Made by a program: the position numbers and the translations under genes
The notes under the pieces: generated by a model
Databases searched by the model: none
Told to the model about the DNA's origin: nothing
Seen by the model: only the letters and a program-made list of their open reading frames with translations
Shown: positions 1-64,000 of the stretch, piece by piece
Numbering within the stretch: position 1 is the stretch's first letter
Layout of the letters: every line of letters begins with the position of its first letter
DNA from: Ginglymostoma cirratum
Lineage: Eukaryota
DNA: 64,000 nucleotides
Direction: 5' to 3'
Assembly (NCBI GenBank): GCA_024137785.1
Contig: JAHRHZ010000267.1
Coordinates: forward strand, 14,335,454 to 14,399,453

Positions 1-794
1 TTTTTTTAAGGGGTATGGTTGAAGGAGCAAGCTCCAGCAGGACAACCTGACATTCTGTGTCTTAAACTCTTCTACAACATTTGAGCTACTGTGGTCAAGA
101 TAGATTGTTATCTTTTTGTACACATTTTGGACATATATCTCAAAATGTTCAGTAATAGTCAAAATGTTCAAAATGAGCCATGAATAATCCAATGGTAACC
201 TTCCCTACTGTGGAGTACAATCTTTGATGTATGTTTAGATTTTTGAAGAAGTATCCAATTAGTTTCTTTATTCCAGATTTGTATTCCTGCAGGACAACAG
301 CCCCTACCCTGATGTCATCTCTAGTGACGGATACTTTAAAAATTCTTGGTTAGAATTAGAAACTGAAAGCTCAGGATAGCTTGTTAAAATGCTCTTCAGC
401 TGTTCAAAAGCATTTTGACATTGCTCATTCTATAGCACATTCATTTTTTGTAGTAAGTCTGTCAGCGCACAGCTACTGTATTAAAGTTTAGGATGAATAT
501 TTGACAAACTTTAAGTAAGAAGGAGCAAACCATGCATTCTCCCCACGGGATTAAGTGCAGTAATAATGCCCAATGTCTGGTGAATTTAGACATTTGAAAT
601 ATAAAAATAGCTTCTACATCTGCATCCTCAAACTTTGAAATTGTGACCAAATTGAGTTGCCTCCACCCTCAAATCTGAGCTAGTAACGTTTTCATGGAAA
701 ACATTGGGAATCCTGCTTCTCAGCTTGAGCCATCTTACTTCCAGCTCCGTTTCCATCAGTTCTTCATGAAACTCTCTTTTCTTTCTGTTCTTTG

Positions 795-828
795 CTCTCT
801 CTCTCTCTCTGATCTCTCTCCTTCTCTT
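795..828 (+). repeat. (CT)n microsatellite
   Basis: ctctctctctctctctgatctctctccttctctt. Confidence 0.75.
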
Positions 829-1559
829 TATCTGGAAATTCCAACTTCCACTGCTCCAATTTTAATTTATCCACTGCTGCAGTTGCAGTTTCATCGTGCA
901 CCGATTTCATCTATAAACCATTCGATATCTCATTTAAAATTTTAGATTTTCTAGCTCTTGGGAAAAGTTCCAATCCTTTTAACTATTTGAGGGACAGAAC
1001 ATATGAATCCTCAAAAATAACTTCCCTTACTTCTGCTAGGAGCACTCTGGCATCAAATGCAGACATTTCTATCCTGTAGCAATGCAAAATCAAGCTAAAT
1101 TTTGCAATACTTTTGCAATTAATTTCAAGGTGATAATTTATATTACAATTCTTTTGTTTCATCTATGCATTCAAATCGCAGCAAGAGCCCACAGTTTATT
1201 ATAACCAGACTCTGGATGAGATTCCCAATTCTTTGCAATTCCAGTTGGGATACCCCAAAATTGTTTTAGCTATTAGATGGTGAGGGATGAACTGGATCTA
1301 TTTCTTTATTCACCCACCCCTTTTGTTGGTTGCATCAACGTTCAATTAAAAAAATTTCTTGCTTCCACATCCAAATGTATTTTAAAAGGAACCAATTTAA
1401 CCAGGCTCTCTTGAATTAAGAAAAAGATTGAGATCAATAATTACTAAATGCAAGAAGAATTTGTAACATAGCGCACATCGACACAGATTACATATGTTGG
1501 TGAGTTCAAAAATGTTTTTTAGAAATGTTTAAACAAAACTGTTGTAGGGATCAGTCTTT

Positions 1560-2345
1560 GAATTGTTCTCTCACTTTGAAGGAGATAGTTTAACATTGCA
1601 TTTGTTCCCGGTAGTGTTGACATTGTTCACTGAACAGTCAGCCTTGCTTTCCTCAGTTTTGCATGTTGCATGAAATTCTGTAGTTCTGATTCCTTTTGAC
1701 TGTGATTGAATTCCAGTATTTGGCCTAATTTACTTTTTCATATGAATTGGGGCACTCTCGGAGAAGGTCATTCCCTGTACCACAGGATGGCGAGGGTGTC
1801 GTTCTTTGACTGTGATCACCACAGCATACTATTGCAAACTGGTACACTCAAGAGCATTCATACCCATGAGCACTCTTTAGTAGAGTTGGAGCTGGCTTTT
1901 TAACCCTAACCTTTGTGTATTCTTCAAGAGGAAAAACATAGACTATGCTTGCAGTTTTTGACATAGTCCACAGGGTGTGGCTTGCTATTGAGCCCCTTGT
2001 TATCCTTGTTATCAAGAGAACACGGTCCAGTCCATTTTAAGTTTCTTTGATGTTACGTCCCATCAGTTCCAAATAGAATTGTTTGCACCAGTCACTTTGT
2101 AGCTGTAATTGTCCCGTTTTAAGTAACGCATTTTGAAATTTATAACCGAAAACACCCATTGCATTTCAGGGTTCTAACACATCATTGCAACACTGGTCAC
2201 AATGGTTCTGGTCAAAGTATAACAGATCAACCTTGAGAATATCCTCAACTTCCTAGTCTAGAGCATCAATATCTAGATAAGGGATCATCTTGGTCTTTGT
2301 ATGGGTTGGGTAATCTGTCGAGCATGTCAGAAATAATAGACTTAA
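1560..2345 (-). mobile_element. Highly decayed Gypsy-like pol fragment (RNase H end / integrase)
   Basis: Weak minus-strand motifs: ISDMLDRLPNP, CGLCQKLQ, PNSYE...TVKRNQ (resembling PRSY...RRNR). Confidence 0.3.
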
Positions 2346-2940
2346 ATAACCAGAACTAACCTTCATGCCCTCTTTTTGCTCGGTCTCAAAGGTCTCCATA
2401 GCAGTCAAGTATCACAATCTATGGCCTTCACTTTCCATAGGCAATAGTCAATGTGGCACAGAAAGATGGACTTTTTCTGGGTGTCGTTGAAATGTTTGCT
2501 TTGTACCCTCCCATTCTATTTACCAGGGAGCAGATCTCCATACATTTCAGTCTTGAGCTGGTCACTGTCATTCACCCAGGAAACATGCTATACCAGTGTA
2601 ATTGCTTTTGTGGGAGGATGGTCTCAATCCTGCTGATGTTGGCTGTTTCCAGGAGTTTGACACTTGTGATGTGGTCCTGCCAGCTAATCTTGTAGATGCA
2701 GTGGAGGAAATACTCTAAAGGAAATCCATGTCAGTGGTTTCTGGACTCATAATTTGGTGCCATCCAAAAGGGGAATGAGGAATGCAACTTTGTATGGTTT
2801 TGGTGCTTGGTCTGTATTACGAGGGTCTACTTGTGCTACACTCATTTTAGAGCTAGGCCAAATGCAATATTTACTTTTGAAAACCAATTGTCTACTTTCC
2901 TCTCTATAGTGGCATCAAAATCAGTGACATTCCCCAAATA

Positions 2941-3471
2941 ACAAGCATGGGGCTGGATGAACACAGCAGGTCAAGCAGCATCATNNNNNNNNNNNNNNNN
3001 NNNNNNNNNNNNNNNNNNNNNNNNNNNNNNNNNNNNNNNNNNNNNNNNNNNNNNNNNNNNNNNNNNNNNNNNNNNNNNNNNNNNNNNNNNNNNNNNNNNN
3101 NNNNNNNNNNNNNNNNNNNNNNNNNNNNNNNNNNNNNNNNNNNNNNNNNNNNNNNNNNNNNNNNNNNNNNNNNNNNNNNNNNNNNNNNNNNNNNNNNNNN
3201 NNNNNNNNNNNNNNNNNNNNNNNNNNNNNNNNNNNNNNNNNNNNNNNNNNNNNNNNNNNNNNNNNNNNNNNNNNNNNNNNNNNNNNNNNNNNNNNNNNNN
3301 NNNNNNNNNNNNNNNNNNNNNNNNNNNNNNNNNNNNNNNNNNNNNNNNNNNNNNNNNNNNNNNNNNNNNNNNNNNNNNNNNNNNATGATGCTGCTTGACC
3401 TGCTGTGTTCATCCAGCCCCATGCTTGTTATCTCGGATTCTCCAGCATCTGCAGTACCTTTTATCTCTGAT
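2941..3471 (+). mobile_element. Young Penelope-like element with inverted-repeat arms, centre hidden by a 400-N gap
   Basis: The left arm 2938-2984 is the perfect reverse complement of the start of the right arm (3385 onward). A direct repeat ACATTCCCCAAATA at 2927-2940 and 3472-3485 is the TSD. Arms are nearly identical to those at 59811-60430. Confidence 0.85.
2985..3384. other. Assembly gap (400 N)
   Basis: Run of exactly 400 N. Confidence 0.99.
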
Positions 3472-3600
3472 ACATTCCCCAAATAGGTAACTTGCTTGGC
3501 AGAATTCAGCTCAGATCTTTTAATGTCCATGGTTGGTGGTTTATATTTGTCTTGGTGTTCAGGCTGATGCTGGAGCTCAATTTTCTCTGATTTTTTCTTC

Positions 3601-4520
3601 TGTGAAGGGTTGTGGTGCCTCAGAAAAATTTTGTATTTCAGGTACAAGTGATTTATATATATTGATTGGATTTCAGACTAGTGGCATATGGGTTTTAGTT
3701 TGTGTTTTACGAAGAGATTTAAAATTAGCTAGGTCAGTCTTTCTGGAAACATGATTTTAAACCATTATGTTTCATGAAGCAGGAGACTCCTGGATGGATA
3801 ATATAAATTTGTTTATGTTGTGGGCTTTTACAACAAGAGGGGGAAAATATTGAAAGACATTAGTTAATTTTTAAGTTTAGTATAATCAAGAATTGATTTG
3901 AACATAGAAGAACCCAGAGACTGGAAAGCTTTTGAGGTCAGTTTGAAGGAGAACTGACTAAAGTCAGATGCAAGATTTTAGTATCTCCCAGAAAGGGGGT
4001 TGTTCAGAACAGTTAAGGGAGTAAAGTTACCTCAGAGAAAGAGTTTAGTGTATGAAACGTCTAGACTAAGGGTGTTTGATTGGAACTCTACAGATTATCA
4101 AAAGACTGTATAAGCCTAAGATCTCAGATGTGTGAATATTCAAAAGAAAAATGTTGATAGCTCACTGGACCAGGCCGAAGGAAATCTGTTAAGGGAAGCA
4201 TACAGATTTGATAAAGAAGGAATTCCTCTGGATTTTGATTACTTCTAAAGTATATTGGGGATGATATTGGGGAGTGAATGAGACTTTGTTTTGCCACACG
4301 TTCCTATTATATGTAGATGGCTTGGTTTATTTTATTTATTTTATTTATTTGGTGTAATGAACTTCATTTTTATTGTTAAATTCAAACATGCAGTCTGGCT
4401 TGCTTATATTTTAGAAAGATTACAATGTTAAACAAAACATACACAATAAAAGCACTATCAAACCAGATTTCATTCTGGGCTCTGATGTACTTAGTAGCAA
4501 TGGCAATTGCGATCATTACA
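3601..4520 (+). mobile_element. Solo LTR (family A)
   Basis: TGTGAAG...CATTACA termini, AATAAA near the 3' end (~4445). It interrupts the RTE reading frame, and both ends are homologous to the copies at 6027-6970 and 15565-16436. No clean TSD. Confidence 0.65.
4326..4350 (+). repeat. (TTTA/TTTTA)n microsatellite
   Basis: tttatttttatttattttatttattt. Confidence 0.7.
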
Positions 4521-6026
4521 TGGCCTGACTGACTGTGGGCCAGGAGGACACACTCAGTCATCAGGGATAAAATTTATGGATGAGATTATCCTGCGTCTTG
4601 GTGTCAGTCCAAAGATGCCCACGATTGAAAATCTATTGGAAAGCGCATGTCAACTCTGTAAGATCTTCTGTTGCTTGCTGCAACATTATATTGAACATAG
4701 TGAGTAGGAGTCAGCACCAGTACATATTTCTGATTCATACTATTGCTTATTTGAAAAAGATTAGAGAGGGCATTGTTGACTGTGCTTCATCACAGCCAGG
4801 AACATGGGTACACATTCAAGTTAAGGATTTCCCTAAATCTATCTATGCTCAGTGCTGAAAGCCTTGATGAGGTCAACAAAAATGACATGCAGGCCCTTGT
4901 TTTGGTTGGCACTTTTCTTGTAATTGTCTGATCATCTCTGTTTGCTCTGAAACTGCACAGAATCTAACATCTATTTCTATAACAGTGGGCACAAGCCTGT
5001 TGAGAAATATCCTTGCCAGGATCCTGCCAGCAGTGGAAAGGAAGCTGATCACATTTTAGTCAGTTTAATTTGAATATTCTCCTTTGTTTTTGTATGAGAT
5101 AATGTAAGAAGCATCACAATGATTGTGATTTCCTGTGCTGTACCAATCAGACCATGAAAACCATGTAGGATCAGGCCATCATGCTTCAAGGTTTCATGTG
5201 GAATTGTATTGCCTTGAGAGTTTTTTTTTCTCATCATCTGGTTGATAGTGGTCTAGATTTGGGCTCTCATTGAGCTGTTGGTAATCTGTGGTTGGATGTA
5301 ATTGGTGGCATTAGAAAGCACTGCACACTTGGCATTGAAGAGTGTTTCAAAGAGCTCAGACCAATTATCCAGGACTAACTCTCCATCAGCACCCAATACC
5401 TTACTATCAGCACAGGGTTTTTGCTTTGATATGCTGGTCCATCCGTGGACAGATTTCAGTACTTCACAGAAACGTCTTAATTTAATTGTATGCTGATACT
5501 GGTCCTATATTTCCACAAGTATGACTTGCCATTTTGAATGTTCTTCAGTTTACATTGAAACATGCTGAATGCTTGACTGTAGGCTATTTTATTACTCTTA
5601 CCTAAATGGTTCAGTCAGGTAAACTTGATAAGTTTATCTCTTTATCCCCAGTAGATCTTGGATTGCCTTGTCATTTTCATCAAAGTGTTTCCTGTTCTTG
5701 ACGTTGAATCTAATGACCCTGGATTCAGATCTATAGACTTATACAGCTATCTATATCTTAGAAACAGATACCACTTGACTCTTCTTTTGTTAGAGTTCTA
5801 TGTTATCCAAAAGCTAGTGTCCAGTTAATCTTCAACTGGTTTTCCCAACATCCACCACCAAGATATCAAAGTCTATCAAGACATTGCAAATCTGGTGTGA
5901 GTCTGCCTCCAGCAGGGCATTTTACCTGTTATGACTCTGATTTTTATCTCCTGCACCATAAAAAATCTGGGAGCAGGTAGTATGGTATTGAAGGATTTAA
6001 CAGACATATATGATAATAATTATGTG

Positions 6027-6970
6027 CTGTTATGATCCCAGATTATATTATTACCAGACAATTGAGATCCCAGGCTGGAATTGTTTTGATAGATGTCATT
6101 TTGTTTCTTCTTTGGTTGTAATGATGCGGTCTCTCATTGAAACATAAACTTGCAATGTGGCAGATTTGGTTTGAACAATAAATAGCTTATTGCATTAAAA
6201 TAAGGTCAAATGTCATAAACCAAACTACTTATAAAACAAAAATTTAAAAGGTTTCAAAAACACACAATAAAAATAAAGTTCCCATTAATTCCAAAAGTAC
6301 ATCTTTACAATGCTCACACCATTGAGAATTCCCTTCAGTATCATGCCTAAAGGATTTAATTTAACTGGAGCTTCTACTCTCTACCTTCAGAATCTGAAAG
6401 TCTTTACCTGGAATCTTCATTCAACTGAGCTTAGCCTCAAGTGATCCCTTTAGGGTTTTAAACAAATGTTTCTTGTCAAGAACTCTTACTAAACAACTTA
6501 CACTGAAGTATCCTATTGTTTAACATTTCCAAATTATTTTCTCCCTTTCTCAGAAACAGCTGCTTTACACATTCAACTTCAGTTAAGAACCTACAGAACT
6601 ACTCAAATTGAAATAAAACAAAAATCTCCGTCATCTATCGACATCTCCCCACCCTGGCCACCCAAACTATAGGTGTTTCTCTTCATCAAAAAAAAAATCA
6701 ATCCCCAAAACTCTAACTTGGAGCCTAATGCACAATGTTTTACTTTGTTCACTAATAGAATTTTCTCAATATGAACAAAAACTTATTACTTTCCAGGAAG
6801 TATTTCCCTCATTCTGTTTTAAAATAAACACCATGGCTCCAGAAATACTTACAAATTAATCAATAAACCCTGTCAGACGCAAAGAAAACCCACATGTCAC
6901 TAGTTCAACTTCAAAAATCCAAATTCAAAAATATATGATATTAAGAAAAATCTATGAATTGCACAACTTA
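6027..6970 (-). mobile_element. Solo LTR (family A)
   Basis: Starts TGTTATGATCCCAG and ends ...ACTTACA. Aligns by eye with 15565-16436 and with the reverse complement of 3601-4520. Confidence 0.65.
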
Positions 6971-8324
6971 CATTGCAGCAAAATTATGTTCTTGACACAT
7001 AATTGAGCTAATTTTAAGTGAGTGAGTGTTAACAATGGAGCAGCATCAAGTCGAGTGTTATACATCAAATAATCAAAGGTTAGTTTGAAATCTTTATGCT
7101 ATCAGACCACAAGATATTACGCAATGTTGATATCATGAGTGTGTCTCTTGAGGGTACGCTGACCATGCGATACAACAACAATGGCAGGTATTATATTAGT
7201 GTAGATCTTGTTTTCTTATAAAAAGTTACATTTTTGATGGGATTTTACTTTGGATTACCATAAATTAATCATTAAACCCTTTTGGACACACAGAAAATCC
7301 ATATGACACTGGTACAAATTTAAAACTCCAAACTGAAAAATGATATGAATTTAGTACAGTTGATTTGCATCTTATGTTGCCAAATCATCTCATCTATTTG
7401 GTCTTACTAGCAGTGTAGATTTCTCCATGTAACCCAGCATCTTTTGCAGAAAGAATACTCGACCAATTCTAGCATTATTGTCTAAAATCAATGGACTAAA
7501 TGTCTCAAAGCAGCTTCTGCACTGTTAAACCTTCAGATCAGTTTTTGAGATGTGGTAAAATGATCACAGATGTGCATGTATCCATGTGAGAGCTCAGTAC
7601 AAAGACTCTGGGAAAATTGTCTGCTTTCCGTTTTCAATGAAAGGGATTGTTTGCATGTTTATTTTTGTGCTGAGCAGAGAGAATGCCTCTATCAACAGCA
7701 GTTACTCATGCATTGAGCCTTCGTTACCATTCAACAGTTTAGTTGGTCACACATTAAGACAAGTTAATTACTTTGGAGTGATTTTATTCTGTGCTACAAA
7801 TTACATAGTAATTTAGTATTACTTCTGAAACAACAAAAGACAAATTATCTCAATGAAATCAGGTGGAAATAGCATCCAATTCTTGTCCTCTTGTCAAGCA
7901 GGTTTAAGTGATGGTGCTCCTTTCCGAATAAATAGTTTTCTGTCAATATAAGCTGAAATCAGAATAATAAAATTGACATTTATTTCCTCTAGCTCAATAA
8001 GAAAATGAAAAATCTTATCAGCTCCAAATTATCATTTCACTATTTTAAGCAAAATAATTAAAACTTTTCCTAACCCAAGTCTTATGATTTTGGCTTAAAT
8101 TTTTGGCAAGTTCGGGATTTGCAGTGATTTAATTTTTTCTACTTACATTAATTACATACAAAAGGAATCCAATAAATTCGATTTATGTATGTAAAGCCAC
8201 CCCAATGAGAAAAAGTAAATCAGTGACGGAAGCTCAACCTAATTTTTGAAAGTTCTGGATACTCCTTGGAGGTTTAGGAGGTAAATGTATGGTGCAGTGT
8301 CAAGGCACATTGATCAAGGGAAGG

Positions 8325-9020
8325 TGATGGTTTAATGGCATTTTCACTGGACTAGCATTCTAAAGATGCACATAATACTCTATGGACTAGGAATCCAATC
8401 ATGCCTTGGCAAATCGTGAAAACTGAATTTTTAAATTCTGGAATTACAAGTCTAGTGATGACCATGTAATCATTGCAAATGGAGGGGTAAAAAACACTTG
8501 GTTTCACTAATGTCTTTTAGGAAAGGAAATCTGCCATCCTTATCTGATTTGACCTTCACGTGACTCCAGATCCACAGCTATGTGGTTGGCACTTAACTGT
8601 CCTTTGAAGTGGCTGAGCAAACCATTCAGTTGAATCAATCCACGAAAAAGACTCAAAGGAATGAAATTGGATGAATCACCTGGCATCAACCTATGCACTG
8701 GAAATGATAATGACAAACTTGTCTCTCCCGACCCTGTACAGTTCTATTTAATAGCATTTCAGGGTTCCTGGCAAACTCGGTAAAGTTAGCTCACAGTTTA
8801 GTCAAGCAACAAACTGACCCTTCCAAACCGTTTATCATTCTGACTCAGAAGAATACTTCCAATCTTTCACTGTCATGGGGTCAAAATTCAGGAATACTCT
8901 CTCAGCAACATTACACAAAACGGTTCAAGAAAGCAGCTCACCACCTTTTCTAGGTCAAATATGGAGGGTCAATAAATGCTGGCCTACTCTGTGATGCCCA
9001 TATCCCCTGACATGAATAAG
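8325..9020 (+). mobile_element. Internally deleted CR1/L2-group LINE (or its partner SINE): 5' head fused to 3' tail
   Basis: The 3' tail GGTTCAAGAAAGCAGCTCACCACC...AATAAATGCTGGCC matches 41400-41490. The head matches 46800-47075 (minus) and 42880-43145. Confidence 0.6.
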
Positions 9021-9660
9021 TAAATAAACTAATCTCGTGTTTTATTCAAAATGAGCTGACCTTTGGGTCACGCTCAGAGTTTTTATCGAATGGGAGAAAG
9101 ATCATCCAATGTCAGCCTCTGGTCACTGAGAACACTATGTTTAGTGAGCACGCACAATCCTTTGGGCTTGTAGATTGTGGCTTGTGCCAAAACACAATCG
9201 CACGTTCACTTACTTTGTGTGACAATCACTGGCTAGCTCATGACAAAATGGGTTGAACATTAATTCCCACTCCAAGCTGCTTTAGGTGACTTCAATTGGC
9301 CAGTCGTGCTCTATTTGCCCTTAGCCCCCTGGACTGGTATGTACAGCAAGCAAATTGGACCCCATGATTCTGAGTCAAAAACAGAAAATGCTGGAAACAC
9401 TTAATTAGTCTGTCAAAATTTGTGAGAGGCATAGTTTATTATTTTAAATGTAGACCCTTTGTCGGAATGGAAAGACAACACAAGCCTTTCAAAGGGAATA
9501 GAGAAAAATGAAGATGAAATATTTGGAAATGTTTCTTTCCTCCTGTCTTTGTCTGGAGGCTCCACAGCTGTATATGGTAGTATCTTTCTTCATGGATGAA
9601 CCGAGATTCAGAACATCAGTAGTTTAGTCAATTAGAGGTGCCAGTACACTATAACAGAAT

Positions 9661-9820
9661 GATATAAAACAAAGGGCTGCGGATACTGAAGATCTGAACC
9701 AAGTTAAAGTAAAACTTGCTGGAGAAATTCACAGGTCTGGCAGCATTTATGGAGAGAAAGCAGAGTTAACAATTCAATCTCCAGTGGCCCTACTTCAGAA
9801 CTATGAGCTTCAGAATAATT
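9661..9820 (-). mobile_element. Older Penelope-type short element with a degenerate hammerhead
   Basis: Homologous to 57607-57802. The minus strand reads GTT-CTGAAGT-A-GGGCC-ACTG-GAGATTGAATTGTTAAC. Candidate TSD TAACAGAAT at 9652-9660 and 9821-9829. Confidence 0.65.
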
Positions 9821-10199
9821 TAACAGAATCCTGTTTTAATTTAAAGCCTATAGAGAATAAAGGATGACACTGAATCGATACCCAGACCAGTATGAATGTT
9901 GGGCCTGGATCATGCTTGAGATTTGTTGGTGGACTGAAACATTGCAGGGAAGCCCCATACATAGACTAGAGATAATTACTGAAGCTTGTTATCCATTTTC
10001 CTTGTTTCAAATTCCAGGAAATAATTTCTCAAACACAAAAATGGGAAAAATCTATCCCCATTTCTTCCAGCCGATGGAACAATGGTAGACAAATTGCATG
10101 GAAAAATGTTTGTAATATCAACCTGAGTGACAGGTATTTTAAATTCCATTACTTTTATACTATTCTATTTGAGAAACATTAATCTAAATGCTAAATACT

Positions 10200-10790
10200 A
10201 ATATTTTATAAGTCCCTGATTTGGCCTCAGCCAAAGTATTGTGCCCAATTCTGAATGCCACACTTTAGAAGTGATGTCTGGACATTGGGAAAGTGTTGAG
10301 AAGAGATTCACTGCAATTATACTCGTTGTGACAGGTGATATTTATTTGAAGAGACTGGAAAAACTGGGTTGTTCTGTTTAGAGCAAACAAGGTTAAAGGG
10401 AGTTTTAACAGACGTTTTCAAAATTATAAAGAATTCTACCAGATAAATAAGGAGAAACTATTTCACTGGTGGTAAGGGTGGGAACTTAGTAAACGGACTA
10501 CACAGATGTAAAGTAATTAGCAAATATTCCAAAGGCAAGATGAGGAGAAATGAGTTTTTGTCACTTGTTATTATGAGGTGGAATACATGAGCTGAAATTG
10601 CGCTGAAAGGCGATTCAATTCTAACTTTCAAAAGGAAACTTGACATCGACTGTACATGAAAAGGAAATATTTGCAGAGCTCTAAGAAGAAGGGGGAGTAG
10701 GATTATTCTTCCTACCTATTTCAAAAGATGATGTGAACACATTGGGTTAAATTACCTCCTTCTGTGCTGAATGCTTCTACAATTTTAAAA
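10200..10790 (+). mobile_element. Old CR1 LINE 3' fragment
   Basis: Decayed equivalent of YC.QFW.P...KD...LE.V..RFT and LGLFSLE.RRLRGDL, followed by a CR1-like 3' UTR. Confidence 0.7.
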
Positions 10791-13129
10791 GTTGTCAACA
10801 GGGCATGTTTTATTTACTATGTAGCTTGGAAACTACAACAATTTTCACTCTAACAAAGTATCTCAAGTAAAGCAATCAATGTTTTTATTAGAGCTGTTAT
10901 TTATTTTGTTAGCGATCTCAGACTGATTTAATATTCAACTATGTGCTTGAATGGCTAGCTTCTCTCAAAGGTCTTGTTTCCCTTCAGTCTAAGTAAATCA
11001 GAATACAGTTATGTACCTCTCTTGATCTCATAGAAGAAGAGAAATCTCTAACACACTTCTTTTCTTTCAAACCCCTCCAGCTGTACATCAGCTACTCAGC
11101 AATGCGTTTAAACATTTTAGGTAACAATTTCGTACAGGCAAATGAGAAAGGGAGCAGGTGAATATAAAGGGCAGCCAGCAGGCTGCTCTGAAGAAGTTAA
11201 AACCGCCTCTTTATAAAAACTATCCAGGAATAAGTTTAACAGAGGCAGATGAACATGTTCTGAGAACAAGGTTGCAAAAAGAAGGGTATTGAGAGTCACT
11301 GAAATTTATAAGTCTAAAATGAAAGAGCAATGAATAGAGTACAGCACAGGGGAAATAATACACTGGCATTGAAAGCTTAAATAAACTCTATACACTAAAG
11401 ATGCTGAAAGAAAACATATACGTCCTTCCTTCAGAGATTAATCTCACCTATTTAATGCAACCAATCTATGTGCATACCTACCTCATCACTTACTTTTCAA
11501 GATTTTAAATGTCTGTATCAAGATTTCACACTTAGGATGTATGAATGCAAGGTGTGCAATTATGCAAATACTAGCTGACTGAGACAGATTATTATGTATT
11601 GACATTAAATAGACAGATTTGGACTTGCTGACTACTGCAAGACTGGCAAGGACAGAGCCATTGACCCACTGGCCTTTACAAACCTTTACAGATCTTATAT
11701 CATTAATAGGATGCGGAGTGATGAAAAATTAAAATTGTTGTGATTCAATTATCTCCGAACCCAAGCAATTTTAACACAGTTGTTCCGTATCTTTTTCAGT
11801 TTGCAAAACCTATGGTAAACTTTGTCCCTACGGAATACACGGAAGCTTTGAATTGACAGTGAAAAATGGCACACTCTCCAGATAATGCTTTGTCTAAACT
11901 CTTTGTAATTACAGCTTCAAGTTGTACTTCATGGCTTTTTTTTTCAACAGTATTCCCTGTAGAGGGACCCAAAGATTTTTTTCACATTCATTTCTGCTTT
12001 TATTTATATCATAACCTAAGCTGAAGTTTTTTTTTGTCTGTTGATATCGATCTCGGAGTCCACTTTTTTCCAAGTCTACCATGCAGTCCCAGTTACAAAT
12101 TTTTGGCATCATGAAATGAATTTAGTAAAAGTATGCAGGCACCTTTGTTTGATAAAAATCTGGAACAATTTAAATCAAAGTACAAGTAAAGTGCAGGAGA
12201 TTATCCCAAATAAAAACAACAGAGAATATCCCAAGGAGATTTCATCAGTTCAATTTTGTGTTCAGAATAGACAATTATCTCCCCACTGCAGGCATACTTG
12301 GACAGATAAGAACGTAACGTATAAGCAAACATCCAGGAGGAGGACCTGGCTGTTTTTGATATCACAGCATTAAGAACAGGGCTTAGACAGGAGGATGTTA
12401 CAGTGGCGAACAGGATTCAAGACAATAAATCAGCACTAATCCATATCATTTGGAGCCAAAATTGCCCTTCTATCCTCCTATCCATGCTCTCATCCCTAAT
12501 CACTCCGTTCTTCAGCAGCTGTACAATTCCCTGGGAGACACAGGTCAACATTTTGTCTGTCTTTCACTGCATAAGCAGAGCAGAACAGGATGAAATGGAT
12601 AAAAGCCCAGTACAAGTACATTAGATTATCCTATTGTAATTATCGTAACCCTGTTTCTGATTCGTCTATGGCCCCTCAGCACAGAACAAAATGCCTTCAT
12701 ATTTTAAGACAAATGTTCAAAAGTCTCGAAGGAGAATAAACCTCATCCGGTCCAACAAGAAAGCTCACAAAGCTATGATAGCACAAATAACCAAATAAAG
12801 ACCAGTGGATATTTATTGAGCAGGTAACTGTAGGAACTAACTTTTGTTATCACCTGTAAGATACTAGACCTATTTGTGTAGTGATGTTAAAAATTCTCAT
12901 TATTAGAATAAAATAAATTAAACTATATAAGTCAAGATGCTTTTGTCATAAATACCAGAGACTGATGTTGTGATGCTGGCTAATGTTGACCTTTGTATTG
13001 AAATGGCTGCAAATGTGAAAATTTGATGTTCTTCCCAAAAGAACATGGCTAACATACTTAGGTCTCATGTGTTTAGGAGTAAACAAGCCTTTAATTTTGT
13101 GGTGTGTTTTTCTTCGGTATTCTTTCATA

Positions 13130-13255
13130 AGATGTGGACATTTTTGGCTGTTTTTTATCCCTTGTTACCCTTGAAAAGGTGCTAGAGAGTTGCCTTCTTC
13201 AAATGTTACACTCCAATTAGTATAGGTGCACCTACGATGCTGTTAGGGTGCAAGT
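13130..13255 (-). mobile_element. LINE/SINE 3' tail fragment (same family as 40470-41500)
   Basis: Reverse complement of the ...GAAGAAGGCAACTC...CACCTTTTCAAGGG tail. Confidence 0.45.
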
Positions 13256-13575
13256 TAACAATTACTATATGATAACTGTTACTGTACAGTCTCTCTGGTC
13301 CTGAAAGTATACTCTTATAATTGCGGAGTATCATTCCCTTAGAAGAAAATTAAACTTGGTCTTTTTTGTGTGTCTCACTGTCATGCATAAGGCTGAATTT
13401 TCTCATTTATGACATCATGTATTTTTTGCTGAGATCCATGATGGGTCGTCTGTCATGGGTAGTGTCATTTGCTCTTCAGCTCATTCATCATGCAACAGGT
13501 TTCTCCAGCACCAGTCTGATGGGATTGTCCAGCAGTAGAAGTAGACATGTTTGCCACTGTTGAGACTGTAGTGAT

Positions 13576-13787
13576 TGTAACAAGGTCAGCCATGTGGACC
13601 TCAGAGAATATGGGGCTGTAAATTGGTTCAATCAGGGAGCCCTGGCTGACAGATAAAAGCAAAAGAGTCAGACATTCTGACCCTTTGAGAGCTGGGTCTG
13701 AGGGAGATGGATTAGTGTCAAGAGCTTTCCAAGTGTAAATAAAGGGTAACTTGGTAACAGGATACTGACATCCATGGAGTTATTTCA
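13576..13787 (+). mobile_element. Short solo LTR
   Basis: TGTAACA...TTATTTCA termini, internal TATA-like GATAAAAG and AATAAA (13738-13743). Confidence 0.5.
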
Positions 13788-13879
13788 GGGTCTTTGTGAC
13801 ATTTGCTCAGCTGGTGTTATGTGCAAATGCTAGCTCCATAGCACTTTAAGGTGTTATAAGCTAGGAAATGCCCTAGACT

Positions 13880-15098
13880 GGTTAGCAAGGTTGGATCATA
13901 AGGAATAGAGGGAGAAGTATCCATTTGGATACAGGACTGGCTCAAAGGTAGGAGACATAGGGTGGTGATGGAGGGTTACTTTTCAGCCTGGAGGCCTGTG
14001 ACCAGCAGTGTGTCACAAGGATCGGTGGTGGGTCCACTGATTTTTGTCATTTATATAAATGAATTGGATGTGAACATAGGAGGTATGGTTAGTAAGTTTG
14101 CAGGTGACACCAAAATTGGTGGTGTAGTGGACAGTGAAGAAGGTTAATGCAGAGTACAATGGGATCTTAATCAGATGAGCCAATGGGCCGAGGGGTGACA
14201 GATGGAGTTTAATTTAGATAAATGTGGGGCACTGCATTTTGGAAAGGCATATCAGGGCAGGACTTTTACATTTAATGGTGAGGTCTCAGGGAGGTTCCTT
14301 GAAAGCAGAGTCCCAGATAGATAGGAAAGTGAAGAAGGCATTTGGTGTGCTTGCCTTTACTGGTCAGCGCGTTCAGTATAGGAGTTGGGAGGTCATGTTG
14401 CACTGTACATTGGTTGGGCTGCTATTGGAATACTCCATGCAGTTCTGGTCTCCCTGTTATAGGAAAGACGTTGTGAAACTTGAAAGGGTTCAGAAAATAT
14501 TTACAAGGATGTTGCCAATGTTAGAGGGTTTGAGCTATATGGAGAGGCTGAATAGACTGGGGTTATTTTCCCTGGAGCATCTGAGGCTGAGGGGCAACCT
14601 TATAGAGGTTTATAAAATCATGAGGGGAATGGATAGGGTAAGTAGACAAGGTTTTTTTTCCCAGGGTGTGGGAGTCCAAAACTAGAGGGCGTAGGTTTAA
14701 GGCGAGAGGGGAAAGATTTAAAAGGGACCTAAGGGATAACATTTTCATGCAGAGGATGGTGCATGTATGGAATGAGCTGTCACAGGAAGTGGTAGAGGCA
14801 GGTACAATTGCAACATTTAAAAGGCATCTGGATGGGTATTTTTTTTCTGAAGAATGGTCCTGACCCGAAATGTCAGCTTTCCTGCTCCTCTTATGCTGCC
14901 TGGCCTGCAGTGTTCCTCCAGCTCCACATTCTGACTCCAGCATCGACAGTTCTTACTATGTCTGGATGGATTTATGAATAGTTTAGGGGGACGCAAAATG
15001 CTGGCAAATAAGATTAGATTTATTTCGGATATGTAGTTAACATGGATGAGTTGGACTGAAGCATCTGTTTCCGTGTTGTATATCTCTATGACTCTATG
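13880..15098 (+). mobile_element. CR1 LINE, 5'-truncated ORF2 RT and 3' UTR, carrying a Penelope-type insertion
   Basis: SSVSQGSVVGPLIFVIYINELD...SKFAGDTKIGG; LEYSMQFWSPCYRKDVVKLERVQKIFTRMLP; terminal (CTCTATGA)-type repeats. Confidence 0.95.
14840..14960 (+). mobile_element. Short Penelope-type element with a hammerhead at its 5' end
   Basis: CTGAAGA-A-TGGTC-CT-GACCC-GAAA-TGTC at 14847-14874. TSD TCTGGATGGGTAT (14827-14839) / TCTGGATGGATTT (14961-14973) inside the CR1. Confidence 0.85.
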
Positions 15099-15564
15099 TG
15101 CTCCTAAACCATTATCCCTATGGAACTGGCCCAGAAAGGCAAATTAGCTCCTCAGTTTCTCCACAGTGAGGTGGAGCTATGGGTGGACAGGGTGACAAAA
15201 AGAGGACACTACCATCTCCTGTTGATGTGCAAGAGAGGCCATCCACTAGATTCTGCCAACCTGGACCAAAATTGTGGCCCATGTCAGTGCAGTGACCCAA
15301 GTGAAACACAATGGACAATAATGCAGAAAGGAGATTAATTATCTTCTGTGCACGAGAGAAGTAAAGGTCACCACCTTGTCTATGCCAACTCACGGTATCA
15401 GAGCCACAACTCACTGAATTTGTCATTGCCCAGTCAGCTCACTAGGGCTAATGAGCAACAACTCTCACTATTGCAATGTATCACTTCCACTCAATGGTCA
15501 CCCACCTCATTCTTTCAAACTACTAACCCTTCCTGTCATCTGATCTTCTTATCTACTCACTGCT

Positions 15565-16436
15565 ATTATGATCCCAGCTGACGTTCTTACTGCACAAGTC
15601 AAATCCCAGACTGAAATCTAGTTTGATAGATCTTATTTTGTGTATTTTATTTGGTTTTAATGAGGTGGTCTTTCACAAACATGAAACTTCCATTACACAA
15701 AAAAATTGAATAAGCCAAACTGTTTAAAAATTTCAAAACATGGGGTAAAATGCAATCCCATCAATCTCAACAACACTCCTTTACAATACTCCTGCCAGAG
15801 AAAATTCTAGAGAGATCTCTATCACATCTATATGATTTGATTTAACTGTGCTTCATTTTCTTGTCTTGAGAATCCGATGGCCTTTTTCTCAAACCTTCAT
15901 TCAATTCAGCTTAGACTTTCTCGGCTTCAAATAAACATTTCAGAGTTTTAATCAAACACTTCTGACCTGGAACATTTAATTTAAACTTCTTAACCTGAGG
16001 CAACGTCCTCCTTAACAGATCTAAAACTATCTCCCCTTTTCAGGAGCAACTATTTTACACATTCACCCCTCTGCAAATGGATCCAAACTAAAACTAAAAA
16101 CAAGGTCTTTTTTTTTAATTTTCCAAGGTATGTGTTGTTACCATAATCCAAAAAAGTCCAGAATTTTCTATTTCAAAACGTAATTTATTACACTGTTTAC
16201 TTTGGTGAGTCTTAAGCTCTCCCAATATAAACAAATCCCCATCACTGTCCAGAAAGTCTTTCTCTGATACTGCATTTAAAAAGAAAGCACCATGGCTACA
16301 AAAATACTTGCAAGTTAACAATTAACTTTAGATGCAGCTTCAGATATATACCAAATCCATATGCCACTAATTCAAAGTTTAAAAATTCAAAAGAAACACT
16401 ATTAAGATATGTATAAATCATACTCTTTACATCACA
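15565..16436 (-). mobile_element. Solo LTR (family A), inserted in an old L2-like relic
   Basis: TATTATGATCCCAG...TTTACATCACA, homologous to 6027-6970. Confidence 0.6.
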
Positions 16437-17465
16437 CTGGGAAAAGCTAATCTCCTCTCCTTCTCATGCATCATCATCAACTGCTTTTACATCCACTCCC
16501 AGTATACTAAACTCATCCTGTCGTTTCATTACAGGAAAAATTAGCCCACACTCTGGATTGGAATTGGATAATTCTCTTGGCTGACTGTGATGATACCCCT
16601 TGACCTTGATGATGTATCATTCACCTTGATCTCACTAAAGAGTGCCCCCCTTTGATTTTCAGACATGGCCAATTAGTTGAATAGATGCCATGTGTTTAGC
16701 ACACAGCCTGCTGGCACATGCTCTGGATGTAATGTTGACATTTCTGAACAACAGCATGGTCGCCTCTTTGACTTTACGGTACTCCAAACTGTGACAAGCT
16801 GCCTACTTCTCACTCTGTAGGCAGCAAAAATAAGTGAGTGTTAAGAAAGCAAGCTAAGAGCTGTAAGTGGCCTGGGAGTAACATATAAATCATAAGTGTT
16901 CCTGCATGTCAAAGTGAACTCCAGAATAGCTGAACTGGTGTTTGATTTTGCCCAAAAGCAGGTATTATGATGTGGTGGTTCGGTAATGCTGACTTGCTTG
17001 GATGAAGGGTGGAAGACGATAGTACCTATGGTGCATGCAGGGATATTGTGGTAAAGGTGGAGTTGGATGATGGACCAGAGAAACATGCAGTGAGCTGCTG
17101 TTGCTCTGACTTTCATAATGGGAGCTGACACCATCTAGTTTCTTGGGGAAGGCAGGAGAATTGGGAGCCACATAGAAACGAGATGAGATTAGATAAAAAT
17201 GAGAGAAGATGTAATGGAAATCAGGTGATCACCACTAAACTGTGAGATTCAGAACTTGCCATTTAAATCTTAATTGGACAATCAAAAATCTTTTTCTTGA
17301 TATGAAGAAACTGATTTTTGAATGTTTGCCATATTACCCCAACTTTCTTGCCATTGCCCACACCGCTCAAGAAAGTGGAAAATTCCAGCCTCTGTTGTTC
17401 TTTATCTCCTTCCTATAAATCCTTTTTTATTTTGCTTTTTGCACATGACAACACTAATTGATGCT

Positions 17466-17612
17466 AATCATTAATCATTTTCTGAAGAAGGGTCTCGACC
17501 CGAAACGTCAGCTTTCCTGCTTCTCTGATGCTGCTTGGCCTGCTGTGTTCATCCAGCTCTACACCTTGTTGTCTCAGATTCTCCAGCATCTGCAGTTCCT
17601 ACAATCTCTGTA
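17466..17612 (+). mobile_element. Short Penelope-type element with an intact hammerhead core
   Basis: Perfect 13-bp TSD ACTAATTGATGCT (17453-17465, 17613-17625). Body homologous to 3385-3470 and 60336-60430. Confidence 0.9.
17478..17512 (+). ncRNA. Minimal type I hammerhead ribozyme (Penelope-associated)
   Basis: CUGAAGA (17482-88), extra A, stem II GGGUC/GACCC, GAAA, palindromic ACGU in place of stem III, GUC cleavage triplet (17507-09). Activity not shown. Confidence 0.75.
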
Positions 17613-19904
17613 ACTAATTGATGCTTCCAGGTTTACCCTTCCCGGATTAGACACCGTAAAACTCAGCAAGAAATTTGCAATCTGGTTGAAGTGCCCTGTC
17701 GTTTATTGCCCTGGGCAAGAATGCCACAGATTCCTGTTGAGATGCTGTACTATATCAGTCTTAGAATAAGAGCCCACTCAAAAACCCAGGATGATTCAAA
17801 TGGCAGCATCAGCAAGGTAAATGTTGAACAACATTCCTTCACCACTGACCACAAAATCTGGGTAAATCATGTTTCCATACTGAATAACAAAGTTATTCTG
17901 AAATAATTTACAGATGAAAGTTATCAAAAAGCAGATTATACACTATTTAAACATTCTGTAGTCTAAGTACCTGAAGGTTTTCCTGATTGATGCATTGTGC
18001 CTTTTTTAAACCTCCAAATAAAACCTTTTGACACTTACTGCCACATATCCTCCTTCTTTGAAGGAGGAGACACATTTAGAGCCAAAGATTTCTCAACAGT
18101 CTCATCAATCTTGGTCTGCGATAAACCAGCAGGAGATGCCTGTCAGTTAACAGAATAAGTCCTGTTAGTTATTCCCTCCCCTGTCCCACTGAGACGGACT
18201 GCTGTATTCATGAACAGTTTCATCCTGAATTAACAAGGTCTCCTCCAAGGTGTGCTGCTTAGTTCAGTCTACATAGAAGGTTTAAAACTCGCTTCTCCAA
18301 ATAAAAAATTGTTAGATTCAGCAGCCTTACCGGTCAATGTGAAATATATATTTTAAAAACGTTCCTTCTTCAAAACTGGAACCTTAGTCTTTTTTCACCA
18401 AACTTTCCTTTAAGTTTCTTCCAGGTACTTTAGAATGCGTATGTCAATGTTTTAAGAAACTTGTCAAAAGAACCAGAGGTAAGGCGAGGAGCAAGCTAAA
18501 TGTATTGCCAAATGAATGATGGGAGGAAGTTTGATAATAGCATCCCAAATGGAAAGGGTTAACTATTTGAAAGGGAAAAGGTCGTGTTTGTCTAAGGAAA
18601 GAGAGGTTAAAGTTACTAATTAGATAGTTATTTTTCAACGAGATGGCATATACATAAAAGTTCGAATGGCATCCTTTTTTGCAATATTATTCTGTGATTG
18701 GTTGCAAAAGAATGTGAAGGTGGATGAAGAATAGGGAAAAGAGAGTAGAAAAATGAGAGAAACAAAAAGGAGAAAGAAAAACACGTTGCAGAGTATTAAG
18801 TGAATGAGGAATCAAAAGTCAAAGTAAACCAAGAGACACCATGAATCAAAAGGAAACATACTGTAAAAAGAGACAGAGACATTGAACACATAAGTATGAG
18901 AGCAAGAACTACTTATGAAACCTGTGTTAGTTAACCTATTGAAGACAACATCATAAACCAAATACCAAAAATAATTTTGATAGTAGTTCAATATTTTTAA
19001 ACCCTATGCCATAACACAAGTCACCTGGAAATCAGAAATTAAACAAGAGCTTTTCTCCTAATTGAATTCCTACCAGCAGTGTCAAAGGATCCATGATCCC
19101 TCTTTCCTTGCTGCGTGTTTAATTACTTGTCCAATGATAATGACATGTGTGTGTGCGTGGCCCCTCCTGAGTTGACAGGAGGACAACAAATGGCAACTAA
19201 AACATTCACATCTCTCCCCATGGGGTCCTCAGTACAGCTGCCCTTCTGCTTGTTGCTTCTCTGCACACACGCACATTCACAGATGGCCCAGCTTGCAGTG
19301 GACACGGATTTTGATCATATCCTTCTCTGTATATATAAAAAAAAGAGCTTACTGTAGCAAAGCATCTGTACCTTTGCCAATATTTATTTGGCAACACTGC
19401 CGGTTTGAACAAAAAAAATTCCTGATGTGTTAATTTCCAGAACCAAAGGGGAGGCTGTTCAAGCTTGAACAGTACAATAGTAGAATTTGCAATGTGCAAT
19501 TGTAGCCTCAAATTGTTAATCACGCATCGTTCAGTCAGCAGCTTCCATCATCTGGCATGAGTTTAATTTAACATCTTGTGAGTGGGTGTGCATGTGTATT
19601 TGTGCAAACAAATGAGTTAACCCACAGTATTTTTTGAATACCAAGATATGGCAATAATTATGTATTACAACAGAGGCCTGTAAATCAATTAGTTGTAGGT
19701 AATCAATGTTTTATATTGCTTTATCCTTTGTGAAATTGCAGAAGCATGTTGTCTTCCTAAATCTCAGTCCCTACTCTGTTTTGAAATTGATCACAGAACA
19801 CAACTCGTGCACTCTATTCTTATGTACATTATTTTCCTCTCTTCCTCATGCAAGATCTGATCCTCCTCTCCTGAATGCAATGATTTGTGTCAATGTGTAA
19901 AGAA

Positions 19905-20260
19905 ACAAAAGAAATACATTTACATTTACACAACTCAGGATGTCAACAAGTGTTTTACAACCAATTAAGCATGTTTGAAGTGTAGACATTACAATGCAAG
20001 GGAATACAGCAGCCAGTTTGAGCAGGGAGGGTTCTACGAAGAACAATTCAGTAATACGAAGATAAATTACTGTCTGTGTGTGTGTTGGGAAATAAACAAG
20101 ATGCTTTTCTTTGGACAATGGACTGTGATTTTTACCTCCACTTGACAGGCCATACTCCTTCCACGCAGTGCTGGAAAATGTTTTTGTTTAAGTCTGTTAG
20201 AGTGGGACATCAAACCCTAGCTTACAGACTTTGAAAGGGCAGAGCTATCTGATGAGAAAT
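19905..20260 (-). mobile_element. DeuSINE (SacSINE1/AmnSINE1-like), decayed
   Basis: Resembles the reverse complement of the Deu-SINE layout: tail TTTGAAGTGTAG...GCAGCCAGTTTG, core GATTTTTACCTCCACTTGA, head GAGTGGGACATCAAACCC (B-box). Confidence 0.6.
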
Positions 20261-20699
20261 GACTGCTCCCTACATTCAAAAGAAGCCTCTTCTATGGTAA
20301 GCACAAAATGTTAAAATGGTTGCTTAGACACAGCCCACACATATACTTTTCTAGTCAGAGTTTTATTTCACTTACACAACACAAAACTCACACATGATTA
20401 CTTGTTCACTGTATACGTACACTCGGTCCCTCTGCCAATTTACCACTAATTAACATAGAATAATCATCTGCTCCCAAGTTCCATTTGGGATCCAGCATCC
20501 CTGCCAGACCCCTTTTACAATTTCCCCTTTTATTCTTTTGAAAACATACATGCAATAATGAAAAACTAGCAAAAATGTTTTTAAAAAATGGCAATGTATT
20601 CTGCAGAATGCCATTGTATTATATTCCTTTTTTAGCGTATATTAGAGTTTCAAACGCCTTTTTTCCAAAATTTCTAATAGTTCAGAGTTCGTCCTTTCT

Positions 20700-23000
20700 T
20701 CATAAAACAGAGAGCTCACTATTGCTAGCCACCTATTTTGTGATTTATCTGTTCTTCAGCATCTGTTTTAAAACTACAATGTTGATCCTTGCTTCTTTTC
20801 AGTTGTACCTTTTGTCCTATATACATCGACCCATAATGACTAATCACTAATGTAATATTCAATGGGCTTTGCTGCAAATTCTTAGTGTGGATAGTTTATG
20901 TTGGTGCAGCTAATAACTGACAGTTTGATCAGTCAAAATGTTATTTTGTTGATTACTGTGTAATTCCTTTCACACATCCCACTGCTAAAAGAGCTTTTTG
21001 CTGCTCCATTCATAACTATTATGTTCATATCAGCACACATATATCTAAATTCATGGTTAACATATATCCCCACATAATCAGTGAGAAAATTTGTTAGTGG
21101 TCCATTTGCTCCGTATTACATTACATTGTCCTTTTTTTAATCATTACTATGTATTATCATCAATGAGCAAAAATGGGTTGCCAAATCCATAATATATAAA
21201 ATTATTCTTTTTATTTCGATTCCATACCTTTAAAATCATAGCCACTATCTCATTGAAATCCTCCCTCAAGAGTAGCCTTACTTATTGGTATCCTGCGTAT
21301 TTCTATTTCCACTATCTCTTATGTAAGGTTCTTATACCCCTCATCCCTTGTTCCTGCATGCTTGATGAAAACTTTTAACCATTTTTGAAGACAAGCGGTA
21401 AAATTGCCCATGTAGTTTCAATATAATTAAGTTTTCTTTCTTCTAAATTTCTTCCACCTAATGTCAATGTCACTTTGTTAACTTCTTTAATACAGAGGTT
21501 ATGTTCCATTAAAGGAATACAATCAAGTCCAATTTGTGTGAATTGCACGTTTACAGATTTCCCAAACACAGTGGCTTTGTCATTTTCCATACCAGTTTGA
21601 TCTGTATGTATATAATGAATAGCTTACTTAATAATAATCATTAATGTTTCTCTGGATGTTATATTTATGTTTACAAAATGATTCATCTCAGATATGATTC
21701 TGGCTATTTTACACTGAATGGCAACTCTTTTGAAAGATTTCAGATCCCCAAATCTGAAAACCGTGGAAACCTCAAATTCTTCACTACTCAGAGAGTCTAG
21801 GTGGCAACTTAGTGAGTTTATTCCGCATACTGCAGATGTGCATTCACAGTCTAATACTGCACAGTTGAAAGGTTCTGCCACCAACACATGCATCACTGAA
21901 TTGAAACTTCTTGTGACTAATATAATGTCCTCCTTTAGATCCATATCTCTGTCTTCTTCTGAATTTTCCATTTTGTCTTTAATCTCAAATGTTCTATCAG
22001 ACCATTTAGGATGGGAATAAGTTAGCTTGGATGGCTGGTTTGCAACACAGGGTGATGTCAACAGCAAGTTCAATTCAAGTACTGGCAGAGGTCACCAAGA
22101 AGGTCCTGCTTTCTTAACCTCACCCCTTCCCTGAGGTGTGGTGGCTCTCTGGTTAAACTCACCACCAGTCGTCCCCCTCTCTAATGAGACCAGCCCTGTG
22201 GTCCTCAGGACTGTGGCAATTTTACCTTTTACTTTAGTTTTTGGCATTATTATACTTTTTAACATACCTGAATTTGATTGCCTACAACTTGGGCATTTCT
22301 GAATCTCATTCCTTTTATTCTAATTTCAAATTCTCTTTGCTTCTCAAAATTGACAAAAGCACTTTTGTCCTCATTTCTCTTAACATTCTTCTTTCGCTTA
22401 CAACCTGGGTCTAGACAGCCTTGTCAGCCCATTAACATTGGTCCTCAGTTTTTGTCATTTGACTGATGGCTCTATTTGCATGAATGCTGCTGAAAAGGTA
22501 CAAATTCCAAGGATTTTTTATACTGCTTCCAACATTTGCTCCAGCAATGATTGTTTATCTGTGAATTTAAGTTCCACCAAAAATAAAAATCTGCCTAAAC
22601 TCAATACTTTGGCACTGTCTAATAGTTTAAATGACAGCATAGTCTGGGGAACTTCCAAGTAGTATTTCTGCAGTCTTGCATACAATCTGTTGAATTCCAT
22701 TTTATAGTCTTCCGGAGAACCATATCCCCTTTACCCTGAATCTTTCAAACTATGACCATGCCTCATAAGCAGCTGGTAAATCATCTTTTTGATATATTTT
22801 ATTCATGAAAATTAATATGCTCTAAAACCCTTTATCCATGTCCGTATTATCAATCTCTGAATACATTGCTTCTTCTTCTGCTATTATATGACAATGAAAG
22901 AGCCATTGACATACCTTGCTTCCTCATTGATAAAGGAGCAATGTCAGTCCACACAGTTACTTGATTCTTCCATGAGTCATTGAACAAGCAGCAAGTTATA
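20700..23000 (-). mobile_element. Decayed Ty1/copia LTR-retrotransposon internal region (GalEa-like gag-protease-integrase)
   Basis: Minus-strand motifs in order: gag WKNQVTVWTDIAPLSMRKQGMSMALSL and EFNRLY..LQKY..EVPQTMLSFKLLDSA; protease AVLDCECTSAVCG...FRFGD; integrase EFRYMCADMNIIVMNGAAKSSFSSGMCERNY. Integrase follows protease with no RT between them, which is the copia order. Confidence 0.75.
22010..22232 (+). mobile_element. tRNA-derived SINE (family B) inserted in the copia element
   Basis: A-box-like GTTAGCTTGG, B-box GTTCAATTC, core CCTGAGGTGTGGTG..GGTTAAA. Homologous to 24040-24240 and 42512-42728. Confidence 0.7.
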
Positions 23001-23588
23001 AGATGGGCCCTTGGCATTATTTAAAGTGCCATGTACCCAAATTGCAGGAAAGGTCATTTTCAAGAACTGCTGCATTTTAAAGTGCCTGGAAATCCACTGT
23101 AGTATTTTTTCAGATGTTCTGAGTTCCTGCATTTGCTCTGTGGCATTGTAGTGCACTGACAGGGAGGGCAAAGGGGTATTCTAACCTGTGCAAAGACAGT
23201 AACAGATATGAGGGGGCAATACTCGCAGTACCCTTGGATCTGCAGCATGACAGAGAGAGATCAGAGCTTCAAAGCAGTCAAATGCAGCACCATGACCTTA
23301 GCCACCTTGGAACATGCTCTTTGACAGTAACAGGAGGCTGTTTGGCACGTCAGTCAACGCACCCATTTTTTTGGTGTGCAAACCCATCACTGCCACCCTG
23401 TATGCCACCCCATCAAAATTGTCATCTGGTTGTGCAACTGAACTCATCCACAGCTTCACTGACTAGTAAGTGGGCAGCTGAGCTATCTTCTTCTCCTGGT
23501 CTGCCAACAGTTCACTTGTGCCTGGTATCTCACCTCATGCTGTTCCCATCAATGAACTAGCCTCCAGAGTAAATATAGTATTGGGACC

Positions 23589-23831
23589 TGTTGTGATTCC
23601 TCTTTAAACAAATATGCAAGTGTTAAAGAAAGCAGGACTTAAAACAGCATGTGACTGGCAGCCTGCTGGTAGCCTGCCAATGTTGCTATGAGTAATAGTT
23701 GCTGAATCCCTAGAGTCGCTCTTTCTGTTGAGCTGTCCTGTATATCAATTGGAGTATTCAAATATATTGGATCTACTCATTGTTTACCTTCATGATTGAT
23801 GGGTTTGTGCTAAAGAACCAGAAACACAACA
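23589..23831 (+). mobile_element. Short solo LTR
   Basis: 7-bp inverted termini TGTTGTG...CACAACA, 243 bp. No TSD. Confidence 0.5.
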
Positions 23832-24039
23832 GTGGTTGTGAATGTCTTCATTAATGATGGGCTGTTGCTCTCTTTCTTCCTGCAGCTGGACAACTGGCTG
23901 TTCTTGAGTAGGTGAAAGTAGGAATGCAAAAGGGAAAGGTTGGAATCAAGAAGGGGATTGAAACGGAAAGCCAAAGATTCAAGGTGTCAGCTTGGAAAAC
24001 ACGTTGGCAGGAGAGAGAGCAAAATATGAGTGATTGGAA

Positions 24040-24240
24040 AAAGGGGAAGGGGAACTTGTCACAGTCCCAGAGCACAATAGGGCTGATCGCTCATTAGAGA
24101 GAGGTAATGGGTGGTAAGTTTAAATTGAGGGTTACCACCACTCAGGAGACGGGAAATGTTGAAAAGGTGGGACCTTCATGTGGTGACTTCAACCAATGAG
24201 GGACATGCCGTTGGTGTCATTCTGTATTGTAAACCAGGCA
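24040..24240 (-). mobile_element. tRNA-derived SINE (family B)
   Basis: Reverse-complement homology to 22010-22232. Confidence 0.65.
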
Positions 24241-25646
24241 ATTGTATTCCACTGTGGATAATGTTCCCACTATAGCTCAATGGCTGGAGGCATATGCAGG
24301 CTGCATGACGTGGCTGTCAGGCTGGCTGCATTGAGAGGGGCATGAGCTTAAAGTGGAGCCTCTGAAAGTGTGGCATGAACTTCGAGTGCTAGGGTCTGTT
24401 GCCGGGTCACTGAAGGTGATGTGTAAGAAAGAGGCTGGTGTTTTGCTGTGGGGGAGCTGCCATGTGAATATACCTTCGCTGGCATTAATTAGCCATGTGA
24501 GGTGATAAAATGTCTTGTGGTCATCAGAATCAGACTCTAGGAAATGATCTCCCTGGCCACTTGTTTCCATTCCATTCTGAGGGTAATCCTTAAGGATATA
24601 TAACATCCTCTCTGCCCTGGTCTTCAACTTTCCAAGTTTTGAGTTTCAACAACAGCAGGCAGTCGTCCTTTAAGGGGGACATTCGCTTTTTAAAATGACC
24701 AACCTAGCTGCACCACATTTTCACAGCAACGATGTTTGGTAGCCCCCTGTTGAGCACAGAGGGAGCTGGCAATATGAAGATGCAGCCAGCAACAAGTTAT
24801 CAGCTCAACCTCGCTCTATAATAGTGCGGCAGGAGCACCAAAACTGCAGGCACCTACCTCCGATGAATGGCACCCAGAAATCGGAGCAAGTTCAAGTTTT
24901 TGTGTTCGGTGCTGGAATTATTGTTGTTGCTGTGTTCCACAAGGGTTTAAAGAATGTAACTTTGTGACTCCAAGAGGAACAAAGAATGTTGTTTAAGCCA
25001 TGATTTTATGATTTCAGTAAATATGCATTTAATGCATTTAATGACTGCCCACTTGATATACAAGGGGAGCAGAATCAATAATCCAAACTGTAAGCAGTGA
25101 TCACAAGGTAATCCAGCAGCTGACCTAACATTGGGAAGGCCAAGACAGCTGTTACAGTCAGTGATAATGGTTGCAGGTCAGGGTGTTAACCATGTCCTGC
25201 CCAGTTGGCAAGGATGTCACTAGAAACAGCCATACAAAGGAAGAATATGATTCCCTGCTACAAGAGCATACAGACATGAATGGAAGTGACAGTATGCAGA
25301 CTAGGGCTAGCCAGTCTGTCATTACAGTCTTAGCTATAGCTGAATCAAAACCTGAGTAACCGCAACGCACTGTCCAAAGGGGCCTGGAGCCATTCCAGCC
25401 GTCAGCAAAATCCCTACACTCTGTTGGTACACTTACTCCTACTACATCAGAATCATTGCAAAGATGGAGTCAATTAGATATGACATACTTAAAACAAACT
25501 ACATAATAAAAGGACAGTGGCAGGTCAAGTCCAGCTGCTACAATCTGCATCACACTGATAAAGTGCAATGCATGATTTGAACGTTATGCTAGTACTTATT
25601 TATTACCAAATATAATAAATAAGCAGCATTCATAAATTGGTAATGC

Positions 25647-25822
25647 TCATAGAAACATAGAAGATAGAAGCAGGAGGAGGCCATTCAGCCCTTCGAGCCT
25701 GCTCCACCATTCTTCACAATCATGGCTGATCGTCCAACTCAATAGCCAAATCCTGCTTTCTCCCCATAACCTTTGATCCCTTTCACCCCAAGTGCTGTAC
25801 TAGTCACCTCTTGAATATATTC
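25647..25822 (-). mobile_element. CR1-group 3' tail fragment
   Basis: CATAGAAACATAGAAG...GGCCATTCAGCCCTTCGAGCCTGCTCCACCATTC, the typical reverse-complement 3' end. Confidence 0.75.
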
Positions 25823-26294
25823 TGGAAGAGTTATGCAGGAAGAGTATAGATGGGCATGGTTAAGTTACAATCTTAAGAAATAGTTTCGGTGTGATGATCC
25901 TTGGTAGGCAAGTTTAATTTGTACCGGGCATTAGTTTTCCATCTGGATTGCTGTCCCCAGTATTTTAGCCCTTCTTGCAACTTCCAATTTCTTGTTCTGC
26001 ATGGGTTTACTGTCCTACGTATTGTGAAAAATGTGTAATTATAATGCATATTTTATAAGGAAGCTGCTCTGTCTTTAAAATAGGCACAGGGAGTATTATG
26101 ACAATTGCCCCTGAAAGCCACATAAGTTCTTTTGTGGATTCAACTGTGGCCTATGCAGAAAATCAGACTGTGTTATCTTAAGAATCAATCACAAAGAAAC
26201 ACTAAATAAATAAAGAATTCCACAAGAGAATGTGAAGACTCAAAGCTTCTGCATTGTCGAGCAAGAGATAGAAGGCGCACTGAAACACAATAGA

Positions 26295-26652
26295 TCATGA
26301 GGGTTCGATGGTCGATGTGAGAGGATGCATCATTTTATGTGGGAATCTAAAACTAGGGGTCACTGTCTAAGGATCAGAGGTCACCCATTTAAAACAGAGG
26401 AAGGAAATGTTTTCCTAGCGACCAGTCATAAATTTTCAGACCACTCTTCTTGAAAAGGTAATGGAAATAGAGCCCTTCAATATTTTTATGGCAGAGGGGG
26501 ATAATTCTTGTAAAGCAGGGCAATGAAAGGTTATCAGGGATGGGTAGGAATGTGGATTTGAGATTTCAATCAGATCTATAATGACCTTAGTGAATGGCAG
26601 TGCAGACTCAAGGGGCTTAAAGTCCTTTCACTTCTTATTCGCATGTTCATAT
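26295..26652 (+). mobile_element. CR1 LINE 3' fragment
   Basis: GAATCTAAAACTAGGGGTCAC (SRTRGH motif) through a CR1 3' UTR ending ...TGTTCATATG. Confidence 0.7.
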
Positions 26653-26716
26653 GGGATCACAAGGAATTCTAGCATCATTGACCTTATCAAGGTTAACATT
26701 TGCAGCCTGTTTGTTT

Positions 26717-27300
26717 GATGTGATAAAAGCTGACTGAGAGGTCCTTTCGAAGGAGAACCATGTGACCTCCAGAACAGAGATGTCTTGAAAAAAAACAACT
26801 GCTTCCCAACAGGATGACCGAGGGAGACATCCAAGTCTGCTATATGGAAGCAGGCTACGAAGAACCATAACCTGCTGTAAAAGTAAAAGAAAAGACCCTA
26901 CACTGATGCCCAGAAGCTGTTCTGCTCAGTCTAGTTGTGAAACCAATTTCCAACTTCAGAAGGCTACAGAAGCTACTGAATTTGACTTCAAGTTTCAACT
27001 CTCTATACTTCAGAAAGAGAAATTTTAAGGAAGTCAGGCCAGGTATATTAGAAACTGTTCTCATTTACATAAATCCTCAAACATAACTGTTATCCAAACT
27101 TGTTTTAAATCTTTGCATCTGCATATTGACTAAATAGTTTGCCACTTTTTACTTAAGTACTTTCAGCAGTAGAATAATAAATTAACATTATGCACTGCTG
27201 CTGGTTATTTTAAATTGAAATGTTCAAAAATTAAAAGGGGCTTACGTACGTACTTATACACACTTTTATGTCACTGCCACTCTGTGCAAACACCTTGCAA
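26717..27300 (+). mobile_element. LTR-like fragment
   Basis: Internal similarity to 39000-39400 (AAGGA...CCAGAAGCTG...TTCAAG) and AATAAA. Ends unclear. Confidence 0.3.
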
Positions 27301-27899
27301 GACAAAGATAAGGGCCATAGAGAAGATGCTGGAGATTAGACAGATTGCACAGATAGAGATACTCTGATCAAACAGATCATGTGAAGCGCAGCTTTTGAGA
27401 TTCCATGAAATGTTTATTACTGATCCAGTTCTAGTTCATAGTTGGTGTATTGGGGTGTTCTTAATTGTCACTGGAGAGGGTTACACCCTGACCTGCAGAC
27501 ATCTTTCCATTCAGCTTTCAACCTTAAGAAAAGGTCACCTTTTTCCCTGAAAGAGACAAATGTCTTAAACAGTAGTTGCCATGAGAACTCCCAGAGGAAG
27601 CAGCCAACTTGTGTTGCAATTTTGGTATCGATTGTCTGTTGAGGACATGATACCTTTCAGCTCAGACAGAGTACAACAATGTGCACACAGCAATATGTGT
27701 GGAAACAATGTCCCATCATCTTTGAAAAACCAGGAGTCCTGAAAACATTAAAATCATTGCCCCGCAGAATGATCTATGATGTACACAGCTGTTCACCTTT
27801 CACTAAATGGTCCAGACCACAGACTATAACCTCTGCAACATTAATGGCTAATGCTGGAGGTCAGTGCATGTCTCTTGTGCAAAGTGATAGTTTTGAAAT

Positions 27900-28240
27900 A
27901 GAAACAGAATTATTACAGCACAGAAGGAGGCATTCAATTCTGCAACCATTCACCAATTCACTCAGAACCATTATCCCGCTCTCTCCCTTTAACCCTGCTC
28001 ATTCTTCCTTTTCAGATAATAATCTAATTCCTTTTCAAATGCTTCAGTTAAACCTGCCTCCATCATACTCTCAGGAAGTGCATTCCAGACTGTAACCGCT
28101 CATTGTGTGAAATGGATTTTCATTCTCTCTTTTGCTGCTTTAACCAATTATTTTTGGTCTGTACTCCTTTCATTCTTGATCCTTTCTTGAACAAGAATAA
28201 TTTCTCCCAATCTGACTTGCCCACTCATGATTTAGAATGC
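27900..28240 (-). mobile_element. CR1 LINE 3' fragment
   Basis: ATAGAAACAGAATTATTACAGCACAGAAGGAGGCATTC reverse tail, then CATTCCAGA..AACCGCTC.TTGTGTGAAA. Confidence 0.6.
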
Positions 28241-28326
28241 CACCAACAAACACGGGCTCATTGGTGTGCGAGTAGGTTTGGTGGATACAGTAATATATTT
28301 TAGCCTAACATGACAATATTGTAGGT

Positions 28327-29265
28327 GTTATAAAATGGAGGCTGACCCCCTCAGATAACTAAAACTGAAACATCTAGAGAGGCTTGTCTTGCCATATAAT
28401 CTGTTAAAAGAAGTGTGAAAAGTGATATAACTTGCCTCTCACTTTCAAGCTGTTATAAAGGAGTGGTTAAGTGAAATGAACTCCTTTCACTCACTCTATA
28501 ATCAACAAGTATCAATTAATTTATCTAAGTCTAACGGTGGACAAATTAACTGAACCATTAACAAACCAAACAATTCCCCCTTAACTACTAACTATTCCAG
28601 AATAAAACAACATTCTCATGGGATGTTGTTTCAATAAATACAAATCCCACTTATATAAACCAAAAATAATTTTAAAAAATTAAAAATTAGCCTCTTGAAA
28701 TTATAGCCAGGATACGTCTTCCAGAATATTCTATGCTTTCTCTGCTGATCTTCAGTCAGGGACGCCTTCCTCTGTTGAATTCTTGTGTCAGGAAAATTAG
28801 CTAAGAGTGCAGCTGTACCTAAGTTAGATGATAGCTCTTCTGAGAGCTTAGCGAATTCTGCGTGAGCCAGTGATTTTCTCTTTAGAGCTGATGGTTGTTA
28901 ACTCTCACCCTGATTTTCAAGTGCCCGCTTCTTTTGTACCCTTGATGACATATCAATTTCTTACAATAGAATTGGTCCTAGTTGTAAAAACTATCAGATT
29001 TAAATTTAATTGGTTTTTTTCTCTCTACGTGCCTGGTTTAAATTAATTGGCTGATATTCGAACTGCTGGCCTTGCTAACAAAACAAGACTGCTGCCTGGA
29101 TAACTAACCACACAGCCTTTGATACAAATGTTTCAACTTCAGGAGCTCTCTGTCCATCTGCAAGCCTCAAGCTGCCCACAGACTTTTTTTGAATGTCTAA
29201 GCACAGATAAAGTGCATCATCTTTTAAAGGAACCATGCACTCTTTCCCCCATCACGTTATAAACA
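28327..29265 (-). mobile_element. Solo-LTR-like element
   Basis: TGTTATAA...TTATAAACA inverted termini about 940 bp apart. Confidence 0.45.
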
Positions 29266-31479
29266 TCAAATTCTAACATCCCGCCTTCTCATCTCCACTC
29301 TGAACATTCTGTATTCAACTTAGTTCTCAGTTGTATTTTCTACAAACCAACTGTCATAAGCGCACTTTCTCTTCTTTACCTTAATTATTTTTCTATTTAT
29401 GGCATCGGGGGAGCTCTGGCTTTGTACTACTTTTCTATTTTAAGAAAATGTACCTTGATTGTGTCTGAAATTCCTCTTTTTCAAACATGGCCCATTGTTC
29501 AGCCCTGATCTGATCTCACCCTATTTTTGTTGTTTCTGGATCTGAGGGTCTACAAAGGGTTAATACTGAGAAGTGCCATGAGCACCATCCACACTAAGTA
29601 TTTTATAAGGTTAGAACAGCTTACGATCTTGAAGGAGTGAGATTAAACATTGGGATCTTTTCAAAGTCTCTGGTGGAATCTTATACGGGTTCTAAATGAT
29701 ATGGGATCTGGTGGGAAATCTGGGACATTCAAGTCCAGCAAGCCTTTCACGACGTCAGGAGCAACATGTCGCATTTTCCACCAGAGTTGAGATGAGATTT
29801 TCATTAGGGAATGGTGAGGTGCCTGTAAAAGGACTATTGCTGATCGTCATGCTGAGTTGCACCTCACTAATATCAGGACATACTCCAAGGCTGTGGCCAC
29901 ATGCACCTCATGTTCATGGTCATTGCAGACTTGTACCAGCTGCTTGATACCATCGTTGCACATCTCCAACTGTCTTAAAGTATACATCTGCACAGTGATG
30001 CTACATTCTGGGCAGAGGAGCATCATTCAGTGCAACACTGCTGGAAGAGTGCTTTGTCACAGAGTCAGGCACCCAAATCACAGATTGGGCCAGGCTGTAT
30101 ATCTCATTTGCTCTCTTAGCACTTACTCGGTTTCTACCCACCTGGTTGCCCATAGTATCATTGCCTTTCGCTGCCCCGCCTTGCCATACCTTTTAGTGCT
30201 TTGTCTCCTGAGCCAGAGCATAAAGACTCTGTTTTACAAGCTTGATTCTCAGTGCAGACACAGCACCAGGCAGTGTCTGGTCTTGGTCAGCAATTATTGG
30301 TCTTAAAGGTCTGACACAACTGCGAGCACTGCATTCTATTTAACCTTTAGGCATTAGTTTATTGTCTGCATTGCTGCTCCATGTTGCAGAGTGGGAAGTA
30401 AGCTACTGCTACTGGACTGTGTATGGGCAATGGGGAAATTGTAGCTGATCATTACCTTGGCAGTTGTGTTCTAACTTTCCAAACAAACAGGCATTGCTAT
30501 TGCATCATAGCTTTAATGGGGTTTGCTCCTTATCCTGCATGAAATGATCAGGGGCGTTTGTGGCAAGGAGCAGCAATGTGCATGATATAGTAATGATGAA
30601 GGATCACACAGAATGCAGCTCTGGAATGTCCTGTGAGGAGACTACTGTGGGAGCCTGTGCATGGCTGCTCCTCTAGTTGGGTGCCTACTGGCACCACCCT
30701 GTCTCCTTGTGAGGAAGGCACACTTGGAGTGGGATCAAAGTTTGTCACCCTGCTGTTGCCTTGCAGTTGGTGCTGAAGTCCAATGACTAGAGCAATAGAG
30801 GATAGGCTCGTGCCTATCCAGCAGATCCTGGGACTGCCAGACCTGGCCTTCTGACAAACCTGCCATCTGCTCTAGTGTCAGCTTGTGTGTACTGATATTG
30901 ATTGATGGTTGATTGTTGACACCACAGGGTCCTCTCATGCCTGTGGCTGAGCCGATACCTGGTCTCTGGCAGCCATCCGAATGCCAGGGGTCTGGGGCAT
31001 TTCTTTCTCAACCAGATGTGAAAACATGGCATTGAAGCGTTCACCAGTAGGTTTACCCAACTCTAACCTAGAAAACATACCACTAAAATGTCAATATCTG
31101 AGTTGGCGGGGGAGTACAGCCTTGCTGGAATTTTCCCTGAGACATCCATGTTCTCTTCCTCAGAGGTGGGAAAAGCAGTCTCTTGTGGCATGGCCTTCTG
31201 GACCATGGCTACTGTGAACAAGACACCAAAGAAAGAATCTAGTTACTAAGTGACTAAGGCAAATGGGACTAGTCCATTTCAGGAAACCTGGTCAGCATGG
31301 ATGAGTTGGGCCAAAGGGTCAGTTTCTGCGCTGTATGACTCAATGACTCTGGAAATTGTGAGATATTAAGGAGAAATTCACATTGGGATAATGGAGAACT
31401 AGCATAACAATGGAAATTGCTTCTTACTTGATTGTTTGGACATGAATGTTTCAATGTGCCCACAAGAGCAGTTCTGGCC

Positions 31480-32060
31480 TTCAATGGCAGGGACCAAGAT
31501 CTTCTCCTCAAAGTGGGTGAGGAGCTGAATATCAGGGACCTCACTACCTCTCCTGGCCCTCTTGGTCTTGTTATGGGCTATTTTTTTCTCCTGTAACAAG
31601 AGAAGGGGCTGATGGATAAGGATGACAATGGGTGGCACATTTTTTGCACTGGTGCAGGTAGGGGAAGCATACTGAAGTGTTCCAAGTGAGTGAATAGGTA
31701 GTGATAAGGGATTAGTACTGTAGGGAGTGGAAAGCAATCACCGTTAGAGCAAAGATGTTACTTGCAATAGTAAGAATGGTAGAGCATGAGCTTTGCTGGA
31801 AGGTGTGTGAATAGCAGACATAGAGTGAATGTGAGATAGTAAAATAAAAGTTGGTGGCACTTAACCTGACAAAGTGGAGAAGGTCATTGACTGCTATGTG
31901 TTCCTCCGGATCATTGATACCACCGTGACCTAGGTGGTGACCTCCATCCAGGCTGGCAGAGTCTTGTTCCGTGACCTGCCTTGTCAGTCCGGGGAGAAGG
32001 GGATGTCCCTCCTGCACACCACTTGCGGCACCAAGACTTCTAGGGCCTGCCTGCAAACTT
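31480..32060 (-). mobile_element. PIF/Harbinger-type transposon relic (Myb/SANT-like accessory ORF)
   Basis: Frameshifted Myb/SANT-like segment ending VNDLLHF, homologous in layout to 58830-59040. Confidence 0.45.
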
Positions 32061-32604
32061 CAGTATCAATTGTCCCTTATCAGCTTATGTCTGGGGCAAG
32101 TAAACTAGACCAGGCAGACTACTAGCACTTGACTGGATACACAATAATGTTTTTAAAATAACATTTGCACCAAGGATGCTGGTCCATTCTGGGATATCCA
32201 TCCTGAAATGAATACTTCTGGATATGGAGATTGGAAGAACCAGGGCAGCAACAGATGGGCTGAGCTCAGTAAGATAGTTAATGAAGTGCAGTTTGGTTGA
32301 TCACATGAGAAAACTTATGAGTCATTGTTGAAAAAAACATCCTTGAAACTTAGCAAAAATGACATTTTTTTCATTGCTAGCACACAATAAATTGTATCTT
32401 GCTAGCTGCAAGATTTCTTCTAGTTCGACCAAGAAGTGGTTATACTCTACCATGCTACACCAAGCAGACAATGTACTGTCGGAAACTAAAGAAGATGGTG
32501 TCAGCAATCCTTGTTATGAACAACAGCTCACATAGCACAGTGGACAGGCATATCTATACAGCAATTTAAGTTGTTCCACTGGATTGGTCCTTGTCTTTTC
32601 CCAA

Positions 32605-32949
32605 AGTCATAGAATCATAAAATCTCTACAGTGTGGAAGCAGACCATCTGGCCCATCAAATCCACAGTGACCGTCTGAAGAGCATCCCTCCAGACCGACC
32701 CATCTCCGTAACCCTGCATTTCCCATGGATAACCCACTTGACCTGAGCATCCCTGCACACTATGGGCAATTGAGCATGGCTGATCCACCTAACCTGCACA
32801 TCTTTGGACTTTGAGAGGAAACCAAAGCACCTGGAGGAAACCCACGCTGACATGGGGAGAATGTGTAAACTCCACACAGTCGCCCAAGGATGGAATCAAA
32901 CCCGGTACTATGAGACAGCAGTGCTACCCTCTGAGCCACCATGCTGCCC
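32605..32949 (-). mobile_element. HE1-type V-SINE, full length
   Basis: Minus strand has the GGGCAGCATGGTGGCTCAG tRNA head, the V-domain TGTGTGGAGTTTACACATTCTCCCC...GGGTTTCCTCC and a CR1-like tail with CTATGA repeats. Confidence 0.9.
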
Positions 32950-32999
32950 AGTGTGTCAACCTAAACCTTATGGTACAATGATCACTTGTCCCCAAAATG

Positions 33000-34140
33000 T
33001 TCTCCTGAGGCTTGACCCATTTGTCTCACCTCAATCCCAGGAGCCAAGTCTCGTGGCTCTCTCTTTCTCTTTGGGCTAGAACCATACTGTTAGAGAAACT
33101 TTTCCTGAACATACTTTAAAAACCCATATCCCTCCCTCACTGCTCTCTACAAATATACACTCTATATTATGAATAATTTAAGTCCCTTATTATAACTACA
33201 TTACGTTTTCTGCACTTCTCTGTAATTTTTGTGCAATTTGTTCTTCTGCACTTTTTCCATGAATTGGGAGCCCATGAACAACACTGGGAACATTTTTGGT
33301 GCTCTAGCAAGTCGAACAGTTTAGCTTTAGCAAATAGATTCCTCTGGGACATGCTTTTCCTCTAACATTGCAATGTTCTTAATCAATATCACTTCATTTA
33401 TACCACCAACATCCTGCCCCACTTCACCTATCTTTCTTTCCCATCTTTCTGGAACACCTTGAATCCAGGAATGAACACCCTATCTTGTGTTCCTCTGCAA
33501 CAGGTCTCTGTTATAGCCATAACGTCATATTTTTACCTGGCAGCCTGTGCCTGCAACTCTACAATCTTACCAATCACATGCATGCACAGTAACCCTGATT
33601 TTGACTTTATTCCTTTCTCGCTTACTCTGACCCCATCTATAAACTTACCATTCCTTTTTCTGGTACCATTTAATTGTCCCAGTATTTTGTGAGCCTGAGT
33701 ATTGCTCTCTGGCACTACTGTGTGGCTTCTACATCCCTGCTAAATCTGCTCATGTTCTCCCCATTAGCACTGCAAAAGAAGGAACTCATTTCCAACTTTA
33801 TCGAGGTGCAACCCATCTATCCTGTATAAGTCCTAAGTACCTCAGTGTGAGTGCCAATGTCTCAAGAATCTAAACCCCTTCCTTCCAAACAAACTTTTCA
33901 GACACACATTCAATCTTCTTTATCTGTACTCACATGTAGCACTGGACATAATCTAGAAATGACTAATTTCCTCCTTAGTTCCTGTAATTCTGACTTCAGG
34001 ACCAAACATCACTTTCTGCCTGTTGTTTGCACCAATGTAGACCTTGAAATGTGACCATTTTTCATCCCCCTTTAGGGTTCTCTGCAGCCACTCTGTAACA
34101 TCTTTAAGGTTGGCATCAGGAAGCTAACATGTCATCCCAG
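33000..34140 (-). mobile_element. CR1 LINE ORF1-end / endonuclease region, decayed
   Basis: Minus strand: IGKIVELQAQ..YDVMAITET, VVIIRDLNY (GDFN motif). Confidence 0.65.
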
Positions 34141-36339
34141 ATTCACATCTGTGGGATATGAGGCACTGGGCTTCTAAAGAAGCTAATATGATGATAATAA
34201 CAGGATTAATGATGACAACCTATATCTTCAATAGTAAAACACTTGAATCACCTTTCAGTAAACAGTGATTTTGCAGCAATTGACAAATATGGAATAACTT
34301 CCCCAACAGCCATCTGCAAAATTACAATTTAGCAAGACATTGAATTTAAAATCAACTGTAATTTCCAGCCCATTGGCAAAGACATTAATGTCTTTACTAA
34401 GACTAGGAAGAAACGTAGAGATAAATAAGAAGTGACATTTTATTACATAAAAAATCAGAACTAGTTCATTTATATCAAGATTAACAAATTATCAATTCAG
34501 CCCACTTATGCTGCTGCCAAGTTATGCTAAATTCAACCCAGAAGTGTTTGATATTAGCCCAAAGTATGAATAAAAATAGAAGATTACCTAGTTCTCCTCA
34601 GCCAGCTCTGCATCAAAATCCACATTTTTCACTAAAGTAAAGTTACTTTCTAGGACAAATGGAGATCACACATCAGAGATTCAAAAACACAAATTGATGA
34701 AATTCAAAATAACAAAACTATTTCAAGTGGTTCATTAAAAATATTTCTCCCCAATTATTGTAGTTCTGTGTGTTATGATGTGTATAGAATTGCTTAGCTC
34801 TATCCTGTTGAGAAACTGTGTTCAAAAACGTTCAATAAAAATGATTCAACCAGGGATAAGAACTGCTTTCACTCCTTAATACCACTGGGCAAAGGAGAGA
34901 AGAGCATCTTACATCTGTTATATAACAGACAAGGTTTCTGTGATTTTTATAGTTTGGAAAGGAGAGAGAAAGAGTTGCAAGACTGTTCAGAAACGCTTGG
35001 CCCAACAGCTAATAGATTCACAGAGTTAGTGCCCAGTCTAGGGAATCTAAGCGCAAGGTATGGTAACTAAACTCAGGATGTTATTTTTCAGTGCAGCTGC
35101 AGGAGGCTGATACTGCTGCTGCTAGGAAATAGTGACAACTGATATGTGTGTGTTCTTTTTTAACTAGTGTTATCTCACAGCTCTGTGTTATGTGTCGGAA
35201 GAAAGAAAAACAAGGATGAGGAAGTGTTATTGCTCAGTAGGCATCTGAAGAATCTTTCCTGGGGGCTGCAGTGCTAATGGCCTGAAGTTCTCCTCATATG
35301 AAACATATGGTCCCAGTGGGAATACAACATGGTTATTACTTTGGTTTGGAGAGATTTATTAATGATCTCTTAAATAATAGAAGCCATTCCACAGGTATTG
35401 AGAACTGACTGCTTAAAATTCATTGCTTATGCTGTCTTTCCATAATTACATATAATTAAACTTGTTACCAATGTTGAGAAACTTTGATGAACACCTCTAG
35501 TGCAATTGAAAATGAATGTGTTTTAATTTGAAAGTACAACCTGTAACAAATAAGAAACTCAAATTACTTACTTATCAGTAAGTGACAAATGAGGGAGTTA
35601 AATTATCAGTGAATAGAACTTGTCAGAATTCATCTATCACAACGTGAAACATCTTTTGTTTTTCATTTGAATGGTACCTTGAAGAGAGGTTAAACTACTC
35701 AGTAGTCAGCTGAGATAGTGCAGAAACAGAATGCAGCAGTAAGCTTCCTGTGTTGTAGTCTTTGATTGTTACCTATTGTCAATTAATTACCAAACTAATT
35801 TCACTGAAATACCTATTGAATTTAAAGTCAATGACAAACGGTGTTACGGGTTACTTTTCAAAAAGCTAAGAAATCTTAAAATGTTATCTGCTAATTGAAT
35901 GATGGAGGATAAGATTCAGTGTTGCGTGAGTTATATTTCTTTCCTATGCCTTGAAAAGATCATCTTCTTCCTGACAGCAGGCAGAGAAAAATAACTAAGT
36001 GGAGGGTTGTCTCATAGATACAATGAGTCAAACTGTCTCTTTCTGTGCTGTAATATGATATTAGAATCCACATTGTGGATATAAGCTAAACTGTATCTAA
36101 TAATGACCAATAGCAATGAGCCAAAGTTAGGAACTACCTCAGCACTTCACTTCTTTTCTCTTTTTCGAACTTACACAAGATTTTCTACCTTTGATTTGTA
36201 AATCTAATGTTTATTCGCTCCTTCCCAAGAATGAGAGTAATCAGTACTCCAATAACAGTATCATCAACGTGCATTGATATCATGATGTAGTATTGAGATA
36301 GTAAAATGTCCCACTGTACTTCATTTCTTAAGTTATTGT

Positions 36340-36900
36340 TTCACAGGATATGGGTATAGCTGGCTAGGCTAGCATTTATTGCCTGTCTCTAACGGTCCTC
36401 TGAAAGGTTGCAGCGAGGTGCCTTCTTGAACTGTTGCAGTTAATGTGGTATAAGTACACCCAAAGGATTACCCCAAAAAGGAATTCAAGGATTACAATTT
36501 AGTCACAGTGAAGGATTGGAGTTATAGGTCCAAATCAAGATGGTATGGAGGAGAATATACAAATGGTGGAGTTCCTGTTCATTGACTACCCTTCAGAGGG
36601 ACAAAATCAGACAATTGTAACACTGAACCACATAAGGTAATACCAGAGAAGGTGACATAAAGCTTGATCAATGAGATAGAGACTAAGAAGTGGCTTAAGG
36701 GAGAAGAGCAAAACGGAAAGATTAAAAGGCTTCATGCTTGAATTCCAGAAACTAGGACCCATGCTGTTGAAGGTACAGTTGCCAATTGGGAAGTGAAGGA
36801 AAATTGGGATGGTTGTGTGTTCACAAAACTGTGGTTACCAATGCTTACCATAATTGGAGTAGCCATAACTGAAATATTGATCAGTGGTGTGGCTGAAAGG
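36340..36900 (-). mobile_element. LINE tail fragment plus L2 3' fragment
   Basis: GCATTTATTGCC...CCTTCTTGAACTG tail (36370-36435), then L2-like GGACCCATGCTGTTGAAGGTACAGTTGCCAATTGG. Confidence 0.5.
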
Positions 36901-37403
36901 ACTGGAAATAACAATGTACTTTTAATTGCCATTTCACATCTTCTTCATCCTCAACTAAAGCTGCACATACCTACTTCAAGCACCTCTTTCTGACTTCATT
37001 GCATCACCTGTCTTCAAGTCAACTTCTGTCTTTCTCCATTCAAGAATTGCCAGCAACCAACCACAGGTGTAGGAACTTGAGATTTGAAGAGGAAAAGGAG
37101 CGATTATGATGGAGTATTCTCTCCGGATCTCGCAGTTGCCATACAGCACAAACATGTTCTCCTCACTCAGGATGACCAGGATTCATGCTCCTATTCCAGT
37201 TTCTCCAACAGTGCACTTGATGCTCCATGTCAGCCAGCTGAGCCTGATGTCAACCAATGGTGAAATGATGAAGCCAAGTCTGGGTTTTCTAGGCTGAGAG
37301 CTGCTTACCGTTGTTTACTGCAGTCCCCCTCATTGAAAGTCAATGGCTTCCAACCATCCGTGCTGCAGCATGGGTGCCTAGTTAGAATTTGGATGTCATA
37401 TTT

Positions 37404-37948
37404 ATAGAGTCAAACAGCACAGAAACAGACCCTTCAGTCAAACTCATCCATGCAACCAAGTTTCCCAAACTAAACTATTCCCATTTGCCTACGTTTAGCC
37501 CATATCCCTCTAAACCTTACCTATACATGTCTATGTCCAAATGTCTTTTAAATGTTGTAACTGTATCTGCATCTATTACTTGCTCCGGCAGTTCATTCTA
37601 CATAGAAATCACCCTCTGTATAAAAACATTGCCCATCAAGTTGCCTTTAAATCTTGCTTCTCTCACCTGAAAATTACCCGTTGTTGTTTTGAACTCCCCC
37701 ACCCTAGGGAAAAGGCCTTTGCTATTCATCTTATCGATGTCCCTCATGGTTTTATAAGCCTCTATAAGGTCACCCCTCATCTACCTTTCCTCCAGTGAAA
37801 AAGGTCGCAGCCTATCCAGCCTCAGTGTATAACTCCAATCTTCCAGTCCCAGTCACATCCTTAGAAATCTCTTCTGCTCCCTCTCCAGTTTAATAATATC
37901 CTTCCTTTAACAGGGCAACCAGAACTGTACGCAATATTCCAGAAGTGG
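37404..37948 (-). mobile_element. CR1 LINE 3' fragment
   Basis: MRGDLIEAYKTMRDIDKMNSKGLFPRVGEFKT; highly similar to 45370-45915. Confidence 0.92.
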
Positions 37949-38535
37949 AAATGGTGGCTTTTGTTTTAGCAATGCAGCCAGCGAGATGCCATAATGGTAT
38001 ATAACACAGAAATGGTAAGGTGTTGTTTTGTTCTTGCAGGAAAATTAATTACTTTAATTGGTGCTGCAATTGGCTGAGCTGATCACATACAGCTCGGCTT
38101 GAAAGCTGAAGTATTAGTTTCCTCCTTCTTTCCGCCTCTTCAGCTGCCCAGGGTATTCCTTTTGACAAGAGCTGTGCTCTCATAATGGCAGCGCCACCAT
38201 ACAACTCCGTATAGGCATAACCAATTTTAAATCGTGGATGAACCATCAAATACAGCTACAATGTCATTAAGAGCCAGCAGAAAATGATCAACATTTAAGC
38301 TGAAAGTAGTGCGGTGTGTAGTGGGTGGTGAGGAGTGAGTCATGTGTGGTCAAAATGCTCTGGGGAAACATGTTCCACTCTGCAAGATTGAGAAAGCATG
38401 TTGGCTGGAGCATTGAGGTCAAGAATGGTTTTAATGAAATTAATGTTATCTTTTGTTACAAACCAATTAAAGACCTTTAACATTTGAAAAGAAGCCCAAT
38501 TACGTTGTTTTAACCACTACAATTATACCACAAGA

Positions 38536-39620
38536 TGTCATGTTGTTTCAAAAACCAGATGTCAACTTCATAGCACATAAATAATTAATCAAAACAACAT
38601 CTATTAACAATGTGGATCCTAACCAAGTGTGTTTTACACTCATGTCTACTTCTTACTTGTCGCAAGCACTTTTTTATAAGAACATCTAATTTCTTAAATT
38701 TCTGTACTTCTGTATGGACCACCCATTAGTACGTCACAGTGCTCTGCAGAATTCTCTTCAGCTCAGTTATTCTCAGAGGTAAAATCTGCATTTTATCACC
38801 TATTGACTTTGGATACCTCAACTCTTTGTCCTGCTCTTTTATATATAAATATATACTTCCAAGATAGTCTGGTTGTTGCTTTCTTTATTTATCAGGAATT
38901 CTGCAGAATCTTCCATTGGTTTCAGATTAATAATCTTTCAGCTTCTGTCACAAAATTCAAACAGATGTTAGGCTGTATATGTCGGTAGCCTTTGACATAG
39001 TGGATAGACTAGTTTACTGTAAGGACCATAGCTCTGAGAACAGTTGTTTAAACATCCCAAGCTGCAGTTAAAGAAAAAGGAAGAACTCTCTTATTCTGAA
39101 GGCAATCGGAGAACCATTACTAAATGAAAATCAGGACAAAAGAGTTTCTATTAACCTGCAAAACCAAGAATCACAAAATTGACTGTTCAACTACCAATGT
39201 CAATGCTACCTGTAGCATTCACTGCAGTGGTTAGAGCATTCAATTATCTGCCCTTCAAGATCAATTCAGTTTGATTTTTAAAACTTTTTATATTTTTGGA
39301 CTCACTTCTTATTTCTAATCTGTACGTATGTGTGTTGTGTTACTATTTCTTCTCGTATTTGGTAATTAAGTATCTCTGTCTTTTTAGAATTTGAGAAAAA
39401 TCTGCTTAAAATGGCTACTTGTTCAACATAATTTCATTTGAGTCCCGATGAAAAAGTATTTACAAGAGAAAGGATCCTTTGAAAATTAACCCTGTTGCCA
39501 CCAAGTGAGGTGGTACATGAACTACTAAGGGGAGCCAGTACACTCCTCAACTCAACTTAAAAGTTTAATGTAGCCCATCTGGAACGGCAACAAATTGTGG
39601 AGCCTCACCTGTTCGTAACA
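38536..39620 (+). mobile_element. Solo-LTR-like element
   Basis: TGTCATG...TCGTAACA termini. The 3' end resembles the reverse complement of the 28327 element start. Confidence 0.4.
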
Positions 39621-40439
39621 ATGAAGTATGTGGGTTTGATAACCTTTTAAGGTTCACTGAATGCCTTCAAGTTATTTTAGCCCTACGTCCCGACACAAAG
39701 ATGACACTTTTTGTGGACGACACTCCTTTACAATTGCAGACAAAGAAAACTCACTGGAGAAGTAAACACATCTGTTACTTTATAGCAGTCTCTTTTCTAT
39801 TCTAACCAAAGCAAACACTATTTTCTAAATCACATGAATTACTTATTTACAACAAAATTGATTAATGTTACCTTTTGCCTTCTCTGTATACTTCCCACAA
39901 ATCCTAATTCCTCACCACTGCTCTCAATATTAAAAACAACTGGCATGGTCTACATCATAATGTAGCATTGACAGAATGGGTGCTATGGAGCTTATCTTTG
40001 CTTCTGAACCTTTCAAATCCATTTTGAATCAGGACAATTCAGATTTTGTCCAGTTTAGATCTTATTGGAGTTTAGTGACCAGTTATAGTGGTTCTCTATA
40101 AAACCCAGTGACAAGTAATCTATGTCAGTGATGCTGCTCACAAAATCAAACTCTAAATGAGCTTTTATGATTTGGGGATTCATCAGCTGTAGCTTAGACC
40201 CCAAAAGTCAAAGTACCACAAAGGACCTGGAAGATGATGATGAGGTGGAGGGCAGAATGGGTACAAGAACCAGACAAAATGACTAAATGTGACACTTCCT
40301 GGAGAAAATAAATTCACAATCTTTTTTCAGGTCAGGAAGAGTGAGAAATCATCCTCCAACATACATCAAGGTTGATATCACAAAGAGTACAGTCACCTTC
40401 TCAGACTAGACCAGAAGATCATCTCTGAAAATGTGAAAG

Positions 40440-41505
40440 AAAATGGTTGGACTGGTCCCACTGGTTGGACTCATACTTGTCACATAGGAAAATAGTTGGG
40501 GTATTGGAGGTCAGTCATCTCAGTTCCAGGACATTTCTGCAAGGTATCTTCAGAGTAGTACCTATGGCACATCAACTTCAGCTGCTTCATCAATGATCTT
40601 TCCTCCATCATAAGGTCAGAAATGGAGATGTTCGCTGATGGCTGCACACAATTTAGCATTATTTGCAGTTCCTCAAATACTGAATCAGTTCACAGCCAAG
40701 TGCAACAAAATCTGGGCTGACAAGTGGTATTACATTCTCACCACACAAATGCCAGGCAACGATCATCTGCAATAAGGAAGAATCTAACCATCACTACCTG
40801 ACACTCAGCGGTATCACAATCACTGAATCCCTCTCTGTCAACATCCTGGGGGTTACCATTGATTGAAGATTATACTGGACTCATTACTTATGTACTGTGG
40901 CTACAAGAGCAGGTGAAAGGCAGCATCTTGCAGCAAGTAACTCATCTCCTGACTCTCCAAAGCATGTCCACCATCTACAAGGCACAAGTCAGGATTATGA
41001 TGGAATGCTGACCAACTGTCTGGATGAATGCACCTCCAAAAACACTCAAGAAGCTTGACACTATCCATGACGAAGCAACTGGCTTAATTAGCATCAACAT
41101 CACAAACGCTCACTCCTTCCACCACTGATGCTCAGTAGTGTCAGCATGCACCATCTACAAATGCACTGCAGAAGTTCACCAAGGCTGCTAAGACAACACT
41201 TTCCAAATCCATGACCACTACAATCTAGAAGGACAAGAGCAGAAGATAGATAACAACACTATGACCTGCAAGTTTCCTTCCAAGCCACTCAACATCCTGA
41301 CTTGGAACTATATCACCATTTCTTCGGTGCTTGTTGATGTAAATCCTGGAACTCCCTTCTTAATGGCATTGTAGATGTATCTCCACCAAATAGATGGCAG
41401 TAGTTCAAGAAGACAGCTCACAGTCACCTTCTCAAGATCCACTAGGAAACGATAATAAATGCTGGCCCAGCCACTGATGATCACATCTCACAATTGAATT
41501 TTTTA
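40440..41505 (+). mobile_element. CR1/L2-group LINE RT 3' fragment
   Basis: FSCFINDLSSIIRSEMEMFADGCT; STIYKAQVRIMME; tail with AATAAATGCTGGCC. Confidence 0.85.
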
Positions 41506-41599
41506 AAAAACTAAGGAAAATCACCTTGAAACTGAACAATGTCATGATAACACAAGGAGGAACTGAGATTCAACAGTTCAGAACTACCCAAATCCCAGA

Positions 41600-42510
41600 G
41601 GTTCATAGAGGAAAAGATGCTAGTTACATGTTCTATGTCATTAATCATGTATTTGAGCAGTTGTGAAAAATTACAGCTTGTCATGTAAGCCATGAGGTGA
41701 TGAATACCGACTGAAAATTACCCTCCATTCAGAAGTAAGGAAGTTGTGGTAAAAATGTACCCAGGATGTTTTCGTGTGATCATTGGTTATTAAGGATTTG
41801 AGTACCACATCACTATTGATCCAACCTTGAAGCTACTAAGTCATCCCTTCCGTAAAATACCAATAGAACTAAAAGGAAGAGAGACCCAACAGATGGAAGA
41901 AAAGGACGTGATTACCAGAGTCATAGAATATACAGGATGGATAAATTCCATCATGCTGAGAGAGAAGCCAAATGGACAGCCAGGAATTTGCCTAGATTCT
42001 ATAATCTTGATCAAGCAATAAAGATAAATCACTCCCCTATTCCAACACTGGTAGAGGTAGCACAGCACTGGCAGGGGCAATGATTTTCAGCAAGCTTGAT
42101 GCCAAAATGTCTACTGAAACTTGAAAGTTGATGAGGAAGCTTGCTGTTGACAACATACAACACATCTTTGACCAATGCAATCTTCTGGCTTTAAAGTGAG
42201 CCAGCGAGTAGATGAGATATATTAAGGATGTAAAGGAGCAGTTGGCATGGCTAATAATATCTAGATTTATGGTGTAAATGAAAAAGATCACAACCCCAAT
42301 CTACAAAAAGCCATGGGGAGAATGGCTTCTGGAAATCTGGAATCAAGCTAAACGCAGGGAACTGCATTATGAAGGAGACAGAATGACATTTCTTCACAAT
42401 GGTGTACACACCGGACAAAGTCAAGATGAGTCCTGGAAAAATCATAGCCATCTTTGAGATCGAAGGTCTTGAAGCAATGAGAAGTTCCCCTGCTTGATGA
42501 ATTGCTGAAA
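41600..42510 (+). mobile_element. Gypsy LTR-retrotransposon RT fragment
   Basis: MEEKDVITRVIEYTGWINSIMLREKPNGQPGICLDS and LAGAMIFSKLDAK (42067-42106). Confidence 0.8.
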
Positions 42511-42511
42511 A

Positions 42512-42728
42512 AAATCATCATAATTCTAATGGACCATAGGGTTGCTGTGTCATTAGAGGTGGCTGTTGGTGGTTTAACCTGAAGGTGAACACACATCAGG
42601 CAAGGGGGTAGGTTGACGAAGGACAATCTTTTATGATAACCTCAGTCAGTTGGGGAATTAAAACTACCCTGTTGATGTCACTCTTCATCACACCTCAGCT
42701 CTCCAGCCCAATGAGCTAAAGAACCCCC
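42512..42728 (-). mobile_element. tRNA-derived SINE (family B)
   Basis: Minus strand begins GGGGGTTCTTTAGCTCATTGG (A-box). Homologous to 22010-22232. Confidence 0.7.
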
Positions 42729-42859
42729 TTTACCGAGTTACTTGATAATTACAAGTCACATGACACAGCAAACCTGTGAAAGATGAGAGAGAAGATCTAG
42801 GCAAAAGTACCTATTGCCTAACAAATGTGCCATTGAAATTGAGTCAAATTAGAGTTAAG

Positions 42860-43145
42860 ATCAGCAAAAATAAAGAGTTATGGCAATAGTGAAATTTTAT
42901 TTTGTTCTTCATAAAGAATTCAGGAGTTTTAAGCTTGTCTAATTGTTGCATTAAAAAAAACTACTTGGTTAATTAATGTCTATCAGGGGAGGAAATCTCC
43001 CACCTTTCTTGGTCTGGCCTAAATTTGACATCAAACCAACAGTAATAACTCCCAACAACCCTCTGAAATGGCCTAGCAAGCCATTCAGTTTATGAGCAAT
43101 AAATGGGGAGCCAGGTACCAACACCTATATCCCATGGATGATTTA
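42860..43145 (+). mobile_element. SINE fragment sharing head and tail with 8325-9020
   Basis: GGGGAGGAAATCT...TGGTCTGGCCT...CCTCTGAAATGGCCTAGCAAGCCATTCAGTT. Confidence 0.55.
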
Positions 43146-43669
43146 AAAGAAAAATGTAAGGATTACATGATAAGATCCTGCAATACATCAGAATTAGTCT
43201 ACCACAGATGATGTCTTACCAGAAGTTAGTGTCTGTAGCCCAAATCCAGAACAATGAAACCCAAATGATACAGGAAGAACGTCTTCAGAAGAAGGCCACA
43301 TGGGAATGAAGAAGGGTTAGCTCAGAGCCAGACCAGCTCTAATGGATGGGTACATAGTGATAGTTCAAAAGAGGCAATGGTCAGAAGACTACACATGGGT
43401 GGGATGTAACTAAGTGTAGTATTGGGAAATTAATTCCTATATAACTTCAGTGCATTATCTTTTACCTTTTATTATTATCAATTTACAGGAAGCTGGTGAG
43501 TTGTTCTTTTATTGTCCCTAAGCTAAGAAATTGCAAGTTCTATTACATTAACTAATTTTCTAGTTAAGTAGGATGTATCAGTACTGGTAAGGTTTATTGG
43601 GTTTGGTAATGTGTATTGGTATTACTAAGATTTATTCAGCCATAGCAAGAAAGCAAGACAAATAAAGGA

Positions 43670-44640
43670 GTTACAGGACTGCTTCAACCTCATGCCCATT
43701 CTGTGCTACATTGGAACTCCAGGACGTTTCCGTGTTCTGGATAAACATTTGTGCTGGGAAGGCCATCAACTGCAGCAACTTAGCCTCTAGGTTTCAGAAC
43801 TTGAGCAGCGATTGGCATGAGTACAGTACATCTGTGAGATGACAGCTAAGTGGAGAGCATGTTCATAGATGTGGTCACTCCGCAACCTAATAGAACCAAG
43901 GGAGAGAGGGAATGGGTGATCATCCAACGGTCAAAAAGGATGAGACAGATCGCACAGGAATTCCATCGAGTGTATTCCACTCTCCAAACAGTAATGAGTT
44001 CTGAATACTGATGAAAGTGATGGTTTATCTGGGAGTGCAGTCATTGCCTGGTCAATAGCAGCATGGGGTGACTTAGCTGCGCAGGGGTGTATACAGGGAA
44101 GTCTGGAAGGATCACAGCGATTTTTGATTCCATAGTCGGGTGATCAGATTGACATTTGTCTGTCCCAATTAGGGCTTCCAGGGAAATGTATTTCTTCCCT
44201 GTTACCAGGGTCAAGGACCTCATTGAGTAGGTGCAGAGCACCCTGAGTTAGGGAGGGTGGGGGTGGGGGCAGGGAAGTTAACAGTCAGTAGTCTTGGTCC
44301 ACATCTGTACCAAAAACATCCATAGAAAAGGGATGTGGATCTGTAGCCAGAATGCAGGGAAGTAGATGGAAAGTGAACAACCCGAACCCCAAAGGTAGTA
44401 ATTTCTGGATTAATCTCAGTAACATTTGCAAGTGAGTACAGTTGCAAATAAGAAGATGACACAGTTAAATGTGTCTGGAAGATTAGGAAAGGACTAAGGG
44501 GTTTAAATTCTTGAAATATTGGGACTGGCTTTGGGGGGAGTAAGGCCTCGACAGGCTGCACCTGAACAAAGCTGAGTTCCTAGCAGAAGGTTTTGCTGAT
44601 GCTGTTGGGTGGGGTTTAGCAGGGGCATGGAACTTGAAAA
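43670..44640 (+). mobile_element. CR1 ORF1 relic (Zn-finger / coiled coil + SGNH esterase)
   Basis: Cys-rich segment followed by VSELEQRL; AIFDSIV (GDS motif) and FPVTRVKD (CLPGARV.D motif); KVVISGL; LHLN. Confidence 0.7.
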
Positions 44641-45069
44641 TAGATTCAGTTGGATCAAAATTAAAACTTAAAATGCAAGGAAGAAAATTAGTGATGAGTC
44701 TGGGAAGCAGATGAAAGAAAGGTTAGAAAATAATAACAATGAGAAAAAAGCTTGGCAGTGTTCAAAGGTACTAAGAGTATAGCGGATGAAGCATTAATTT
44801 ATTGGTCTGAAAAAGTTAATGGTTTTGATGATGTCAAGGAAACTTGGCCACAGTAATGAAAGTGGGAAACAGACCTAAGACTAGTTTCCGTCTAACAGTA
44901 ATGTAGATTATTTTTATGGAATCTGTAGGTAGTTGCATTGATGCAACAAACCTCACATTTATGACTTCTTGTTTCAGCAATAGACTGTTGGTTAGATCAG
45001 AAAGGCGGCTATCTTTACTTCAGAAAGGAACAAACAAAACTAGAGAGCGCAGATAGAAATGTAATGTGA

Positions 45070-45918
45070 CACTTGGGTCAATAGTCTGAGGAATGGCAGA
45101 TGGAGTTTAATTTGGGTAAATGTAAGGTGTTGCTTTTTGGTAAAACAAACAAAAGCAGGACTTATACAATTAATGGTAGGGCCCTGGGTAGTGTTGTAAA
45201 ACTGAGGGGCCTAGAGGTTCAAGTACATAATTCTTTGAAATTTGCATTGCAGGTAGGTAGGGTGGTTAAGAAGGCATTTAGCACACTTGTCTTCATTGAT
45301 CAGATCTTTGAGTATATGAGTTGGGATGTAATGTTGAGGTTGTGCAGGACGTTAGTGAGGCCTTTTCTGGAGTACTGTATGCAGTTCTGGTTGCTATGTT
45401 ACAGAAAGGATATTATTAAGTTGGAGAGGGTTCAGAAAAGATTTACCAGCATCTTGCCAGGAATGGAGGGTTTGACTTATGAAAATAAGCTGGATAGGCT
45501 GGGACTTTTTTCACTGGAGTTTAGGAGGTCGCGAGGTGACCTTATAGTGTTTTATAAAATCATGAGGGACATAGATAAGGTGAATAGTAAAGGTCTTTTC
45601 GCTAATGTGGAGGAGTTCAAAACTAGATGGCATATTTTTAAGGTAAGAAGAGAAAGATTTAGAAAGAAGACTAGGGGTAATTTTTTCACATAGAGAGTGG
45701 TTCGTGTGAGAAATGAACTGCCAGAGAAAGTGGTGGATGCAGCAAGAGTTACAACATTTAAAAGACATTTGGATAAGTTCATGAATAGGAAAGGTTTGGA
45801 GGGATATGGGCAACCGGAGGCAGGTGGGACTAGTTTAGTTTGAGAACATGGTCAGCATGGACTAGTTGGACCTAAAGGTCTGTTTCCACAATATATGACT
45901 TGATGACTCTATGGCTCT
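45070..45918 (+). mobile_element. CR1 LINE, 5'-truncated ORF2 C-terminus and 3' UTR
   Basis: 197-aa ORF 45100-45693: MEFNLGKCKVL...LVRPFLEYCMQFW...RGDLIVFYKIM; terminal TGACTCTATG repeats. Confidence 0.95.
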
Positions 45919-46797
45919 GTTTCAATTGTGACTAAAAGTGTCTGCCTGCCATCTTAAATCCTCACTTCCACTTTCCTGCCTTTCCCCTATAACATTTATA
46001 ACCTTAGTATAGCAATGACAGAAACATGGCTTGAGGATCTCTGTGTGTTACATTTCCCTGGCATAGCCACTGCTGGGCAGTTCATTCAGCTATACCTTTG
46101 TGCTTGGAGGAACCTGTAGGCTGGTTAGGGAGTAGGACCCTCCAGGACTATCACCTGTGCAGTTCATGGTCTAAGCCCTATGATTTTTGGTTGCTGGAGC
46201 CCCTGTCTCATAGATCAAGTTACTTAATCCCCTGCTCACTGTGAGTATACTCACAACCATTTTCTTCGCATCATGCATTTCAATTTGCACAACAATGGAA
46301 GGTGACAATGAGAAATGCCTGTTAGTCACTTATAGCCTCAGCCTGGTGAGTCATTTACTTCTGGATCCAACTAGAGGGTGAACATCTGGTCTCCTTCTAG
46401 AACAACAGCCATTGAAACAATGACAGAATCTATTCATTTGAACACTACCAACTGTTATAAACTCTAGATCCAGTGCTGCAGATGAAAGATTACAGGAAGC
46501 AAGCCTGTCTAATGTCATGACTTTGCACAGGGAGTGAATGTTCATGAAATAAGTTGTCCAGAAAGTGAATTACATCAGGTAGTATATTAAAATGTAAAAA
46601 TTCAAATACGTATTTGAAAGACTATGAAATTAATTTTTAAAAATACAAGCAGGTCAATCAACATCTATGAAGAGAAACTGTGTTTATAAACGGGTTAAAT
46701 TTTCATCAGAATTAGAAGGTGCTAAACTTCAGTGGGTTTCCAACAACTGTGAATAAATGAAGACCCAGGGAAAAGTTAGTGTTTGGGAAAGGACAAC

Positions 46798-47078
46798 TTT
46801 TTTTTCATTTATTCACAAGATGTGAGCATTGCTGGTTAGACCAGCATTTATTGCTATTCGACTAATCATCCATGGGGCATTTAAGGGTCAAAATTACATT
46901 GTTGTGGGTCTAGAGTCACTTGTCGGCCAGACCAGGTAAGGATGGCAGTTCCCTTCCCTAAAGGACGTTAGTGAATCAAATGGGTTTTTCCCAAAAATCA
47001 ACAAATTGTTTCATGGTCATCAATAGACTCTTAATTCGAGATTTTTTTTTAGTCAATTAAAATTTCACCATCTGTTAT
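46798..47078 (-). mobile_element. SINE (same family as the 8325 head and tail)
   Basis: CCAGCATTTATTGC...GGTAAGGATGGCAGTTCCCTTCCCTAAAGGACGTTAGTGAA...CACCATCTG. Confidence 0.7.
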
Positions 47079-50000
47079 GGACAATCCCCTTACGGACAAT
47101 CTTTGATAGGATGAAGGGAATGAATGATTAAATGACAAAAATAATGATGGTGTAAGTCAAAATTATGCGATTAAAAAATGAAATATGGAATAAGGATGGG
47201 TCCAGAGGACATATAAATATTTAGAGAGGTCTTAGTAGTAATGGCAAGTAGGAAATGATTAAGAATTTAAACTGGGGAATGTGCTCCCAAGCTGCCACAT
47301 GTGCACCCATTGAGAGATTGTATATTTAATTAAAGTATTTATATCTGAACTCAATAAAATTCAGACATTGATTTAAATTTAACACTACCATTCCCAGAGC
47401 AGGGATGTGGCAGCAAGACGGAGGAATGAGCTGTTGCTAACTAATTCTTATAGCTTTCTCTGTGAACTGTCAGAAGGAGGAATGCTTGTCCTTGTTTACT
47501 CAATGAAGTCCTCTCACCTCCACTTTGTTGATGATGGGCACTTTCTTTTTTTCCACATTATGATGATGAACTCAACCCTGATTTCTCATTCCCTCTTCGC
47601 ATGATCATGAAGTACCTTCATCCCCTCTCCCCCTCCAAGCCACAAAGTCTCACTCTCTGTCTCATCAACTATTCTTCCATCCAAACATCGATCCCTTGCT
47701 TCCAGGAGTTATCAGATTCAAGAAATATACAGATGAGCCTTAGAGGTATGCATGATCCAACAGTGACCTCAATGGTCATGAGGGAGGCAGAGAAGGTTGG
47801 AACTGAAGTAACTTAGCTCAGAAATGTATACTGAAATATCCTTTCATATGGTATAAAATAAACACATTTTGGATAAGTACTATCATTTCAAGAAATAGTT
47901 TGAGGGTATATGACAGCCATACTAAAATATTTTTCATCCTTCATGATTCCTGGCTTCTAACAAACCCTGATCATTTGGTCATCCTGCAATCAACCTTCAT
48001 TCTTGTCCCTATTCTTGCATGTGCTCACAGAGCCCCTTCCTCGTGTCCCCTTTTGAAGGGATTCCAGCTGTGGTCTTATACCAGTGGGAGATGGCCATAT
48101 TGTCAATTTAGACGGCTACTTGTCTAGAAGTCGAGAAAGCAAATTGATGTCGGACCACTAAGTTCATCAGAACATCCGTAGTCTCAGACTTGCAGGTCCT
48201 TTTATTTTCCTGCAATTACCCCATAACCTCTCTATTTTCTTATGAAAATTGTTAGATGTTGGGTGGGATGGCAGTGGTGATGTTTTGAATGGAAGAGTGG
48301 ACTGAGATGTCATGGTGAAAACATTTTTTTAAAACACTCCAAGGAGTCTGGTTGCAGTAGGAAAAGCGAAGAGACAGCTGAAGCAACTAAGAAACTTGAC
48401 CTTGGCCTGGGTTTGATATATAAAAAAAAATAGAATTACAGGAAAAAAGGAGAAATGATTAAATTCTCAGCACTGACATCCTTCACCATGATAAGTGTGA
48501 AAATTCACTGCACATATTTAAAATTTGATATTACTGCCAGAACCAAACAGTTTTTGCTAAAGGCAATGTGAGCTGACTGATGTAATATTGGTTGTGTAGA
48601 TGTAGAACTGTGATTTTTAACCTCACCCCCCCCCAACTAAAATCAACTTTTGATTAAATGAATGTGTGAAAAGAAAAATGTATCAGAGAACTGTTCCTTT
48701 ACACTTGAAGTGCAAATGGTGATGTAGTCTGACAGAATGAGCACTCAACTCCTACAGTTCTGTGGAGGAAAGAGGTGCTGATATCTTCCCTGTTTTCCAC
48801 ACAATATTCTCTGAATTGCAAACTAATCCTGGATTTCCTCTGTTAATTACTATTAATCATGATCTCTTTTCACAATAAACAGATGTTTTTCTTTGTTGCT
48901 TGGCATTGTTCCTACATTAATACTTTACCCTATTCCAAGCACTTTGTGTGGCGTGCTTGTTCAATAAATGTTTGAAAGAGAAACTTAAAAGACTTGCCTC
49001 TTTAAAGAATATAAGGTTAACAATACAAACTATTATTAAATATACTGACACAGAATACTTCAACAAAGTTTTTATTCTTCCCTTCTAGAGCTTGATATAT
49101 ATACATGACACTCCTTATCTAAATAACCTTGAATTGTTTCCTTTGACGCAAATCCCTTTTCTGACTTTTTTAAGCCGCAGAAGCCAACCGGGAGTAATTT
49201 ATTGAGATGATGCTACTTAATCAAAGCAGACATCCTGATTTATGAATAAGTAAGCTGTGTACTACCTCAATTATTGTGGATTTAAGAGGAGTCCATCTGT
49301 CGATGAGGATGCCTTAGCTCCCTTTTCAAAGTAACTTTTAAGTTTTTATGTAGACAACGGAGAGAATATATTGTGCTGGTACAGGGGAGGTGATGCCTGA
49401 GTGAGATAATTGCTCGATTATTAATTCAGGAAACACAGCTAATGTGCAGGGGACATGGGTTCAAATCCCATCACAAAACCTCTGAGCCAAGAGGCTTGGG
49501 TTTAGGTCTCACCTGCTCTAGAGATGAGAGATCATATTTCTGAAAAAGTTGATTAGGACCTACCTACATTATGTTTGTAAATGCTAATAATCTGTCCAGT
49601 CATGGAAGTAAATTTGAAAAGGGCATTACGTTTCTATAAGTGAATCAATCAGTTGGATTCTAATTGTCTAGATTAGGATTGAAAACTCTTAATATGAAAA
49701 ATTGACTTAATCTCAGCTTTATTGATTCACGTAACCTTAAGAATGTTGGAAAAGCCATGAATTGTTTTTTAAAACTGCTTCTGTCACAGAATGAGTATTG
49801 CATTGTGCTTAATGCTGCTGATGTGATGTTACTGTGAGATCTCAGACAGAGTTACCTGATGGATAGTTAGCTGTGTGGAGAAATTGCAGCATAATCGGGT
49901 AACTCTAGTTTATAGACATCACTGCAAACATAAGCCTCAAACTGTGAACGAACCGGACAATGTGTGAGAATTAAGAGCCTGGATAAGGAATTCACAGGAC

Positions 50001-50429
50001 AGTAAAATCAGGACGTTTATGTCTTCAGATTCCCATAACTCAGAAATAATCTCCTATTCGACTCAAAGCACTGGTGTTTTATTAAGTTTATTTCTTGCTG
50101 GTCTTCAAGTGGCTGATAGACTGATGCATTGTTACTCAGCACTTACCTGCAGTGCAACAGTGAATATGGCACCCTGGGATATAAAATCATTTTACAATTA
50201 GTTCCTATCTCCTCAAACATAATTAGCAGTATGTCATCCCTCGCCTCTTTTTAAAGAAAACCTTCTAAATCAACGTAACTGCACCAATCATTATTTTTTT
50301 CTTTTCTGAACCAAATAAGATTAACAATTGACTTTTCTAAACAAACAGAACTCCTCAAGAGAGTTTTGTAGCTTGCTTTATTTTCTTACACTATTATTCA
50401 TAGCTTTACTTAAATAGTAGAATGTTGCT

Positions 50430-50800
50430 CCTTCATCTTTTAGATTTGGCATTCATTGCTCTCAGTGGAGAGTAGAAAACTGTGCAGGAAATGTTGATCA
50501 TATTGTTGGGAGTCTTGCCTGTTATTAATAACGTTGTATCACTTGCCGGTGACATTGTTGATGTTGTGTTACACGTCGCAAAGGCTGTCAAAATTGCCTC
50601 GCTAGTGGATGATGCCATTGGTGTTTTTGATGATCTTTTCTACTTTTCCAGCTCAGGTGTAGGTTGAATATGGATTCTGTTCCTTCCCATTTGCTGACCA
50701 GTTTCAATCTCAATGACGCATGGCCTTGAACTCTCTGCTTCACTGATAATGTTTGCTGGGTGTCAGGACTTTTGTGATCAGATCCTGCATTATGTCATGG
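50430..50800 (-). mobile_element. Gypsy integrase C-terminal fragment
   Basis: PANIISEAESSRPCVIEIETGQQMGRNRIHIQP, matching the PRSY..ET..G...RRNR.H motif. Confidence 0.6.
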
Positions 50801-52411
50801 ATAGGGTAAATGGAACTCTTTTTATTCCCTCAATCCCACGTTCCAGCATTTGATCCTTAGCCCTAAAGCACTTGAGGTGTATATCCATATACCTTCTGAG
50901 TTGAGTTGAGGGCTTTTCTTTCTAAAACCCTTTCAAGCAGTGAGTTCCAGGCCCCTACCACTCTCCAAATGATGTTCATGCTACTTATAACCAAACCACA
51001 GCTCAGACCATGAATCATGAGCAACTGCCACGTGCACACACTTCCTCCATGGACGTTTGCACATCAGGGCCATCCTGGCACCTCTTCAATGCTCTGGCGG
51101 GGTGCTCTGTAAGCATAGACTTGCATTGCACCTTGAGGCAGCTAGCTCGATCGTTCAGTGCCTATCTACATGGCTGCACATGCCTTGTCTTGTCATCACA
51201 TGATATTTGGCACTGTCACACAACCAGGCAGCATGCCTTGCTGGTCAGCAGTCCTCAGTTTAAGGAGCACAGATCTTGTAGAAGATCAGTAGGCTATGTT
51301 AATCCTCCCATTTGCCAACAGTTTACACAGCAAACACACAGCATATGCAGCAAGTAAGCAGCCATGCCTCAAAGACTGATGGGAGGAGTCCTCATTGAAG
51401 TCAGTGGAGGGCACCCTTCAGGCAGAGGGGTGCTGGCACAGTCAGCAAAGGGCAATCATTCCCTTCAAGGGGATAGACCATAATCAGGCAGTCGGTCAGA
51501 GTGGTCCCAGTAGGGTGAGTATATACTGCCACAGCCCAGGGAGTGGGTGGTTGCCATTCCTTTGATACCATGGCAGCCAGTCTACACAGAGGCCTTTGGC
51601 AACTGGGGAGATAAAGCATGATCAGTGAGGGGTCTGGACGTATCTCGCATGGGGCCTACCGTCCAGGTTGGCTGAGGGGTGGGCCACAGTCAGTCCACCA
51701 GATCCATCCACTGAAAATAAGGAGATGGGAGGGGGGAATTGCAGGGTGAACAATGCACCCCTTGCCATGGGACTCGGTCTCAGCAGGATTCACTGCACGA
51801 CTTGCGCTTTCAGGCTTTGGGGAATGGAGGAGTTTGATTTTGAGGGAGTGCCAAAGTATCTGCAAGGGGAGACACAGTAAAGTATGGCTGGGACAAGGGT
51901 ATTGTGGGAGGGTGCATTCTCCACATCAGCAGCACCTCATATGCCAGGGCCTGGCTGGGAAAGTTGGATGGGTGTAGGCATATGTAGACATATTTGGGTG
52001 GGGTCTTAGGGAAGTGTGAAGCCCGTTGAGTTTAAGGGATGGGTTACTTGGAAGAGATAGATCTAGGGGTAGGTGAGTACAACTCCTCTGCTTCTGTGTA
52101 TTAATTATAAGGCCGAAGCTTTCTAAGGCTTAAGCAAAGCAGTCAACAGTCAGCTGAATGTTCCAGTGTAGTTGTTAAGAGCACACAGTTGTTTCTAAAC
52201 TTGTTGAACAATCCTTGCAGGAATTCTTTCCCAATGGAGAGAAGTGACACACCACAATGATTTTCACCGATGGAATCGCTTCTATTTCATTTACATAGAG
52301 CAATGGCAGAATCATTGTAATCTTGGGCAGACTCCCCAAGTTCCAGATTAAGCAAAAGGGACCAATGAATTTCCTAACCATGTGGTATGGTATACATATC
52401 TGAATCGGTCT

Positions 52412-53375
52412 TGTTATCCCTGAGTGGTGTAGCACAATAGAAATAAAACCTGGCTATTTCTGGAGTCATCACAAAGGTTAAAGATTTAATTAAATTACGT
52501 GAAGTTCCCCAATTTAACTGTCTTTTATACCCAAGTTGACAGAAATCACAGACCAGGTCTCTGTACTTAAGAAAGATGACTACTTACCACAAATAAATTT
52601 TAGCTACAGGTAAACAATTATGAAACACCCACGTTTAACTCTACTCGTTAAAACCCTAACCCACTTCAAAAAATCTTCTCTCTACTTCCCTCTACACACA
52701 TACAGACAGATACAAGACAAAATGAGTATTATGGGTGGAGCAAAAAACTAGGAAGGGGTTCAATGGTCCCTGTCACAGGATTTGTTGAAATGACTCTTCT
52801 GCTGATCACAATGCTATTTTTAATCTTCCTCCTCCAGCCATGATTATTTGTTTGCAGGAGACACAGGGTGACTGATTCATGCTCTAAATAAAGTCCCCGT
52901 CTTATTAATTAAAACTGCTAGCTTACAGCAACGGATGAGAGGAAATAAATTGGCTTTCTGCTGACTTTCTTCTTGAGGTACTTTTTGAAGCAGAACAGAA
53001 ATACAGACCCCTCACTTCTGGAGATCTGATTTCGTCTAACAAATATTCATATATTTAAGCTGCTCAGCTACCCAGGAGCCATTCACATAATTGCTGGCAG
53101 GCAGGAGGCTTTTGTCATTGAGAACTGGACTTCAGCCCACAGCCCAGTCATCTGTCTGCCAAAGCTCCAGTCATGCACAAAACTGCTCACCCATAAGCAG
53201 GTTTCCACTACTGCTTGAACAATCAACTGTGTAAACATCACTTACAGTGAGTGTCAGGTTACTTACTTTTAAAAATGCAGCAATCCTTCAACAATTCCTT
53301 GGCTTTTAAATTAGTCCTTTTTTCCATTTCAGTTCACAGTCAACAAATACAGAAAAATAAAAAAATCAAGGTCTT
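52412..53375 (-). mobile_element. Solo-LTR-like element
   Basis: Begins TGTTATCCC; composition and layout resemble the other minus-strand LTR-like elements. The far end is uncertain. Confidence 0.35.
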
Positions 53376-53599
53376 TAGTTTGAGAGGGTTCCATATTGAG
53401 GGGAGTGCCATGAGAACCAGCCACAATGATGATGTAATTTTTATCTGTGTGGAGAAGAGCTTAGCATCTCAAATAAGTGCAGAATAAATAAATAAACAAC
53501 ATAAATGACCCTCTTCAAAGTCTCTGTATCACTATCAAATCAATTAACCCACAACTCGTTGCTGACCTGCCATAGACACTACATTTTGTTAACCTAAAG

Positions 53600-54085
53600 T
53601 GACTGATCTTGTTCGCCTCCAGCACAATAAGACCAAAGCAAATCCTGAAGTTTCCACTACTTAACAAGGATGTTGGAAGCAACCTTCACCATTATAGCAG
53701 TTCATACAGAGTCATGAGCTGGCAAGGCCACACAGAAGTTCTTCTGTACGTGAATACTTCAGATTGAATGTTAATGGCCCCTGGAGATTTGCCCATGGAC
53801 AGCCACTTTATGGTCCTGGTGACTTTAGTTTGTAATGGATTGGGGACAAGCTCAACTCGAATGCAATGCTCTAGAAGTGATTTAATGATATCATCGTTAG
53901 CTGTGGATTCTTGGTTCAGAAGATTGTTAAAACTCTCTGCCCAGCAAGAAATAATTTCATGTCTGTTCATTAAGAGCTGATTGCCATCTGCTGAGGGGAT
54001 GGGTGTTGTACCATTGGTTTTGGGACCATAGATAGAGTAATGCGTACAGCATCAAATGAGAGTGTTATATTCACAGTTTCCATTT
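53600..54085 (-). mobile_element. RTE LINE fragment (endonuclease-RT linker)
   Basis: EIISCWAESFNNLLNQES...TIKWLSMGKSPGAINIQSEVF. Confidence 0.8.
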
Positions 54086-56489
54086 GCATTTCCCTGTTAA
54101 TACAGATCATTAATTGCACAAACAAGCATCAATATGTGTCCCAGGGATGTTGCTAGGATACTTTTCTGATCCCACAAGTTTCAGGACTTCAAAGATGCAC
54201 AATGTAAATTGGTAGCTATTCGGTATATTACATCTAACTGTGCAGCTATTAATACACACAATCACTAAAATTCTGCCAGAATGTGGAGCTGTTGGAAGGT
54301 AAAAAATCTTAAATAAATTTCAAGGGTTAAGGATTTAAGTAGTTTGTCTAAGATCTGTCCAGCTGCATGTCACATGTTTTTGTTCCTTCTTAACACTTGA
54401 GGCCTTTTCACTTCTATCACTGACGATGTACCCACTATACCATCAATTCCAAATATCTTGTCAAAAATGCCTAAGGGATTACAACATAGTACAACTCTAG
54501 TTTTGAAAGGCAGTATCCCTCACTGCAATGACAATTCTGTTTCTCAATCCTCTTAACATGCTGAAAATTAGTGTCTGAATTTAGAAACAACTCATGCTCT
54601 GGCTTCAGTCTCACCGGACACTGAGGCTGAGACATTATGCACTCTACTCACTTGTGACCTCAGAGTTACAATTCACAGAGGACACCTTCATCTCTGTTCC
54701 TCTGAACTGATTTCTGACTTGGGTCTCTCGAGGTTAAGGGAATAAATTAGCTTAGCACTTTAGCCAGCTGTATCACTTAAGCTCCCTAGTGAACTTGTTT
54801 TTAGCTTATTTTGTTCTATACCAATGCCACATAATGTGGATTCTTCCAGTTGAAGAACATCATATTAAAATACTATTAAATGGATTGTTCTCAGGATCAG
54901 TCACTTGTGTCATTCATGGGAAACACTTAAATGAAACAAGAAATTGGGTCATTATTGTACTTTATCTTAAGGAATAATGCAGGAGAGATTTTGTATAATG
55001 TTATGTAACCTGCAGCAACATAAATGCTTACACAAGTACATTTCAAATGCAATCAGAATAAAAGGATGCACTGCTAACATATTGTAACTGGAAAATTGAT
55101 CCCAGCCCCGAATGATGCTTTGTCTCCAATATTTTTTAGCTTTTATCCCAAATGTGAGCTTGGCCAGTTACAAAGACACTCACTTTTGAATGGAGGATAT
55201 TGTGATCAAATCCATTTTGGAACACCTGAATTAACATCAAACTCCAACTACAATGATAGGGACGTGCTTTATTTCAAATAGGATGTTAAATGATATCTCC
55301 TAATTACAAAGATCCAAAGGCACACATTGTGGAGTGTATAAAATTGTACTGTTGGAAAGCCAGATGTTCCATCACAAAAAAAACCTTTTTGGGTTTAGAT
55401 GTGAATGAAAGGTGTTAAATCACGGTGCTCCAATGTCATGGCTAAAACGAAGGAATGAATTTAAATTGTATTCTAAGGCATAGACATTCTGGTCATGATA
55501 AATTATGGATGCAATGACTTCATACAGTTCATTGAGGTCGTGAAACCGCACTCCAGTTAAACTGCCCTTGAACGTGGCACCAATTTCCATTCGTAATGCT
55601 TTGAGTAGCCATTAAGTTGTTGGACTTTTCATCTGAAGTCAAGGTTAATATGGAATTATGTTCTGAGGTCCAACTGAAACTTTTCATTGAAAAAAAAAGG
55701 ACAAAGGTTGTACCACGCTCAGACTTGCTCATACAAATTCTCTTTGATGTGTTTCAAGCACTTAATGGAAGCTAAAAAGAGGTCAAATTATTCACTACAG
55801 TTTTTACTGCCCTTATGGATGCTTGGTAATGTCACAAAAAAGAGGTACCACTCAATCAGATTTATATCAACGGTGTTGGTCCAAAGGAGCTGTCAGAAGA
55901 GAGTTATTTCAGCTGTACTCCTATACTTCTTGGCATCTGCTCACTGCCTGTGTTCAAGATGAATAATGACTTACTTTGAGACTCTCTAATTCCAAGCATC
56001 AATAATTAACCAGGAAGAGTGTTCTGCTAATACTATTGTATGAGGCAACACTTCTCCTTACTTAGCACGTCTTCAAAACAACCCAAATACGAGAATACAT
56101 GAGACTAAGTACAGACATAAATCCTTTTAAGTAGGATTGAACGTTGGTCAAGTTAGATTGCCAATATGTACTTCGCTGACACAAAGTTAGAACATAGAGT
56201 CTATAAGAAATAAATCAATCAAATAGTCAAAAATTACTTCATCTAAATTTAATCGTCAAGTCCCAGAAAAGTACCTGAGCCTGGTCTTGGACAGGGACGC
56301 TACTCAGTAAACCACAAGATCTCGACATCCTTAACTGTCATTAAAGTATGGTCAAATTAAGAACTTGAGAGCCAACTTTTAATGTACAGTCAATAATTTG
56401 GAATAATATCCATGTGTTTATAGAAGCAGTTTATCTTAGTTTAATGCCGTGCAGATTTGCAATGCATAAACCATTTCTCATCCAGAAAA

Positions 56490-56750
56490 AGATGATGCTT
56501 ACTTTACAGTTAAAGGTTAAACATGGAGGTCTTTGGTCCCATCTGGAATCTCATTGACACATTGCCCCTCAACAACTTCATCCACAACCACAGTGTCATG
56601 CTCTGAATGTACATTAAGGCATGCAGATTCAGCTCACCTCCATCTCTCTCAACCCTTCCACCAACCCTAATTTGTCACAGTCCTTTTCTGACATTTTGTA
56701 CTGGATGAACAAAGATACTATCCAATTGAGTATAGATGCCTGAAGCCTTA
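56490..56750 (+). mobile_element. L2 LINE RT relic
   Basis: Decayed YADD region followed by TTTTCTGACATTTTGTACTGGATGAAC...CAATTGAGTATAG; similar to 63800-64000. Confidence 0.4.
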
Positions 56751-57499
56751 ATGAGGGGCAGCATTTGTTGTCAAATTAGCAACGAGTTCAATGGCACACA
56801 TTGATATCAATGTGCAAATAGTACAGCAACTTTGGCAAAGGATAACTGTGCAGCAAAACTCAAAACGCATGAATTTCCAGTCAGATTTGCACCATTCTAC
56901 TGTTAGATTCACAAAAACAGTGCTTCATCATCTGCGGTAAAATGGAAACACATTGAAAGGCATGTAATTCCACCATTTGTGAAGTAGGGACAATTGAAAT
57001 TCCCACAAAAAAGTTAACTTCATTCCAGTTCAAACCTAAGTACCCCTTTAATGGCATGAGAACAATTATTCACTGCCAACTAATCTCTCTGGTACTGTAG
57101 ATTACCTGTTCTAAGTATGGAGCCTCATTCCTTCAGCTTTAACTTGTGAAGATGTAAAATAAATTGTGTGAAATCTTAGAGGTCTGAACAACACGGGCTA
57201 TGGAGAGATGAGTAAAAGACCCAGGTGAGAAGTCTAGTTATGCCTACCTTGATGTCAAGAGAAACTTACTGCATGTTTTAGGCATTTGCTGAGTGGCAAG
57301 GTAAGTTTCTCTCTAGCCAATTAAGGGGAATTATAGCTTGTTAAACACTTGCTAAGTGTATAACTCACCGCTTTTGATTAGCAAACATGTCAATAAAGCT
57401 AGACATCAACAATTCTTGACACGGAAGTTAATGTGGGTAGCTGGTGACTTCAAGTCACCAGTTCCTGCAAAGGACCACCATATTGGACACTGAGAACCA

Positions 57500-57945
57500 A
57501 CACAGAATCTTTGAATCTCTACAGTGTGGAAAGGAGCCATTCAGCCCATTGAGTCCAATCAGCCCATCGAGTCTGCACCAACACTCCCAACAGCACCCCA
57601 CCCAGAACAAAAACAGAAGTAGCTGGAAAAGCTCAGCAGACCTGGCAGTGTCTGTGAAGGAAAAATAAGAGTTAACATTTCAGGTCCAGTGACCCTTCCT
57701 CAGAACCTCTGTTCACAAATGCTGCCAGACCTGTTGAGCTTTTCCAGTTTTTCTGCTTTTGTTCCTGATTTACAGCATCCCTAGTTCTTTTGGATATTAT
57801 TTAGCACCCTACCCAGACCCAACCTGCTACGCTATCCCTGTAACTCCGTATTTAGCATGGTTAATCCACCTAGCCTGCACATCCCTGGATACTATGGACA
57901 ATTTAGCATGGCCAATCCACCTAACCTGCACATCTTAGACACTCT
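57500..57945 (-). mobile_element. HE1-type V-SINE 3' part, interrupted by a Penelope-type element
   Basis: Matches 32605-32810 on both sides of 57607-57802. Confidence 0.85.
57607..57802. mobile_element. Fully assembled inverted-repeat Penelope-type element (second subfamily) with a minus-strand hammerhead
   Basis: Arms 57607-57652 and ~57712-57765 are imperfect reverse complements. Minus 57706-57671 reads GUU-CUGAGGA-A-GGGUC-ACUG-GACCU-GAAA-UG-UU-AAC. TSD AGCACCC(C/T)ACCCAGA at 57592-57606 and 57803-57817. Confidence 0.85.
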
Positions 57946-58689
57946 CCTTGGATACAAGCCACACGCACCACACATCCATGGACATTGGCATTTGACATTC
58001 AGCAGCCTCTAAGAGCTCTGATGACACATCTTCAATGAACTTATGGTGCACTTCTGCTCTTCAACACTTTGGGCTGCACCTACAAATATCATTGTATTGC
58101 CACTGCAAGGACACTGTGTGCTCAGGGACAGCCATTCAATTGATGGACTGCCTCTCAGGGCTGTTCAGTTGTTATTATAGCACTTACTTACTTTGAAACT
58201 ACCTGGATGCTCACAGCATCCTAACCTTACATTGACATGCCTTGCATTTTTGTGTTTTGAACCCCTCAGCCAGAGATACCAGGCTCATATTTCTCCTGTA
58301 TTGTTTAGCGCAGACACAAAGCTAGGGAGCTTATTATGATTGCCAGCAAGCTACAGTCAAGTCAAGAAGCGAGCTTTTGTTCAGGGACAGTCGGCACTGT
58401 GAGTCAAGGGTAGCCTCCAATAGCAGCCCTTGGGCTTGGACTTGGTCACAATGCCACTCGGGGCAGTCTGATACAAGATCTTCTTCTTAAAAGGGGTAAA
58501 TGCCCGAATGTTGGGCAGCTCATCACCTGACTTGATTCTTTCTGCCCAAATGGAGCCTATTTTCCTCCTGAAATCAGAGAAAAACAGGCATTAAGAGTAA
58601 TGAAAGTGGATAGTACTGCTGTTACTTTTAGTAAAGATGGGGATGTGTCCCAATTGAGCAGGCAGCACAGAAAGGATTCCAGGGTTAGA

Positions 58690-59070
58690 GCTTTTGGACA
58701 TTACGTTAGGTGGCAAGAATGGAAATGATAAAGCACGAAACTGGGTGGGAAGTAGGTACAGGTACAGTAGCAGTCATAGAGCGAGTGTGAGGAATTGGAG
58801 AGAAGTTGTTCGTACTTAAGCTGTCAGAGTGAAAAAGGTCATTGATCTTCTTCCTACATTGCTGCATTCCTCTAGGCTGAGACTCCAGTGGCCCAGGTGC
58901 CAACTTCAAACTGGACTGCCATAGTCTGGTCTTATGGCTGTCACTAGCCGGAGGAAGATGAAGTCCTGCCTGTGCAACACCCCATTCAGCAGGACCTCCA
59001 GGTCCCTGGCCAAAAAAAGAGTGTATTAATTTCCCCTTGTCGTGCCATTTCAGGGGAAATATCAGGCAGC
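58690..59070 (-). mobile_element. PIF/Harbinger-type transposon relic (Myb/SANT-like ORF)
   Basis: RGMQQCRKKINDLF matches the QC.KKW.DL helix of Harbinger-associated Myb/SANT domains. Confidence 0.6.
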
Positions 59071-59916
59071 TTGAAGCACAGCTCCAGGCTGACTGTGCTT
59101 GTCCAGATGCACAACAAGCTTTTTAAAGGTGACCCTGGCATCAAGGATGCCAGTCAATTCCAGGATTTTTGATAAGTGGCATGTTGTTCAGGAAACATTG
59201 CTTGGCAGGATGGGAGTAGAATTGGACAAAAGAGACACCAGGGTGCAGGGTAATTATTTGATAATGCAGCATTGATAAAGACAAGATGGGAAAAGCCTCT
59301 CAGCCTTGTGGCAAAATATCCTCCAAAAACCTTGACACAACTCAAATGTAGCCAAAAACAAAGATTTGGCCAGTTATATTTAAACTTTTCATTTATTCTT
59401 TCCACCTTTGTTTTCGCTAACTGTAACTGTTTTGACATTGAATTCACTTACTCTAATTTCCAATTACTTCTCAATTCTTGCTGTTAAATTTGCAATCTTC
59501 TGATCTAATTGTTAAAGACATACACATGAAACAGGCCAGTTCACTCACATGATCATCTAAGTGCCTGCTTTCCCTTCGCTGTGAGGTTATCAATTCACAA
59601 TGACCTCACAGAAAAAAATTATGGAGTCTAATTGTTTACAATCAATTATGAAGCTTAATTCATGGCAGGTGTTGTTCAATTGCATGTCTTAGTAAGTGAC
59701 AGCTCATTGTCTTCGGTCCTCACTACAAACTGAATTCCCAATCCTGCCAATTGCCTGACCTGGCCAATGTCTGAGACTGAACCAGACTGTTAACTGCGGT
59801 TAAAATTGTATCAGAGATAAAAGGTACTGCAGATGCTGGAGAATCTGAGATAACAAGCATGGGGCTGGATGAACACAGCAGGTCAAGCAGCATCATAGGA
59901 GCAGGAAAACTCAACG

Positions 59917-60316
59917 NNNNNNNNNNNNNNNNNNNNNNNNNNNNNNNNNNNNNNNNNNNNNNNNNNNNNNNNNNNNNNNNNNNNNNNNNNNNNNNNNNNN
60001 NNNNNNNNNNNNNNNNNNNNNNNNNNNNNNNNNNNNNNNNNNNNNNNNNNNNNNNNNNNNNNNNNNNNNNNNNNNNNNNNNNNNNNNNNNNNNNNNNNNN
60101 NNNNNNNNNNNNNNNNNNNNNNNNNNNNNNNNNNNNNNNNNNNNNNNNNNNNNNNNNNNNNNNNNNNNNNNNNNNNNNNNNNNNNNNNNNNNNNNNNNNN
60201 NNNNNNNNNNNNNNNNNNNNNNNNNNNNNNNNNNNNNNNNNNNNNNNNNNNNNNNNNNNNNNNNNNNNNNNNNNNNNNNNNNNNNNNNNNNNNNNNNNNN
60301 NNNNNNNNNNNNNNNN
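59917..60316. other. Assembly gap (400 N)
   Basis: Run of exactly 400 N. Confidence 0.99.
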
Positions 60317-60332
60317 CTCTTCCCCTCCCCCC

Positions 60333-60366
60333 TTTCTGATGAAGGGTTTAGGCCCGAAACGTTGAG
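60333..60366 (+). ncRNA. Minimal type I hammerhead ribozyme (Penelope-associated)
   Basis: CUGAUGA (60336-42), A, stem II GGGU/GCCC with a UUAG loop, GAAA (60356-59), self-complementary AACGUU (60358-63), GUU triplet, short stem I UUU/GAG. Confidence 0.75.
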
Positions 60367-60429
60367 TTTTCCTGCTCCTATGATGCTGCTTGACCTGCTG
60401 TGTTCATCCAGCCCCATGCTTGTTATCTC

Positions 60430-61090
60430 TGTTGACTGTGGTGTCTATTTGATTCTAAACTGCCATTGTCCTCCCCAACTTCAAGACAGTAAACATCCAC
60501 TTCTGTAAAAGTGCCTATTTCAGCCCATCTGATGCTGAAATTCTCTTTCCTGGTTTTGCTGTCTCTAAACTCGACTGCGTTAATTATTTTCTGACTAGCA
60601 TCGCACATTCCACCTTACAAAACTTCAGTTCATCATTCTGCTACCTGTATTCTAGTCCCTGTTCCCCAGCACCCTTGTATGCTCTGACATACATTATTGC
60701 TTGGTCCAGCATCATTTCAATTTTAAAATGATTATTCTTATGCTCAAGTTGTGTCCTGGCCTAACCTTTCCATATCTCTGTTATCTCTGTCAGCCCAATA
60801 TCTGAGATCCCTAACTCTTGCAATTTTGGGTCTAGAATATCCCTGATTGTTACTGTCCCTTTGGGTATGACAATGCCTTCAACTATTTAAACCTTAATTT
60901 TTGAAATTCTCTCCCCATATCATTCACGTGCTCTCTTTGCCCTTTTAAGGTGTTCTTTAAAATCAATGCCTTTGGCCGAACTTTTGGTAATTTGTCCCAA
61001 AATCTCTTTGCATGATATATTGTCAAATCTTGTTTGATCATGCTCCTTTGAAATGCTTTTGTTAAACATGCTATATTGTTGCCTGGCAAC
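60430..61090 (+). mobile_element. L2 LINE 3' fragment
   Basis: DAEILFPGFAVSKLDCVNYFLTSIAHSTLQNF (SRLDYCN motif), then an L2-like 3' UTR ending ...GCTATATTGTTG. Confidence 0.7.
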
Positions 61091-62967
61091 AATTGATACG
61101 ATGTGAATTGCAGCTTATGAGTATTTAACTGTTACAATGCAATTGGAGAATTACCTCATTTTACGTGGATAAAGATCTATGAAAAATGTTCTCAATATTT
61201 ATTAAATGAGAAAGCCACAAAAGAAATATGCTTCAAATATATCTGACCAGAGGAATGAGTTTCTTCCCAGTGATCAGTGAAGCTGTTCTTTTATAAGTGT
61301 ACAATTTCTTGTCTACATTTTGTGCAGATTTGTCGATGTTAAAGAATTAACAGAAAAGCATGCTGTGCAACAAAAGGTAATTTGTTGAGAAAGTGCTATT
61401 TATATTTGGAACAGTAGCACAATTTAAGACCTTGTACTTCTCACACAGATATTTAAGAGATTTCCATTATTCTGAATAGCAATTCAATGCTACTTGGGGC
61501 ATTTTGGGTGGGAAAGGGTCGAACAATTTAGTTATGCAATTCTAAAATCTTGTAGCTAATGAATAATATGGAATTAAATTGGCCTGTTTTGATGAATAAC
61601 CGATTAGCATTTTGAAAAGTGAAAGGCCATTAATCTACTATTTATGTGTGTGGACTACAAATTTCCACATTTGGATGAAATGACCTATTACCATGTCACT
61701 GTCAGGCGCCAAGGATAAAATAAATTAATAACACTAAAAAACTAACTGTGTTGGGACCAATCAATCCAATTAGCATTTACTGCATGATTTTACATTAAAT
61801 CATACTCTTTTTAAAATGAGAGTCCAAGTACCTATTTAAGCAAATTCATACTACTTCAAATTAGATTGATATTAATAAGTTAATTTGTGTAGAACAATCC
61901 ATCAGCAAATCAAATCCACATTAAGCTTACATTTTCACTTTAGATCAAGGTAGGATTGACTGAATTGGTTTATGTAAGTGTCAAGTAAACCATAAAAACT
62001 TATTGCAAACAATAGAGAACCGTAAAAAGAAAATTGTGTCCAATATGGTTATTCAAAGCAGCACAGTCCCACTTTGAGTGTTAAATATCTTTATAGTATT
62101 TCACCATTAAAGGGAAATAAACTCTTCAATATTTGTGTTGGAAAATTAAAACTTTTAAACTGCAGCTTCAAAATTCAATTCCTCCTTGAAAATCATCGTG
62201 ATTTGAAAAGAAAGTAAAATTTATTGTTACTAAAAACATGAAAAGTATTTTCATTCCGAATTTAACTTTAATCATCATAAACCACATGGTTACCCTTTCC
62301 TCTTAACATGTATTTGTGTAGCGCAAACATTTAGAAACATAAATTTTTACTCCCAGCATTCATGGTAATATTTATTTGGAAGCTTTTACAACCTAAAAGC
62401 ACAAATTTAGTTCAAAAACATCCGCTTTATTAACATGGAGTTAAAAAGTACAGATGTTAACTATTACGACAAGACAACTCCCTCACTAGATACCATGAAG
62501 AAAAGCCATGGTAATCAGAATCAGTTAGTCAAAAGAAGAATGCATGACTGATCAAGCCTGTTTGCATTAAATATCAAAAAGATCTGCAACTGGCCTAAAT
62601 AGTGAGTCTAATCACTGATAAATGTAGACTCATTATTGAAGTTGCAAAGATTCTGTATTAACCAAAATAAATATGCTCCAAGTTACTGAAGTTTACTTAC
62701 TATAAAAGCTGAAGCTGTAAAGGCTTGTTTTTCCCTTCCTGTTGTGGGAATTGGAACTGTTAAATATGTTACCATTGTCAATTAACAAATGCATAGCTAC
62801 GTGTGGTTACATTAACCCTTTTGGAGATAAGGCTTGTTTCAAGATTAAAATGTCGCTTGAATATCAATCTTGATATTACTTGACTTGTACTCAGCTGCTT
62901 TTATCTCCGAATGTCAAATATCGGCTAGATTCAACATATGTGTCAGGCTGTCTTTTTTTGTTTAAAA

Positions 62968-63215
62968 GCAGCTCAGTGGCTCAGCTATCTCACAGCACCA
63001 GGGTCCCAGGTTCAATCCCAGCCTCAGGTGACTGTGTGGAGTTTGCATGTTTTCCCTGTGTCTGCACCAGTTTCCTCCCACAGTCCAAAGGTGTGCAGGC
63101 AAAGTGGATTAGCCATGGGAAATGTGGGATTACAGGAATACAGTAGGGGGGTGAATCTGGGTGGGATGCTCTTCAGAGAGTTGGTATGGCTTGTTTCCAC
63201 AATGTAGGGATTCTA
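62968..63215 (+). mobile_element. HE1-type V-SINE
   Basis: GTGGCTCAG A-box, GGTTCAATCCC B-box, V-domain TGTGTGGAGTTTGCATGTTTTCCCTGTGTCTGC. Confidence 0.88.
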
Positions 63216-63649
63216 AGAAGCTTTCCAAACTGTCCTGCAAATGTATGAAATCAATCATTTGCATCAAGCTACAAAAAAGAAACATGTCAAGATGTAACAT
63301 AGTGTTGCCTATTAATTTATTGTCCACTGGAACAGTTGGCACCTGACAATACTTTGTCTGTTGTAAATATCTTCTGTCCTAATGGCAAGAAACGTCTCTA
63401 TAAAGCCTGGCAATCCAATGGAAGTATAAAACACTTGCAGTGCTTGCCTGGTTGGTTAATAAAGAGGTCTTTTGGATGAATTTGCCTTTTAAATGAACCA
63501 TGGGTATAAGAAATTATAACAATCAGCTTTATTTTAACATTTAGATTGCCAGAAAAATACCTATTTTATCATTTGTCTTTCTATTATTGATTTGGCTTAT
63601 AATATTGTGGATTGTTTCCATGTCACAATTTAAGACAATGAAGATCTCA

Positions 63650-64000
63650 AATGTCAGGAAGGGTTGTGTAATTGTCATGTTCACATCTATACATTGTCCA
63701 GAGAATCACTTATAATGGTCCCCCTTCCTGCTCCCCCACCTAATACCATCTGATGTTTCCCAAGGATTTATTCTTGCCTTGTTCTGTTTCTCATCTACAT
63801 ACTGCCCATTAGCAACATCTTTCGAAAGCGCAGCGTTATTTTCACATGTATCCTGACAATAGTCATCTTTACCTCAGCACCATCTGTCTCAGGTACTTCA
63901 CAATGGCTAAATTGGTAAACTAACCATTTAACCCACGACAGGCAATGGATGTTATGAAATTTTGTCCAATTAAATACTGGAAAGACTGAAGGCATTATTT
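63650..64000 (+). mobile_element. L2 LINE RT fragment (runs off the window)
   Basis: DVSQGFIL..LFLIYILPISNIFRK..FHMYPDNSHLY (YADD)...QLNTGKTEGII. Confidence 0.8.

Follow-up and report, generated by a model that had tools for sequence, protein, structure and literature searches.

A fold-back around an assembly gap in Ginglymostoma cirratum DNA, read as a probable truncated Penelope-like insertion

Introduction

Head-to-head pseudo-LTRs (pLTRs) and the assembly trouble that goes with them have been described for Penelope-like elements (PLEs) in PMC3846280, PMC8557442 and PMC8969392. The PLEs of Adineta vaga have inverted pLTRs, a 31-bp tail and a target-site duplication (TSD) of 9–10 bp (PMC3846280). 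For EN+ PLEs, an inverted 5′-truncated copy, a tail of 30–40 bp and difficulties in short-read assembly are reported (PMC8557442). Truncation at the 5′ end is sufficient, alone, to account for PLE ends devoid of an ORF (PMC8557442, PMC8969392). At the biochemical level, the GIY-YIG endonuclease of a PLE cleaves the target on both strands, and the RNA has two internal start sites for reverse transcription, located one tail-length apart (PMC11167929). PLE endonucleases generate target duplications (PMC3846280). The origin of the inverted tailed structure is still called undefined in PMC11167929 and PMC8557442. An expansion of PLEs has been reported in a shark genome (10.1101/443036).

We analysed a window of 64,000 nucleotides of Ginglymostoma cirratum DNA, the whole stretch considered here, in which an earlier note made from the letters alone had drawn attention to a fold-back around an assembly gap (gap 1). 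Our main reading, to which we give a probability of roughly 0.85, is that gap 1 marks the 5′-truncated insertion of an endonuclease-bearing PLE, which took place after the split from a relative diverged by about 4%. Feature coordinates are collected in Table 1.

Table 1. Features of the gap-1 insertion, its sister at gap 2 and older related copies (positions in the window)
Feature	Position	Strand	Remarks
Left copy of the 14-bp TSD, gap 1	2927..2940	+	14/14; last 3 bases (2938-2940) fit the element too
Short tail-less pLTR arm, gap 1	2938..2984	-	points outwards, leftward; 44 bases without the microhomology
Assembly gap 1, nominal 400 N	2985..3384	.	same length as gap 2
Long pLTR arm, part common with the short arm, gap 1	3385..3431	+	reverse complement of 2938-2984
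One-sided extension (tail), gap 1	3432..3471	+	40 bases beyond the inverted match; 43 nt from arm end to arm end
Right copy of the 14-bp TSD, gap 1	3472..3485	+	14/14; first 3 bases fit the element too
Older solo pLTR	14827..14973	+	hammerhead core at 14847; duplication 11/13; inside the 3′ end of a LINE
Older solo pLTR, gap-1 family	17453..17625	+	hammerhead core at 17482; duplication 13/13
Gap-free older fold-back stub, related family	57592..57817	.	duplication 14/15; insert 196 bp
Sister insertion, mirror arrangement	59787..60442	.	same family, around gap 2
Target duplication, gap 2	59787-59800 / 60429-60442	.	12/14 alike
Long arm with 47-nt tail, gap 2	59801-59916	-	left of gap 2
Short arm, gap 2	60317-60428	+	right of gap 2
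Putative minimal type-I hammerhead motif of the family	60333..60366	+	in the gap-2 copy; sequence features

Results

Anatomy of the gap-1 insertion

Gap 1 and gap 2 (59917–60316) both consist of exactly 400 N, and their size is therefore probably nominal. The 47 bases to the left of gap 1 are the exact reverse complement of those to its right, a match with a chance of ~1e-29 as calculated from base composition. The right arm exceeds this inverted match by 40 bases, and ACATTCCCCAAATA is present at both outer junctions. This 14-mer is the only exact duplication of at least 8 bases between 2880–2984 and 3385–3560, and among 20000 random pairs of 60 × 60-bp windows drawn from the whole window, one showed an exact duplication of 14 bases or more. 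The inverted arms, the longer right arm and the 14-bp TSD were all claimed in the earlier note and were recovered here. Its description of a perfect fold-back holds for the 47 visible bases and applies to those only.

As element reference for the gap-1 junctions we used the long arm of the gap-2 copy, which is identical to 3385–3474 at 89 of 90 positions and runs further. Compared with this reference, 3-bp microhomologies are found at both junctions, ATA on the left and ACA on the right, as had been proposed from the sequence, with a joint chance of ~5e-4 from base composition. Because of these microhomologies, the stagger of the cuts at gap 1 could be 8–14 nt. The short arm can be aligned to other copies of the family. 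Mapped onto the gap-2 copy, the inner edge of the long arm (3385) falls at 60380. Upstream of this point, the putative hammerhead cleavage site is 17 bases away and the core start 44; each gap-1 arm is short of the core by these 44 bases. The build is thus that of two head-to-head pLTR ends, the right one tailed, between two copies of the target.

An empty site in a relative

The left flank (400–2926) was used in a word screen, which listed 22 runs. None of these contained half of the words, and none was from the window's own species; the best word shares, 0.17–0.21, all belonged to one relative. Four of the 22 runs (four samples from three studies of this relative, which is ~96% alike) were aligned to 2300–4100. 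Runs X13 and X19–X22, with next to no words of 400–2926, were among the 18 runs left out.

In 4/4 runs of the relative, a single contig joins 2926 to 3472 and skips 545 bases. The joint carries one copy of the 14-mer, which can be assigned to the left or the right flank alike. Differences from the window amount to 25 in 625 bases of the flanks, and to 9–10 in comparisons of 255–289. Since the 14-mer is single and the flanks are joined in the relative, the feature at gap 1 is a true insertion with a target-site duplication, and it is younger than the ~4% split. The empty site was read from contigs of the relative, not from reads, and the filled allele is known from the window's assembly only. 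The single 14-mer is what the earlier note had expected of an empty site. As for its wording 'very recent', the empty site confirms an insertion younger than the ~4% split, which is probably well younger than that. Zero differences in 61 compared bases has P ~0.08 even at 4% pair divergence, one difference in 90 has a 95% range of 0.03–6%, and the TSD of the sister copy contains two mismatches. The insertion can be used as a presence/absence marker between G. cirratum and its relative.

Contig ends and the length of the visible arms

Supernova uses k = 48, and its abutting edges overlap by k–1 (PMC5411770). Both gap-1 contigs terminate on the same 47-mer, the right one going 3 bases beyond its private 48-mers. 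For this reason, the figure of 47 is probably a minimum imposed by the assembler, as at a fork between the element's own two arms. Whichever assembler produced the window, we regard the 47 bp as probably such a k–1 effect, rather than as the true arm length or a measure of age. The contig ends at gap 2 differ from this pattern (70 and 113 bases). Gaps of 400 N may be a Supernova convention. Neither the Supernova paper (PMC5411770), nor its source-code supplement, nor a second paper confirmed it. Gap 1 itself would have arisen because a graph assembler working on short reads is halted by inverted arms that are identical. Gaps of fixed size can then mark young fold-back insertions in assemblies of this kind, which would accordingly be undercounted.

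A more radical view is that only one arm is real and that its reversed copy was made by the assembler or a gap filler. The coincidence of 47 with the edge overlap of Supernova speaks for it, as do the identical size of both gaps and the fact that the filled site is seen in the window's assembly alone. We nevertheless hold this to be very improbable: the target 14-mer occurs at both junctions and is single in the relative, the points at which the two arms end in the element differ by 43 nt, the mirror form is present at gap 2 and the same form, without any gap, at 57592–57817. Moreover, the right contig stops on a 47-mer common to its own left arm, as a local fork would make it do.

Sister insertion and older copies

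Gap 2 lies within a second young insertion of the gap-1 family, in mirror orientation. A match of 12/14, as between its two target copies, was reached by none of 5000 random pairs of 30 × 20-bp windows. In common coordinates the arms end at 44/87 at gap 1 versus 49/96 at gap 2, giving tails of 43 versus 47 nt. The gap-2 arms are identical at 70/70 positions while the duplication is mismatched at 2/14, more than an age of 1% predicts (P ~0.01). Possible reasons for this discrepancy are homogenisation of the arms, collapse of the assembly next to the gap, and a true duplication of shorter length.

Junction duplications of 13–15 bp were present in 5/5 copies examined (matches per copy in Table 1). 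In the gap-free stub, the arms (57605–57658 and 57712–57764) are 81% alike, the tail is of ~38 bp, and there is one hammerhead core only (57703, minus strand); it sits in sequence that looks to us like an HE1-type SINE. The three copies at 14827–14973, 17453–17625 and 57592–57817, out of four with a visible core, start 7–16 nt upstream of it, and the right arm of the gap-2 copy reaches at least 19 nt upstream. Several details accompany these copies. In the solo copy of the gap-1 family, a short filler at 17466–17481, with AATCAT twice, separates the left duplication from the hammerhead core. In the other solo copy (14827–14973), 4 bases are apparently common to the element end and the duplication, as judged by eye. 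A decayed pLTR at 9718–9801 (–) is 74% alike to the 57.6-kb family and has a degraded hammerhead-like end.

In the relative, 4417–5029 contig records were aligned per run, the arms accounting for most of the depth. Loose contig ends behind 2984 continue like the gap-2 copy, towards the hammerhead. Several joints with sides of less than 30 bases, which come from other loci, switch from arm to arm inside the visible arms. These short-sided joints give a weak hint that stubs of the family fold back at many points.

The comparison of copies also bears on a DNA transposon of the MITE or Foldback type with terminal inverted repeats. Such an element would share the inverted sequence at both ends and the flanking duplication, and the family is indeed very abundant in the relative. 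However, a tail of 43–47 nt on one side keeps the repeats from being terminal at both ends, and the ends vary between near-identical copies. The duplications of 13–15 bp, the two solo one-armed copies and the hammerhead motif of the family also argue against it. As the hallmark of this class, fixed terminal inverted repeats with a duplication of fixed length, was not found, we consider a DNA transposon the least probable of the alternatives, with hardly any weight.

The window has a CpG observed/expected ratio of 0.21 and contains what we take to be CR1-type LINE and HE1-type SINE sequences, features that point to a shark or ray as the probable host. LINE 3′ fragments at 13900–14833, 37404–37944, 45079–45910 and 31257–31350, presumably CR1-like, are 70–81% mutually alike with long broken frames, two of which gave no Pfam match. 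Broken frames at 4873–5504 (–), also with no Pfam match, resemble in our opinion a LINE reverse transcriptase (RT) of RTE-like type; because of them, the gap-1 insertion seems to lie amid old repeats. No host exon was recognised near it, and Pfam gave no match for any of 15 frames taken from the flanks and from other places in the window. Unclassified dispersed repeats of 65–80% identity were observed at 6025–6575/15561–16065, 6853–6932/7262–7341 and 8433–8583/46896–47045.

A putative minimal hammerhead in the family

The motif at 60333–60366 is composed of the core CUGAUGA, one bulged A, a 4-bp stem II with G10.1-C11.1, GAAA, a palindromic CG and UU, and matches the minimal-hammerhead features set out in PMC4209133. 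Besides this sister copy, which is 99% identical to the gap-1 copy, three older copies contain the motif; in the gap-1 copy it would lie outside the visible part. We aligned five motifs, four from the window and one from a metagenome contig (L001, see below). The core is invariant except for N7 in 5/5 motifs. Pairing was found for 91% of stem cells, with three double-sided changes in helix I, whereas slid controls reached at most 60%. The observed pair values were equalled by 13–72 of 500 shuffles, for n = 5 and a structure hand-drawn from the same sequences. An Rfam search of the complete window (E ≤ 5) returned no hammerhead and two weak unrelated matches, and for four arm/motif segments the minimum-energy folds did not surpass those of shuffles (z –0.2 to –1.4). 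As judged from its sequence features, the family carries a minimal hammerhead motif, which we call putative.

A search with the hammerhead pattern gave one locus, L001, in a metagenome collection of 241 million records and none in viral contigs; the arm pattern gave none in either. The hammerhead of L001 (549–576, –) is inverted and upstream of an RT frame at 791–2821 (+), whose Pfam RVT_1 match (E 4e-4) is below cut-off. Most of the 93 relatives of this frame carry RVT_1, and many carry PF01541, which we take to be GIY-YIG. Only the 28-bp hammerhead is common to L001 and the window, and therefore this type of motif is tied to PLEs while the gap-1 family itself is not. L001 has the appearance of a broken PLE whose ORF is preceded by an inverted end carrying the hammerhead. 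Among the named relatives of its RT, the closest come from bony fishes. Although filed among metagenomes, it looks, from sequence, like fish host DNA.

Likely contents of gap 1

The 93 PLE-type proteins gave no tblastn match in the window, with L001 positive as control, and no RT or GIY-YIG frame could be linked directly to the gap-1 family. The open frame of 39–40 aa running through the arm had no relatives in either of two protein searches; it is broken in the older 17.5-kb copy, and we rejected it as coding sequence.

In all likelihood the gap-1 copy is a dead stub, a few hundred bases long, such a short content being suggested by the 7–16 nt starts upstream of the core in three of four copies. 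There is a good chance that gap 1 holds at least one hammerhead. Two are somewhat doubtful, and coding sequence is unlikely. The earlier proposal of two opposed hammerheads, possibly with coding sequence, therefore goes beyond the data: the gap-free stub has one core in 196 bp, and none of the 93 proteins gave a tblastn match in the window. Pairs of motifs on opposite strands, 100–700 bp apart, have been reported too, and a same-strand tandem dimer has been proposed for such hammerheads (both PMC4209133). Two cores in gap 1 could not form that dimer, because they would be on opposite strands and facing apart; an RNA transcribed through both would just form one long hairpin.

The lack of ORFs brings in another candidate, a non-autonomous, retrozyme-like hammerhead element consisting of a pLTR only and borrowing PLE enzymes. 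It would insert by the same chemistry, from a template that never had an ORF. All copies in the window are ORF-less ends, three of the four with a visible core having the short starts just mentioned, and in each run of the relative contigs fall on the arms by the thousand. Non-LTR retrozymes have moreover been reported in a chondrichthyan and are argued to derive from PLE pLTRs (10.64898/2026.07.22.740005). These are, however, defined in the same source as tandem repeats with a hammerhead per unit, and self-matches of the window revealed no tandem units outside the gaps. Ends devoid of an ORF are also explained by the 5′ truncation cited above (PMC8557442, PMC8969392). We thus judge a retrozyme-like origin improbable and retain the truncated, endonuclease-bearing PLE.

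Discussion

A possible mechanism of insertion

We lean, if only slightly, towards a route in which staggered nicks are followed by priming on both strands with 3-bp pairing, joining of inward cDNAs and fill-in. The target strands would be nicked up to 14 nt apart. The 3′ end of the bottom strand would prime cDNA at the downstream site and produce the long arm with its tail, and the 3′ end of the top strand would prime at the upstream site and produce the short arm, each priming being aided by 3 bp of pairing. The two cDNAs would extend inwards and then be joined, and fill-in would yield the target duplication. The mechanism resembles the twin priming of L1.

More tentatively, the young copies may record a two-ended ('twin') priming of PLEs in vivo, in which both RNA start sites are used in one event, with nicks about 14 nt apart and steered by pairing. 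If true, the inversion, the one-sided tail and the duplication would arise in a single step, without the antisense self-primed template invoked as an alternative for head-to-head forms (PMC3846280). It would also qualify the claim of homology-free priming, which comes from in vitro experiments where priming was reported at RNA positions that lack homology with the cleaved DNA (PMC11167929). A point against pairing is the gap-2 short arm, with a microhomology of 1 bp only. No paper proposing twin priming for PLEs was found in a literature search that ran without most subscription papers and the PLE reviews of 2005–2006. Young copies whose empty site is known would, taken as a class, allow the origin of the inverted tailed structure to be tested.

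Comparison with known elements

The inverted truncated pLTR, which the earlier note took to be characteristic of Penelope insertions, fits the published PLE structure, as do the one-sided tail and the putative hammerhead motif of the family. An inverted, head-to-head, 5′-truncated pLTR copy is found at gap 1, at gap 2 and in the gap-free stub. These three fold-backs have one-sided tails of 43, 47 and ~38 nt, two of them slightly above the published 30–40 bp. The short and variable TSD of EN+ PLEs is found as well and, as predicted from sequence features, so is their minimal pLTR hammerhead.

Pen2a_Av and Pen2_Av of Adineta vaga show the same head-to-head pLTRs, a tail on one 3′ end, a TSD and assembly failure at inverted structures. 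Their TSDs are of 8–10 bp, compared with 13–15 bp in the window, and the tail of the A. vaga elements is of 31 nt, compared with 43–47 nt; no ORF is visible in the window copies (PMC3846280 for A. vaga). The EN+ PLEs (Penelope/Poseidon, Neptune, Nematis, Naiad) share with the window family the strong 5′ truncation, the adjoining inverted copy, the tail at one end and the pLTR hammerhead (PMC8557442). Since Naiads are described there as devoid of a hammerhead, the putative motif of the window family argues against a Naiad.

With the Poseidon element PAc of Anolis carolinensis (PMC11167929), the family has in common two end points one tail-length apart, a hammerhead upstream of the tail, putative in the window, and, in the route proposed above, the cutting and extension of both strands. 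The ORF of PAc starts at hammerhead stem II, whereas the equivalent ATG of the window family runs into a stop after 8 codons. PAc priming is reported to proceed without homology to the cut DNA, in contrast to the 3-bp homology at both ends of gap 1, and no ATT motif is present at the inferred gap-1 nicks.

The minimal hammerheads of metazoan PLEs (PMC4209133) have the same core, an unpaired base between 9 and 10.1, G10.1-C11.1, a palindromic 15.2-16.2 and no helix III. Helix II is of 4 bp and helix I of 2–3 bp in the window family, around a putative cleavage site, compared with 7–8 and 4–5 bp in Schistosoma according to the same source. Taken together, the head-to-head pLTRs, the one-sided tail, the duplication and the trouble for short-read assembly are all features already described, and the gap-1 locus is best seen as an ordinary case, one more truncated Penelope-like insertion.

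Follow-up and report, generated by a model that had tools for sequence, protein, structure and literature searches.

Minimal hammerhead ribozymes have been known in the pseudo-LTRs (pLTRs) of Penelope-like elements (PLEs) since 2014 (Cervera and De la Pena, PMC4209133). How PLEs rebuild these pseudo-LTRs has been called unexplained (PMC2377424), and the role of the hammerhead in EN+ PLEs has been called unclear (PMC8557442). The elements described here, found in a window of 64,000 nucleotides from Ginglymostoma cirratum, are themselves a further case of this known system; the record kept at their junctions matters more than the elements.

The first-pass annotation had placed hammerhead cores at 17482(+), 60336(+) and 57703(-), and all three passed a strict scan of the window (CUGANGA, a stem II of at least 4 bp and GAAA), which gave 0-1 matches in each of 10 dinucleotide-type shuffles. 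Its count of four readable copies retaining the core stood only in part: the core at 14847-14874 (+) is decayed (G10.1>U, C15.2>U), and the family D core at 57703-57674 (-) bears CpG decay (C11.1>U, C15.2>U) though it passes. The degenerate fifth core suspected near 9765-9801 (minus) is present at 9798(-) and badly decayed. Overall, three window cores pass the scan, two are decayed and one is hidden inside an N gap. All minimal type I features (CUGANGA, GAAA, G10.1-C11.1, an NUH triplet and a palindromic stem III) are intact in 2 of the 5 readable copies, and the cut triplets are GUC at 17482 and GUU at 60336. With GUU at 60336 and a stem I mismatch at 17482, the copies in the window would make poor cleavage substrates. 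TSDs flank all six insertions (Table 1), with a range of 10-15 bp rather than the 9-15 bp first given. A short filler (17466-17476) precedes the AC copy at 17477..17612. The insertion at ~60 kb consists of an inverted arm at 59797-59916 (-), an N run at 59917-60316 (400 N) and a sense arm at 60317-60428 (+), and both arms share a private variant directly after the core; its 5' junctions, like those of the insertion at ~2.9 kb, fall within N runs. Blastn and tblastn of the window found no PLE ORF remnant. An Rfam search returned no hammerhead match at E<=10, an expected miss for motifs without stem III.

Table 1. Insertions and hammerhead cores in the window (TSD positions as given for each side)
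Feature	Position	Strand	Details
Family AC (A-type) short copy, hammerhead and long tail	17477..17612	+	5' end at pile-up point; TSD 13 bp, 17453-17465 and 17613-17625
Intact minimal hammerhead core	17482..17509	+	GUC cut triplet, last base 17509; stem I 2/4 pairs in this copy
Older AC-type short copy	14844..14960	+	In LINE remnant; 5' end at pile-up point; TSD 11 bp, 14827 and 14961
Single head-to-head family C insertion	59797..60428	.	TSD 10 bp, 59787 and 60429
Family C minimal hammerhead core	60336..60363	+	GUU cut triplet; stem II identical to core terminating intact ORFs L331, L332
Family D fold-back insertion	57607..57802	-	Sense arm 57706 to 57607 (-) from pile-up point; inverted arm 57713-57802; TSD 15 bp, 57592 and 57803
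Old D-like copy	9661..9818	-	Degenerate core 9798-9768; 5' end near 9802; TSD 11 bp, 9650 and 9819
Head-to-head family C insertion	2941..3471	.	Only two tails readable; N run 2985-3384 (400 N) covers core(s); TSD 14 bp, 2927 and 3472

The autonomous Penelope partner that had been sought was found in the intact ORFs L329-L332, which are 1,037-1,053 aa long and carry RT and GIY-YIG; RVT_1 (E 8e-8) and GIY-YIG (E 7e-5) both passed the Pfam cut-off, and the single ORF with a C-terminal endonuclease corresponds to an EN+ PLE. L330-L332 are young intact copies. The window's module of hammerhead and tail forms the 3' end of these ORF-bearing elements, which bears out the proposed Penelope link, and it is repeated as a 5' pLTR ~170 nt ahead of the start codon. 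Traits of PLE insertion units are present, namely partial pLTR tandems, an inverted 5' copy and an optional tail of 30-40 nt. Every family checked (AC, D and H) runs on into an RT or GIY-YIG ORF. Families AC and D carry a C-x4-C-x2-C linker ahead of the GIY-YIG domain, which family H lacks. Because Neptune elements are marked by a Zn-finger-like CX2-5CxxC linker that separates RT from EN (PMC8557442), the AC and D elements are probably Neptune-type, as judged from a motif that Nematis has too. Open frames of >2,000 aa were rejected as N-gap artefacts, and a frameshift at a C run common to several RT matches was rejected as a selection effect, the intact copies being in frame; the Pfam search missed RT on short decayed fragments. 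The window's repeats had been annotated as a distinct, retrozyme-like family moved in trans. With the module being the 3' end and 5' pLTR of intact autonomous elements, this part of the annotation did not hold, and the short repeats are most likely 5'-truncated end modules of such elements rather than a separate nonautonomous retrozyme family.

The 3' ends of the copies formed two clusters ~35 nt apart, which held 86 and 68 of 193 AC copies and 68 and 64 D copies. The 5' ends accumulate 3-6 nt ahead of the core, not at the ribozyme cut site: counted from C3, 57/167 AC copies end at -6..0 and 83/180 D copies at -7..-1, in a junction sample that comes mainly from one contig, counts the two arms of an insertion separately and may include a few duplicates. 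Between this pile-up and -60, only 6 AC and 10 D ends were observed. An inverted arm precedes 60 of the 141 pile-up copies. An automated count over the sample, crude and with too loose an inverted-arm filter, found TSDs at 9/23 simple copies versus 5/141 mismatched controls. The 5' edge is blurred by microhomology or trimming, since the modal end lies at -3 rather than -4 and many family D ends lie at -5.

Upstream of the pile-up, long copies carry a TATA-like box. The best TATA-like 8-mer within the last 260 nt, scored with a generic TATA matrix, was located at -31 from the pile-up A in 21/25 AC and 5/6 D long copies. In family G, 9 of 11 hand-picked copies have it at -29 to -31. As copies inside one family are not independent, this spacing rests on three related families. 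RT copying of an RNA cap can leave an extra G. Genome-wide, a G precedes the pile-up A in 2,058 of 4,828 AC copies (43%), compared with 30/100 at each neighbouring position, and in family D in 31/100, no clear excess (7/11 in an earlier small sample). Thirty loci were chosen by their ORF N-terminus, and the downstream core was in view in 14; the ORF was joined directly to the pile-up point in 12 of these, with a G untemplated by the ORF in 8 joins and added A's in 3. Judged from these genomic junctions, RNA of the element likely begins, with its cap, at the pile-up spot; if so, this would show how PLEs copy themselves. Counting against a TATA-directed start, the internal promoter of Penelope in D. 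virilis is TATA-less (PMC2377424). When RNA data, consisting of two raw runs and a contig set, were compared with the module, polyA coverage was equal on both strands, and polyA reads and one sparse library showed no peak of read starts or ends, cut site included.

We consider it probable that these short elements derive, by truncation, from the end modules of autonomous, putatively Neptune-type PLEs, and that most of them arose as strong-stop cDNAs running from internal priming to the capped RNA 5' end. An unlikely alternative is that 5' truncation was of the ordinary random kind. The pile-up would then come from stalling of RT at the hammerhead fold, or from T-rich microhomology combined with an endonuclease cut at an ATT-like motif before the core. 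T precedes 17 of the 19 AC ends at -3, the Anolis enzyme cuts at an ATT adjoining its pLTR (PMC11167929), and PLEs are 5' truncated as a rule (PMC8557442), all of which this alternative would accommodate. However, family D has AGTT instead of ATT, yet shows the same pile-up. Family H, which is Poseidon-type with a sound hammerhead, had only 3/42 ends at the stem I edge (Fisher p 3e-4 and 9e-7), so the hammerhead fold alone does not create a pile-up. Moreover, neither stalling nor microhomology predicts the TATA spacing, the extra G or the A-tailed ORF-to-core joins.

Genome-wide, 105,142 exact-core matches were counted versus 30 for a control, consistent with the very large population expected from the window. 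Among 23 hand-picked copies from different families, 90% of stem cells were paired, compared with 74.5% when shuffled and at most 43% when slid, and 8 of the 11 stem I/II pairs showed two-sided changes; the suggested covariation check thus came out positive, and the assignment to minimal type I hammerheads of several subfamilies stands. Copies were also compared for excess core conservation, as had been anticipated, and none was found. By the genome-wide count, this genome holds more than 100,000 hammerhead-like motifs, nearly all of them passive, which is relevant to ribozyme mining of genomes.

A self-propagating nonautonomous family (retrozyme or SINE-like), with short transcripts of its own and Penelope protein acting in trans, is largely refuted and very improbable. 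Family D is mostly short (7/180 copies extend past -60), TSDs are clean, and non-LTR retrozymes are reported from one cartilaginous fish (bioRxiv 10.64898/2026.07.22.740005), as such a family would have it. Against it, the short copies have neither private sequence nor the TATA-like box found upstream in long copies, no tandem arrays were found in the window or among 27 close same-strand pairs, and families AC, D and H all continue into element ORFs. Core CpGs of short copies decay as in any dead copy, with G12 altered in 15% of 101 AC and 30% of 93 D copies. Given the lack of own sequence, promoter box and tandem arrays and the CpG decay, short copies were most likely dead on arrival, as by-products of RNA from the autonomous element. 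A template of linear RNA cut by the hammerhead, which would set the copy ends, is scarcely credible and, for linear cut RNA, refuted: although families agree in the core and in both stems, only 5/123 AC and 3/162 D ends lie no more than 1 nt from the cut site, roughly as many as an even spread predicts, and uncut RNA was likewise the substrate in the Anolis study (PMC11167929); cut-and-circularised RNA is a possible template.

If the short copies are strong-stop cDNAs, a TATA box where the 3' UTR ends in a partial copy lying upstream would start transcription 4-5 nt ahead of the core, so that the RNA begins with stem I. The RT-endonuclease would nick DNA and prime at either of two sites, which lie ~95 and ~130 nt inside the RNA and account for the two 3' ends; the pattern is from this genome and the mechanism is borrowed from Anolis in vitro work. 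RT would then continue to the 5' end of its template and often copy the cap too, which adds a G; this run to the end is the presumed cause of the observed pile-up. The resulting cDNA might integrate unchanged, join another cDNA, whose priming took place on the opposite strand, to give head-to-head copies, or jump to an RNA 3' end and continue, giving long copies and partial tandems. The hammerhead may have to dimerise or be assisted by protein in order to act, and would do so on master transcripts; linear RNA that it has cleaved would rarely be a template. The best fold of AC and G monomers sequesters the core. More tentatively, and with some doubt, Neptune PLEs might replicate as a target-primed retrovirus. 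A TATA/Inr promoter would set the hammerhead at the RNA 5' end, priming 95-130 nt in would be followed by a run to the cap and an obligatory jump, and the 100,000-plus short copies would be fossil strong-stop cDNAs; a hammerhead pair would serve to cut out RNA of unit length and close it into a circle, letting RT read across the junction without a break and restore the pLTR together with its promoter. The putative start site at stem I, the cap signature and the ORF-to-cap joins make pLTR rebuilding and the hammerhead's role testable with the existing in vitro system.

Minus-strand strong-stop DNA of LTR retroelements is primed near the RNA 5' end, runs off at the cap and jumps to the 3' end. 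The PLE pathway proposed here resembles this first strand transfer in all three steps, a likeness of mechanism, not of membership. Unlike the tRNA used there, the primer would be nicked target DNA, so failed jumps stay in the genome. The Anolis Poseidon element PAc (Frangieh et al. 2024, PMC11167929) similarly has two 3' ends 30-40 nt apart from internal RT priming, extension of both strands and no sign of cut RNA templating. It differs in that the protein here is apparently Neptune-type and the hammerhead lies wholly within a 170-nt 5' UTR, whereas that of PAc overlaps the start codon; the fate of RT at the RNA 5' end was not followed in that paper. Canonical EN+ PLE units (Craig et al. 2021, PMC8557442; Arkhipova et al. 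2013, PMC3846280) share 5' truncation, partial tandems, an inverted 5' copy, a tail and TSDs of 8-10 bp or longer, and a TATA and Inr-like motif was reported in one rotifer pLTR (PMC8557442; PMC3846280). Their head-to-head copies are read as self-priming on an antisense template, whereas those described here are consistent with two cDNAs, both made on sense templates, that met where the RNA has its 5' end. Non-LTR retrozymes (Li et al. 2026 bioRxiv; Cervera and De la Pena 2020) are also non-coding, hammerhead-bearing and pLTR-derived, but are defined by head-to-tail tandem units each with a hammerhead, in contrast to the single or head-to-head copies here. Closest are the minimal hammerheads of metazoan PLE pLTRs, which, in the available part of PMC4209133, have the same type I core, unpaired base ahead of G10.1-C11.1, palindromic 15.2-16.2 and 4-5 bp stem I, and occur as thousands of single dispersed motifs attributed to truncated PLEs. 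That part describes neither a 5'-end pile-up nor a start site at stem I, and gives ~4,000 motifs for coelacanth and ~9,000 for Xenopus, compared with at least 105,000 exact-core motifs here, counted with different descriptors.

All four hammerhead cores that the first-pass annotation had read in the window were present. Three of them (17482, 60336 and 57703 on the minus strand) were the matches returned by a strict core scan, against 0 to 1 in each of ten shuffles, whereas the one at 14847 had decayed; its degenerate fifth core (the copy at 9798) was found as well, also decayed. Target duplications of 10 to 15 bp flanked six insertions in the window, in agreement with that annotation, and the Rfam search it had proposed returned no model matching the hammerheads in the window. 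Two insertions were head-to-head, each with a central 400-N run, a layout found again at other places in the assembly; short-read difficulty with such structures of Penelope-like elements (PLEs) is remarked on in PMC8557442. The two arms of one such insertion carried the same private cut-site variant (59911-59923 and 60357-60369), and both were therefore likely copied from one RNA. A faint additional tail fragment resembling PLE family D lay at 9376-9427 on the minus strand (E 0.002).

The copy at 14847 was inserted in a LINE remnant and the one at 57.6 kb within a member of a second dispersed repeat family. The LINE remnants, which we take from their motifs to be of CR1 type, included two RT-like open frames (14218-14685 and 45085-45693), neither of them with a Pfam match. 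A weak tmRNA-model match at 49401-49475 covered merely a tRNA T-arm-like stretch and is probably a tRNA-derived SINE head, and the 155-aa open frame is possibly a decayed retroelement gag/protease piece.

Other repeats and open frames located in the window
Feature	Positions	Strand
Second dispersed short repeat family	32608-32908, 57501-57557, 57834-57936, 63003-63133	
Related LINE remnants, common 3' end	14176-15095, 37397-37944, 45074-45910, 31257-31351	
155-aa open frame without Pfam match	21624-22091	minus

Genome-wide (4.36 Gb), a core pattern that leaves inner stem II unconstrained matched 105,142 times versus 30 times for the reversed control, bearing out the very large hammerhead population that had been suggested; 36,280 cores still had the 3' UTR directly upstream. 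Tail patterns matched 162,870 (families A and C), 35,418 (D) and 1,377 times (H), and the family G core pattern 235 times; as exact matches, all these counts are lower bounds. Upstream of family A copies, a pyrimidine-rich 3' UTR was followed by GIY-YIG and RT coding sequence. Family D copies led likewise through a 3' UTR to such sequence, and family H copies to its endonuclease end only. Four of eight candidates were natural intact ORFs (1,037 to 1,053 aa), two of them with the family C core ∼245 nt past the stop codon; RVT_1 and GIY-YIG scored above the Pfam cut-off in the intact ORF protein, and the closest named matches were from bamboo shark (77 to 79% identity). In 7 of 23 loci picked by the ORF N-terminus and oriented automatically, the same core preceded an internal Met by 406 nt and the start codon by ∼170 nt. 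Both the Penelope link and the autonomous partner sought by the first-pass annotation were thus found, and because copies run upstream into RT/GIY-YIG sequence and the same core flanks intact ORFs, the short copies derive from autonomous elements, of which they are cut-down ends.

A C-x4-C-x2-C linker was present in AC and D and missing from H; since it fits the Neptune mark described in PMC8557442, AC and D count as Neptune-type by that description. Family H (L267-L296) is Poseidon-type, with a 7-bp stem II and a 5-bp stem I, and several of its copies ended at a common position, 269 nt upstream from the core. The N-terminal ORF region contained a Thr/Ala/Pro-rich repeat differing in length between copies (L329-L334), and Penelope copies often lay within or against one another, including inside GIY-YIG coding sequence (L001, L018, L083, L010, L140, L324).

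The earlier retrozyme reading failed. Short copies had no sequence of their own, and no tandem arrays occurred in the window or among 27 close same-strand pairs, which turned out to be insertions nested in others, copies with internal deletions, or single duplications. Nor was there the excess core conservation expected by that reading: non-CpG core and non-core positions had similar low difference rates among copies, and G12, which lies in a CpG, was altered in 15% of 101 AC and 30% of 93 D copies. The short copies decay neutrally; selection falls on master elements.

The fold was assessed in 23 hand-picked copies (families AC, D, E, F, G and H), whose invariant boxes follow from the way they were picked. 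In stems I and II, 90% of cells were paired, compared with 74.5% after shuffling and no more than 43% after sliding; these controls flatter the figure because the structure was derived from the same sequences. Two-sided changes occurred in 8 of 11 stem pairs, and stem I, which played no part in the picking, showed U-A/A-U/C-G swaps; covariation, earlier proposed as a check on stem II, thus held for both stems. Stem III is a self-complementary ACGU without a loop, so that a partner molecule is needed. In computed AC and G monomers the best fold had the core paired shut. Cores L164, L325 and L083 (families AC, G and H) allow pairing between the first core box and the cut-site triplet region, possibly an "off" fold common to these families. 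By sequence, the motif is the minimal hammerhead described in PMC4209133, which reports no monomer and low dimer cleavage.

The 3' ends of copies fell into two clusters separated by ∼35 nt (86 and 68 of 193 AC copies; 68 and 64 D copies). Their 5' ends were scored in tail-anchored copies from one contig (L085-L144 and L187-L266), excluding those ending at a gap (27/194 AC, 4/184 D). Just before the core lay 57/167 AC and 83/180 D ends, with 6 AC and 10 D between this pile-up and -60 (relative to core C3) and 41 and 7 beyond; the hammerhead cut site was not favored (5/123 AC, 3/162 D). The pile-up matched the first base of stem I, although its edge was blurred between -6 and -1, most ends falling at -3; the four copies in the window whose 5' junction could be read all started between -3 and -5.

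With a TATA matrix and an Inr consensus, we scored the final 260 nt of long copies for TATA-like 8-mers. The best one lay 31 nt upstream of the A at -4 in 21/25 AC and 5/6 D copies, and within 2 nt of this spacing in 9/11 hand-picked family G copies, although their upstream sequences differ; against this, the three families are related. Among 20 sampled copies, 12 had a G directly before this A (p 0.004), as did 2,058/4,828 AC copies genome-wide, versus 30/100 at each of two positions further out (hand count); a larger family D sample gave 31/100, no clear excess. In LINEs, an extra G can arise from copying the RNA cap. Among 30 loci picked by ORF N-terminus, a downstream core was visible in 14, and in 12 of these ORF sequence (454 to 1,837 nt from the start) was joined directly to the pile-up point, 8 times with a non-templated G and 3 times with added A's (one run of 13). 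In RT order, such joins would reflect RT running to the cap and then jumping onto a shortened RNA at its 3' end. Of the AC junctions listed, 17/100 read as head-to-head joins at the terminal AT, as expected if two opposite-strand-primed cDNAs meet at the RNA 5' end. In family H the hammerhead is good, yet only 3/42 ends coincided with the edge of stem I, and the TATA-like box of this family was 13 nt further out. PolyA reads (33,655, one run) were ∼30-fold deeper over the module of core and tail than over the 5' UTR. Depth on the two strands was equal and neither starts nor ends of reads peaked over the module, which looks as though genomic copies were transcribed passively.

These ends and junctions make it probable that the pile-up marks a capped RNA 5' end and that the short copies are strong-stop cDNAs, the part deserving a bench test. 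That the hammerhead also circularizes the template is a weaker claim, and the two together make a doubtful whole. Long copies crossed the junction without a scar and could arise by priming at the 3' pseudo-LTR, by a homology-guided jump or via a hammerhead-made circle.

We found no description of a pile-up or cap signature in Penelopes in the open literature, including the accessible parts of PMC11167929, PMC4209133, PMC8557442, PMC6765202, PMC2377424, PMC3846280 and bioRxiv 10.64898/2026.07.22.740005, subscription journals, Repbase and Dfam aside; supplements of PMC4209133 and the bioRxiv paper may list shark motifs. The elements themselves belong to an already known kind of PLE with a minimal hammerhead. 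Their two 3'-end clusters correspond to the "tail" that PMC11167929 traces to two internal RT priming sites. In contrast to the TATA-like box of AC, D and G, the Drosophila virilis Penelope promoter is described in PMC2377424 as TATA-less, with a start well upstream of the intron.

Follow-up and report, generated by a model that had tools for sequence, protein, structure and literature searches.

The question raised by this locus is what kind of object lies across a gap in an assembly when both of its edges carry the same sequence in mirror orientation, one of them with a hammerhead ribozyme motif. The stretch of DNA analysed, hereafter the window, comprises 64,000 nt of Ginglymostoma cirratum (assembly GCA_024137785.1, contig JAHRHZ010000267.1, positions 14,335,454-14,399,453, forward strand) and contains two runs of 400 N, gap 1 and gap 2 (Table 1). 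An earlier model-made reading of the letters alone (the sequence-only reading) had placed both gaps within a young palindromic element in mirror orientation, exposing its ribozyme at gap 2. Our analysis suggests that the gap-2 locus is, very probably, a single insertion, bounded by a 14-bp target-site duplication, in which two 5'-truncated copies of a young, endonuclease-bearing (EN+) Penelope-like retrotransposon (PLE) stand head-to-head, the gap likely resulting from assembly failure at the inverted repeat; that we are dealing with the insertion of a PLE is close to certain. The locus is an ordinary insertion scar of a known arrangement, and the copy that it holds appears to be an inert product.

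Anatomy of the gap-2 locus and its empty counterpart

The arms of gap 2 pair across the gap as had been claimed, with 100% complementarity over 70 nt (59847-59916 and 60360-60429), and the estimate that they are about one base away from the arms of gap 1 holds as well (99% identity over 90 nt, 100% over 47 nt and over 50 nt). It was likewise right that the presence of one element at both gaps exceeds chance: a 46-mer of the arm has at least 46,014 exact matches in the species' own genome, a lower bound because parts of that genome read N, and the reversed control has none. The tail side is mirrored between the two gaps. The gap-2 duplication carries two mismatches, and the gap-2 arms bear two or three private or CpG-type changes. 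Of the proposed mirrored palindromic element, the mirrored arms are thus real and the stand-alone palindromic unit is not, the arms being two 5'-truncated PLE copies. The left arm, ending in CTCAACG, had been thought to stop where the antisense hammerhead would begin; it ends 8 nt inside that ribozyme, because CTCAACG represents, in antisense, the cleavage triplet and the 3' strand of Helix I. Nor does the gap expose the ribozyme in any biological sense, since the arm end is set by the point at which the assembler stopped.

Table 1. Positions of the features at the two gaps of the window.
Feature	Position	Strand	Remarks
Gap-1 insertion	2927-3485	.	second head-to-head insertion, same subfamily, tail on right; 400-N gap 2985-3384
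Gap-1 target-site duplication	2927-2940 and 3472-3485		perfect, 14 bp
Gap-2 target-site duplication, left copy (14 bp)	59787-59800	+	last 3 bases (59798-59800) are microhomology with the element; derived change 59797
Left arm, antisense 3' end of PLE	59798-59916	-	+114 to -4, counted from the hammerhead cut; 3' end outward
One-sided tail extension and first bases that follow the tail in tandem copies	59798-59846	-	missing from right arm; for the tail see PMC8557442
Gap 2, 400-N placeholder	59917-60316	.	likely two 5'-truncated ends and the head-to-head junction; true length not given by N run
Right arm, sense 3' end of PLE, tail-less	60317-60429	+	-47 to +65 relative to cleavage site; 3' end outward
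Minimal type-I hammerhead motif	60332-60367	+	descriptor match at 60330; motif features as in PMC4209133
Hammerhead details	core 60336-60342, extra A 60343, Helix II 60344-60355, GAAA 60356-60359	+	predicted cut after 60363
Gap-2 target-site duplication, right copy (14 bp)	60429-60442	+	one derived change, 60434

A search of sequencing runs with words from the flanks returned runs of a relative (~3% diverged), to which all runs found belong, the largest share of flank words in any listed run being 0.21; no RNA run was among those listed, which says nothing about expression. In each of three runs, one contig joins the left flank (to 59796) to the right flank (from 60444) with six letters between them and the element absent; the flanks of window and relative differ at 54 of about 1,615 bases. 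In a further run (X11), part of the flank is covered and the site is not bridged. The insertion therefore occurred after that split, or was never fixed in the relative. Within the duplication, the relative agrees with the left copy at position 6 and with the right copy at position 11, and each copy therefore has one derived transition. A haplotype switch across the gap, which the sequence-only reading had invoked for the two mismatches, was thus rejected: it removes neither change, and two derived changes on different copies require two mutations after insertion in any case. The probability of two or more changes in 28 bp is 0.03-0.05 at about 1-1.3% divergence, and the two mismatches are a mild outlier without an explanation. 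Templating of the left mismatch by the element was also rejected, since C and not G stands at that position in all of the 100 tandem copies listed. Read on the strand that is sense for the element in the adjoining arm, both derived changes are A>G; these are two events, and the agreement may be chance. That identical arms should stand beside a mismatched duplication is less odd than had been supposed, identical arms being found in 14 of 18 gap pairs vs 3 of 22 resolved pairs. Arms are nearly identical across gaps in general (differing at 6 of 1613 sites, as compared with 49 of 1950 in resolved pairs), and the identity of the gap-2 arms therefore says little about the age of the copy.

Several points weigh against the reading of the locus as one duplication-bounded insertion: (i) the middle of the locus is unread, and the junction itself is not visible, (ii) no complete intact ORF is seen, (iii) the pair is among the 22 of 72 candidate pairs that failed the duplication score and were left out of the identity and mismatch tallies, and (iv) a duplication with two mismatches is uncommon (49 of the 50 duplications passing the score are perfect, the score itself favouring perfect ones).

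Identity of the element and its hammerhead motif

The arms are the 3' ends, comprising pseudo-LTR (pLTR) and minimal hammerhead, of a young Penelope-like retrotransposon. Other copies of the arm continue via a pyrimidine-rich stretch into coding sequence leading to a GIY-YIG domain (E 1.9e-05), and one natural family copy outside the gap-2 locus holds a stop-free stretch of 781 aa with Pfam domains RVT_1 and GIY-YIG as well as, by inspection, the CX2-5CxxC linker motif (as CNRRKCYTC) and CCHH-type residues. A CX2-5CxxC motif in the RT-EN linker is known from the Neptune and Nematis clades (PMC8557442) and would assign the family to the Neptune/Nematis type, the motif being common to both. At 1,273 junction matches the tail continues into the ORF's start, which is the usual partial tandem (pLTR with hammerhead, tail, ORF start). 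Hence, the family combines the features expected of an EN+ PLE, that is, both domains, the linker motif, this tandem, and an inverted truncated copy with one-sided tail and duplication. The closest named proteins are uncharacterized ones of whale shark, zebra shark and bamboo shark (78-93% identity), an affinity that points to a carpet shark as the likely host. The youth claimed for the family is borne out by the long copies, which are mutually mostly 98-99.8% identical (some 94-97%), and the 150 matches to the GIY-YIG coding stretch that were scored, out of 116,711 candidates, are all 100% identical over 100 aa; 99.8% identity among long copies shows recent, not current, activity.

The hammerhead announced for the right arm is present as a motif. 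It exhibits CUGANGA, the extra base, a Helix II opening with G-C, GAAA, the palindromic 15.2-16.2 positions and an NUH triplet (here GUU), and a descriptor of such motifs yields 54 matches in 800,876 bases chosen without regard to content vs 0-2 in five mononucleotide shuffles. A rare A>C at 60332, found in 0.6% of arms, shortens Helix I to 3 bp, below the usual 4-5 bp and the 4 bp of a typical copy. No match at the Rfam gathering score was obtained in the whole window, a PDB sequence search gave two weak matches (E about 0.009), and free folding of the region (z -0.47) did not yield the ribozyme fold; the modelled Helix I and II fold (-3.2 kcal/mol), compared with the best fold (-6.3 kcal/mol), suggests that the active fold is not favoured. 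The ribozyme of this copy is degraded, and we infer that the minimal hammerhead is a passenger here, no same-strand partner being seen.

With the minimal type-I hammerheads of metazoan PLEs, for which opposite-strand motif pairs 100-700 bp apart have also been described (PMC4209133), the motif shares the core boxes, the extra base between 9 and 10.1, the G10.1-C11.1 pair, the palindromic 15.2-16.2 positions and a short Helix I. It differs from them, as a predicted motif, in its Helix II of 4 bp, its GUU and its shortened Helix I. A PLE-related type-I hammerhead in a non-coding stretch is also found in non-LTR retrozymes (bioRxiv 10.64898/2026.07.22.740005). As far as the portions of that source used here show, those are head-to-tail tandems with one hammerhead per unit, whereas the arms of the gap-2 locus are head-to-head with duplication and tail; a head-to-tail tandem, the hallmark of a retrozyme, is absent at this locus.

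Other insertions of this kind are present in the window. An older solo arm of the main family (17478-17610; 83% identity to the young copy) starts at the edge of Helix I and has a tail and an apparent 13-bp duplication, and another older arm starting at that edge (14843-14960) lies inside a LINE-like repeat, further copies of which are found at about 37400-37950 and 45070-45910. A second hammerhead-bearing family has an older head-to-head insertion at 57590-57820; its arms occupy 57623-57658 and 57712-57747, its hammerhead motif lies on the minus strand from 57709, and the apparent duplication of 15 bp has one mismatch.

Assembly gaps and head-to-head pairs across the genome

The sequence-only reading had proposed to count the N-gaps that are flanked by the family in inverted orientation. 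Our blind sample comprised 120 stretches of 10 kb chosen without regard to their content, of which 10 adjoin the window; 36 were wholly N and excluded, and the other 84 gave the 800,876 bases mentioned above. N runs touching the edge of a stretch were excluded, and duplicate loci were removed before counting. The family lies within 30 nt of 18 of the 23 internal gaps, with the mirror arrangement at 9 of the 23; for gaps of 400 N, 9 of 10 touch the family and 6 of 10 do so in mirror. The chance that the family lies within 30 nt of a random point is 4.8%, or about 10% when two flanks are allowed, which gives P about 7e-09 for the 9 of 10. The single 400-N gap of the sample that lacks the main family is flanked by the second hammerhead-bearing family.

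The family is, as had been supposed, systematically under-assembled: N adjoins 20 of the 37 arms at >=95% identity vs 4 of 72 old arms, and N within 700 nt is found on the 5' side of 32 of 76 arms vs the 3' side of one. Moreover, 13 of 15 loci with a perfect palindrome centre adjoin N, and some of them repeat the centre on both sides of a 400-N run, so that such gaps contain no missing sequence; many 400-N gaps at these other loci are false placeholders within palindromes. Of the five gaps without the family, two have inverted repeats of other elements on their flanks, and the cause therefore looks like inverted repeats in general. At locus L119 (4213-9212), a 5000-N gap lies between the halves of a long perfect inverted repeat formed by another element, one of LINE-like type; other retroelements, too, leave inverted pairs that break assembly. 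The gap test confirms an expectation already published, namely assembly trouble at inverted copies.

Among head-to-head pairs drawn from several queries, and hence not a random sample, 52 have a perfect duplication of >=11 bp (12-18 bp, mode 14; 24 pairs gap-free and 28 gapped), and all 52 have exactly one tailed arm. In the first 100 46-mer matches listed, the pairs within 2.5 kb are head-to-head in 11 cases and tail-to-tail in none. In 76 unbiased arms, the 3' ends fall into two clusters (near +59 to +70 and +90 to +116), and a hammerhead is present on both arms in 2 of 9 resolved pairs of the unbiased sample. The length of the arms and their junctions differ between loci, and the arms grade into the RT-EN coding region.

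In the gap-free pairs, the two arms are discordant at common non-CpG variants in 1.1 per 1000 sites vs 4.6 when shuffled, which is below all 1000 shuffles, and 4 of the 24 pairs disagree at such a subfamily variant, at one site each; the overall difference between arms is not lower (16.6 vs 19.2 per 1000 shuffled). Such concordance is compatible with a single source element for most pairs; it does not separate two-ended priming from snap-back, the copying of a cDNA onto itself. Four single duplication-bounded insertions (L008 786-1603, L169, L258 and L123) have arms that differ at subfamily-diagnostic sites, and it is possible that two different templates were used there.

Integration of the element and its alternatives

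Arm identity, orientation, the one-sided tail, the duplication, the empty site and the gap enrichment are observed, as are false gaps at other loci. Beyond these, a course of integration may be proposed. The protein of the element would make a staggered cut about 14-16 bp wide, and reverse transcription would be primed from both 3' ends, one at each of two internal start sites bounding the tail. The template would be uncleaved RNA, as may be deduced from the Poseidon element of Anolis carolinensis (PAc), for which both strands have been reported to be cut and extended and two RT start sites to bound the tail (PMC11167929). The two cDNAs would stop early and then, as we infer here, be joined 5' to 5', often via short palindromic homology. 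We consider the two-ended priming step fairly probable, and note against it that the mechanism stems from in vitro work on a lizard element of another clade.

The second arm might instead arise by snap-back, that is, by self-priming of one cDNA or from an antisense template, without use of both cut ends. Self-priming from such palindromes has been proposed (PMC3846280), a perfect centre at the Helix I edge occurs in 198 places and a short-loop centre has 443 matches, and the sharing of subfamily variants between arms beyond shuffled pairs would suit self-copying as well, which tells against our main reading. Yet in 52 of 52 pairs each of the two predicted RT start zones receives one of the outer ends, 4 of the 24 resolved pairs are discordant at a subfamily variant, and in many pairs the arms are very unequal or the centre contains foreign DNA, so that we regard snap-back as rather unlikely. 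Those recurrent centres, each with a hammerhead motif and found in hundreds of places, could also be ascribed to a palindromic, non-coding ribozyme element propagating itself as one unit in the manner of a retrozyme or MITE. This is largely refuted and very improbable: arm lengths and junctions are locus-specific, the arms merge into the RT-EN coding region, the exact-centre counts of 198 and 443 are small when compared with 46,014 arms, and tandem arrays of identical monomers are absent at the loci examined.

An assembler that walks one high-copy repeat edge both ways could mimic the mirror arrangement as well. The scarcity of arm differences across gaps relative to resolved pairs would agree with such an artefact, as would the gap-1 arms, which on both sides terminate at one and the same base of the element, and the loci that repeat the centre on both flanks. 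However, the same arrangement with perfect duplications is found in 24 pairs without a gap, the gap-2 duplication has the length usual for the family, and it is exactly these flanks that are joined in the relative; an artefact may affect arm identity and gap size, not the arrangement, and there is very little chance that it accounts for the latter. It appears similarly improbable, if by a hair less so, that the locus serves, along the lines of the sequence-only reading, as a host hairpin RNA (a siRNA or ADAR substrate) or an active ribozyme. The 70 complementary bases would indeed pair if transcribed across, the catalytic core is intact in the right arm, and small RNAs from Penelope copies are known in a rotifer (PMC3846280). 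Against this stand the empty site in a close relative and the GUU triplet, 3-bp Helix I and unfavourable predicted fold; pairing with the left arm would, moreover, mask the cleavage site, and minimal hammerheads are described as not cleaving as monomers (PMC4209133). Insertion of two truncated PLE copies, probably with priming from both cut ends, hence remains the reading that we prefer.

The 5' ends of the arms bear on this reading. In an unbiased pattern sample of 60 ungapped arms, with positions counted from the hammerhead cut site, 15 ends lie at -29 to -34, 12 at -21 to -24 and 2 near the cut. Genome-wide, extension of the pattern from -31 to -37 keeps 34,573 of 62,515 matches (55%), so that about 45% stop there, whereas extension from -37 to -43 keeps 34,589 of 37,784 (92%), with 8% lost over those six bases; the pile-up counts include gap edges. 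This stop coincides with the 5' edge of Helix I and falls on the A of CCATTTC (-32). The initiator consensus is YYANWYY, and CCATTTC fits it. It is thus tempting to speculate, tentatively and at somewhat less than even confidence, that the pile-up marks the start of the element RNA at an initiator-like sequence, with ~40% of arms being run-off cDNAs that are tail-primed just downstream of the RNA 5' end. The second pile-up (-21 to -24) consists in part of short-loop palindrome centres.

Other origins of the pile-up fared less well. A spliced upstream exon at -32 was rejected, the sequences upstream of the junctions being mutually unrelated, and AT-rich microhomology as the sole cause is not favoured, since a longer AT-rich stretch at about -52 to -62 holds one of the 23 surviving ungapped ends (at -51). 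An apparent excess of 5' ends at the hammerhead cut (6 of 30 DNA-query loci vs the 2 of 60 unbiased arms) was rejected as query selection. The layout differs from that in Drosophila virilis, where the RNA start precedes a 75-bp intron by 46 bp (PMC2377424), the intron itself ending at Helix I (PMC4209133). In the main-text portions of the PLE literature covered here, we did not meet the pile-up at the Helix I edge or the gap count; we make no claim of absence beyond these.

Comparison with known PLEs places these findings in context. An inverted truncated copy, a one-sided tail and assembly trouble have been described for PLEs (PMC8557442, Fig. 2), as have inverted pLTRs, junction palindromes, an initiator-like motif in the pLTR, small RNAs and failed assembly (PMC3846280). 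The shark insertions resemble the units of C-terminal EN+ PLEs (PMC8557442; Pen2a_Av, PMC3846280) in 5' truncation, head-to-head inverted copy, target duplication, a tail of 30-40 bp at one end, junction palindromes and trouble in short-read assembly. In contrast to them, the shark family exhibits a far higher copy number (the 46,014 exact 46-mers), duplications of 12-18 bp rather than the 8-10 bp described in a rotifer, and a strong accumulation of 5' ends at the edge of Helix I. Features shared with PAc (PMC11167929) are a hammerhead where pLTR and ORF meet and two zones of 3' ends that bound the tail, and the lack of a 5'-end pile-up at the cleavage site in the shark arms is consistent with an uncleaved RNA template as in PAc. 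Poseidon differs in having no Cys linker, and activity on two strands has been demonstrated for PAc, whereas for the shark element it is deduced.

Since most of the sampled gaps are due to one young Penelope-like family, and many runs of 400 N are false, repeat content, the size of gaps and the number of copies are biased in this assembly. For the biology of PLEs, one tail per pair, a fixed 5' stop and no stop at the ribozyme cut constitute testable limits on an integration process that is called still undefined in the literature portions considered here. If the pile-up indeed marks the RNA start, it would, together with the one-tail rule, make this genome a record of tens of thousands of footprints of two-ended priming, with two fixed start sites and uncleaved RNA. 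Many assembly gaps would then conceal such products of the priming step, the unsettled part of the Penelope cycle.
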